From a virus (lineage: Duplodnaviria > Caudoviricetes): DNA of 43,413 nt. The first letter of the stretch is position 1, and the number at the start of each line of letters is the position of its first letter. Shown here piece after piece: positions 1 to 43,413 of the stretch. Both the position numbers and the translations under genes were made by a program. The stretch lies in the IMG/VR virus record IMGVR_UViG_3300020045_001629, positions 1 to 43,413 of that record, one strand, 5' to 3'. The notes beneath the pieces were generated by a model. It ran no database searches. It was not told where the DNA came from and saw only the letters and a list, made by a program, of their open reading frames with translations.

Positions 1-344
1 CATGATTACATAGAGTAATTCACCCTCAATTCTACAGTTCCAAGGGTACAACACAGGTACAGATAAGACAGGCTTATCTCATGCAACAGGTAAAGCCTAG
101 CGTTACTCTGTACCTGTTGTGTGCCTACATGTAACGCAAAGGAACTATTGCACACGGTTGGGATTGATTTAGATCAAGGATAGCTCAAGACTGGATGCAC
201 CCGTTAGAGCTAGGGATACAGGTTAGAGACTTGACACGCATAGATATACTACTTAGTAGCACCAAGCCAGAGCTACACAGAGCGCATTGAGTACATACTA
301 CGCACCGTTACCGGTAACGCTATAACCTAGTTGATCGAAAGTAC

Positions 345-373
345 TTGACACATCAGAACAGTGCCTGTATATT
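345..373 (+). promoter_or_regulatory. Host sigma70 early promoter
   Basis: TTGACA (345-350), 17 nt spacer, TATATT (368-373). Confidence 0.75.
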
Positions 374-422
374 TCGTCTCAACGGTTCAGCAACAGCGAA
401 CCACGAAGCAAGTAACCGCTTC

Positions 423-437
423 TCTCTTTAAGAATTT
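423..437 (+). promoter_or_regulatory. boxA-like antitermination element
   Basis: TCTCTTTAAGAATTT resembles rrn boxA (TGCTCTTTAACAATTT) and lies downstream of the promoter at 345. Confidence 0.55.
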
Positions 438-541
438 AGGCGGTAGAGTAGTTCAAGGGATACAGCTTAGGGCTGGCACAACCACCGAGAACAAGATAGA
501 GACTCTTTTACCAGTGATGCAACATAACCGACACTGGCCGC

Positions 542-556
542 CGCTCTTTAATAACT
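542..556 (+). promoter_or_regulatory. boxA-like antitermination element
   Basis: CGCTCTTTAATAACT matches the boxA consensus closely. Confidence 0.6.
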
Positions 557-670
557 TGGTTCGCACAGTTCAACAGTCTGACGCAACATGTAAGGGCACC
601 CGGTAAATACCGCCTAGGTGGTTATGGCCTTAATCTTACATGCAGCTAACAACTAACGAACAGAACGCAC

Positions 671-698
671 TTGACAAGACATTCGGTGAGTGTATAAT
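671..698 (+). promoter_or_regulatory. Host sigma70 early promoter (strong)
   Basis: Perfect hexamers TTGACA (671-676) and TATAAT (693-698), 16 nt spacer. Confidence 0.85.
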
Positions 699-1067
699 GC
701 GAACCAAGGTAACAAGTAACACAGCAGATAGAAGGCGCTGATAACGCAAGCGCCAGAAGCTAGACGGATTATACGGTTCTAGTGGATACAGCCAAACGGG
801 GCTGGTTTGAAGTAGAAGGTGCTCAAGGCCGAAAGGTACAGGCGCTAACTATGAATGATTAACTGTAGGAAAGCCGCTAGCCTAGTAGCGGGTAACGAGC
901 AAGGCATCCGTGACCATGATGCCGAGAGGTAGAGTCCCTTCCCTGTCTAACTACAGGGGTCGCACTCGGTTAGTTCAAGGCTATGCTATTACGGCCAGCC
1001 TTGAAATGATCTAAGCATCTTAGGCGATAGCCTAGGGCGTTTAGATCATTTATAACCGGAGCCTGTC

Positions 1068-1268
1068 ATGGCTAAGAGGTACCACGCCATAGAAGTATTC
1101 GACCAGCTAGCGGCGCTCAACAAAGATATTGATGCTGGCGTTACAGGGGCTTTAAAGGCTAAACGAGCCTTGTCTAACTCTTGGACAGATAGGCGCTCTA
1201 ACAATGCTGGCGATTGCTTCAAAGCATCTAAAGCTAAGCCTGCACCATGTTACATAACGAAAGGATAG
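1068..1268 (+). CDS. Hypothetical early protein (66 aa)
   Basis: ORF track; GGAG RBS upstream; follows a long hairpin at 1004-1051. Confidence 0.6.
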   Translation: MAKRYHAIEVFDQLAALNKDIDAGVTGALKAKRALSNSWTDRRSNNAGDCFKASKAKPAPCYITKG

Positions 1269-1271
1269 GCT

Positions 1272-1430
1272 ATGTGGGATAAAGGATATGACGCCGGTTT
1301 CAAAGCTGGCGCTCTTTGCTGCCTTGGCGGTGGCCGCTCGGATTTGCCTGATTTCGATTCCTCTGACGAAGAAGCGGACTATGAGAATGGGTACGAGGCG
1401 GGGTATCAACACGCAACAGCAAACGACTAG
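1272..1430 (+). CDS. Small acidic early protein (52 aa) with two GYxAG motifs
   Basis: Own translation MWDKGYDAGFKAG...YENGYEAGYQHATAND; AAGGA RBS; tiles after the previous ORF; below the ORF-track cutoff. Confidence 0.65.
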   Translation: MWDKGYDAGFKAGALCCLGGGRSDLPDFDSSDEEADYENGYEAGYQHATAND

Positions 1431-1482
1431 GGTAGCAAGGTTTAAGCATTCTAGCGAGTGCTTAACTCTGGCGATCCTGCCT
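1429..1482 (+). promoter_or_regulatory. Putative RNase III processing hairpin 1
   Basis: TTAAGCATTC-TAGC-GAGTGCTTAA upper stem, internal loop and a lower stem ending in GGCGATCCTGCCT. Confidence 0.55.
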
Positions 1483-1499
1483 ACACCAAGGATTACATC

Positions 1500-1634
1500 A
1501 TGAGTATGCAAGTACTGCGCCGCCGTGCGCTGCTGATTCAGAAGACACTCGGCACTTCTATTGCCGCCGGCTTTCTCCGCAATCGTGGGCTGTCTTGCGA
1601 GGGCGCTGTAGCGCTGCTGGTGCGTCATGCCTAG
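1500..1634 (+). CDS. Small hypothetical early protein (44 aa)
   Basis: Own translation MSMQVLRRRALLIQKTLGTSIAAGFLRNRGLSCEGAVALLVRHA; AAGGATTACATC-ATG start context. Confidence 0.65.
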   Translation: MSMQVLRRRALLIQKTLGTSIAAGFLRNRGLSCEGAVALLVRHA

Positions 1635-1800
1635 GCTGCGCGATTACATCGGTGTTACATGCCGTGGCACTACTAGGACAGGTAGGCCGGAACGTTCTCG
1701 GCGGTACATCATAGCGCCGCCTGCCCTACCTGCGTACATTCAAGGCGATCTACGTAGTGAGTTGATCCTTGCTATCCGTGGGCAATGGTTCCAGCAGTAG
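1627..1800 (+). CDS. Possible small hypothetical protein (57 aa)
   Basis: Own translation MPRLRDYIG...RGQWFQQ; fills the gap between the previous ORF and the next hairpin; weak RBS. Confidence 0.35.
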   Translation: MPRLRDYIGVTCRGTTRTGRPERSRRYIIAPPALPAYIQGDLRSELILAIRGQWFQQ

Positions 1801-1807
1801 GCATCAA

Positions 1808-1857
1808 GTAGGAAACTTCTCTAGCGTCCGCTGGGCGTTAGGTAGGCAATCCTGCCT
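1808..1857 (+). promoter_or_regulatory. Putative RNase III processing hairpin 2
   Basis: GTAGGA...TCCTGC lower stem, CTAGCGTCC/GGGCGTTAG upper stem, ends in GGCAATCCTGCCT. Confidence 0.55.
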
Positions 1858-1879
1858 TTACAGCACCGAGGATTACATC

Positions 1880-2452
1880 ATGAGCAAGAAAGACACCACA
1901 GCGCCTGCTGTCAAGGCACCTGCTACCCTCAAACTTGTGGCGATCAAGCCAGCGAAGCCGCTCGTCCTACTGGTAGGCACAACAGCGATTGAGAAGGCGA
2001 TTACATCAATCAAGTCGGCAGGTACAAAGCTTGACGCGGCCATTCAAGTGGCAGGGCTGAGCATCATCATGCACGTTGATGGTTGCGGCGATAGCACTCT
2101 GGCTGATCGTCTGTTCAATGCAATGGCGAAAGGCTCCCGCCGTAATGCACTGGCTGAGTGGCTGGTTACATTCGGCAAGATGCGGGTGCTCGATAGCAAG
2201 AACAAAGACGATGCGCTGGCGATCAAGACAGGCCGTATCTTCCAGTTCGAGAAGACACGTAAGACTGACCAAGCAGGTGCCGAGGCTAAGCCGTGGTTCG
2301 AGTGCAAGAAGGAAGCGGCTGTTACAACCACGTTCGATGTACAGGCTGAGTTCGCTGCATTCATGAAGCGCGTAACTGCGGCGCAGTCGGCAGGCAAGAC
2401 GATGGAACACGCCGACATCATCGAGAAGCTGAGCAAGGCGATGGCAGCATGA
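1880..2452 (+). CDS. Early protein resembling a conserved hypothetical of phiKMV/SP6-like phages (190 aa)
   Basis: Start reassigned to ATG 1880 (GAGGATTACATC-ATG); the pattern AI.SI...G.KLD..IQ..GLS...H....GD......L..AM.KGSR.NAL..W...FG is recognised from memory. Confidence 0.85.
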   Translation: MSKKDTTAPAVKAPATLKLVAIKPAKPLVLLVGTTAIEKAITSIKSAGTKLDAAIQVAGLSIIMHVDGCGDSTLADRLFNAMAKGSRRNALAEWLVTFGKMRVLDSKNKDDALAIKTGRIFQFEKTRKTDQAGAEAKPWFECKKEAAVTTTFDVQAEFAAFMKRVTAAQSAGKTMEHADIIEKLSKAMAA

Positions 2453-2942
2453 CTTATGTGCGAACTTCACATACGGCCGACGAACTTATTATCTTTGGGG
2501 TAGGCGCGCTGAAGCTGTATTTAGCGCCCTACCCCTGACTGTAACCTGAACCACGTTGCGCCGACGCTTGAGCGTCGGCGCGTTCATCAGCAGCCTTTAC
2601 GCCTAGAGGCTGCATAACCCAGAGCGTCCCACGGTGGCAACCGCTCATGCAGGCATAAGCCGGAATGTGGAGGATGAACTATGACTTGGCGCTAAATGGG
2701 GCGGCTTGCCGCCGCTACCACGCAATAACCCCAACCATCCCGATAGGCATGTGATGTTCCCTACATACTAGGCGCTTGCTCTGGACGCAGAGAAGCTGGT
2801 CTAGGCGTACGAGGTAATTCACAGCATTGCGTATATACGCCGGGCGTTCTGCCGTACATAGCAACGGCAAAGGTGAAGTCGTACAGCCTTATATGTAGAC
2901 ACTCTGGCCGCAGAGCTTAGCTCATAACATACGGCAATCACA

Positions 2943-3006
2943 GCAGGGAATTTTAGTAGCGGCTACTGGGCGAATCCTAGTGGCTGCTACTGAGGCAATC
3001 CTGCCT
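2943..3006 (+). promoter_or_regulatory. Putative RNase III processing hairpin 3
   Basis: Long stem TTAGTAGCGGCTACTGGG/CCTAGTGGCTGCTACTGA, internal loop, lower stem GCAGG/CCTGC, ends in GGCAATCCTGCCT. Confidence 0.6.
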
Positions 3007-3021
3007 TCAAGGAGTACTACT

Positions 3022-3177
3022 GTGCTTATCAATAAGAACGGAAACGTAATGAACATCGCCTTTGATGCGAAGGCGCATACCCTCATCGACTTGAAAGAAG
3101 TGCTTGAGCCGATGTGTATCAGCAGCGGCAACTTGTTTAACATGGGCGAACGTGCCCGGATCATCGACAAGCGGTAA
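3022..3177 (+). CDS. Hypothetical early protein (51 aa)
   Basis: GTG start behind an AAGGAG RBS; part of track ORF 2980..3177; its stop overlaps the next start. Confidence 0.65.
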   Translation: MLINKNGNVMNIAFDAKAHTLIDLKEVLEPMCISSGNLFNMGERARIIDKR

Positions 3178-3362
3178 TGCTCGATGATAGCGACGACCTC
3201 TGTGGGACATGCGGAGGGTGTGGCGAAGGGATGTACGATGGCTCTAGCTGTTCTGCTTGTGGTGGTTCAGGATGCACGCCATACCATGCAGAGGGCGACG
3301 ATGATCCTCGTATAGACGCCGCTATTGATGCGGCTGAGTACTTCAGGGACTTCGATAGATGA
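3177..3362 (+). CDS. Small acidic protein with a DnaJ-type CxxCxGxG zinc finger
   Basis: CGTCGGCG and CSACGGSG repeats; translationally coupled on both sides. Confidence 0.75.
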   Translation: MLDDSDDLCGTCGGCGEGMYDGSSCSACGGSGCTPYHAEGDDDPRIDAAIDAAEYFRDFDR

Positions 3363-3928
3363 ACGCACACGAGAAGAAGGAGAAGGCACAAGCTATTGCC
3401 GAGGCGCTAAATGCCACTGCAAGCTCACCGCACGACAACGAGAACTACTATCGTATTGATATGGTGAATGGTGTGCGGTTCAGTATGGGCGTTGGTGGGT
3501 ATGCTTACAAGGGGCGCATTCACTTCAGCCCTTGTTACCCCAGTGCTGTAGCTGATGCACGGGGAAGTACTCGTGGCGTGTCTCAGCGGGACTTCGATAG
3601 GTCACTGCCGTACAACGCCAGCACATTCGATGGTATCACTGTTGCGGATACAAGGGATGCGGTGAGTATCGCTAAGGCGATTCATAGCAGGTTCCTGTCC
3701 GTGTATCAGCCGCTGTACATCCAAGCTGTTGAGTACTGCGAGAGCCAAGAGAAGTACTTCTCACAACTCAAGGAAACTACCGCACGTATCATCGAGGCGA
3801 TCAAAGACACAGGGCTTCACGCATCAAACTTCGGTAGGGACTACGCAACTCTTGAAATCTGCGCAAGTCCTGAACTCGCAACTGCTATTGCTCAAGCAGT
3901 GCGCACACATAGGGAGAACAACAAATGA
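3359..3928 (+). CDS. Hypothetical early protein (189 aa)
   Basis: ORF track; ATGA overlap with both neighbours. Confidence 0.8.
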   Translation: MNAHEKKEKAQAIAEALNATASSPHDNENYYRIDMVNGVRFSMGVGGYAYKGRIHFSPCYPSAVADARGSTRGVSQRDFDRSLPYNASTFDGITVADTRDAVSIAKAIHSRFLSVYQPLYIQAVEYCESQEKYFSQLKETTARIIEAIKDTGLHASNFGRDYATLEICASPELATAIAQAVRTHRENNK

Positions 3929-4107
3929 TTGGTGTAGGCGATAACGTGGTGTTCAACACCGCAAAGGGCAGCACTGGAATTGGCAAGGTGCTTACGTCTG
4001 ACGACTTCGGGAGCCGCCCCTTACGGGTGCAATGGCATTCAGCAATAGGTAAGCACATCGAACGCTTTAACCCGTTGGAGTGCATCAACATGGAGCAGGT
4101 ACATTGA
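3925..4107 (+). CDS. Hypothetical protein (60 aa, possibly SH3/KOW-like)
   Basis: GGAG RBS; IGVGDNV...GIGKV...VQW pattern. Confidence 0.7.
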   Translation: MIGVGDNVVFNTAKGSTGIGKVLTSDDFGSRPLRVQWHSAIGKHIERFNPLECINMEQVH

Positions 4108-4274
4108 AACTCTTTAGTGTTAATGGCGTGATCTACCAGCGCAAGAAGGCACACGGCGACTGTATTGGGTGCGCTGGTGTGGAAGACTGCCCCACATGCA
4201 GAGCACTTCCTGACTGTGGGGCCGGGCCGGTGCACATCTTCGTCAAGCGTGAAGTAACGGTGCACAATGCGTAA
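4104..4274 (+). CDS. Small Cys-rich hypothetical protein
   Basis: TTG start overlapping the previous stop; CIGC..CPTC...C. Confidence 0.6.
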   Translation: MKLFSVNGVIYQRKKAHGDCIGCAGVEDCPTCRALPDCGAGPVHIFVKREVTVHNA

Positions 4275-4425
4275 AGTATCCGCAGCTATGGTCACTCGTG
4301 GCGGAGAACGCGACGAGGATGACCGCACTTCATGGCCTGCTGAGTTTGGGCACCAGATGACTTGCAGTAAGGAGTTTCAACTAGCAGGTAACACCCTGCT
4401 ACAACAACTGATGAAAAGGCGATAA
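4267..4425 (+). CDS. Small hypothetical protein (52 aa)
   Basis: Own translation MRKVSAAMVTRGGE...LMKRR; tiles between its neighbours, and its TAA overlaps the next ATG. Confidence 0.55.
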   Translation: MRKVSAAMVTRGGERDEDDRTSWPAEFGHQMTCSKEFQLAGNTLLQQLMKRR

Positions 4426-4754
4426 TGCGTACATTTGATATGAGTGCTACCATGCAGTTCTCGGTAGTAGTTCCTGATGAGTTCGTACTGAACATGCGCC
4501 TTGCAGCACAGGGCGATGATGTGTCAGAGTTCTTGCAACACGTTCAGTCGATGTATCCGAACATCGAGGATGATGATGAGTTCATCCTTATGGTGTTGCG
4601 CAATGGTATCCGTAAGCATATCCGGCAGAGTGTTGTTACTCTGCTTGAAGAATCTAAACTTGGCGGTACGTTCTCTCCGGTGCAACTCAAAGACCGAGGA
4701 CCGGGCGTAGCCGCTGTACTTTCAAATGAAGTGCAGGAACTCATCCCTGCGTAA
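4425..4754 (+). CDS. Hypothetical protein (109 aa)
   Basis: ORF track; coupled start. Confidence 0.8.
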   Translation: MRTFDMSATMQFSVVVPDEFVLNMRLAAQGDDVSEFLQHVQSMYPNIEDDDEFILMVLRNGIRKHIRQSVVTLLEESKLGGTFSPVQLKDRGPGVAAVLSNEVQELIPA

Positions 4755-4840
4755 CTGTTTCAAGTAGTACTTTCAATCCGTAGCACCTCGCACTCTCAAT
4801 ACCGTAGAGGCGAGAACCCCAATATAAAGGTAATACCACT

Positions 4841-5266
4841 ATGAACGCCAAGAAAACTGTTGAAGCCCAAGTCGAAGTTAACGCTGCTGAAGTCGTTGTT
4901 GTTGCACCGGCTGCTCCGAAGCTCACCCGTACCGAGAAGTTGCTCAAGCGCATTGAACTCTTGAAGACCCGTATTGAGTCGGATACGAAGGAGTACCAAG
5001 AGATTGCGAACGAACTGAACAACGCTGACGCCTTGAAGAATCTGGCTATCGGCTCGAAGGTCACGATCAAGCTCGGTCGTAAGTTCGCTGACAAGGATAC
5101 TACCCGCATCGTTGAAGGTACGATCATTGGCATCCGTGCCGAAGATGAAGATGGCGGCGTGCAGTACAAGGTTACGCATGGCGTCGGCTTTGATGCTGAC
5201 ATCGCTGTTGTTGGCGCTGGTGGCATTCAGTCGGTTATTACCGACGAGGCCGCACCGGCTGCGTAA
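4841..5266 (+). CDS. Hypothetical protein (141 aa; coiled coil plus small beta domain)
   Basis: AAGGT RBS; strongly biased codon use; followed by a terminator-like hairpin. Confidence 0.85.
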   Translation: MNAKKTVEAQVEVNAAEVVVVAPAAPKLTRTEKLLKRIELLKTRIESDTKEYQEIANELNNADALKNLAIGSKVTIKLGRKFADKDTTRIVEGTIIGIRAEDEDGGVQYKVTHGVGFDADIAVVGAGGIQSVITDEAAPAA

Positions 5267-5286
5267 TCCTAGTTAAGTTCTAGGTT

Positions 5287-5321
5287 AAAGGGAGTACATG
5301 CGGTAAGGTGTGCTCCCTTTT
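5287..5321 (+). terminator. Putative intrinsic terminator ending the early region
   Basis: Stem GGGAGTACAT/GTGTGCTCCC, 8 nt loop, short TTTT tail, AAA on the 5' side. Confidence 0.6.
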
Positions 5322-5342
5322 GCGTATAACTTAGGAAAGATA

Positions 5343-5426
5343 ATGGATGTTAGCTCAGCGTGGGAACTCATCTTCATCGGGATAATAGTAGGCGCGATTA
5401 TCTCGTTCAACAGCCGACACAAATAA
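5343..5426 (+). CDS. Putative small membrane peptide (27 aa)
   Basis: MDVSSAWELIFIGIIVGAIISFNSRHK; AGGA RBS; one hydrophobic helix with a basic C-terminus. Confidence 0.5.
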   Translation: MDVSSAWELIFIGIIVGAIISFNSRHK

Positions 5427-5433
5427 GGATTAC

Positions 5434-5733
5434 ATGCACAATGACGAGGAAATTCTTACCCTAATTCAAGCCCTTGATGTACTCCCTATGGGCGACGATA
5501 AGTTACGTCGCTTGGCTAAGGCCAAAGAAATACCTTGCAGGTTCATAGGGGGTAGGTATTACTTCATCAAGAAAGACCTTATCCAGTTCGTGCGGGAGGG
5601 TTACACAATGGAGGCTAAGCCATGCCCTATCGAAGACCCGATTCTAAATCGTGGTGGATCATCGTATCAAAGGTACGCCAATCATCTGGGACTGAAAACT
5701 ACGAAGACGCCAAAGCTCTTGAAGCAAGGCTAA
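5434..5733 (+). CDS. xis: Excisionase-like DNA-binding protein (HTH_17/MerR-like fold)
   Basis: ILTLIQALDVL.....LRRLAKAKEIPCRFIGGRYYF...DL pattern; overlaps the 5' end of the integrase. Confidence 0.75.
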   Translation: MHNDEEILTLIQALDVLPMGDDKLRRLAKAKEIPCRFIGGRYYFIKKDLIQFVREGYTMEAKPCPIEDPILNRGGSSYQRYANHLGLKTTKTPKLLKQG

Positions 5734-6749
5734 ATCATAGGGAGTGGCTTGATACTAAGATGGACATCAAGCCCCCTAAGACATGGGTAGAGGCAGCATG
5801 TAAGTACATGGATGAGCGAGCACACAAGGCAAGTTTCGAGACAATCAAACAGCGCATTATGTGGTGGCATCCCTATCTAGGCGAGATTCATGACATCACC
5901 AAAATTAGCCGTGATCTTATTGATAGCACGCTGCGCTTGCACCGACCTATCACCACCTTGGCAAGCTCAGCAAACACCACGGCGAACAAGTACGCCATCG
6001 TTGTTGCTGCGGTCCTTAATGCAGCGTGTAGGGAATGGGCGTGGATCGAGTCCTCCCCTAAGATGCGGCGTTACCCTGAACCTGAGCACAAGAGAGCGTA
6101 CCTCCGAGTACACGAATGGCTTGTACTCGCAAAGGAACTCCCGCCGCACCTACTCGCTCCCGCAACCTTTGCTCTTAGCACTGGCCTCCGCGATGCAAAG
6201 GTCTTCGGCCTTGAGTGGGGTCAGATAGACCCGCACCTGCGCACGCTGACTACTGTAGGCAATGCCCTAAAGCGGGGTGTAGTTATCCCCTTGAACAACA
6301 CAGCTATGGGCGTACTCAAGGCGATCCGTGCGGACTTCACCGAGGCGCAGAAGAAGCGACCGCCCAAGAGAGTGTTCCTGTACGACGGTAAGCCTCTCTT
6401 GGACTACGGTGATGCGTGGTATAGGGCGCTTGAGCGTTCGGGCCTTGGTGAGCGTTCCCGGTGGCTTGGTGAGGATCAGAAAGAGCATACGAAATGGGAG
6501 GGCTTCACTTGGCACGGTTTGAGGCACACGTTCGCATCGTGGCTTGGACAGAACGGCGCTAGTGAAATGGTGATCGATCAGTTGTGTGGCTGGGCCGAAA
6601 AGGATATGCGTAGTACATACACCCACCTAGACACGGAACACCTCCGACCGCATAGCGCAGTGATAGACAGAGTGCTAGAACGTGGCACCGTGCATCAGAT
6701 CGATACATCGGATTCACGTTCTATTCACGTTGCAGATGGTTGGGAGTAA
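5622..6749 (+). CDS. int: Tyrosine recombinase / phage integrase
   Basis: Catalytic motifs TGLR, HGLRHTFASW (HxxR), LCGW and a nucleophile Tyr in STYTH; N-terminal arm-binding-like region; GGAGG RBS. Confidence 0.95.
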   Translation: MPYRRPDSKSWWIIVSKVRQSSGTENYEDAKALEARLNHREWLDTKMDIKPPKTWVEAACKYMDERAHKASFETIKQRIMWWHPYLGEIHDITKISRDLIDSTLRLHRPITTLASSANTTANKYAIVVAAVLNAACREWAWIESSPKMRRYPEPEHKRAYLRVHEWLVLAKELPPHLLAPATFALSTGLRDAKVFGLEWGQIDPHLRTLTTVGNALKRGVVIPLNNTAMGVLKAIRADFTEAQKKRPPKRVFLYDGKPLLDYGDAWYRALERSGLGERSRWLGEDQKEHTKWEGFTWHGLRHTFASWLGQNGASEMVIDQLCGWAEKDMRSTYTHLDTEHLRPHSAVIDRVLERGTVHQIDTSDSRSIHVADGWE

Positions 6750-6780
6750 AGCGGATTGGCTGGAAGCCTTGGTACTACTG

Positions 6781-6826
6781 GGTGCGCCCGACGAGACTCG
6801 AACTCATAACCGCCGGCTTAGAAGGC
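6781..6826 (-). other. attP core: 3' half of a tRNA-Arg(TCT)
   Basis: Reverse complement GCCTTCTAAGCCGGCGGTTATGAGTTCGAGTCTCGTCGGGCGCACC reads as anticodon loop CTTCTAA, 3' anticodon strand GCCGG, T arm ATGAG-TTCGAGT-CTCGT, acceptor strand CGGGCGC, then ACC. No 5' half is present. It lies 31 nt after the int stop. Confidence 0.9.
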
Positions 6827-6949
6827 TTAGGAGTCTATACCTAAGTGCTTGATTCTATTGCATGTACCATCCGTGAAATGTCTCGGAAAGTGCAGCGAAA
6901 CGCATAGTACCGTACAAAATCTTCACGGTCAAACTTTAGGGAGAACACG

Positions 6950-7732
6950 ATGCTGCCAGAAGAAGACTGGCTCAGAAAGGCGAAGGCTCTCCCGATAGGG
7001 CGACAGGACAGACTGTACCACGGCAGGGAGAAGCGCCCTAATCTCGTAGTCGGGAATCTCCCTGATAGGTGGTGGGCGTACTGCCAGCATTGCAAGCAAG
7101 GGGCTGTGCTGCACAAGGAGCATGTTCGCCTTGGGGTAGCCTCACCCGAGGCAAAGAAATCGAACCTGAGCCTTCCCTGCGACCTCGTTCCATTCAGCAT
7201 GTTGGATGAGCCTACCCTGCATGTTCTCTCAGTATTCCTAGCCAGCAAGGGCATGGATGCAGTAATGCTCCCTCCGCTCTGGTACTCCTGTACTCGCAAA
7301 CGAATTCTTATTCAGGTGAACGAGGGCTGGCTAGGTCGTGATGTAACAGGTAACGCACTAGAGAAGTGGCTTACCTATACCCGAGACACGAAGTACCTGT
7401 ACTGGAATCAGTACGCTGCTAGGACTGTTGTAGTAGAGGATGTGTTCTCGTACTTCAAAGTTATCTGGGCGAAGCCTAACTACAACGTGATGTGTGCTCT
7501 AGGTACAGGCATCAAAGACAGCATTGTAATGAAGTTGCTGAACCACAACCTAGTGTACTTCATGTTCGATGGTGATGACGCTGGACACCGAGGCGCTGAT
7601 ACAGGCGTAACACGTTTGAGGGGGCTAGGGACTCCCGCAGTCAATGTATGTGCACCACTAGGGCATGACCCGAAAGACCTTTCAGCAGCAGCAATCCGAA
7701 GTCTAATTCTACAAGGAACACCTAATGAATAG
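6950..7732 (+). CDS. DNA primase (zinc-binding N-terminus plus TOPRIM)
   Basis: WAYCQHC; VVVEDVFS; FDGDDAG; DPKD. Confidence 0.92.
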   Translation: MLPEEDWLRKAKALPIGRQDRLYHGREKRPNLVVGNLPDRWWAYCQHCKQGAVLHKEHVRLGVASPEAKKSNLSLPCDLVPFSMLDEPTLHVLSVFLASKGMDAVMLPPLWYSCTRKRILIQVNEGWLGRDVTGNALEKWLTYTRDTKYLYWNQYAARTVVVEDVFSYFKVIWAKPNYNVMCALGTGIKDSIVMKLLNHNLVYFMFDGDDAGHRGADTGVTRLRGLGTPAVNVCAPLGHDPKDLSAAAIRSLILQGTPNE

Positions 7733-8117
7733 TAATGCTGAGCAGTACGACCAAGACTGTTACCCCATTGGCTACATGATTAACGGCGGCAGCACTGTTA
7801 AGGGACCAACGTACGACATCGTTGATATTCGTACTCTTGATGTGCTGTGTATTACCGAGTTGGCTTCACGAGAGATTGCACCTATCGCCAAGGAATTGAA
7901 CCAGCGCATGCGGGATGGCACTTACACGCTGGGACAGCCATTGCAGATCAGCATGGAGGATGCCGGAGTGCGGTATGAGTTCATGCCAGAACCTGAGAAG
8001 GCAGCAGAAGACCCAGTAGTAGAAGCCACCACTGTTGTAGTCGAGGATGTAGCTGCTGTCCTTAAGTATCCAGCATTCGTTGCACCGACCATCCCAAGCC
8101 TCCCCACTCTGCACTAA
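7725..8117 (+). CDS. Hypothetical protein between primase and helicase (130 aa)
   Basis: AAGGA RBS; coupled to both neighbours. Confidence 0.8.
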   Translation: MNSNAEQYDQDCYPIGYMINGGSTVKGPTYDIVDIRTLDVLCITELASREIAPIAKELNQRMRDGTYTLGQPLQISMEDAGVRYEFMPEPEKAAEDPVVEATTVVVEDVAAVLKYPAFVAPTIPSLPTLH

Positions 8118-9412
8118 TGGACCTACTCATACTCGGAGCACTGAGTAACAAGCATAGGTATAAGGCGCTCCGGTATGCGGTCCCTGCGGGGATGGTTACA
8201 CCGGACACAAACGCCATGCTGCTGTGGTACGAAGTATATTTCAGCGCCTTCCCAGAAAGAGAGACTGTAGATGTTGATGAACTCATCAGCCTTGTTCGAC
8301 TTCGTAGCGGTACTGCTAGTGCAGATTCCGTTGGCGTCATGCTTCATCTATGCAACCTACTTCGTAGCCCGATTGATGAATCTGCGATCCGAGGGATTGT
8401 TGGACAACTACATGAACTTGATCTTGCCGGGAAAGCGGGAGCAGTAATATCGAAGTACAACAACGGCGATGAGGTAGCCCTCGCGTATGAGTTGCAGATG
8501 TTGGCAGCTAGTACCCGCCGTTCGATGGTTGATGGGAACCGACCTAACTGGGCGCATCGCTCAATCCATGAGTTGTTATCGGAGGATTCAGACGATGGTG
8601 GACTACAGTGGAATGCGTTTCCGCAACTCCAAAGTAATCTCAAGGGACTTCACAGAGGAAACAACGTGGCAGTGGTTGCTCCTACCGATAAAGGTAAGAG
8701 TTCATTGTTATGCACCTTGGCTGTTAAGTTTCAAGAGCAGGCAAAGACTCTATACCCCAACGATAGAGTACTGTATCTCGTTAATGAAGGAACAGAAGAC
8801 AACATCCAGCGCCGACTGTATCAAACAGTCCTACAGCAAACGCGTGAGGGAATGCTTGCGCGCTCTAACGCTGAACTTGAAGAAGCGTATTGTGCTGTAG
8901 TAGGCGCTAGGGATGGCATCAAGGCAATGAACATCCACGGCAAGAGTGTGGCGCAGGTTAGCAACATCATCGAAGCAGAGAAACCCCACCTAGTAATCAC
9001 GGACATGACCGGGCGTATTCGAGCAACATCGAATAAGTCTGGTGGTGCGAATGATATTAACCAACTAGAGGAAGTGTGGAACGACTTCAGGGAACTGGCG
9101 GTTATTTACAATTTCGCACATATGGGAACTGTGCAAGTCTCGGTAGAAGGCACGAACATGCTGTTCCCTCCCGTTACTGCCCTGCAAAACTCGAAGACTG
9201 GTATACAGACAACTCTCGATATGATCCTGATGATGGGTGCCTTGCAGAACCCCATGCAACATACCCTTCGCGGTATCAGCACCCCGAAGAATAAGTTAGC
9301 CCGTTCAGGTATGGATAGTTATAACCAGTTCGAGTGCTACTTCGACGGCAAGGTAAACACTTGGGCAACTGGTGTTACTGCCGAGCAACCTGCCCTGCCC
9401 ACTATCCATTGA
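8117..9412 (+). CDS. DnaB-like (SF4) replicative DNA helicase
   Basis: Walker A APTDKGKSS, LVNEG, Walker B LVITD, SKTGIQ and PKNK motifs. Confidence 0.93.
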   Translation: MDLLILGALSNKHRYKALRYAVPAGMVTPDTNAMLLWYEVYFSAFPERETVDVDELISLVRLRSGTASADSVGVMLHLCNLLRSPIDESAIRGIVGQLHELDLAGKAGAVISKYNNGDEVALAYELQMLAASTRRSMVDGNRPNWAHRSIHELLSEDSDDGGLQWNAFPQLQSNLKGLHRGNNVAVVAPTDKGKSSLLCTLAVKFQEQAKTLYPNDRVLYLVNEGTEDNIQRRLYQTVLQQTREGMLARSNAELEEAYCAVVGARDGIKAMNIHGKSVAQVSNIIEAEKPHLVITDMTGRIRATSNKSGGANDINQLEEVWNDFRELAVIYNFAHMGTVQVSVEGTNMLFPPVTALQNSKTGIQTTLDMILMMGALQNPMQHTLRGISTPKNKLARSGMDSYNQFECYFDGKVNTWATGVTAEQPALPTIH

Positions 9413-9609
9413 AACCCTATGGATGTAGAGACAGAGAACTTCGCAAGGGGTACTTCGTACAGGTTCGCGTGTACGACCAGCTAGAACGCTACCGGCTGGC
9501 CGATAGGTTCATACCATTCACCATGAGTACCGAGTGCCACTACAGCAAGACAACGCCTGACCCGCGTTGTGCTGGGTGCAAACATAACCAAGGAGAACGT
9601 ATTGCCTGA
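9409..9609 (+). CDS. Small Cys-containing hypothetical protein (66 aa)
   Basis: TTG start overlapping the helicase stop; YGC...CHY...DPRCAGC; part of track ORF 9334..9609. Confidence 0.6.
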   Translation: MKPYGCRDRELRKGYFVQVRVYDQLERYRLADRFIPFTMSTECHYSKTTPDPRCAGCKHNQGERIA

Positions 9610-10447
9610 GTTGCTTAAGGGAAAGGTTTGGCATGAACGCAAGGATGCAAAGACCCGCACCGGAGAACCTGTTGTTACGTACCCCGTTCTAGCTGAGCCT
9701 AAGTATGACGAGATTCGGTGTCATGTTCTAGTGGGCGCTACCTATGTGGAATTCCTTAGCTACTCCGGAAAACCCCTAGCGAACATGGAAGGCTTCGCGC
9801 ACATCTTCTCTGTACTCTCAACTCAAACTGGCTACCACGAGTTCGACTGTGGCTTTGAAGTCAACAGTAACTTCAATGACTCATACCGCTGGGTGCGCAG
9901 TACAACGAACTTTCCACCTGACCTTATTGGTGTGCCTACTAAGTTCATCCTGTTCGATCTGCCTGAGAACACCGAGCAGTACAAGACCCGTAAGGCGAAG
10001 ATCATTGCAGTAGCGGAGCTAGGCGGATTGAGTTATGCACCGGGGAGTATCTGCAATAACGAGGCGGAAGTAGATGCTGCCTTCTGTTCTGCTAGAGAAG
10101 CTGGCCTTGAAGGCTTGATGATTAAGAGTAGCACTGGTACCTACCAACGCGGTAAGCGTACAGATGCGTGGCTCAAGTATAAACCGGAGGATGACGCAGA
10201 TGGAACGATCACTGAAGTCTATGAGGCAATCTCGATTGAGGGCGTACCTCTCGGTCGTGCTGGCTCTGTCCAACTTGTTATGGATGATGGATCGGAAGCT
10301 GCGCCGCATGGAATCGCACATGCGCTCGGAGTTGATATATGGGAGAACCCGGCGAAGTACATAGGCCAACGCTGCGAATTCTTTTTCATGGAGCGTGATA
10401 GGAAAGGTGGGTATAGGCACCCAACCTTTCATCGCATTAGGGAGTAA
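9602..10447 (+). CDS. ATP-dependent DNA ligase
   Basis: Motif I variant EPKYDEIR, FDL, EGLMIK, WLKYK, RHPTF; TTG start behind AAGGAG (track start 9569). Confidence 0.93.
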   Translation: MPELLKGKVWHERKDAKTRTGEPVVTYPVLAEPKYDEIRCHVLVGATYVEFLSYSGKPLANMEGFAHIFSVLSTQTGYHEFDCGFEVNSNFNDSYRWVRSTTNFPPDLIGVPTKFILFDLPENTEQYKTRKAKIIAVAELGGLSYAPGSICNNEAEVDAAFCSAREAGLEGLMIKSSTGTYQRGKRTDAWLKYKPEDDADGTITEVYEAISIEGVPLGRAGSVQLVMDDGSEAAPHGIAHALGVDIWENPAKYIGQRCEFFFMERDRKGGYRHPTFHRIRE

Positions 10448-10450
10448 CGC

Positions 10451-12805
10451 ATGAGCATCATGATCTTCGATCTTGAAACGCAAAATAATAAGTTCTTTGG
10501 TGCCATTGCCTCACCTAGACACCCAGATAACTATGTTGTTGCAGTCGGTCAGGCTATCGACGTTAATCCATTCGACGGAGAAATCACGCATGAGTACTAT
10601 ACCTGCAAAGAAGACACACTTAACTGGCTTGTCATTCCAGATGATGTTTCCCTGCTGGTTGCTCACAACGCGCCGTATGACCTCGACTGGTGCCTATTCC
10701 AACAGCGACCAGAAATCATCCGCTTCCTCGCAAGAGGCGGCAGAGTCTTTTGCACAGCATATGCGGAATACCTGCTATCTAACCAGCAGAACACCTACCC
10801 TAGCCTAGACGAGACTGCACCGAACTACGGCGGGACTCATAAGGTAGACGGGATCAAGATTCTGTGGGAGCAAGGCGTGCTCACTGCGGATATTGATAAG
10901 CAGCTTCTGCTTGAGTACTTGTGTGGTCCTGAAGGTGACATCGAGAATACCCGTAAGGTGTTCTACGGGCAGTACGCCGCACTGGTGGCGCGGGGTATGT
11001 GGGACATGGCGCTGGTCCGCATGGAAGGTATGCTGTGTAACTGCTTCGCAATGGATGCTGGCCTGTACGTGGATCGAGAAGTGGCGTTCTCTCAACTTGA
11101 GGTGCAGAGCAAACGCCTAGAAGAACTTCTTGCTGGATTCAACCAGTACCGCAAGCACATCCCAGAGTACGTGCAGTTCAAGGACTCGTCTGATTACCAT
11201 GTGAGTGCGTGGCTGTTCGGTGGACCTATTAAGTATCGCATCAAAGATACTTGGTTTAATGAGGATGGGACTCCTAAGTATGAGAAAGCCGATTGCTACA
11301 GGTTTGGTGAGCAGTACGTCATGCTACCGGAAGACGATGCTGGCATTAGTGCTGAGCAATTTGAACAGGCCACCGCCGCTCATGGTGCAGTATCCCGAGC
11401 AACAGCAGGTAAGCTCAAAGGACAACCCCGCATCTTCAAGGTAGAGGTAAGCACTCCTAAGCAACGCTGGTATGACCGCGTGCATGACTGCGTTGGCGTG
11501 GTCCCACTGGAAGCTCTACCACAAGACATCTACAAGGATTTCAAGCGAGAGTTCGCAGGGAAGCGAGTTCTCGCAGATAACTCCCCGGTGTATAGCTCAG
11601 GCAAAGACTGCATTGAAATGCTGAGCAAGCGGCCTGAGTTCCCCGAGGATGTACAGGCCATGCTTGTGACCATGCTTGAGTACGCTAAGCTCGACAAGGA
11701 TGTGGGAACGTACTACCTGCGTGAAGTCAAGGACGAGGAAGGCAACGTAACAAAGCAATCCGGTATGTTGCAGTACCTTACCCCTGAAAACATCGTGTAT
11801 CACCAATTGAACTGCACCAGTACGGTAACGAGTAGATTGAGTTCTAACCGGCCGAACATGCAGAACATTCCGCGTGGTGATACCTCCGAGGTTAAGAAGA
11901 TGTTTGTGTCTCGCTTTGGTGACGAAGGCCAGATCATTGAGGCGGATTACTCGGCGCTTGAAGTCGTTACCCTAGCAGCGTTCAGCAAGGACACGAATCT
12001 TGTTAAGGCACTGCTTGATGGTACAGACATGCACTGTATGCGCCTCTCACAAGAACTAGGAGAGACTTACGAATCCGTACTTGATAAGTGCAAGAACGAG
12101 GCACACCCAGAGCACGCGAAGTACAAGACGCTTCGCACGAACATCAAGCCTAAAGCCTTTGCTTACCAGTACGGTGCTACTGCTGCTGGTATTGCTTTTG
12201 CTACCGGCTGTACTGTGGAGTCTGCCCAAGCGTTTATTGATGCAGAGAAGGCGCTGTTCCCCGGTGTGGAAGGATTCTATGACGACGTTATCACCCCTTA
12301 CGTTGAGGCTCACACAACTGTTTGCCGAGAGCAAGGTGAGGATGGAACGTGGCACTTGTACCGTAGAGGGATGTGGCAATCTCCCGGTGGAACGTGCTAT
12401 GAGTTCCGACAGTTCAATAAGACCAGATGGATCAACGGACAGAAAGTTGAAGGTTACGAGTTTAAGCCGACGCAGATCAGGAACTACCCGATCCAAGGAG
12501 AATCTGGGTATTTCGTACAGGGCGTGGCTGGCCTTGTAATTCGCTGGCTCATATCTAAGAACTTGTACGACGGAAAATGCTTCGTTATCAACCAAGTCCA
12601 TGACGCTTTGTACTTTGATTGCCACAAGTCAGTACTAGATGAAGTCTGCTTCACAGTAAAGCACATCATGGAATCGCTACCTGAGTACTTCAAGACGCTT
12701 GGGTATGATCTTGGAGTCCCATTCCCCTGCGAAGTAGAGCACGGAGACTCAATGTATACGAAAGAGAAGTGGGTGTATGCGCCTGCTATTGCACTGGCTG
12801 CTTAG
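10451..12805 (+). CDS. Family A DNA polymerase with 3'-5' exonuclease domain
   Basis: Exo motifs FDLET and AHNAPYD; TSRLSSNRPNMQNIP; motif A ADYSALE; motif B RTNIKPKAFAYQYG; motif C QVHD. Confidence 0.97.
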   Translation: MSIMIFDLETQNNKFFGAIASPRHPDNYVVAVGQAIDVNPFDGEITHEYYTCKEDTLNWLVIPDDVSLLVAHNAPYDLDWCLFQQRPEIIRFLARGGRVFCTAYAEYLLSNQQNTYPSLDETAPNYGGTHKVDGIKILWEQGVLTADIDKQLLLEYLCGPEGDIENTRKVFYGQYAALVARGMWDMALVRMEGMLCNCFAMDAGLYVDREVAFSQLEVQSKRLEELLAGFNQYRKHIPEYVQFKDSSDYHVSAWLFGGPIKYRIKDTWFNEDGTPKYEKADCYRFGEQYVMLPEDDAGISAEQFEQATAAHGAVSRATAGKLKGQPRIFKVEVSTPKQRWYDRVHDCVGVVPLEALPQDIYKDFKREFAGKRVLADNSPVYSSGKDCIEMLSKRPEFPEDVQAMLVTMLEYAKLDKDVGTYYLREVKDEEGNVTKQSGMLQYLTPENIVYHQLNCTSTVTSRLSSNRPNMQNIPRGDTSEVKKMFVSRFGDEGQIIEADYSALEVVTLAAFSKDTNLVKALLDGTDMHCMRLSQELGETYESVLDKCKNEAHPEHAKYKTLRTNIKPKAFAYQYGATAAGIAFATGCTVESAQAFIDAEKALFPGVEGFYDDVITPYVEAHTTVCREQGEDGTWHLYRRGMWQSPGGTCYEFRQFNKTRWINGQKVEGYEFKPTQIRNYPIQGESGYFVQGVAGLVIRWLISKNLYDGKCFVINQVHDALYFDCHKSVLDEVCFTVKHIMESLPEYFKTLGYDLGVPFPCEVEHGDSMYTKEKWVYAPAIALAA

Positions 12806-12865
12806 GAAGTTGTACCGCCTACACGACAAGCTCGAATTGTTAGCAATCAAACTGGAGAAATGAGA

Positions 12866-13837
12866 ATGAGCAAACTTACTGAAATGCAAGCAGCAATCGC
12901 ACTGGCCGCTTCGACTGGTGCAAACATGACCGAGGCACAGAAGGGCGGCGGCGGTGGGCGATTGCTCCCCGCTGGCTATGCCTTCGGTCGGCTTGTCTCG
13001 TATGTTGAGCAGGGGAACCAGCCGCAGTCCTTCAACGGTGTAGCTAAAGACCCGAAACCGCAAGCGCAGATTGGCTTCGCTCTAACCGGGGAAGGGTATA
13101 CTAATGAGGATGGCTCCCCGTACCTCATCTACCCGTATGCGTTCAGTCTTGACCGGAACGAGAAGGCGAAGGCATACCTTCTGTTCAAGGCACTGAATTG
13201 GAAAGGCACGGCTACTCACTTCGCACAGTTGCTCGGTGAGGGCTTCCTTGTGAACATCGTGCATGAGCCTAAGAGCAAGGCAGACAAGGCGCTGGTATCC
13301 CGCATCAACCTGAAGGGCTTCCTGCCCCCGCTTGATCCGGTTACGAAGATGCCGTATGCCATTGCCGAGGCACGCGACGAAGACCTGCAACTGTTCCTGT
13401 GGGACTATCCTACCCTTGAGGCTTGGAACAGCATGTTCATTGAGGGCGCATGGGATGATGGCCGCTCGAAGAACTTCATGCAGGAAACCCTTGCTGGTGC
13501 TACGAACTTCTCAGGCTCCCCGCTTGAGGCGCTTCTCCGTACCGCAGGCGCAGCAATCCCCGTGGCTGCACCGAAAGCCGCTGTCGTGGCACCTGCCCTT
13601 CCTGCAACCCCTGCTGCTCCTGTTGCCCCGGCGGTGGCTGCTGCGGTCCCTTTGGTTCAAGCGGTGGCCCCGGCACCTGTGCCTGTGGCTCCCCCTGTCA
13701 TTCTGGCCCCGGCTTCAGTTGGAGTACCTGCATTGCCTGTGATGCCAGCGGTGACATCCCGTATTAGCGTGGCACCGCCTGCCATGCCGATGATGCCCAG
13801 TCTGCCCACGTTCCAGCAACCGGCGATGGTGCAGTAA
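12866..13837 (+). CDS. Conserved phiKMV-like replication-region protein (possibly ssDNA-binding) with a Pro/Ala-rich C-terminal tail
   Basis: Syntenic between polymerase and exonuclease; GGGGRLLPAGYAFGRLVSYVE.G motif; last ~90 aa are low-complexity P/A/V. Confidence 0.8.
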   Translation: MSKLTEMQAAIALAASTGANMTEAQKGGGGGRLLPAGYAFGRLVSYVEQGNQPQSFNGVAKDPKPQAQIGFALTGEGYTNEDGSPYLIYPYAFSLDRNEKAKAYLLFKALNWKGTATHFAQLLGEGFLVNIVHEPKSKADKALVSRINLKGFLPPLDPVTKMPYAIAEARDEDLQLFLWDYPTLEAWNSMFIEGAWDDGRSKNFMQETLAGATNFSGSPLEALLRTAGAAIPVAAPKAAVVAPALPATPAAPVAPAVAAAVPLVQAVAPAPVPVAPPVILAPASVGVPALPVMPAVTSRISVAPPAMPMMPSLPTFQQPAMVQ

Positions 13838-14736
13838 TGATTGTCAAGGGAGTTGATACCTCTGTACTCCCGGCTCAATTCGCTGGGTGTGTGGCTGGTA
13901 GAACTCTCATCCTTGATGGCGATGGTCCCGCCTATCGTGTAGCTGCTACTGTGAAACGACTGGATACTGCCATTAGGCGGTTCCAGCAGGCGATGCTTAC
14001 AGAGTTGTTCCTAACGCAGAGCAGCACAGTACGCATTCACCTAACTGCATCAGGTTCGGATAAGGCAGGCAGGTTCCGTATCAAGGCAGTCAAGCCGTAC
14101 CAAGGGAACAGAACGAACAAGCAGAAGCCTAGCTTGCTCGAACCCTTGCGCCAAGCAATGACCAACCGTGAGAACTGGCTCCCTGAGTTTGACTACGTAC
14201 TGATGCACCATGTACTAGAAGCCGATGATGGGATGATCCAAGATGCTTATCAACTCAAAGAGGATGGTTTGATATGGTCCGACGACAAAGACCTACGCAT
14301 GACGCCGTACCCGTACTGGTGCAAAGCAAGCGGAATGATACTGCCCTCTGCGACGATGGGCAATCTAGCACTTATGCACACCGAGAGCGGTACTCCGAAG
14401 TTGATAGGCCAAGGCCCATTGTTCTTCTGGGCACAGATGATGATGGGCGACACAGCGGACAACGTGCAAGGGCTGCTAGAGCACAACGGGAAGAAATGCG
14501 GGGCTTGCGGTACGTACGAAACGCTCAAGGATATTGGTTCGATCAACGAGGCCGCAAATACGGTCCTGAACTCATACCGAGCAATATCCCAAAACCCTCT
14601 GTCCGAGGGCTGGCTTTTGTGGTTGCTCAGATGGAACGGTGACACGTTCTGGAATTACCTACAGGAGATTGAACTATCAAACGAGAATCGCGCATTTGTA
14701 AATGAATGCGCCACAAGGGAATGGTTTACTCAGTAG
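13837..14736 (+). CDS. 5'-3' exonuclease (T7 gp6-like)
   Basis: ILDGDG, PYQGNR, EADD, SDDKDL, GDTADN motifs. Confidence 0.93.
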   Translation: MIVKGVDTSVLPAQFAGCVAGRTLILDGDGPAYRVAATVKRLDTAIRRFQQAMLTELFLTQSSTVRIHLTASGSDKAGRFRIKAVKPYQGNRTNKQKPSLLEPLRQAMTNRENWLPEFDYVLMHHVLEADDGMIQDAYQLKEDGLIWSDDKDLRMTPYPYWCKASGMILPSATMGNLALMHTESGTPKLIGQGPLFFWAQMMMGDTADNVQGLLEHNGKKCGACGTYETLKDIGSINEAANTVLNSYRAISQNPLSEGWLLWLLRWNGDTFWNYLQEIELSNENRAFVNECATREWFTQ

Positions 14737-15154
14737 TTGTATAGATCACGGCTGCAAGGGAATGGGCCTTGGGTATGCAACTTCTTGGGTAACTCGGAAT
14801 GGCATTAGAAGCACAACAACGAAGCACCGCAAGATTCACTATGAACGTACTGGTGAATGGCCCGAAGTAGTTCGGCACACTTGCGACAATCCCCGCTGCA
14901 TCAATCCAGAGCATCTACTAGGCGGCACCTACGTAGATAACATGCAGGACATGCGGGATAGGCACCGCGAAGGCGACACTCGGAACTTCGGAGAGACTAA
15001 CGGCAGGGCAATCCTGACCGATAGTGAAGTTCAAGAGATACGCCGCATCTACATTAAATCAAGCAGAAGCACAGGACTCCCAGCCCTATCTAGGCGCTAC
15101 GGTGTAGGTACGTCACAACTATGGAGAATCATACAAGGTGAGCAGCGAAACTAA
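14702..15154 (+). CDS. Free-standing HNH homing endonuclease
   Basis: HR...VVRHTCDNPRCINPEHL..GT..DN core; C-terminal GETNGRAILT..EV.EIR HTH-like domain. Confidence 0.9.
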   Translation: MNAPQGNGLLSSCIDHGCKGMGLGYATSWVTRNGIRSTTTKHRKIHYERTGEWPEVVRHTCDNPRCINPEHLLGGTYVDNMQDMRDRHREGDTRNFGETNGRAILTDSEVQEIRRIYIKSSRSTGLPALSRRYGVGTSQLWRIIQGEQRN

Positions 15155-15575
15155 ACCATTACGTATTGTACCTCGAAGCCAGATGCGGAGTTGGAGCCTT
15201 CGCCAACTTCAAGCACAAGGAGGTATTTGCCCAGTGTGTAAGGCGCATGTAGATATGCGGGTGAAGGGGGAAGGCGTTCAAGACCATAACCACACTACCG
15301 GAGAGATTCGTGGTGTGCTGCATCGCTCATGCAATGCGGCATTGGGGAAGGTAGATAGTGCCGCAGGAAGATGGGGCGCTAAGAGCATGGAGTACCCCAA
15401 GATTATCGCGTGGTTAGAGGGAATGCTTGAGTACTACAAGCAGCCGGGAACAGGTTTCCAGTACGCTATGCACAAGACAGCGGACGAAAAGAAGGACGCA
15501 GTTAATGCTAAGGCAAGGACACGCCGAGCAGAGATTAAAGCCAAGCTAGTACTTCGACAAAGGACAGTACATTGA
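15138..15575 (+). CDS. Recombination endonuclease VII-like Holliday junction resolvase
   Basis: QGGICPVC...DHNHTTGEIRGVLHRSCN. Confidence 0.92.
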   Translation: MSSETKPLRIVPRSQMRSWSLRQLQAQGGICPVCKAHVDMRVKGEGVQDHNHTTGEIRGVLHRSCNAALGKVDSAAGRWGAKSMEYPKIIAWLEGMLEYYKQPGTGFQYAMHKTADEKKDAVNAKARTRRAEIKAKLVLRQRTVH

Positions 15576-15784
15576 CCCAAAAGTTAGATAGCACATGTAT
15601 TGAGCAGTTAGAGTGTGTATGGCATGATCGGGGATTTAGTACCTCGGTGTGCTACCAGTTTGATGGTGCAACCCCTCATATCCTGCTCACCCAAGAAGGC
15701 AATAACACGGGTGACGATGAGGCAGTAGTAGTTATGTCCAAGGTTGATTTCCTTCGCCTTGCCGATAAGATTCGAGGCCATTAA
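15572..15784 (+). CDS. Hypothetical protein (70 aa)
   Basis: TTG start overlapping the upstream stop; AAGGA RBS. Confidence 0.65.
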   Translation: MTQKLDSTCIEQLECVWHDRGFSTSVCYQFDGATPHILLTQEGNNTGDDEAVVVMSKVDFLRLADKIRGH

Positions 15785-15924
15785 TGGCGCGAGTTGAGTT
15801 CGTAGTTACCCTCATTGATATTGAGGAAGACGCCTGCCATGAAGTACTGCGGCAAGGCGTAGAGAAATCCCTAGCGATGCACCTCCCATTCATTACAGCG
15901 GAGGTAGTATGCGCGGATCAATGA
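15784..15924 (+). CDS. Small hypothetical protein (46 aa)
   Basis: Own translation MARVEFVVTLIDIEED...VVCADQ; TAATG and ATGA couplings on either side. Confidence 0.55.
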   Translation: MARVEFVVTLIDIEEDACHEVLRQGVEKSLAMHLPFITAEVVCADQ

Positions 15925-16874
15925 TGCGGCTGTACACGAAAGAACAGCACATCGAAATCCTTGAGCAAAACCCCACGAACAAAGCAGCAGCCGATGCGTA
16001 CTTCGGAGCATCGGGTAGTACAGTAACTCCCCAGCTAGTCGCGTACTGGCGCAAGATATTCATCGAGAACGCAGGCAAGCTCAGCACTACCGATAATATC
16101 TTGAAGCAGACACGGGTGCTTATCAAGCCCCAACCTGATGATGATATTGGCGATACCTCATTCATTCCTGAATGCGCCTCAAGCATCCTCGTTATCCCAG
16201 ACATGCACGCACCGTATCACCATGCGGATACGCTCCCGTTCCTGCACGCAGTCAAGAAGGCGTTCAAGCCTGACCTCGTGGTATCCCTCGGTGATGAACT
16301 CGACTACCACGGGCTATCGTTCCATGACTCAGACCCCAATCTCGATAGTGCTGGTGCTGAGCTTGAGAAGGGTAAGAAGTTCTTGAAGAGGCTGCACGCG
16401 GAGTACTCAAACCTTCTAGTCTGCCACAGCAACCACGGAAGCATGGTGTATCGCCGTGCGAAGGCGCACGGTATCCCGGTGCAAATGATTCGTAAGTACC
16501 GCGAGATTGTTCTTCCTGGTACAGACAGTTCAGGCTGGTCATGGGCGTTCTCTTGGCGTGTTAATACCCCGCTTGGTGAAGTGCTGTTCAAACATCAAAC
16601 TACTGGAATCCTTGCGGATGCTGCACACAATTCTTGCAATCTGGTGGTGGGGCACAATCACGGTAATTTCTCTGTGGAGTACTGCGCTAGTTCTAGCCAT
16701 TTGTATTATGGGGCGTACGCTGGATGCTTGATCGATAAGGATGCACTGGCCTTTGCATACGGAAAGCACTCTGTAAAGAAACCTATCATTGGTTGCATGG
16801 TCATCCTAAATGGCCGACCTATGGCAATCCCCATGATTCTTGATACCGAGGGACGATGGATCAAACAACTGTGA
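15921..16874 (+). CDS. Calcineurin-like metallophosphoesterase with N-terminal HTH-like region
   Basis: PDMH, GDELD, SNH, KH and GHNH metal-binding motifs (track start 15909). Confidence 0.9.
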   Translation: MMRLYTKEQHIEILEQNPTNKAAADAYFGASGSTVTPQLVAYWRKIFIENAGKLSTTDNILKQTRVLIKPQPDDDIGDTSFIPECASSILVIPDMHAPYHHADTLPFLHAVKKAFKPDLVVSLGDELDYHGLSFHDSDPNLDSAGAELEKGKKFLKRLHAEYSNLLVCHSNHGSMVYRRAKAHGIPVQMIRKYREIVLPGTDSSGWSWAFSWRVNTPLGEVLFKHQTTGILADAAHNSCNLVVGHNHGNFSVEYCASSSHLYYGAYAGCLIDKDALAFAYGKHSVKKPIIGCMVILNGRPMAIPMILDTEGRWIKQL

Positions 16875-17338
16875 AGCGGTACTACTCAGCAATGGATAAA
16901 GACCGAGCCTGCAATGTGTTCTACGCGGTGCAGCACCCAACACACGGAGAGTGGGAGTTATTCAACCCAACCCAAGGGTTCGTGTACATACAGGAGCGGG
17001 ACCATGTGGTGCTCCCTGCTGTAGTACATACGGTGCAGCGGGGTTTCAGCATGCACGAGTGTTCCCGCGATGGTGGCCCTCTTACCCCACACCCGTATAG
17101 CCAACCAGACCCGAAGGTTAATATCTGGGATACACAGGTGGGAGGTACGCATTATACCAAGATGCGGATTCAACCTTTTCAGTTCAGCATGGCTAATAAG
17201 CTGGACCCGATGCAACACACCATTATTAAGTACGTGGCGCGCTTCCGTGATAAAGGGGGCATCCCTGATCTTGAGAAGGCGAAGCAAACTATTGACCTGT
17301 TAATTGATTGGGAAAAGACTAATGCAAACGCAAGTTAA
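16856..17338 (+). CDS. DUF3310 (T7 gp1.7/SaV-like) domain protein
   Basis: C-terminal QVGGTHY...IQP...IIKYVAR..DKGG..DLEKA; alternative GTG start at 16871. Confidence 0.85.
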   Translation: MDQTTVKRYYSAMDKDRACNVFYAVQHPTHGEWELFNPTQGFVYIQERDHVVLPAVVHTVQRGFSMHECSRDGGPLTPHPYSQPDPKVNIWDTQVGGTHYTKMRIQPFQFSMANKLDPMQHTIIKYVARFRDKGGIPDLEKAKQTIDLLIDWEKTNANAS

Positions 17339-17477
17339 GCAGTCCGTTATGGCTGCTATGGAAACAGGGAATCAGAGTGTAGCCCGAATGTTGTTACGCG
17401 AGTTCCAAGCTGTCGATACAGAACAAGGGCAATCTCTGCAAATGGACGTACTCCGAACGTACGGCATCATGTTGTGA
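17322..17477 (+). CDS. Small hypothetical protein (51 aa)
   Basis: Own translation MQTQVKQSVMAAMETGN...VLRTYGIML; tiles between its neighbours. Confidence 0.65.
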   Translation: MQTQVKQSVMAAMETGNQSVARMLLREFQAVDTEQGQSLQMDVLRTYGIML

Positions 17478-17665
17478 CAGCAAAGAAATACTTACCCCTA
17501 AACAGAATACTAGAAGAAATACAAAGAGCACAGCTTCAGTGTAAAGGTGCCTTCCCGGTTGTGATTAAGTTCACGACCCCGGAAGGCATTACTTTGAGCG
17601 CTAATGTGCTGACCGCCAGATTCGATGTGAACAGCGGTAACGTAGTCCTAACGGCTAAAGGATAG
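17474..17665 (+). CDS. Hypothetical protein (63 aa)
   Basis: GTGA overlap; ends at the RNAP RBS. Confidence 0.6.
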   Translation: MTAKKYLPLNRILEEIQRAQLQCKGAFPVVIKFTTPEGITLSANVLTARFDVNSGNVVLTAKG

Positions 17666-17666
17666 C

Positions 17667-20120
17667 ATGACCGGGGATCGGGATAAGCAGCACTTGTACG
17701 AAGAATCAAATGATGTGGTAGCAGCAGCAAAGCGATTAGATGAGTTGCGAAAAGGTGCAGCAGAAGGCAACCTAGACCTACCCAAAGCAAGCCGACTGAT
17801 AGCGAACACTTATGTAATGGTGCAAGACGCACTAGAAGCAGAAATGGCTATTAAGACCAGAGGCACAGGTGGCAAACTAAAGAACTGGCTTAGAGCGATC
17901 CCCACTACCCTAGCCGCAGTAATAGCCCTGCGGGAATGTATTGCAATCCTATCCCGTTCTGGTGATGGGGTTAATATCCAAACATTAGCCAGCACCATCG
18001 GCAGGCTATGGGAACTCGAAGTAAAGATCAAAGAGGCAGAGAGCGTTAATCCGATGTACATGAAGAAGGTACATGAGCAAATCAAGGATCGCTGCACTAC
18101 AGATCAGACACACATACGCCGAGTGTACAACACCGCGTATGAGAACATTATGAAGGGGGAACTAGATTCCTCGTTGAATCAAGCAGAGTACGTGCAACTC
18201 GGAAAGTACGGAGTTCAAGCATGTATGGATGCAGGGCTTGTAATTAGCCACCGAACTGTTAATAAACTTAGCACCTCAGTTATGTTCAACCTAGCCCCAG
18301 AGATTCAAGAGTTCCTTAACGACTACACCGATGCAGACGTTAGAGCAATCATGGATAAAGAGGCAGGTGCCATGCTATGCGCCCCCGATGATTGGAGCAC
18401 CCTAGCAGATGGTGGGTACTTGACTGCACGCCGTAAGCTGCACAGCCCCCTGATGAGTATGGCGCGTATCCGCAATAGCGAACGGCAGCATATCCGGGAT
18501 GAGTTCACAGCAGAGAAAATGCCTGCTGTGTTTAATGCGGGGAATTACTTACAGTCGCAGAAGTTCATGCTGCACATGCCCACGGTTAATACCATCCGGC
18601 GTATCTGGGACATCGGCGGGGGTGTGCTTGGCGTACCTACCAAGAAAGCCCCCACAAAGCCTGTCTGCCCGTTGCCCCCTGAATGGGACAAGAGCACAGG
18701 CACACCGGAGGAATTAGTTCTATTCAGTCGGTGGAAGCGCAAGGCTGTGGAGTTCTATACCGAGTTAGGCACGTGGAAGGGGCATGTACGGGAGGTTGCG
18801 GGGCATATCAAAGTAGGCGCGGTACATGCAGAGCACCCTATCTGGTTCCCCGTGTATATGGATACACGGGGCCGCTGGTACTACCGAGGCACCCCGAATC
18901 CCCAAGGCTCTGACCTAGCTAAGTCTGCCCTGCACTTCGCAGACAAGAAGCCCCTTGGTGTGCGTGGGCTGTTCTGGTTGAAGGTACACATTGCGAACTC
19001 TTTCGGGTTTGATAAAGAACGATTCATTGACCGAGCAGCATGGACTGATAAGCACTGGGCAGATATTGAAAGGGCACTAGATGATCCTGAAAACCACTTG
19101 GATGTGTGGGGTACAGATGCTCCGTGGTGTATGTACAGTGCAGCGTGGGAGCTTAGAGAAGCCTACCGAAGTGGAAACCCACAGGGATACTGTACTGGCA
19201 TTGTTGTACACATGGATGCTACTTGCTCTGGGCTTCAACATTTTAGCGCTCTGTTACGCGATCCTATTGGTGGGCAGTACGTAAACCTAAGTGATGACAT
19301 GCAGTGTGGTCCTAAGCAAGACATCTATAGCCGGGTAAGCACAATGGCACTGCAAGCCATGCAGCGGGATACCGAGAGCGCAGAGGTTGCAGTGCGCAAT
19401 ATGGCGATGTGGTGGCTTAGTGTAGGCATTCCTCGGGGCATGGCTAAGAAGCCAGTTATGACCTACGTGTATGGGGCCACCCTACGAGGAACGTGTGACT
19501 TCGTTCGAGTGTATGTTGAAGATGAACTGGGGTTAAGTTGGCCGGAAGAACAGGCGTCATACAAGTACAGTCAGTACTGCGCCATGAAACTGTTTGATGG
19601 TATTGCTAGAACTGTTCCCGCTGCTGAGTACGCAATGAACTGGTTACGCAGTATTGCAAAGGCACAACCCAGAGGCGTTCGTATGGAGTGGCGCACGCCA
19701 ACAGGGTTTCTCGTGCAGCATGACTACCAAGACTACGATGAGAAGCGAGTAGATATTCGCTCCTGTGGTATCTCCAAGGCAATTGTTAAAACTAGGAACG
19801 ACAGCACCAAGCCTATCCGTATGCAGAATGCTATAGCGCCTAACTTCGTGCACTCCCTAGATGCGGCCCATATCACCATGACTGCATTGAAGATGAAAGA
19901 AGTAAGACTGAGCATGGTAGGTATTCATGACTCCTTTGGTACGCATCCTTGTGATGTGGATACGCTGCATGTACTAACCCGCGCTGCGTTCATTGAGTTG
20001 TACAAGGACCGTAACATCCTTGGGGAATTCCTGTGGGACGTACACGGCGCTGGGGAAGTGCCTATGCGTGGAGAGCTAGATGTGGAATGCGTTAGAGACT
20101 CGGAGTTCTTCTTCAGCTAG
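17667..20120 (+). CDS. Single-subunit DNA-directed RNA polymerase (T7-type)
   Basis: DTRGRWY, PQGSD, motif A HMDATCSGLQH, motif B RGMAKKPVMTYVYG, APNFVHSLDA, motif C IHDSFGT, C-terminal FFFS. Confidence 0.98.
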   Translation: MTGDRDKQHLYEESNDVVAAAKRLDELRKGAAEGNLDLPKASRLIANTYVMVQDALEAEMAIKTRGTGGKLKNWLRAIPTTLAAVIALRECIAILSRSGDGVNIQTLASTIGRLWELEVKIKEAESVNPMYMKKVHEQIKDRCTTDQTHIRRVYNTAYENIMKGELDSSLNQAEYVQLGKYGVQACMDAGLVISHRTVNKLSTSVMFNLAPEIQEFLNDYTDADVRAIMDKEAGAMLCAPDDWSTLADGGYLTARRKLHSPLMSMARIRNSERQHIRDEFTAEKMPAVFNAGNYLQSQKFMLHMPTVNTIRRIWDIGGGVLGVPTKKAPTKPVCPLPPEWDKSTGTPEELVLFSRWKRKAVEFYTELGTWKGHVREVAGHIKVGAVHAEHPIWFPVYMDTRGRWYYRGTPNPQGSDLAKSALHFADKKPLGVRGLFWLKVHIANSFGFDKERFIDRAAWTDKHWADIERALDDPENHLDVWGTDAPWCMYSAAWELREAYRSGNPQGYCTGIVVHMDATCSGLQHFSALLRDPIGGQYVNLSDDMQCGPKQDIYSRVSTMALQAMQRDTESAEVAVRNMAMWWLSVGIPRGMAKKPVMTYVYGATLRGTCDFVRVYVEDELGLSWPEEQASYKYSQYCAMKLFDGIARTVPAAEYAMNWLRSIAKAQPRGVRMEWRTPTGFLVQHDYQDYDEKRVDIRSCGISKAIVKTRNDSTKPIRMQNAIAPNFVHSLDAAHITMTALKMKEVRLSMVGIHDSFGTHPCDVDTLHVLTRAAFIELYKDRNILGEFLWDVHGAGEVPMRGELDVECVRDSEFFFS

Positions 20121-20295
20121 TCTTAACTCGAAAGAGTTCCCAAAACGCAGGGTGCATCCTACGCACCCCGGACTCCCATTGTTGCCAAACTCTACCCGTA
20201 GTATGCACAAGCGCAGCCGCTTCTGCTTGGGTAAGACTTGCTGCTAGGCGCTCTACCTTAATCTCGGTTGAGGTGGGGCTGTCTTCACGTGGCAT
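20113..20295 (-). CDS. XRE-family helix-turn-helix protein (60 aa), candidate repressor
   Basis: R.AASLTQAEAAALVHTTGRVWQQWESGVRRM HTH signature; AGGAGG RBS before ATG 20295; own promoter; overlaps the RNAP 3' end by 8 nt. Confidence 0.85.
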   Translation of the reverse strand: MPREDSPTSTEIKVERLAASLTQAEAAALVHTTGRVWQQWESGVRRMHPAFWELFRVKTS

Positions 20296-20315
20296 ATAAC
20301 CTCCTGTAAATCCAT

Positions 20316-20344
20316 AGGATACACGCATTGAAACATAACGTCAA
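20316..20344 (-). promoter_or_regulatory. Host sigma70 promoter for the HTH gene
   Basis: Minus strand TTGACG (20344-20339), 17 nt spacer, TATCCT (20321-20316), just upstream of the RBS. Confidence 0.7.
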
Positions 20345-20367
20345 TAGAGCGACACCCTACACCTAAT

Positions 20368-20384
20368 AGCGACACTTAGAGGAC
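20368..20384 (+). promoter_or_regulatory. Phage RNAP late promoter 1
   Basis: AGCGACACTTAGAGGAC, identical to 35158-35174; intergenic; resembles the SP6 promoter core GACACTATAG. Confidence 0.85.
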
Positions 20385-20497
20385 TAACGGCGCGCTTTGC
20401 TCATTTATTAGGCAACGGCTCGGCGGCCTCAAAGCGAAGCGACAGCATGACTGCAAGGAAATGCAAAGCTGAGTTACTGCAAAGCAGAGGACAGATC

Positions 20498-20665
20498 ATG
20501 ACTAAAGTTGAAGAACCAAAGATTTACTTCTCACGAGAACAATACGAATACTTGAATAAAGTGTTTAGTGAAGTTGTAGGTACTCCTAGTACAACCAATG
20601 AAGAACTCAGACACAACGCAGGTAAGCGTAGTGTTGTGTACTTCATTAAGGACAGGGTTAGGTAG
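20498..20665 (+). CDS. Small conserved protein heading the late operon (55 aa)
   Basis: GAGG RBS; FSREQYEYLNKVFSE...GKRSVV pattern typical of this position in phiKMV-like phages. Confidence 0.75.
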   Translation: MTKVEEPKIYFSREQYEYLNKVFSEVVGTPSTTNEELRHNAGKRSVVYFIKDRVR

Positions 20666-21075
20666 TGCAACTCATAGAGCTAAACAGAGATATAGGTGAT
20701 CCAGAACTATTCTGGAAAGCATTCTGTACTGGCTGGGATGAGTGCATAGAATTGCAGTGTACTCCAAAAGCTGAATGGGTAGGACTGACTGTATCTAGGT
20801 TGCAAGAGCTTCCTAAGATCATGCTAGGAGTTACTAATGGCTCTGAGCTATTAGGGGGACTCTACTTAGTAATAGACAACGCTGACCCACACGTAGGTCG
20901 CTGCATGACTGTAGCGTTTCAATACGTACTTCCAGAGTACAGGAATGCTGGTGTATCTAGAATGATGATGGTTAGAGCTATCGAACTAACCAAAGAATAT
21001 AACTGCGCTGTACTCGCATACACTCATCGTCTAGGTGATTGGAGGTATGAGACAGTCTACAAGAGAGTGCTATGA
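20665..21075 (+). CDS. GNAT-family acetyltransferase
   Basis: YVLPEYRNAGV acetyl-CoA-binding motif; DPHVG; usual position before the portal. Confidence 0.85.
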   Translation: MQLIELNRDIGDPELFWKAFCTGWDECIELQCTPKAEWVGLTVSRLQELPKIMLGVTNGSELLGGLYLVIDNADPHVGRCMTVAFQYVLPEYRNAGVSRMMMVRAIELTKEYNCAVLAYTHRLGDWRYETVYKRVL

Positions 21076-21404
21076 GCAAGAAACTATTTGATCCATTGGG
21101 TTTGATACTAAAAGACAAACCGGATAACTCCGCTAGTGATGCAGCGAGTGCCGCTAGCGCCGCAGCAAGTAACGCTGTTGCAGAGTCTTCCGCTGCTCAA
21201 GCACGGGCTGAGCAATCAAGAGCAGCAGCAGAGCAAGCAACCCAGAACATGAAGACAAACTTCGCTACAGACCTAAAGCAAGAGAATGTAGGTACTGTAG
21301 TCTCAGGTGGTACAGCAGATACCCTTGACGCAGCTAATGCAGCAGACCTTCTCAAGAAGAAGAAGGCCATGAGCCTTAGCTCTCAACTGGGCATCAATAC
21401 TTAA
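21072..21404 (+). CDS. Small virion/tail assembly protein (T7 gp7.3-like position)
   Basis: Ala-rich; C-terminal KKKK..LSSQLGI; directly upstream of the portal. Confidence 0.75.
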   Translation: MSKKLFDPLGLILKDKPDNSASDAASAASAAASNAVAESSAAQARAEQSRAAAEQATQNMKTNFATDLKQENVGTVVSGGTADTLDAANAADLLKKKKAMSLSSQLGINT

Positions 21405-21412
21405 AGGGTGGG

Positions 21413-22969
21413 ATGAGTACTAAAATCTCGCATCAAGCACTATTTGAAAAGTTGCGCGATTCTGAGATTGTCCGAAAGGCTGTGCAGTACGCGCACTGGA
21501 CCCTCCCCGCGCTTATGGCGGACATGCAGAACCGTTCAGGCCGAGCAGTACTAGAACGGGACTATCAGGAGATTGGCGCTCTACTCACTAACTCCTTATC
21601 CGCTAAGTTATCGGGAATCCTGTTCCCAAGCTCAAGGCCGTTCTTCAAGATTAAGCCTAGTGCTGATCTACTGAAGCGAACGCTAGATCATGGCGCTACC
21701 AAGGATAAGCTGATTGCAGGACTCTCCCGCATGGAGACAGATGCGTGTGCTCAGCTATTCCAGAACGCCTCACTGAATCAACTCATCCTAGCACTGAAGC
21801 ACCTTATCGTAACTGGTAATGCGCTGGTGTATCGGGACACAGAGAAGCACCGTTCTGTTACGTATGGCTTGCAGTCCTATGCAACGAGGCGCGACGGTCA
21901 AGGGGTACTTCTCGATTGTGTACTACGTGAGTTCACTTATGTAGAGGCATTGCCGGAAGCCTTGCAGGAAGTTCTACGACGATCAAATCGCGCACGGTAC
22001 AGTAGACCCGAACAAGAAGTAATCACGTACACTCGAATTCAACGAGTAGTTCGAGGCAAGGTGCAGTACCACGTTACGCAGGAAGTAGATATTACCCCTG
22101 TAGGAACTCTGGGGATGTACCCAGAACATCTTTGCCCTTGGCAAGCACTTACTTGGAACTTGATTCCCGGTGAGCATTATGGCCGGGGGATGGTGGAAGA
22201 CTACGCAGGCGGGTTCGCTAAACTCTCCGACCTTAGCGAAGCCTCTGCCCTGTACGCCGTAGAGGTAATGCGGGTAATCAACCTAGTAAGTTCTGGGTCA
22301 GGTACAGACATTGACGATATTGCCAACGCAGAAACAGGCGAGTACGTGGCTGGCACCAAGGATTCCGTAACTGCATATGAGGCTGGGGATGGCGCAAAAC
22401 TTCAACAGGTAGAGAACATCATTGCCGGGACAGTCTCTCGTCTTAGTACTGCCTTTATGTATGCGGCCAATACCAGAAACGCAGAACGTGTTACTGCGTT
22501 TGAACTAGCACAACAAGCTAGAGAAGCTGAGACTACCCTTGGTGGCAACTACAGTTCCCTAGCAGAGAGTTGGCAAGTCCCACTGTCCCATGTGCTCTTG
22601 TATGAGAGCAAGCCGGATATTCTTGAAGGTATCATTAGTGAAGACGTAGTTCTCGGAATTATTGCAGGTATCCCAGCACTAGGCCGAGCAGCAGACGTTC
22701 AGAACTTAATGAGTGCTACACAAGAGGGAGCAGCAATCATCCCGGCTCTTGCTCAGCTTGATAAGCGCATTGATCCTGCTAAGGTCTTCGACATGATTAT
22801 GGCTGGGCAGTCTGTAGATACCAGCATTCTATTCAAAGATGAGCAGCAGCTTGCTAAAGAGAACGAGGCTAACGCCCAAGTTCAAGCTGGACAGCAGCAA
22901 GTACTTCAAGCACAGGATGCCAGTGCTCAAGCAGACCAGCTACAACAACTACAACAAGGCGCACAATAA
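21413..22969 (+). CDS. Portal (head-tail connector) protein
   Basis: 518 aa; GA.L.N.L.AKL...LFP; GEHYGRG.VE; RNAERVTAFE. Confidence 0.96.
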   Translation: MSTKISHQALFEKLRDSEIVRKAVQYAHWTLPALMADMQNRSGRAVLERDYQEIGALLTNSLSAKLSGILFPSSRPFFKIKPSADLLKRTLDHGATKDKLIAGLSRMETDACAQLFQNASLNQLILALKHLIVTGNALVYRDTEKHRSVTYGLQSYATRRDGQGVLLDCVLREFTYVEALPEALQEVLRRSNRARYSRPEQEVITYTRIQRVVRGKVQYHVTQEVDITPVGTLGMYPEHLCPWQALTWNLIPGEHYGRGMVEDYAGGFAKLSDLSEASALYAVEVMRVINLVSSGSGTDIDDIANAETGEYVAGTKDSVTAYEAGDGAKLQQVENIIAGTVSRLSTAFMYAANTRNAERVTAFELAQQAREAETTLGGNYSSLAESWQVPLSHVLLYESKPDILEGIISEDVVLGIIAGIPALGRAADVQNLMSATQEGAAIIPALAQLDKRIDPAKVFDMIMAGQSVDTSILFKDEQQLAKENEANAQVQAGQQQVLQAQDASAQADQLQQLQQGAQ

Positions 22970-23799
22970 TGCCGGAACAACTCCCTACTAATGGGTTCGC
23001 CCTTCCTATCACAGCAACGATGCCCCCTGATGCAAAGCCGGGGTTTGTAGTCCCGCCACTGGCGGTTGCGCCGCTTGCTGCTGTTCCTGCGGTAGTCCCG
23101 CCTAGTGCGGATGCAAGCCTTCTTGCTGCTGTCGCTGCTCTTACTGCGGCACTGCCAAGTACTCCTGCTGCTGTTGCACCTACCCAGAGTACCGGGACGC
23201 TCAATGTGCTTGATCCAAGTACTATTGAAGACCCGACTATCCGTAGCATGGCCGGAGCATTCAAGTCTCTTGGTGCGGGCCTGGACTTTGATCGAATCTT
23301 CTCGAAGGCGCTAGAGTCTGGTGATGCGAATCTACTGGACATGGCGTACCTCCGAGAGAAGGCAGGGGCCAATGCAGATAGCCTAGCAGGGCTTGCAGAA
23401 AGTATCGTTCGAGTTATTAGCCAACAAGCAGATACCGCACAGAACGCTGTGCACGCTCTGGCTGGTGGTGCTGCTAACTGGAATGCAAGCACCGCTGCGT
23501 TTAATAAGGGTGCTCCCCCTGAGTTCAAACTGGCTGTGCAGCAGATGTTGAACTCTGGTAAGGATGCTCAGATTAACGCGGCAGCTAAGCTAGTTGTGCA
23601 GTTCGCAAAGGGGCAAGGGTATGTACCAACCCCCGCAGGTTTGCTCAGTACTGACGCCGCACCGGGTGCAGGGCAAGCACTATCAAAAGCAGACTTCCAA
23701 TCTGAGTTGCAGAAACTCAATCCCAACGCAAGAGATTACCAAGCGCAACGCGGCGAGTTGTTCGTACGTAGAGCACTAGGCAGGACCCTCGGGCAGTAA
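22969..23799 (+). CDS. Capsid scaffolding protein
   Basis: Synteny; Pro/Ala-rich N-terminus; AGG..NW; C-terminal RR.LGR..G. Confidence 0.88.
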   Translation: MPEQLPTNGFALPITATMPPDAKPGFVVPPLAVAPLAAVPAVVPPSADASLLAAVAALTAALPSTPAAVAPTQSTGTLNVLDPSTIEDPTIRSMAGAFKSLGAGLDFDRIFSKALESGDANLLDMAYLREKAGANADSLAGLAESIVRVISQQADTAQNAVHALAGGAANWNASTAAFNKGAPPEFKLAVQQMLNSGKDAQINAAAKLVVQFAKGQGYVPTPAGLLSTDAAPGAGQALSKADFQSELQKLNPNARDYQAQRGELFVRRALGRTLGQ

Positions 23800-23819
23800 C
23801 CAAAAAGAAGCACCACAAG

Positions 23820-23845
23820 AACCTCACGCAAGTGGGGTTTTTTTT
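23820..23845 (+). terminator. Intrinsic terminator-like hairpin upstream of the capsid gene
   Basis: AACCTCAC-GCAA-GTGGGGTT with an 8 T run (23838-23845). Confidence 0.65.
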
Positions 23846-23865
23846 CGTCTATAGGAAAGTAATAA

Positions 23866-24867
23866 ATGGCTCAGAATCCGTACGCTGCTGTACAAACTCG
23901 CCCTGATTGGGCTGGCGCTAACGCCGACCTCGACATCCACCTTGAAGCATACGAAGGTGACATCGACGGTTCGTTCCGCGTTGAATCAATGTTCCGCGCT
24001 AGTGGCTTGACTAACTTCAAGTCTGTTGAATCGCAAAGCAATACGTGGCGTGGTGATCGCGTCGGCGGTGTTGCTGTTAAGGGCCGGAAGTCTGGTGATG
24101 CGCTCGATGGTTCGCGTCAGATCAACGACAAGTTCCTCATCACGGTTGATACGACTTCGTACATCCGTAGCCCAGTGGATTATCAAGACCAATGGACGGC
24201 CCCGGACTACCAAGCGGAACTCTCTGCCGAGCATGGCACGGCACACGCCAAGGCGTTTGACCAAGCACACATCATCCAGCTTATTAAAGCTGGTGCATGG
24301 GTCGCTCCGGTTGATCTTGCTGCGTCAGGCGCTTTCTTCGATGGTATCAGTACCACGATGACCGGCTATGCTGCTCAGGCTGATGCTGAACTCAAGGCCG
24401 ATTACATCGTGAAGGCGCACAAGGCGGCGCTTGCTACGTTTGTGAAGCGTGACCTTGGCGGCTCCCTCTCGGAGTTCGTTACCCTTATTGAACCGGATAC
24501 GTTCAATTCCCTGCTCGACCACAAGAAGCTCATGAATGTGGATTACCAGCAAGACGCCGGTAACAACATGGTTATGCGCCGCATTGCGTGGCTCAACGGT
24601 TGCCGGGTTATTGAAACCCCGCGCTTCCCGACTGCGGCTATCCCCGCGCACTTCTTGGGTGCTGCGTTCAATGTGTCGGCTGCTGAAGCGAAGGCACGTG
24701 TGATTATCTTCCATCCGAAGAAGACCCTCGTTACCGTCGAAGCCAAGGGCATGACCGTTAGCTTCTGGGATGACAAGAAAGAGTTCAACAACGTGCTTGA
24801 CTCGTACACGATGTACACCGTCGGTATCCGTCGTGGCGATGCTGTTGCCGTGCTGTTCACTGACTAA
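23866..24867 (+). CDS. Major capsid protein
   Basis: 333 aa; T7 gp10-like pattern (DIHLE.Y.G, ITVDT, A.AFDQA.II); strong codon bias. Confidence 0.96.
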   Translation: MAQNPYAAVQTRPDWAGANADLDIHLEAYEGDIDGSFRVESMFRASGLTNFKSVESQSNTWRGDRVGGVAVKGRKSGDALDGSRQINDKFLITVDTTSYIRSPVDYQDQWTAPDYQAELSAEHGTAHAKAFDQAHIIQLIKAGAWVAPVDLAASGAFFDGISTTMTGYAAQADAELKADYIVKAHKAALATFVKRDLGGSLSEFVTLIEPDTFNSLLDHKKLMNVDYQQDAGNNMVMRRIAWLNGCRVIETPRFPTAAIPAHFLGAAFNVSAAEAKARVIIFHPKKTLVTVEAKGMTVSFWDDKKEFNNVLDSYTMYTVGIRRGDAVAVLFTD

Positions 24868-24879
24868 GTAGTACCAACT

Positions 24880-24921
24880 AGGGAGTCTCCACTTAACCAG
24901 TGTGAGGCTCCCTTTTTTTTT
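24880..24921 (+). terminator. Intrinsic terminator after the capsid gene (T-phi equivalent)
   Basis: GGGAGTCTC...GAGGCTCCC followed by 9 T. Confidence 0.85.
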
Positions 24922-24936
24922 GCCTATGGGGTTCCT

Positions 24937-25488
24937 TTGAAATTACTCACCGCAGTCAATCTTATGCTCCCCAAACTGGGCGAGCATCCCGTTACTTCAC
25001 TCACGATCAAACACAACACCTTGGCTATCCTACTGCCTGAAGTAGAGAACGAACTTCGTACATTCCTACTCAGAGGTTGGTGGTTCAACGAGTACCCATA
25101 CACAGCAACCCCAGACAGTGAAGGCTTCATTGCGCTGGGAGAGAACACCCTTGCATTTGTACCTACTCTGGTAGAAGCCTCCGTACGTGGCTCCCAGTTG
25201 TTTAATCCCAGCACTTTGAACTATGTCTGGACAGCGCCTGTAGTTGGTAGGCTCACGGAGTACGTGCCCTTTGATAGCCTGCCTGAGTCAGTTGCTCAGC
25301 ATGTGTGGTACAGCGCCCTCGTCAATGCCTATGTCACTGATCTAGGGCTTACGTCCGATGTACAGATATGGCAGACCAAGAGCGGCGGAGCGTACACACA
25401 AGTACTAGCTGAACATCTGCGCAACAGGAAGTACAGTACAGCAAAGTCATATAGGTTTCGGCATCTTCGCTCAGCGATGAGTGCGTAG
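24937..25488 (+). CDS. Tail tubular protein A (gp11-like adaptor)
   Basis: L.AVN..L..LGE.PV, GWWFN, PFDSLPE motifs. Confidence 0.93.
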   Translation: MKLLTAVNLMLPKLGEHPVTSLTIKHNTLAILLPEVENELRTFLLRGWWFNEYPYTATPDSEGFIALGENTLAFVPTLVEASVRGSQLFNPSTLNYVWTAPVVGRLTEYVPFDSLPESVAQHVWYSALVNAYVTDLGLTSDVQIWQTKSGGAYTQVLAEHLRNRKYSTAKSYRFRHLRSAMSA

Positions 25489-25489
25489 T

Positions 25490-27841
25490 ATGGGGGCCTT
25501 TGAATCCAGCTATAAGTCTCTGCTACAAGGGGTATCCCAGCAGATCGCACGGGAACGCCAGCCGGGACAAGTCTCTGCACAAGAGAACATGCTATCTGAT
25601 GTAGTAACTAACTTGCGACGTAGGCCGGGCTGTGAATACAAGTTTAGTCTAGCGTCTAGTGCGGCTACCTACGGTAACATCAAGGCGTGGTACACCGACA
25701 TTGCAGATACCAATGTGCACATTATTATCAACACCAGCACAGGTACTGTATCTGTCCTAGACACTGCGTATGCTGTACTAGCAACTCTTTCAAATACATA
25801 TCTGATAGCAGCAGACAGTAAGAATATCCGAGCCACTACTGTAGGGGATGAGTTGTTCATCTTGAACAGGGAGAAGGTGCCTGTTGCTATAGGTGCTAGT
25901 TCAGGCGTATCCCCTACCTACAGGGGAATGTTCTTTATTGCTGCTGGGGCATTCTCCAAGCAGTACACGGTCACGGTTAGCACCAGCACAGGGAGCATCA
26001 ACGCGAGCTACACAACCCCTACCGGGGCTGCTGTTGGGGATGCCGCTATAACTACCCCCACCTATATTGCTGCCCAGCTTGTAGCCAGCCTGAACGCTAC
26101 TCTTGCCAGTATAGGTATGCTCAGTGCTGCACAGGTGGAGGCATACGTGTACCTGCAATCCGCAGGAACAGCCAGTGCAGTTACAGTGAATTCCAGCACA
26201 GGGACGGCGTACGTTATACCCTCTAAGGATTCGTACTTCACCGTCGAGGGGAATCTTCCTGCCCAGCTTCCCGCAGGGGCTAATGGTTGGATCGTGCGCG
26301 TTGGGGATGTAACCACACCGAAGTACTTCATGTACAACAGCGTTAGAACTGCGTGGTTGGAGTGCGGTGACTTCGTATCACCTACGGCACTTACGAACAT
26401 GCCAGTCTCTCTAACTAAAGCGGGGGCTGTATGGACGCTTGGTGCAACACCGTATGAAGGCAGACTTGCCGGGGATGATACGAGCAATCCTACTCCCCGC
26501 TTCGTGCAGTACGGTATTACAGGAATGGGTGCATTTCAAGGCAGGCTTGCCTTACTCTCCGGCTCACAGGTAGTTCTCAGTGCATCAAACAAGCCACGTA
26601 GGTTCTATCGTAGCACTGTGGCTAGTATCCTTGATAGCGATGTAATCTCAGTTGGATCGAGTGCTAATTCAAGCGCAGCATATGAGTACGCTATCCCATT
26701 CCAGAAGGACCTATTGCTATTCAGCGCGAAGTATCAGGCGCTTATTCCATCTGGCAATGTGGCAATCACACCGCGTACCGCAACGTGTGTTCTAACTAGC
26801 GCATACAGTGCTGACATGAGTTCTGCCCCAGTAGCTTGCGGTAGAAGTTTGATGTACCCCACACCACGCTCTGAAGATTTCTTTGGGGCGCTGGAAATGG
26901 TGCCTAGTACTCAAGTTGATGCACAGTACATCAGTAGCGATAGCACAGCCCACCTACCAAAGTATATGGCGGGGAAGTGCCGGTTTAGCGTTAGCTCTAG
27001 TACTTCAGGGATTGTGCTGTTCGCCCCAAGTGGTGATGAGCGTTCCTTAATCGTGCATGAATATATCTGGAACGGGGATACCAAGGTGCAGGGTGCATGG
27101 CACCGCTGGACCTTCCCGTACGCAATCGCATCGGCGTACTTTGCGAATGAGAAGATTTACCTTCTATTTGTTAATTCCGGGCAGATCGTGGGATGCGCGC
27201 TTGACCCGAAGGTGGGTGTACTTACATTCGCCAATGGCCGCAAGCCATTCCTAGACATGCACAGCCCTAGTGTTATTACAAGCAACATAGTTCCTATCCC
27301 TGCGTGGCTCAGTACCTTTGACCCTGCTGTGGCATCCAAGCTAAGTCTCACAGTTAGAACAGGTGATCTAGCAGGGGAACGAGTTGGTTTCACTGTTCAA
27401 GGAAGTAATCTAAAGACGGTGCGTTCCTACAGTACCGGGGATGTTTCAATGGGCCTTGCGTACCAGAGTGCAGTTAGCCCTACCCCGCCTGTTGTTAAAG
27501 ACGCAAACGAGGTTGTAATTAGTACGGCAAAGACAACACTGCTTAGGTACGTTATTGGCACAACCAATTCCGCTGAGTACAAGGTAATGCTAAAAGATGC
27601 GGCCAGCCCAGATGATACAGCCGAATCTACAAGCACATTGTATTGGTCTAGTTCAGAACTTGAGTTAGGCCGGGCAACCTATGCCAACGAATCTCATGCA
27701 GTCGTCCCATGTAGGACTAATGTAACCAGTACAACTATGGTTGCTTATACATCAGGACTTGGGGAACTAAACGTGGTTAGCATTGAGTACGTTCTTAAAT
27801 TCAACATCAAGATTAAACGTATGGAAGGTAAGTTCAAATAA
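25490..27841 (+). CDS. Tail tubular protein B (gp12-like nozzle)
   Basis: LLQGVSQQ..RER.PGQ, LRRRPG, R.AGDD.SNP.P.F, FQGRL, AWHRW. Confidence 0.95.
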   Translation: MGAFESSYKSLLQGVSQQIARERQPGQVSAQENMLSDVVTNLRRRPGCEYKFSLASSAATYGNIKAWYTDIADTNVHIIINTSTGTVSVLDTAYAVLATLSNTYLIAADSKNIRATTVGDELFILNREKVPVAIGASSGVSPTYRGMFFIAAGAFSKQYTVTVSTSTGSINASYTTPTGAAVGDAAITTPTYIAAQLVASLNATLASIGMLSAAQVEAYVYLQSAGTASAVTVNSSTGTAYVIPSKDSYFTVEGNLPAQLPAGANGWIVRVGDVTTPKYFMYNSVRTAWLECGDFVSPTALTNMPVSLTKAGAVWTLGATPYEGRLAGDDTSNPTPRFVQYGITGMGAFQGRLALLSGSQVVLSASNKPRRFYRSTVASILDSDVISVGSSANSSAAYEYAIPFQKDLLLFSAKYQALIPSGNVAITPRTATCVLTSAYSADMSSAPVACGRSLMYPTPRSEDFFGALEMVPSTQVDAQYISSDSTAHLPKYMAGKCRFSVSSSTSGIVLFAPSGDERSLIVHEYIWNGDTKVQGAWHRWTFPYAIASAYFANEKIYLLFVNSGQIVGCALDPKVGVLTFANGRKPFLDMHSPSVITSNIVPIPAWLSTFDPAVASKLSLTVRTGDLAGERVGFTVQGSNLKTVRSYSTGDVSMGLAYQSAVSPTPPVVKDANEVVISTAKTTLLRYVIGTTNSAEYKVMLKDAASPDDTAESTSTLYWSSSELELGRATYANESHAVVPCRTNVTSTTMVAYTSGLGELNVVSIEYVLKFNIKIKRMEGKFK

Positions 27842-28302
27842 TGGATTTAGTAGAGTACATGCTCCATGAGATAGCAGCACATTCAAAGGAGGATATACGG
27901 GCGGCTATGTTGGGCCTTAAAACCCAGTGGTTAGCCGATCCGAACTCCCTTCCTAGCTCAAGCTGTCCCGTGAAGGATGTATTCGCCCCCGGTGTGTATG
28001 CCAGAGAAATGAGCATACCAAAGGGGGTTCTTCTTATGGGGAAGCTGCATAGGACCGAGCATATCAATGTTATTTCCAAAGGAAGACTAAAGGTATTAAC
28101 GGAAAATGGAGTGGTTGAGATAGTCGCCCCATACACCTTTGTGTCTGGTACAGGGACTCAGCGATTAGGGTACGCGCTAGAAGATACTGTATGGACAACC
28201 TTTCACCCAACAATAGAAACGGACCTCGCCAAGATTGAAGCACTAGTCGTAGCGGAGGATTACTCAGATATAGAACTAACTGCGGAATACGCAGTAGATT
28301 AG
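27841..28302 (+). CDS. Cupin-like protein
   Basis: FAPGVYAREM.IPKG....GKLHRTEH....SKG...AP.TFVS..G..R..YALEDTVW...H pattern. Confidence 0.8.
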   Translation: MDLVEYMLHEIAAHSKEDIRAAMLGLKTQWLADPNSLPSSSCPVKDVFAPGVYAREMSIPKGVLLMGKLHRTEHINVISKGRLKVLTENGVVEIVAPYTFVSGTGTQRLGYALEDTVWTTFHPTIETDLAKIEALVVAEDYSDIELTAEYAVD

Positions 28303-28312
28303 GAACACGCAT

Positions 28313-29005
28313 ATGTCGTGGTTTATGGTAGGAACCGCAGCCGTAACAATGGTTAGCTCAATGAAGCAAGGTGAGGCAGCTAAGGCGGCAGATGAGGTTA
28401 ATCAGGCCAACGCCAGCATCAGCGCCTCTAATGCTACACGCAATTCCGCAGTGCAGAACACCTCAGACAATGAGGCAATCATCAAGGCTAACGTAGCCAG
28501 TACGATTAGAACAGGCTACCGAGTAGGCTTAGCCAATATCCAGCGTGGCTTGCAGAAGCGCCAGAATGTACAGCAAGGCTATGAGATTACCAAAGGAGGC
28601 GGTGACGCCCTTGGTAAAGCTACAGCCAATGCTGCTGCTGCTGGTTCAGTAGGCTCAAGCGTAGATGCTGTGCTTGGGGATATTCAAATGAAGATTGGTG
28701 AGGCACAGGCCAGCCTGTCTAATAAAGACGAGGTGGATGCAGCCAACTTCAGGACTCAGATTGAAAGCATTGCATACGAAGGTAGCTCTGCAATCATTCA
28801 GTCTAAAGAGCGGGGTGTAGATGCGTACGCCCTAGTATCTGGGCCAAAGGTTGATATTATGGGTAACGCCCTTCTAGCAGGGGCTTCGAGCTTCGCATCA
28901 AGCTATGCGTCTAGCAAAATGAAACTTGGCCTTGGTAGCTCAACCCCTAGCACATCGCTATCGGCTAACTGGGATATTCCAATGCAAGAGGGAGGCGGGT
29001 ACTAA
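28313..29005 (+). CDS. Internal virion (ejection) protein A, gp14-like
   Basis: Hydrophobic N-terminus; Ala/Gly/Gln-rich; AAAAGSVGSSV motif; synteny. Confidence 0.85.
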   Translation: MSWFMVGTAAVTMVSSMKQGEAAKAADEVNQANASISASNATRNSAVQNTSDNEAIIKANVASTIRTGYRVGLANIQRGLQKRQNVQQGYEITKGGGDALGKATANAAAAGSVGSSVDAVLGDIQMKIGEAQASLSNKDEVDAANFRTQIESIAYEGSSAIIQSKERGVDAYALVSGPKVDIMGNALLAGASSFASSYASSKMKLGLGSSTPSTSLSANWDIPMQEGGGY

Positions 29006-31746
29006 TGGTACAACGGCAGTCGGAGGGTATCAATCTTACCCCGCAAGACACTACGCAGTACGCACAGGCTAATGGGCAGTACCGAGCACCACAGTTCTCC
29101 CAGACTACTAATGTGTCCACTCATGTAGGAACTAACAGTAATAGTAATGCCCACAGTGACCGTGTTCTACAAACCATTCTTGGTGATGCAGGCAATATAA
29201 TGCAGGTCGGACTTAAGACCTCTCAAGAGGAAGCATACCTTCAAGGTGCGTCCAAGGTTGGACAGATCAAGTCTGAGGCAGAACTCGAAGGCAATCCTAT
29301 TACCCGTGACTGGGCTGTAGCAGGCTATCGGGATACCTCTGGGCGTATGGCACTTGCAGCACAGGAGGCTAGTCTCCCAAAGGATATGCTTACTCTCAGG
29401 GAACAATCCCCAGAGAAGATGCAGGAGTACTTGGCTAAGCGTAGAGCAGAGTTAGTACCTACGCTTGAGGGCATGTCCCGTACTCAACGTGCTGCACAGT
29501 TCGGACAACTCCTTCTGAATGACACAGCCGCTATTAGCACGCACACTGCTGAGCACACGAAGTTCATTATTGAAACTGAGCAAAAGTCATTTCAAGGTGT
29601 GTACGCTACTTCTCTTGCTGCCCTTACTAGGGCTACTGCAAGCGGAAGCCCAGAATCGCAGGCAGATACCTTAAAGGTAGCCGCAGGTACTTTGTACAGC
29701 ATGGTGCTTGCTAATGACAAACTCCCTGGTGCTATCAAGCAGAAGATGCTGAGTGAGGCAACCCAGCACGCATTGGCAGAGAACCAAGTGGCGCTGTACG
29801 ACGTTATCCGAAACCAAGAAGTACCGGACCCCACCACAGGCAAGCCAGCTACGATGTTCAGTATGCTGCCTGAGTCTGAGCAGATCAAGTTATCGAACCA
29901 GCACCGAGAGGCAATGGGACGTACTGAGGCAATGCGTGGAGCACAGTACGGGGATGAGCTTGGTAAGTACAAAGCAGTTCTGTCAGACCCTACGGCGGAT
30001 GCTCCCAATAAGGATGAGCTAGACCGCTTCATGGACTATGGTACTCGTCAAGGGCATCTAGGTAAGGGGGAGCGTGTCTCCCTGAATGATGCGTACTGGA
30101 CGAAGGTAGGCAAGCAGGGAAATGAGGCTGCCCTTGCGACTGCCCTAGTTAATGGGGATAGGGAAAGTATCTTCAAGCAGGGGAAGACAGAGAAGGATGC
30201 TCTCACCGCTTGGACTAAGAGTGCTGCCAAGAGCGGTATGAGTCGGGACCAAGTTATTCAGGGTCTAGCTACGCATGGCTCCAATGGCTTCCTTGATGCG
30301 TTCACGCAGATGGGCGACATGACCAAGGGCGACGTAGCCAGTATGCTGAATACCGATGGAAAGGTTAATGCCCAGTCTGCTACGGTCGTGCATAACATCT
30401 TGACCAAGCTAAGCAAACTAGAGGCTGACGGTAAAGATGGATCGTTCACCTCGTACTTGAAAGCCTTTGATCCTTCTGCACAGAGCACCCTTACGTATAT
30501 GCGCGAGGGGCAACGTCAGGGCATGGGGGCCGAGGCTGCTGCACAGTTCGCAAGTCAGCGAGTTACGGAAGATAAGAAGTACACACCAGAGCAACGTACC
30601 GCTATCTCGGAAGCAAGCGGAAAAGACGATACCGCATATGCGTACTCTCTTGGGGAAAAGCAATTCTTCGGGAATCTGTATAACAAGGCTAAAGGTATAG
30701 TTGGACTTGGGGATGGTTCGAACAAACTGAACACATACCGAGCATGGTTCGAGAATCCTGATCGTGTTGCAGAGTCCGTTGAGCAAACCCGCATTGCTGT
30801 GCTAGAAGAAATGGGGTACGTGAGCAAGATCAGCCCAATGAAGAACGTGGGTGATCGTGCCAGCATTGCTATCGCTGAAGTGCAGAAGCGAACTATTAGC
30901 ACTGAAGGCGGGAATCTCATTCTTCCGAGAGGTGCAAACATCCAGCAGTACTTTGGTGTTCCAGCTTCGGCAGGGAACGAAGACATTGGCAAAGCACTTA
31001 ACAGCATGGTTAAGCCTATGTCTGAGGATGGGCGCATTCAGTTCTCTGCACATGAGGGGCGGGTTAAGTACACGGAGTACGGCAAGGACGGTCTTCGTGT
31101 ACAGGATGCAGTTATCTCCCCAAAGGACGTAGCTAAGCAACTTCAGGACATGTGGGCGGGTGCTGGTGTAACTGCGGATCAGGTTAGCGGCTCAGGTGTT
31201 ACGCGCAAGGTCGGTGGCCTAGACATTCAGTTCAATGGTCGTAACACTGCGGCTGTTCCTGATGACTTGGTATTCAAGTTCCGAGATAACCTCATCAAGC
31301 ATGAAGGTGTTAGGGATACCCCGTACAAAGACCTATCCGGCAAGATAGTTGATGGTGCGCCGGTAATGACTGTAGGTGTGGGTGTTAGCTCGCATAATCC
31401 ACACTACCCTGCGATTGGTCTTGATGGTCGTGTAGGTTCCCGTGAGGCTACGGAGTCCTTCCGCAAGGCTAGTAATGATGCTGCTGTAGCTGGGGCTAAT
31501 GTCCAGCGTAGTGTAGGCATCAAGGGGAATGACGCATTCCTACTGTATAGCGAACTCGCGTATCAGTCTGGAACTGCGTTCTACACCAAACCAGCTTATA
31601 AGGAAATGCTTGGGGCCATGCGCTCTGGTGATGCAGATAAAGCTGTAGAAGCACTGCGCAAGACTCCCGCTTGGACGATGAGCGGTAAAGGTTCAGACAG
31701 GCAAGTTAGCTACGAAGCACTCTTGCGTAAATCTATGAAAGGTTAA
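29005..31746 (+). CDS. Internal virion protein B with C-terminal lysozyme-like domain
   Basis: 913 aa; C-terminal KHEGVRDTPYKD...TVGVG...LAYQ.G muramidase-like region, as in phiKMV gp36. Confidence 0.88.
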   Translation: MVQRQSEGINLTPQDTTQYAQANGQYRAPQFSQTTNVSTHVGTNSNSNAHSDRVLQTILGDAGNIMQVGLKTSQEEAYLQGASKVGQIKSEAELEGNPITRDWAVAGYRDTSGRMALAAQEASLPKDMLTLREQSPEKMQEYLAKRRAELVPTLEGMSRTQRAAQFGQLLLNDTAAISTHTAEHTKFIIETEQKSFQGVYATSLAALTRATASGSPESQADTLKVAAGTLYSMVLANDKLPGAIKQKMLSEATQHALAENQVALYDVIRNQEVPDPTTGKPATMFSMLPESEQIKLSNQHREAMGRTEAMRGAQYGDELGKYKAVLSDPTADAPNKDELDRFMDYGTRQGHLGKGERVSLNDAYWTKVGKQGNEAALATALVNGDRESIFKQGKTEKDALTAWTKSAAKSGMSRDQVIQGLATHGSNGFLDAFTQMGDMTKGDVASMLNTDGKVNAQSATVVHNILTKLSKLEADGKDGSFTSYLKAFDPSAQSTLTYMREGQRQGMGAEAAAQFASQRVTEDKKYTPEQRTAISEASGKDDTAYAYSLGEKQFFGNLYNKAKGIVGLGDGSNKLNTYRAWFENPDRVAESVEQTRIAVLEEMGYVSKISPMKNVGDRASIAIAEVQKRTISTEGGNLILPRGANIQQYFGVPASAGNEDIGKALNSMVKPMSEDGRIQFSAHEGRVKYTEYGKDGLRVQDAVISPKDVAKQLQDMWAGAGVTADQVSGSGVTRKVGGLDIQFNGRNTAAVPDDLVFKFRDNLIKHEGVRDTPYKDLSGKIVDGAPVMTVGVGVSSHNPHYPAIGLDGRVGSREATESFRKASNDAAVAGANVQRSVGIKGNDAFLLYSELAYQSGTAFYTKPAYKEMLGAMRSGDADKAVEALRKTPAWTMSGKGSDRQVSYEALLRKSMKG

Positions 31747-31747
31747 G

Positions 31748-34700
31748 ATGCAAACAAGTATTGATCCCAAGATGTACGGCGGGGAAGACCTCCCTGCTGA
31801 TGTGAAGGCACCAGAGATTAAGGTAGCAGAACCAGCAGTATCTGCACCTGTTGCTGAAGTACCTGCTGGTTCCCCCATGCTTGGGACGGTACTTAATGCA
31901 CAGGCTACGCAGATGCAAGAATCTGCACGTAGGGAAGCTGCACCAGTGCTTGCTAGTATTGGTGCAGCGTTCACGCAGTCTAGCCTTGGTTCCGTGTATG
32001 ACCTCATCACGAAGCCCTCATTCGAGCCAGATAGTACCCCTGCCAGCAAGTCGGCATTTCTCTCGAATGTCCCGTTCGTAATGAGCACAGAAGAACGTGA
32101 GTTCATCGAGCGGCAAGGCAGCACGAAGGGTATGCAGTGGGCTGTGGAGCAGATTCAAAGCCAGAAGGTAGCCCAGCAAGCAATGGGGGATCACCCCCTT
32201 GCAGCGGGGCTTACTGCAATGGCAGACATCGGGTATTTCGGTATTGATGCAACCAGCCTTGGTGCCTCGAAAGCCCTGCGCCTTGGTCGGGCTGGTGCTG
32301 CTGTAACCGCTGGCGTGGGTGCTGGTGCCCTTGGGCTGGCTCAGGCTCAGGTGAGTCCCATGAGTACTCAGGACATCATCCAGAACGCCTTGCTGAACGC
32401 TGCTGCCACGGGGATGCTCTGGTCCAAGGGTGCTGTCCCAGGTGCAGGCAAGCTCCTCCCGAAAGACCCTGAGTTTCCCGGTAAAGAGTTGCAGGCACTC
32501 GCACAGGCTGGCGTCAAGGTCGAGCCTGCACTGGCACCGGAAGTACCTGCCCTGACCATAACCAGTACCAAGGCTTCGACTGACCCGCTCACCGGGACTA
32601 CCCATACCGTGAAGCTAAGCGATGGGTCAGAGTTCCAGATTCAGAAGCTGAACTCTGTGGAATCTATGGGGCTACCCGGTTGGCACGGTGTGGGTGCTGA
32701 TGCTAAGGGCTTTCTAGGGGATACTAAGAAGGACGCTATCGACGAGGTTATTCGTACCAAGAATAAGACTATGCTAGAGGACGCAGGACTTGTGGGAAGT
32801 TCTCCTGATACCTTGACCTTCAAGATGGAGCGGCAGGTTAAAGAGGTTAATCCTCGTCCGTACCCTGCTGGCCTAGAGCCGGGTGTAGTCAGCGACCCTA
32901 GCATCACTGCTACTGCGATTGATAAACTGGTTACGCGTACATGGTCAGAGAAGGCAGGGGATACTCTAGGCTGGAACATCCATAAGACTATGAGTGGCTT
33001 TGGCCCAGTAGGTAAAACGGTGGCTGACCTGCTGTATGACAACAACGCGAACTTGAGCATCCACAGTATTGAGTCACATCAGGTAGCAGCACGCAGAGAA
33101 CTCACACGCTTGAAGTGGGTGCATGATGACCTTCTCCGAACTGCTATGGCAGAAGATGGCTTTGGCTTTGGTAATCAAATCTGGAAGTACAAAGAATCCG
33201 CTGCACACCAAGCAGGACTAGAAAGAGAAGTCTCTCTTGAAATGCTCCGCCGCGATCAGAACTTCCGCCAAGGCAGACCCATTGCCGATAGCTCCGTATC
33301 CCCACGAATTACCAAGATGGCCGACGCCCTCTCGGAAGTACCTAACCGTGCGCTGCAAGAACTCAAGGCAGCGGGAGTACAGGGTGTAGAGGGGGTAGGT
33401 TACAACCCCGGATGGATTAAGCGCGTCTGGAGTTCCGGCAAGGTGCAGGAGAAGCTGGATGCTCTTGTGGCTGCTGGTATGACTGAGAAGCAAGCAAAGA
33501 ATGCGTTACATCAGTTGGTTGCGGACAGTATTGCTAATGCTACTGGAATGGATGCAAGCATCGCTAAGCATGTAGGCGGTGCCACCATTGATAGAGCACT
33601 CCGCAAAGGGGCGTTTGAGGATGCAGTGTTTAATGCGAATGCCGGGGCAGACACAGCCAAGGTAGTACGAGACATGCTCAAGGAGTATGGACTTGAGGGC
33701 AAGGAGCTTCAGCGTGTCATGGATGTACTCACAGCGAATGCTGATGAGGGAGGTAAGGCTGGCTTCTTGAAGCACCGCATGGACTTGGACTACACCAGCA
33801 CCATGCAGCATAACGGAGTAGCTATCAATGTCACTGACCTACTGGACCACAACGCATCCGGCCTGATGGATCGCTACATCGACAATGTTGCATCCCAAGT
33901 GGCATTTGCAAAGAAGGGATTCACTAGCTCTAGCAGTATCACAGCACTACGTGAGGAACTTGTAGCTAGTCTAAAGGGAAATGCCAAGGCCCAGGCTGAT
34001 GCTGTTCACCTGTTCGATGAATCGGTAAAGCACCTGCGCGGTGATCCTACTGGCACTGATATGGGGCAAGCACTGCGCACCACCTCTGTGATTAACCGCA
34101 TGATTTCCCTTGGCGCATCAGGATACTGGCAGCTTACTGAGTACGCAACCATGATGGGGCAGTACGGTGCGCTCAAGAGTATCAAGTACATTGTGCAGGA
34201 AATGCCTATGTTCAAGGGGATGCTAGAGACTGCTGCGACTAACAAGCAGTACAGCCAGCATCTTAAAGACATCCTCACCAATGCGGCAGATGAGAACATG
34301 CGCCTTAAGCCGTTCCTGCAAAGATTCGAGGATGGTTTCGACATGCCTAGTAGCGCCTCGCTTAGCATGAGTTTGCAACACGCCTCGCAGCTAGTACCGT
34401 ATCTTAACGGTATGAAGTACGTACATGCGCACCAAGCCAGAGTAACAGCCAATCTCATCCTAGACACCCTGAGCAATGCCGCCAAGGGAGACATCAAAGC
34501 AGTAGCCGCCCTTGAGAAATATGGCATCAAGGCAGAGCACCTTACACAACTCAAATCCGATGTTACCCAGCATGGTATGCAGGTAGACAAGTGGGCCGAT
34601 GGTGCATGGGGAAATGTGCGGCCTGCCTTTATGAAGATGATGGATGAGTCTGTCCTGCATCAGCGTATGGGGGATATGCCTGCGTTCGCTATGCTCAACC

Positions 34701-35137
34701 CCGTAGGCAAGTTCATCTTCACGTACCGAGGCTTTGTACTGCAAGCACATAACAAGATTCTCGCAGGAGGTTTGCAGCGGGATGGCTTTGCAGGTGTGGG
34801 CCTTATGCTTGCGTACCAGTTCCCTATGGCTGCTGCCGTTGTAGCTGCACAGAACAATCTCAGCGGTAAGCCTGAACTCAGCATGACAGACCTAGCCGCA
34901 AAGTCCGTTGGGCAAATGGGGGGTGTTGGTTTAGGTAGTGAGGTTTGGAGTTGGGCAGCAGGTACAAAGAAGGGTATGGGGGCACCGGGCCTTATTCCGT
35001 TTGACCGTGCAGCCAATCTTGTTGGGGATGTATTCAAAGGCGACCCTAAACGTGTTGCACATGATGCGTTCGGACTCACACCTCTACTTAGCATCATCCC
35101 ACCGCTTAAAGCAATGGAAGCATTAAGCCAGAAGTAA
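31748..35137 (+). CDS. Internal virion protein C (gp16-like position)
   Basis: 1129 aa; synteny before the tail fibre; C-terminal P.F..NPVGKFIFTYR.F pattern. Confidence 0.88.
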   Translation: MQTSIDPKMYGGEDLPADVKAPEIKVAEPAVSAPVAEVPAGSPMLGTVLNAQATQMQESARREAAPVLASIGAAFTQSSLGSVYDLITKPSFEPDSTPASKSAFLSNVPFVMSTEEREFIERQGSTKGMQWAVEQIQSQKVAQQAMGDHPLAAGLTAMADIGYFGIDATSLGASKALRLGRAGAAVTAGVGAGALGLAQAQVSPMSTQDIIQNALLNAAATGMLWSKGAVPGAGKLLPKDPEFPGKELQALAQAGVKVEPALAPEVPALTITSTKASTDPLTGTTHTVKLSDGSEFQIQKLNSVESMGLPGWHGVGADAKGFLGDTKKDAIDEVIRTKNKTMLEDAGLVGSSPDTLTFKMERQVKEVNPRPYPAGLEPGVVSDPSITATAIDKLVTRTWSEKAGDTLGWNIHKTMSGFGPVGKTVADLLYDNNANLSIHSIESHQVAARRELTRLKWVHDDLLRTAMAEDGFGFGNQIWKYKESAAHQAGLEREVSLEMLRRDQNFRQGRPIADSSVSPRITKMADALSEVPNRALQELKAAGVQGVEGVGYNPGWIKRVWSSGKVQEKLDALVAAGMTEKQAKNALHQLVADSIANATGMDASIAKHVGGATIDRALRKGAFEDAVFNANAGADTAKVVRDMLKEYGLEGKELQRVMDVLTANADEGGKAGFLKHRMDLDYTSTMQHNGVAINVTDLLDHNASGLMDRYIDNVASQVAFAKKGFTSSSSITALREELVASLKGNAKAQADAVHLFDESVKHLRGDPTGTDMGQALRTTSVINRMISLGASGYWQLTEYATMMGQYGALKSIKYIVQEMPMFKGMLETAATNKQYSQHLKDILTNAADENMRLKPFLQRFEDGFDMPSSASLSMSLQHASQLVPYLNGMKYVHAHQARVTANLILDTLSNAAKGDIKAVAALEKYGIKAEHLTQLKSDVTQHGMQVDKWADGAWGNVRPAFMKMMDESVLHQRMGDMPAFAMLNPVGKFIFTYRGFVLQAHNKILAGGLQRDGFAGVGLMLAYQFPMAAAVVAAQNNLSGKPELSMTDLAAKSVGQMGGVGLGSEVWSWAAGTKKGMGAPGLIPFDRAANLVGDVFKGDPKRVAHDAFGLTPLLSIIPPLKAMEALSQK

Positions 35138-35157
35138 CCCTACTAAGTACAGATTAC

Positions 35158-35174
35158 AGCGACACTTAGAGGAC
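35158..35174 (+). promoter_or_regulatory. Phage RNAP late promoter 2
   Basis: AGCGACACTTAGAGGAC, exact repeat of 20368-20384, directly upstream of the tailspike RBS. Confidence 0.85.
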
Positions 35175-35190
35175 AACCAAAGGAATAACT

Positions 35191-37278
35191 ATGGCATATA
35201 GCAGCCAGAGAGCCGTTTCGACTGGCGCTCTGGTGCTACTCGCCCTATCACTAGAATACTTGGACCGTTCAGAAATCACCGTGCTGTATGACGGTGTCCT
35301 GAACAGTACAGACTGGTCGTGGGTCGGTAGCACTGATAAAACAATCTCGTTCTCCCCTGCTGTACCTGCGGGAGTGGAAGTAACAGTTAAACGCATCACA
35401 GATGTATCCGAACTCAGGAATAGCTTCGTAGGTGGTGCTGCATTTAATTATGACACCTTAGACGACAGTTTCCTGCAAGTCCTACATACCGCACAGGAGT
35501 CCCAAGAAGGTGGGAATCCGCTTACGGATAGCTACACCGACATCAACATGCACGGGAATACTGTGCATAACCTGCGTGATGCGGTACTTAGCACAGACGC
35601 TATCCCACTAGGCCAAGCTACTGAGCTTCTGCAAGCCGCAGATAGTGGGGCTGTTCTGAATACTCTTGCATCTGCGTCTGGGACTACTCTAGTCAAAGGG
35701 AGTTGGTTCGGGGGAGTACTAGCGTATGTCTCTGCACTAGGGACGCAAGTAGGCGCATCCCTGATCGGTTTCATTCAATCCGGCATTGGCGCTATTGCGC
35801 GCAGCATACAGGACAAACTCCGCGATACGGTCAGCGTCAAAGACTTTGGCGCAAAAGGTGATGGCATTACCGATGACGCCCCAGCGATTGACGCAGCAAT
35901 TGCGGCTATGGGGTATGGCGGGGAAATATTCTTCCCCGAAGGCGTTTATAAGTGCAATTCGTCGATCACTGTCCCGCCAGTATCTGCCGGGCAGTCCGGA
36001 ATTATTTTCAGAGGTATCGGGCCAGGGTCTTCAATTCAACCCGGCGCGGCAATGACTTCCCTATTCAACGTAACCGGCAAGGACGTTGTTTTTACCAAGC
36101 TCGGAATTGCCAATGCATCGAGCTACGCAACCAACGGTATTTTATTCACGTTCCTGAGTTCGGATGCGGCGTTCAGCGCGGATGTTTCCGATTGCTCAAT
36201 CGGGGGGTTCGCCGTTGGCATTTCGGCTACTGGACAGAACTACGACATTCAGAACAACTTCTTCCAGAACAACAGCACACATATCGCATTTACGAATGAC
36301 GGTCGCAATACTTCGATTCAGGATAACTATTTTCTTGGAGGGAGCACTGGAATACGTCTTTCAAAGACGGTAGGCGGGACGCAGGCGGAAGGGGTAAGAA
36401 TTGTCAACAACACCCTTCTTTGCACGGTGGCGGGCGGCGCGCAAATCCAAATCAACGCCGGTTTTGAAATATTTATCGGGCACAACATTATCGACCAAAC
36501 AGGCGCTGGAAACATCGGGATTTACATTCCCGTTACCGGGTCGGACGCGGCGAACCGGATCAAGGTTATCGGTAACTGGATCGCTGGCGGTCTTAATTCC
36601 TATTGCATCTTCGCATCTGGAAATAATAGCGACATTGATTTAATAGATAACACGTTTGCCGCAACGAATGGTCAGGCAGTTATTGCGGGGCTTTCTCTTT
36701 CGGGCACTCAGCGCGCCAAGATAGCGCTTAACAACTTTCTTTTAAGCGGTGGGGTTGACATTTCTACGTCTGGCACCAGCGCGTTGAAATTTCTGGAAAA
36801 TACGGCAACTGGGGGTGGATCGCTTCAAAACGTCATGGGGCCAACGCAATTCACAGGGATTATTGATACTGGTGCGACAGGTCAGGTGTTCTTCCCTCCG
36901 GTGCAGAATCCGAGCGCCGGACCAAACTGCCTTGATGACTACGAGGAAGGCGCATGGGTTCCAGTTGTTTCATCAGGATCGGGGGCACTTTCTGCTGTTG
37001 TTGCCAATGGCTATTACACAAAAATCGGCCGACTTGTCTCGTTCTATGCAACCCTGAATATTACCAATAACGGAACAGGAGCAAGCAGTATCAACATGAC
37101 CTTACCTATCAACGCGGCAATCTCAGGCCAAGGGTGCGGACGAGAGAATGGGCTGACAGGAGGGGCGGTGCAAGTCAATATCGGAGGAGGCGGGGCAACG
37201 ATCCTTACAGTAAGTAATGGCTATCCAGGCGGAACTGGTGCGTTTCTGTTAGTCAGCGGTTCATACTTCTCGGCGTAG
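35191..37278 (+). CDS. Tail fibre/tailspike: T7 gp17-type N-terminal anchor plus beta-helix (pectate-lyase-like) depolymerase
   Basis: N-terminal YLDRSEI.V...R.T...F..GA; SVKDFGAKGDGITDD..AI..AI; FFPEGVY; Asn/Gly/Ile beta-helix repeats; C-terminal DDYEEG.W.P...G.YTKIGRLV. Confidence 0.92.
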   Translation: MAYSSQRAVSTGALVLLALSLEYLDRSEITVLYDGVLNSTDWSWVGSTDKTISFSPAVPAGVEVTVKRITDVSELRNSFVGGAAFNYDTLDDSFLQVLHTAQESQEGGNPLTDSYTDINMHGNTVHNLRDAVLSTDAIPLGQATELLQAADSGAVLNTLASASGTTLVKGSWFGGVLAYVSALGTQVGASLIGFIQSGIGAIARSIQDKLRDTVSVKDFGAKGDGITDDAPAIDAAIAAMGYGGEIFFPEGVYKCNSSITVPPVSAGQSGIIFRGIGPGSSIQPGAAMTSLFNVTGKDVVFTKLGIANASSYATNGILFTFLSSDAAFSADVSDCSIGGFAVGISATGQNYDIQNNFFQNNSTHIAFTNDGRNTSIQDNYFLGGSTGIRLSKTVGGTQAEGVRIVNNTLLCTVAGGAQIQINAGFEIFIGHNIIDQTGAGNIGIYIPVTGSDAANRIKVIGNWIAGGLNSYCIFASGNNSDIDLIDNTFAATNGQAVIAGLSLSGTQRAKIALNNFLLSGGVDISTSGTSALKFLENTATGGGSLQNVMGPTQFTGIIDTGATGQVFFPPVQNPSAGPNCLDDYEEGAWVPVVSSGSGALSAVVANGYYTKIGRLVSFYATLNITNNGTGASSINMTLPINAAISGQGCGRENGLTGGAVQVNIGGGGATILTVSNGYPGGTGAFLLVSGSYFSA

Positions 37279-37376
37279 CGGGCGTCTCATGAGCGACGAC
37301 CGCAGAACGCCAGACGCAGACCTCGCCCGGCCGTGGACAATCAAGATATAGCACTTTACTTAATCTAAGGAGAACT

Positions 37377-37661
37377 ATGGCTGGCGCTACAGTAGGCGAG
37401 CTTGAGAAGTTACAGAAGTTGATGGTGCAGGCTCTTACTGAACGAGTTGTACTGGACATGAAGGATAGCATCCCGACTGATGCAGCTACGCTTGGCGTCA
37501 TTGCTAAACTTCTCAAAGACAATAGTATTACCGCTGATCCTGCGGACGCAGATGATCTATCGAAACTCCGAGCTAAACTCACGGAGCAGGCACGGTTGCG
37601 TAGGATCAAGACAGCATCAGTAATCTCAATCGTTAAGGAAGACCTAGCTAGAGAGGCTTAA
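37377..37661 (+). CDS. Terminase small subunit (DNA maturase A)
   Basis: AATLGVIAKLLKDNSITAD motif; directly upstream of the large subunit. Confidence 0.88.
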   Translation: MAGATVGELEKLQKLMVQALTERVVLDMKDSIPTDAATLGVIAKLLKDNSITADPADADDLSKLRAKLTEQARLRRIKTASVISIVKEDLAREA

Positions 37662-39448
37662 TGGAGTTCAAGTCACGGTTCGCACATGCGGAACTGATGG
37701 CTGCTGAGTACGAGAACTTCATACAATTCGCAGAAGATGCGATGGCCTTTCTAGGCTTCTCCCTCACGGAGCAGCAGGCAGACATATCAGAGTTCATGCA
37801 GAATGGCCCACGCTTGCGTATGGTCATGGCTCAGCGCGGGGAAGCTAAAAGCACCCTTGCTGCTCTGTATGCAGTATGGCGTATTATTCAGCGCCCCAGT
37901 ACCCGCGTTCTCATCGTATCAGGTGGTGAGAAGCAAGCATCAGAAGTAGCAACACTAGTTATTCGCCTTATCACTACGTGGGACATCCTAGAGTATCTTC
38001 GGCCAGATAGACAGGCGGGAGATAGAACCAGCGTTGAAGCATTTGATGTGCACTACTCCTTAAAGGGGCTAGACAAATCGCCTTCTGTAGCTTGCGTTGG
38101 TATCACTAGTAACCTCCCCGGCAAGCGTGCCGACCTGCTTATCCCAGATGACGTAGAAACAAACAAGAATGGTTTGACAGCAGCACAACGGGATTTCCTT
38201 TTGCATCTTACAAAGGAGTTCAGTTCAATCTGTACGCACGGAGACATCCTGTACTTGGGAACTCCCCAGTCAAAAGACAGTATCTATAACACCCTGCCGG
38301 GTCGAGGGTACTGCACACGTATCTGGCCGGGACGGTATCCAACGCAAGACGAAATGGAGAAGTACGGTGAGAGACTGGCCCCGCGCATTATTGAACGCAT
38401 TGCTTCCAACCCAGAAGTACAACGAGGTGGAGGCATCGACGGTTCAAGGGGAATCCCAACCGACCCCATGCGTTACACCGAAGAAGACCTCGTTGAAAAA
38501 GAACTAGACAAAGGACCAGAAGATTTTCAGTTGCAGTACATGCTTGATACATCGCTTGCCGATGAAGCGCGTCTTCAACTAAAGCTGTCTGACCTCATGG
38601 TAGCCAACTTTGATAGCGATGTGCTGCCAGAGATTATGATCTACCAAGCCAACTTACTAAATCAAGCGGAACTCCCTAAAGAGTTCCCTATCGTTGGCAC
38701 CAAGATGTACTACCCTATGACTGCGAACTCTCGCTTCGTCAAGCCTAAAGAAATCTTCATGTTCATCGACCCTGCTGGTGGTGGTTCGGATGAGCTTGCA
38801 TTTAGCGCCGGGTGCAGCATTGGCCCGTACATCCATGTGCTAGACGTAGGTGGATTGAAAGGTGGGTTATCTGGGGACAATCCCGCAGTACTTTGCTCTG
38901 TGATTAAGGAGCTAGGTGTTACAGGAATCCTAGTCGAATCCAACATGGGGCATGGCCTGTTCGAGATTAACCTCAGAGCAGAGCTAGCGAAGAAGCGCCT
39001 AGATGCTGATGGCATCGAGTACGACCTCGCGCATGTGGGGGTTCAAGGTGAGTACAGTACCGGCCAGAAGGAACGCCGGATCATTGACTCCCTAGTATCC
39101 CCAATGCAGAGACACCGCGTTATTGTACATAAGCGGGTGTTCGAGAGTGAGGCTCGTTATGCGAAGCAGCACAGTGTAGACGCACGAACACAGTTCAGCG
39201 TGTTCTACCAACTCGCTAATATCACAACCGACCGGAACTCTCTTACTAAGGATGACCGTATTGAATGTATGGCAGGTGTTGTTCGCCACTTCAAAGGAAT
39301 CCTTGCAGTAGATGAGAACAAGGCCGCTACTGCTAGAGCAGTGCAAGAAGCTCTAGCGCATATTGCTGACCCTATGGGGTACGGCACCACTCAATCGAAA
39401 GCCACCGGAACTAGAAGGATTGTACACGGAAGGCGGGTTAGGAAATGA
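37661..39448 (+). CDS. Terminase large subunit (DNA maturase B)
   Basis: AQRGEAKST, GKRADLLIPDDVE, YLGTPQ, IDPAGGGSDE, ESNMG, DDRIE. Confidence 0.97.
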   Translation: MEFKSRFAHAELMAAEYENFIQFAEDAMAFLGFSLTEQQADISEFMQNGPRLRMVMAQRGEAKSTLAALYAVWRIIQRPSTRVLIVSGGEKQASEVATLVIRLITTWDILEYLRPDRQAGDRTSVEAFDVHYSLKGLDKSPSVACVGITSNLPGKRADLLIPDDVETNKNGLTAAQRDFLLHLTKEFSSICTHGDILYLGTPQSKDSIYNTLPGRGYCTRIWPGRYPTQDEMEKYGERLAPRIIERIASNPEVQRGGGIDGSRGIPTDPMRYTEEDLVEKELDKGPEDFQLQYMLDTSLADEARLQLKLSDLMVANFDSDVLPEIMIYQANLLNQAELPKEFPIVGTKMYYPMTANSRFVKPKEIFMFIDPAGGGSDELAFSAGCSIGPYIHVLDVGGLKGGLSGDNPAVLCSVIKELGVTGILVESNMGHGLFEINLRAELAKKRLDADGIEYDLAHVGVQGEYSTGQKERRIIDSLVSPMQRHRVIVHKRVFESEARYAKQHSVDARTQFSVFYQLANITTDRNSLTKDDRIECMAGVVRHFKGILAVDENKAATARAVQEALAHIADPMGYGTTQSKATGTRRIVHGRRVRK

Positions 39449-39645
39449 CCGTTATGGAGAAGCACGCAAGCTGGGTTTCGTACACAGCATCAGGGAGCGC
39501 GGTACTGTGCGGATTCAACCTGAATGACTGGGGTATGCTCATCGGTGTACTTGTAGGTTTGATTACTTGTGGTATCAACTGGTATTACAAGGCAAAGGAA
39601 GACAAGCGCCGGGACCGCAGGAAGTACGATGAGCACACGGACTAA
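39445..39645 (+). CDS. Holin (HP1-like / pinholin-type)
   Basis: 66 aa; L.DWG..IG........NWYYK followed by a charged tail. Confidence 0.88.
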   Translation: MTVMEKHASWVSYTASGSAVLCGFNLNDWGMLIGVLVGLITCGINWYYKAKEDKRRDRRKYDEHTD

Positions 39646-40108
39646 GGTAGCGGCTTCGCTCCTAGCTCTTAGTGTCGCGGGGGCTATCTTCATTGGTGGG
39701 TTTGAGAACGGACCTAAAGGACCACGGACTGAGGCATACCTCGATCCTGTTGGAATCCCCACAGTCTGTACCGGACACATCAAAGGAGTAACCCTCGGCG
39801 CTCACCGTACCAAGAAGGAGTGTGAGGTACTGCTGCAACAGGATGTATCCAGTACTGGGATAGCTGTTGGGGAACTAGTGCGAGTACCAGTCTCACAAGG
39901 ACAGTACGACGCTCTGGTATCCCTTACCTTCAACATAGGTAACTCTGCACTTAGTACAAGCACTTTACTCCGTAAGCTCAACGCTGGGAATTGCTACGGT
40001 GCTGCTGGTGAGTTCCTAAAATGGGATCATGCCAAGGGGAAGCGCCTGCGCGGCCTCACAGCGCGCCGAACCGCTGAGCGGGACCTCTTTATAAAGGATT
40101 GTGAATGA
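39629..40108 (+). CDS. SAR endolysin (GH24 lysozyme)
   Basis: Start reassigned to ATG 39629; Ala/Gly-rich N-terminal anchor; FE...AYLDPVGIPTVCTGH; ALVSLTFNIG; STLLRKLN; GLTARR.AE. Confidence 0.93.
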   Translation: MSTRTKVAASLLALSVAGAIFIGGFENGPKGPRTEAYLDPVGIPTVCTGHIKGVTLGAHRTKKECEVLLQQDVSSTGIAVGELVRVPVSQGQYDALVSLTFNIGNSALSTSTLLRKLNAGNCYGAAGEFLKWDHAKGKRLRGLTARRTAERDLFIKDCE

Positions 40109-40425
40109 TAGACGTAGCGCTAATGGATAGGCTTACGCAGGAGGTTAAGTTCACCTCCGGCACTGGTGGCACTATCACAACGTTTGATGGTACTACTGTG
40201 CTGCATACCGCAGACTTCAATAATGCACTTCCTGGTAGGCTTCCTTCCGAGATTAGTATGCTCATGGATAATATCCGTGTGATGCTCTCAGGTGGTTCTC
40301 CAGGTGTAGTAGGAACTTTTAATCCCCTCACCGGGGGGATTACAAAAATCAGCAAGCTGACTCAAGCGCAGTACGACGCGATCGTCACGAAAGACGACAG
40401 CACCCTTTACGTGATCGTGGTCTGA
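40105..40425 (+). CDS. Short tail-associated/adaptor-like protein
   Basis: C-terminal KLTQAQYDAIVTKDDSTLYVI, a motif recurrent in phage minor tail proteins. Confidence 0.7.
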   Translation: MIDVALMDRLTQEVKFTSGTGGTITTFDGTTVLHTADFNNALPGRLPSEISMLMDNIRVMLSGGSPGVVGTFNPLTGGITKISKLTQAQYDAIVTKDDSTLYVIVV

Positions 40426-40428
40426 TCC

Positions 40429-41781
40429 ATGCCGCCGATTTTTAACACGGCAACACTCAGGGTTGGCGCGGCGGCTGTGGCTGCTGCTTTTCTCGGCAGT
40501 CAGAGCGTCTTTGGGGGCGCAGTGGTCGAGCCGCCCACAGGACTGCTCCGTATGGCCGCTGTAAATAACACGGTGAACAACGGCACGATGACCATTGCCG
40601 GAAAGAATCGCTGCTACATTCGCATCCCGTACATGATCGGCTCGGGCGACCTATCGGAAATCAAACTGAGCCACTACGGATACAACATGACCATCGGCGG
40701 GCTGTCATCAAACGCCAACAGCTTCGACATCACGCTCGGCGCAATCGCGAACGCGGCGGGCACTGTCAGCGTCCCGGTTCTGTACTCTGCTGGGCGCTTG
40801 CTGACCGTTGCCGGTTCTGCACACGATGTGCAGATGGATTCGATTCTGCCGGCTGCGTTTGGGCTGAGCAAATTCACTCGCGGCGATGTGTACTGGCTGA
40901 AGATGCAAGTGGACTTTGCGACCGCAGGGTATTTGCCGACTGCGGTTAGCTTTCGGGCCAACGGGAATCCTGGCGCGCAATACCTATGGGTCGATTCAGC
41001 GAGCAGCGGCGTTGCTGCTGGAACAGGGGTTGATGATCCTGGCCCGTTTACGATCACTGGAACGGCGGCGAGTTCGCAAGGCTACGGATACATGCCGGTT
41101 ATGCTCGGGAAGTTCGTCTCTGGCGATCCTGATGTTTGGTACGGAGCCGGCGATAGCGATCTGAACAGCGTTGGCGACGTTGATACCGCGCAGTGGGGCA
41201 TGGGATTTTTTACTCGCGCATTGCTGGACAACGGCACCCCGAGTCGCGTTCTCGCGGGGTTCAACTGCGCGAAGCCAAGTGGCTACATCACCGTTTTTCG
41301 CACACTGACGAATCTTGCAAAATGGTCCGCGTACTGCAACAGCGGCGTCGAGGAATGTGGGCTTAACGACCTTGGATCGACCACTGGCACTTTGCTATCA
41401 ACGGCAACATTCTTGACTCAGTGTAAAGCTGCGTGGGCGATTATGCGGGGCCAAGGTGTGCAGAAGGTTTTGCGGACGTGGATGCTCGGTCGCCTTCAGT
41501 CAAGCGATTCGTTTGCCACCGAGGCGGGCCAGACCTTCGTCGGCACTGCTGGAGATCAGTCCTGGGGGGCTGCATCGGCAGCGCTAAATGCGGCGTTTCA
41601 GGCTGAAGTAGGTGGCACGCTCGATGTGCTCGTGCCGATGATTTGCGCACGCGGAACCGTGGATTCTACGAAGTGGCGCGCAAACGGCACTGCTCTCTAC
41701 GCGACATCTGATGGTGTGCATAAGTCTTCAGCAATGCACGCACTAGCGGCTGTTGAGCTTCGCAGCTACATGGATGCTTGA
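40429..41781 (+). CDS. SGNH/GDSL hydrolase-domain protein (putative virion-associated esterase)
   Basis: Block I GAGDS, block II N.AKPSG, block III CGLND, block V SDGVH; N-terminal beta-rich domain. Confidence 0.82.
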   Translation: MPPIFNTATLRVGAAAVAAAFLGSQSVFGGAVVEPPTGLLRMAAVNNTVNNGTMTIAGKNRCYIRIPYMIGSGDLSEIKLSHYGYNMTIGGLSSNANSFDITLGAIANAAGTVSVPVLYSAGRLLTVAGSAHDVQMDSILPAAFGLSKFTRGDVYWLKMQVDFATAGYLPTAVSFRANGNPGAQYLWVDSASSGVAAGTGVDDPGPFTITGTAASSQGYGYMPVMLGKFVSGDPDVWYGAGDSDLNSVGDVDTAQWGMGFFTRALLDNGTPSRVLAGFNCAKPSGYITVFRTLTNLAKWSAYCNSGVEECGLNDLGSTTGTLLSTATFLTQCKAAWAIMRGQGVQKVLRTWMLGRLQSSDSFATEAGQTFVGTAGDQSWGAASAALNAAFQAEVGGTLDVLVPMICARGTVDSTKWRANGTALYATSDGVHKSSAMHALAAVELRSYMDA

Positions 41782-42026
41782 CTAGCCATATGCTAGATAA
41801 CTGCCTAGCTTGGGCACTCCGCAAACTACGGTACTGCCCAGAGGAAGGACTTGTTCTATTGAAGTCCCAGTCCGGGTGGTTTCCACATTTCAAACATATA
41901 GCGTTCAATCAAGACTCAGTAGAGATTACTGAGTTCGTTCCAACAGAGAGGGTGCCAAAGTGGTTCCCGCCTCTCAGGTTCAACGGGCACGTGCGCTGTA
42001 CACGTTATATCAAGGAGGAAGCATGA
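41778..42026 (+). CDS. Hypothetical protein (82 aa)
   Basis: NCL.WA...G......S..GWFPHF...F.P......PPL.F.G.V pattern; coupled to both neighbours. Confidence 0.7.
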   Translation: MTSHMLDNCLAWALRKLRYCPEEGLVLLKSQSGWFPHFKHIAFNQDSVEITEFVPTERVPKWFPPLRFNGHVRCTRYIKEEA

Positions 42027-42412
42027 ACCGCCTGTACGTCGCTGTAGGTGCCTTGCTCGTCATGCTGTGCCTCGTTTATACAGTGCTTCACCTGTATACG
42101 GCTGGGGTGAAATCAGAGGTAAAAGCGAGTATCGCCACGGAGACTGTTTCCAGAGCCGTGGCTGCATCGAAGACCGAAGTGATACGTGAGTACCAAGTGC
42201 AGGCTGAACTCTCAGCCACGCTCGATGCTGTACGTCCAGTTTACGCAATCCTGAGGAAAACGAATGTCCCAGCGCCAAAAGCTATCCCTGTGGTTATTCC
42301 AGAAGGGGCAGTACTTAGTGCTGTTGTTCCTAGTGATCCTTGGATCAGCATGTTCAACAGTGCAGTACGTACCAGCAACAGCACTATCGAATCCGCCAGC
42401 AGTATGCCTTGA
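42023..42412 (+). CDS. Inner-membrane spanin (Rz-like)
   Basis: Start reassigned to ATG 42023 (AAGGAGG RBS); single N-terminal TM helix followed by a helical periplasmic region. Confidence 0.78.
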   Translation: MNRLYVAVGALLVMLCLVYTVLHLYTAGVKSEVKASIATETVSRAVAASKTEVIREYQVQAELSATLDAVRPVYAILRKTNVPAPKAIPVVIPEGAVLSAVVPSDPWISMFNSAVRTSNSTIESASSMP

Positions 42413-42551
42413 GCGGTGTAAGAGTATCCCAGAAGCTGATGGTTCCGAAAGGGACTGGATGGTTCAGATGCTAGAGCAGTACACAGAGTGCTCTGTACTA
42501 AACCGAGTGTGTTCATCTGAACTACTCAACATGAAACTTAAATCTAAATAG
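42264..42551 (+). CDS. Outer-membrane spanin lipoprotein (Rz1-like)
   Basis: Overlaps the Rz-like gene in another frame; signal peptide with lipobox-like LGSA-C; PPAVCLERC and C-terminal Cys residues. Confidence 0.78.
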   Translation: MSQRQKLSLWLFQKGQYLVLLFLVILGSACSTVQYVPATALSNPPAVCLERCKSIPEADGSERDWMVQMLEQYTECSVLNRVCSSELLNMKLKSK

Positions 42552-42562
42552 AAGGAATCTGT

Positions 42563-42757
42563 ATGACTTTTGCTACTGCTACCGCAATCCGTGGCGAGGC
42601 TGTTGCGCTGAGTATTGCTGCTGAGAAGTTGGTTATTGGCCTGCGTGAGATTTACTCTGGTCAGGGTACGGTTGCTGCGCCGGGTCGTGAGACCACCGCA
42701 TCGCTTGATGTTCTGGTTGCTGCAACCACTGCGGCTATTACTGCTGTGAATGCGTAA
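42563..42757 (+). CDS. Small Ala-rich hypothetical protein (64 aa)
   Basis: AAGGA RBS; biased codon use; last gene in the window. Confidence 0.75.
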   Translation: MTFATATAIRGEAVALSIAAEKLVIGLREIYSGQGTVAAPGRETTASLDVLVAATTAAITAVNA

Positions 42758-42789
42758 GTACTAAGAAATTATAATTTATTGCTAGGGCT

Positions 42790-43386
42790 TGAGTCGAAGA
42801 CTCATCCTTAGTAGTAGATTGAGGTCTATGTAGTATTCGTCTATCTATCGGGGAGTTACCTAGTGGATAGTGCGAGTTCTACATGCAACTCAATTTGCTT
42901 CGCTCATGCGACAGAGTCTCCGACCCGTGACGCTGCTGATGTCCCCCATGCCCTCCCTCGCGTGTGCCACACTAGACGCGGGATCGTGCCTAGTATGTCG
43001 CGTGTCTAGCTGTACAGAGTCGCAGACTCATCCTATCGCATGTACTGAGTCTTCGACTCGTGCAGCGCATTACCTATCAGCTACCTATCATCCTCTCAGC
43101 GCCTTGTGTATCTCATTGAGTGCTTGTGATGTGTGCTAGGTAGTGTGTGCATGTGGTGGGTCTACTTCTTATTCTTGCAGGTGCTGTTGTGTATCTCTCA
43201 GGTACTGCTTAGTACTCCTTGGTACTGCTCATTGCTCTATCAGTCTCTATCTATACCTATCAACATCCTGAGTACATCTAGCACGCTATACATGAGTCTT
43301 CGACTCTATAAGGTACTCAACTAGCTGTACCTGATACTTCGTATCTATACCTGAGCTACACAGGCTTATTACTGTGTCTTCGACAC
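42790..43386. repeat. Dispersed family of seven 13 nt mini-hairpins (5 bp stem, C-GNA-G loop)
   Basis: Copies at 42791, 42914, 43017, 43047, 43294, 43333 and 43374; see findings. Confidence 0.8.
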
Positions 43387-43413
43387 CTACGCGCTGTGCT
43401 TGCCTTTCTTTTA

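Follow-up and report, generated by a model that had tools for sequence, protein, structure and literature searches.

A phiKMV-type phage with an integrase-attP cassette between its early promoters and its RNA polymerase operon: possible short-lived integration that would leave the replication genes without a predicted promoter

The window analyzed here, the whole of the 43,413-nt record IMGVR_UViG_3300020045_001629, has the class of a phiKMV-type podophage, and an intact xis-int-attP cassette sits in it between the early genes and primase. The cassette, its att anatomy, the coupling of the genes and the positions of promoter-like sites are all present in the sequence, from which we infer both integration of this phage and its instability. 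The explanation to which we give about even weight is a real but likely short-lived integration that would leave the operon from primase to RNA polymerase (RNAP) without a predicted promoter, by means of a cassette likely captured from a Rhodocyclales element. The original prediction had seen in this layout a lysogeny switch by promoter disconnection. That reading is not borne out: strong promoters would stay on xis-int, no repressor was found, and excision is predicted.

Genome layout and promoters

The single-subunit RNAP closes the replication module ahead of the structural genes, a trait of the phiKMV-like Autographiviridae, and the promoter layout, as judged from sequence only, is likewise phiKMV-like, with host promoters at the left end and phage promoters past RNAP. 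The record is a metagenomic contig classed as linear, and its ends share no common repeat; circularization of the genome is thus an assumption. No whole tRNA or RNA family was detected in it by ARAGORN and Rfam, and the search for near-identical phage records gave short exonuclease matches only, in four records. The left end contains the following features:

231..259, + strand: weak sigma70-like site with a perfect -35 and a poor -10 (third rank with a clade-trained matrix, 9.0 bits)
345..373, + strand: predicted early sigma70 promoter (11/12)
423..551, + strand: two boxA-like motifs, at 423 and 543 (motif search)
671..698, + strand: predicted early sigma70 promoter (12/12)
1068..5266, + strand: early genes, including the next two
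1880-2452, + strand: conserved phrog_1448
4425-4754, + strand: weak match to a gp5.5-like H-NS inhibitor
5275..5335, + strand: long imperfect hairpin (z = -6.1); like stems follow the same gene in integrase-less relatives

The promoters at 345 and 671, both named in the original prediction, are the only + strand sigma70 matches of at least 10/12 in the whole record. Two 9/12 matches on this strand, at 2466 and 3137, likewise lie upstream of attP, and none of at least 9/12 occurs between 3164 and 20000. The motifs at 423 and 543 were named by the boxA consensus; upstream of primase, one copy of a boxA-like motif is present in 4 of 18 relatives.

Beyond the cassette the following features were located:

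6950..20120, + strand: coupled operon (primase, helicase, ligase, DNA polymerase, phrog_862, exonuclease, HNH, endonuclease VII, phosphoesterase, kinase-like, RNAP)
17292..17320, + strand: highest-scoring sigma70-like site inside the operon (6.4 bits; null maxima 7.5-12.9, i.e. chance level)
17667-20120, + strand: RNAP, last gene of the operon
20347..20384, + strand: a partial and a full copy of the predicted phage RNAP promoter, matching LUZ19 P007-P008 in position
35158..35174, + strand: predicted phage RNAP promoter ahead of the tail fibre gene

The near-continuous coupling proposed for this operon is confirmed: of the 16 junctions between primase (6950) and RNAP (20120), 15 are overlaps or gaps of no more than 3 nt, and the remaining one is a gap of 54 nt (12806-12859). 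RNAP begins 11 kb past attP with no promoter above chance in front of it; the site at 17292 was rejected as its promoter, given the chance-level score and no similar site seen by eye in four relatives. Exact copies of the phage promoter are found at 20368 and 35158, and no convincing copy ahead of RNAP. The claim that none lies upstream of 20368 has to be amended by the partial copy at 20347-20349, 21 bp upstream, which is still past RNAP. Among 19 integrase-less relatives, sigma70 matches of at least 10/12 number 44 in 41,980 bp of left end and 0 in 171,352 bp of the primase-RNAP operon. The start-site map of LUZ19 has host promoters at the left end only, and the early and middle genes of phiKMV-like phages are transcribed by the host RNAP.

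The xis-int-attP cassette

The module contains the R-K-H-R-H/W-Y catalytic residues of a tRNA-targeting tyrosine integrase together with a directionality factor, and its attP combines a tRNA 3' half, an IHF site and arm sites:

5434..5733, + strand: xis, an HTH_17 excisionase (profile matches) whose start uses the phage's own early-gene ribosome-binding motif
5622..6749, + strand: tyrosine integrase (R190, K217, H298, R301, W324 and Y333 present)
6713..6729, + strand: two arm-type repeats, TTCACG, in the int 3' end
6781..6826, - strand: tRNA-Arg(TCT) 3' half, the att homology, with crossover predicted in the anticodon loop at 6818-6824
6827..6935, no strand assigned: att arm on the primase side, carrying the repeats at 6872 and 6922 (identity to the L159 and L380 arms about 60%; no rightward promoter match)
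6842..6854, - strand: IHF consensus site, the sole one in the record
6904..6932, - strand: leftward sigma70-like site (9/12), a predicted promoter for the host tRNA-His once the phage is integrated

The tRNA-Arg half, the IHF box and the four TTCACG copies place attP between the early promoters and the operon, where it had originally been put. The fourfold occurrence of TTCACG around the att core compares with 0.075 expected, for a motif picked after inspection. Homologous integrases (57-60% identity) lie head-on to tRNA-Arg(TCT) in L079-L083 and L239. The head-on orientation of the restored tRNA toward int, also part of the original prediction, follows from the sequence, and these loci indicate that it is a trait of the integrase family, not peculiar to this phage. 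No terminator is seen after the tRNA-Arg half (z = -0.04), and antisense damping of int is therefore possible. An antisense site at 5670-5641 was rejected as an anti-xis promoter, its -10 not being conserved in seven homologues.

On the phylogenetic tree the integrase groups with those of Rhodocyclales lambdoid and ICE-like elements, which points to a Rhodocyclales mobile element as the likely source of the cassette. The closest homologues are the P0090 integrase (78%) and the P0002-P0004 primases (62-75%). Searches of IMG/VR for the integrase alone and for the exact tRNA half found none, and an attP-like pattern occurred there at nine loci, none with phiKMV-like genes.

Predicted consequences of integration

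The permuted gene order of the prophage follows from the sequence, as had been proposed. The 125 bp remaining with primase are the att arm, and the sole promoter-like site there faces away from primase. No promoter for primase-RNAP was predicted in the modelled host flanks (five attB or junction loci). Since promoters are found only upstream of attP or past RNAP, the arm is promoter-free in the rightward direction and the relatives share this layout, integration would deprive the replication genes and RNAP of any predicted promoter. On the further claim that these and the late genes would lose every predicted promoter, the sequence, the clade-wide layout and the LUZ19 map agree.

We propose that the host RNAP would start at 345/671 and transcribe xis-int, attP and the operon as far as the phage RNAP gene in one long piece, and that in a fraction of infections the genome, as a circle, would be inserted by Int at the anticodon loop of tRNA-Arg. 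The integrated copy would yield neither replication proteins nor RNAP, and the arm promoter would re-supply the tRNA-His downstream. The early promoters would go on making early proteins, Xis and Int, and excision would restore the lytic circuit unless Int were damped by head-on tRNA transcription. Because strong unrepressed promoters would remain joined to the early genes and xis-int, excision is expected as the default. The outward promoter-like site at 6932-6904 is conserved and the tRNA-Arg half carries a paired T-stem change; together they suggest selection for a host surviving integration, which fits a longer residence.

Comparison with known systems

An attP between integrase and RNAP has already been published for pelagiphages and T7-like cyanophages, with integration shown (10.1101/410191; PMC8776855). 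In HTVC019P-type pelagiphages and the cyanophages P-SSP7 and S-TIP37, as in our phage, a tRNA-derived attP core lies there, past the early genes. However, those phages have the T7 layout with RNAP first, whereas 11 kb of replication genes precede RNAP here; P-SSP7 and HTVC019P have a phrog_9665 regulator ahead of int, where our phage has xis, and their integrase is distant; and in P-SSP7 the stretch from int to RNAP still contains a sigma70 site of 10/12, which is missing here. In T7-like cyanophages whose attP follows int, integration occurs in 0.3-1% of infected cells, is transient and yields no stable lysogens (10.1101/410191; PMC8776855), which argues against the switch.

Rhizobium phage Pasto (MT708545) and Pseudomonas phage LUZ100 (PMC10134795) also have the integrase module between the early region and RNAP, and Pasto has a - strand tRNA between int and RNAP. 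A MarR-type regulator was proposed to repress a promoter ahead of RNAP (MT708545; PMC10134795); LUZ100 has a phage promoter at that place and gave no stable lysogens (PMC10134795). Unlike Pasto, LUZ100 and HTVC019P, our phage has no MarR-like regulator before int, and its integrase does not adjoin an early RNAP with a promoter. The same gene order is found in the phiKMV-like lytic phages LUZ19, Sphaerotilus SnaP-R1, Macromonas BK-30P, Pseudomonas Bertil and Ralstonia RSB3, the last four being the nearest isolates; RNAP is 53-56% identical, and no integrase or att was found ahead of primase in the loci tested. Integration parts a gene from a cis-acting element also in the split-operon control of P2 int and in lambda sib retroregulation; these cases regulate int only, and a repressor holds the lytic genes. 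Recombination at attP alters the regulatory state of mycobacteriophage BPs as well (PMC3694055). There, in contrast, attP lies within the repressor gene and integration activates the repressor, and no such gene was found here.

Burkholderia phage Bp-AMP1 (Ampunavirus) shares with our phage the phiKMV-type gene order, a tyrosine integrase and a tRNA fragment. Its integrase, however, lies on the - strand at the end of the genome, has a promoter-like site of its own and is 24% identical to ours, so that integration would not split early promoters from RNAP. AMP1-like prophages have been reported in bacterial genomes, their maintenance being called unexplained by the authors (PMC8917201, PMC4231975). 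None of 14 AMP1 ORFs matched a repressor family, and stable states by an unexplained mechanism thus occur in an AMP1-like layout.

What is new in our phage is that, in a phiKMV layout, a MarR-type regulator is lacking and RNAP would keep no promoter on integration. The silencing of T7-like and phiKMV-like prophages is an open question according to the AMP1 paper (PMC8917201, PMC4231975), and the cyanophages integrate without lysogeny. This genome is a clean test case, having no recognizable regulator and an attP that leaves no predicted promoter for the replication genes and RNAP; a single inserted promoter or terminator could show whether rearranged DNA or a repressor does the silencing. The genome further suggests that one step can be enough for a member of a group regarded as strictly lytic to acquire a working integration module, a point of relevance to phage screening for therapy or biocontrol.

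Search for a repressor

As originally stated, no CI-like repressor was detected: Xis gave the sole helix-turn-helix match among 59 predicted genes (PHROGs), 49 ORFs (Pfam), 25 small genes (NCBIfam) and 126 of 237 alternative frames (Pfam). The phage genes had no MarR-type (phrog_9665) or CI-type match, and control phages did match phrog_9665. Frames spanning attP had no Pfam match, attP lying between int and primase and not inside a repressor gene. The lambdoid phage L159, which has the same cassette, carries a CI-type repressor.

These results weigh against the best-surviving alternative, which we regard as unlikely: that an unrecognized trans-acting factor (an unassigned early protein, a P2 Cox-like Xis or a host protein) keeps the early promoters silent, disconnection being the second lock of a stable lysogen. 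It would accommodate the AMP1-like prophages, which exist with attP at the genome end and no disconnection; also in its favour, most early ORFs have no family match in PHROGs, Pfam or NCBIfam and the L159 Xis matches a Cox-like family weakly (E 0.003). A 14-bp palindrome at 306-319, one of two in the record, lies just 5' of the 345 promoter, yet only one of the two early promoters has it. Moreover, no LexA-like box was found near these promoters (control by LexA was rejected, as no strict box turned up), and a 189-aa early protein had no DNA-binding look-alike in the ESM Atlas.

Use of the cassette

Improbable, in our estimate, is the explanation that the cassette merely travels as a passenger, which was active in its donor but which this phage now uses rarely or never. 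Among 301 genomes no host tRNA half is an exact match, the best having 3 mismatches in 44 nt (7 genomes), which would fit disuse. Genome entry of T7 depends on transcription, and by such entry RNAP may be made before a circle forms. Integrase loss altered neither the lytic growth of S-TIP37 (10.1101/410191; PMC8776855) nor the cold-sensitive phenotype of AMP1 (PMC8917201, PMC4231975). Against disuse, the frames and catalytic residues are intact, the four arm repeats differ in concert from the donor-type repeats, the IHF box and arm promoter are conserved, and codon use is ameliorated. The codon-use distance of int to the phage is 0.082 (0.048-0.132 for the phage's own genes), compared with 0.13 for donor integrases; this and the phage ribosome-binding motif of xis point to long residence.

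Relatives and prophages

The cassette is absent from all 77 related primase loci (tblastn and HMM), and no prophage of this type was found in the genomes searched. A GTDB primase scan, run without a positive control, gave 41 pattern matches and no confirmed prophage. Also without positive controls, RNAP was found in 0 of 5 integrase-bearing genomes and the primase profile in 0 of 400 genomes, one more being unscored. PF00940 occurred in 1 of 401 and 2 of 401 genomes; of these matches, one is on a T7-type contig and the others are weak, with 26-33% identity and, in one case, a non-phage locus.

This survey counts against the switch and leaves stable repressor-free lysogeny a rather poor candidate. 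In that scenario integration would itself be the switch, the head-on host Pro-Arg-His tRNA operon holding Int below the level for excision. It would suit this scenario that primase-RNAP is left with no predicted promoter, the modelled host flanks included, as would the retained tRNA-His rescue promoter and an int that no terminator shields from tRNA read-through. Nevertheless, the 12/12 promoter would still drive the early genes and xis, the head-on tRNA is generic to the integrase family, and superinfection immunity would be absent. Equally doubtful is the corollary that a phage of lytic lineage has turned temperate without a repressor, a fall in host stable RNA freeing Int and reconnecting the lytic circuit.

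That the record is a chimera, with a lytic phage and a piece of a mobile element joined in assembly, is very improbable: it is a single metagenomic contig and its junctions were found in no relative, but these fall exactly at functional edges (the ribosome-binding motif at the xis start; the arm end, about 15 nt ahead of the start of primase), attP has the configuration of a free phage, and GC and codon use fit the phage.

Two features had been overlooked in the original prediction, the leftward promoter-like site at 6932-6904 and the hairpin at 5275-5335. The latter was rejected as a lysogeny-specific terminator, as integrase-less relatives have it too; it is likely an RNase III-type processing site and may cause partial termination.

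Genome organization and the integration module

The record (43,413 bases, classed linear) has a phiKMV-type order by PHROGs and Pfam matches: small early genes, primase, helicase, ligase, DNA polymerase, nucleases and RNAP, then portal, capsid, tail, terminase and lysis genes. Its RNAP is 53-56% identical to those of the nearest isolates. Two genes past RNAP, a GNAT acetyltransferase (Pfam, 20665-21075) occupies the position given for the Rac protein in accounts of phiKMV-like phages. An HNH endonuclease (14702-15154) is inserted between exonuclease and endonuclease VII. The major capsid gene is bracketed by terminator-like hairpins with long T runs (23817-23842 and 24880-24922), and the stretch from the first hairpin to the capsid start holds no copy of the phage promoter. 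The features central to integration are as follows.

5434-5733: xis, an HTH_17 excisionase, between the last conserved early gene and primase
5622-6749: tyrosine integrase, in the same interval, catalytic residues present
6781-6826, minus strand: 3' half of tRNA-Arg(TCT)
6842-6854: IHF consensus, the only one in the record
17667-20120: single-subunit RNAP (PHROGs, Pfam)

Judged by its sequence, the attP is real. Over 72 nt, the tRNA half shares 87.5% identity with a Propionivibrio locus adjoining a 60% identical integrase, and in L079-L083 and L239 a complete tRNA-Arg(TCT) faces a homologous integrase head-on. The best host tRNA halves, found in 7 of 301 genomes of the Propionivibrio family, differ at 3 of 44 bases; two of these changes together turn a G-C pair of the T stem into A-T. 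TTCACG, a motif picked after inspection, occurs four times around the core versus 0.075 expected. Alignment of 6827-6935 gives about 60% identity with the attP arm of the lambdoid phage L159 and with an integrated junction in L380, far above 500 shuffles each; thus nearly all DNA remaining with primase after integration would be att arm. At its end (6777-6783, minus strand) the phage tRNA half reads ACCCA, not ACCA, as does that of L159, so the CCA end of a restored tRNA would have to be repaired. A 27-aa hydrophobic ORF (5343-5426), with no family match above threshold, lies between a hairpin (5275-5335) and xis.

Predicted separation of the promoters from the replication operon

The original prediction placed attP between the early promoters and the primase-RNAP operon, and this anatomy was confirmed: sites 345 and 671 are the only plus-strand sigma70 matches reaching 10/12 (at 11/12 and 12/12), and 15 of 16 operon junctions are coupled. 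A promoter matrix built from these two sites and 44 left-end sites in relatives peaked at -0.9 bits in the att arm and at 6.4 bits (17292) across the operon; the operon value falls short of the null maxima (7.5-12.9 per 10.8 kb). The 19 integrase-less relatives have 44 such sites in 41,980 bp of left end and none in the 171,352 bp from primase on, many of these loci ending before RNAP. The LUZ19 report describes five strong left-end promoters; its phage promoters are placed right after RNAP and in the structural region, plus one in antisense (10.1101/2023.10.13.562163); early and middle genes of phiKMV-like phages are described as transcribed by host RNAP (PMC7552054). A repeated motif at 20347-20384 and 35158 of the window matches the LUZ19 phage promoters in position, and no convincing copy precedes RNAP in the window. 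Promoter layout, LUZ19 map, motif positions and gene coupling together make disconnection of the operon well supported as a prediction.

Antisense sigma70-like 10/12 sites occur at 768-795 and 42768-42797 (both minus strand), and one near the left end is also present in 6 of the 19 relatives. Two short blocks are repeated after both strong promoters (396-417 and 699-720).

Predicted stability of an integrated state

The integrated order would be att-primase...RNAP-late genes-promoters-early genes-xis-int-att, with the 11/12 and 12/12 promoters still facing the early genes and xis-int. The strong hairpin at 5275-5335 has counterparts in integrase-less relatives and is therefore likely a processing site. 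As originally noted, no CI-like repressor was seen: PHROGs, Pfam and NCBIfam gave no repressor family match among window genes and frames, whereas the regulator controls (P-SSP7, Pasto, HTVC019P, L159) were all detected. With Xis and Int made from unrepressed promoters, excision is predicted, and integration that is real but transient has, in our estimate, about an even chance of being the correct reading. A hidden repressor silencing the early promoters would give stable lysogeny; given the clean family searches we consider it unlikely. Still less probable is that the cassette is a passenger; the attP anatomy is intact in sequence. About equally improbable is repressor-free lysogeny with integration as the switch: the operon would lose its predicted promoters, as proposed, but xis-int would keep its own. 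Searches of sampled genomes, partly without a positive control, turned up no phiKMV-type prophage. The original interpretation is supported in part. No terminator follows the tRNA half, so transcription running on from the host tRNA operon into int would be the sole counterweight to excision; a significant hairpin is likewise missing in most of the seven donors folded, and the lack of a terminator is therefore not special to the window. That the record is an assembly chimera is very improbable, since the cassette resembles the phage in its codon use and in the ribosome-binding motif of xis, which argues for a cassette long resident there.

A leftward site in the att arm

The original prediction lacked a leftward sigma70-like site (6932-6904), which the window shares with L159 and L380 at a distance of 88-89 nt from the core. 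The host tRNA-Arg sits in a Pro-Arg-His cluster, and the L380 site faces tRNA-His; the predicted site thus likely re-supplies tRNA-His after integration, and its conservation may reflect a general tRNA-His rescue in elements splitting this cluster. Alternatively, sites for Xis or Int could account for the conservation, and seven attP-like loci of distinct lineages have no such site at that position. Being directed away from primase, the site does not refute disconnection.

Origin of the cassette and known systems

In the integrase tree the window protein groups with Rhodocyclales elements (clade support 92/100), far from the integrases of AMP1, Pasto, P-SSP7 and HTVC019P, four outgroups on long branches. 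Its neighbours include L082, ICE-like by reading of its ORFs, and the lambdoid phage L159, which carries a CI-type repressor. The cassette was found in none of 77 primase loci (tblastn and HMM; 4 isolate genomes and 73 IMG/VR contigs, some duplicates), where the closest relatives have primases just 48% identical. At least 3 kb of upstream DNA was present in 67 of 83 loci with a primase match, and none of 82 long upstream frames (89 minus seven from L064, which has no upstream DNA) matched an integrase family. A phiKMV-type phage thus appears to have gained an integration module independently, the new element being its position: integration there would shut off replication and RNAP in cis, with no regulator recognised.

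P2 split-operon control, lambda sib, boxA antitermination and T7 transcription-coupled entry form the wider background. Promoter disconnection as a silencing mechanism in this phage family was not proposed in the titles and abstracts found in mainly non-subscription literature. Published accounts place attP between integrase and RNAP in 12 pelagiphages (10.1101/410191), and show P-SSP7 and S-TIP37 integrating at an attP after int; for S-TIP37, 0.3-1% of infected cells had integrations and stable lysogens did not arise (PMC8776855). P-SSP7 differs in having a 10/12 sigma70 site before RNAP. LUZ100 is reported to carry a MarR-int module, with RNAP preceded by a phage promoter (PMC10134795), and AMP1 to combine a phiKMV-type order with an integrase at the genome end; 10 prophages related to it are described, and prophage maintenance is left unexplained (PMC8917201, PMC4231975); the mycobacteriophage BPs is described in PMC3694055.

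Other RNAP-bearing bacterial loci

A 1038-aa ORF in a bacterial chromosome (L362:16649-19762, G385:C1) matches T7-like RNAP (PF00940, E 3e-68), and L366 (G480:C51) has a similar 1027-aa frame. The 80 kb around the former contains no other window-phage homologue, and its adjoining ORFs resemble type III CRISPR (Cmr) genes by eye. Within a Burkholderiales-level genome, L367-L369 (G465:C270, 40,410 bp) form a contig of a T7-type phage whose RNAP has an integrase-like gene some 2 kb upstream.
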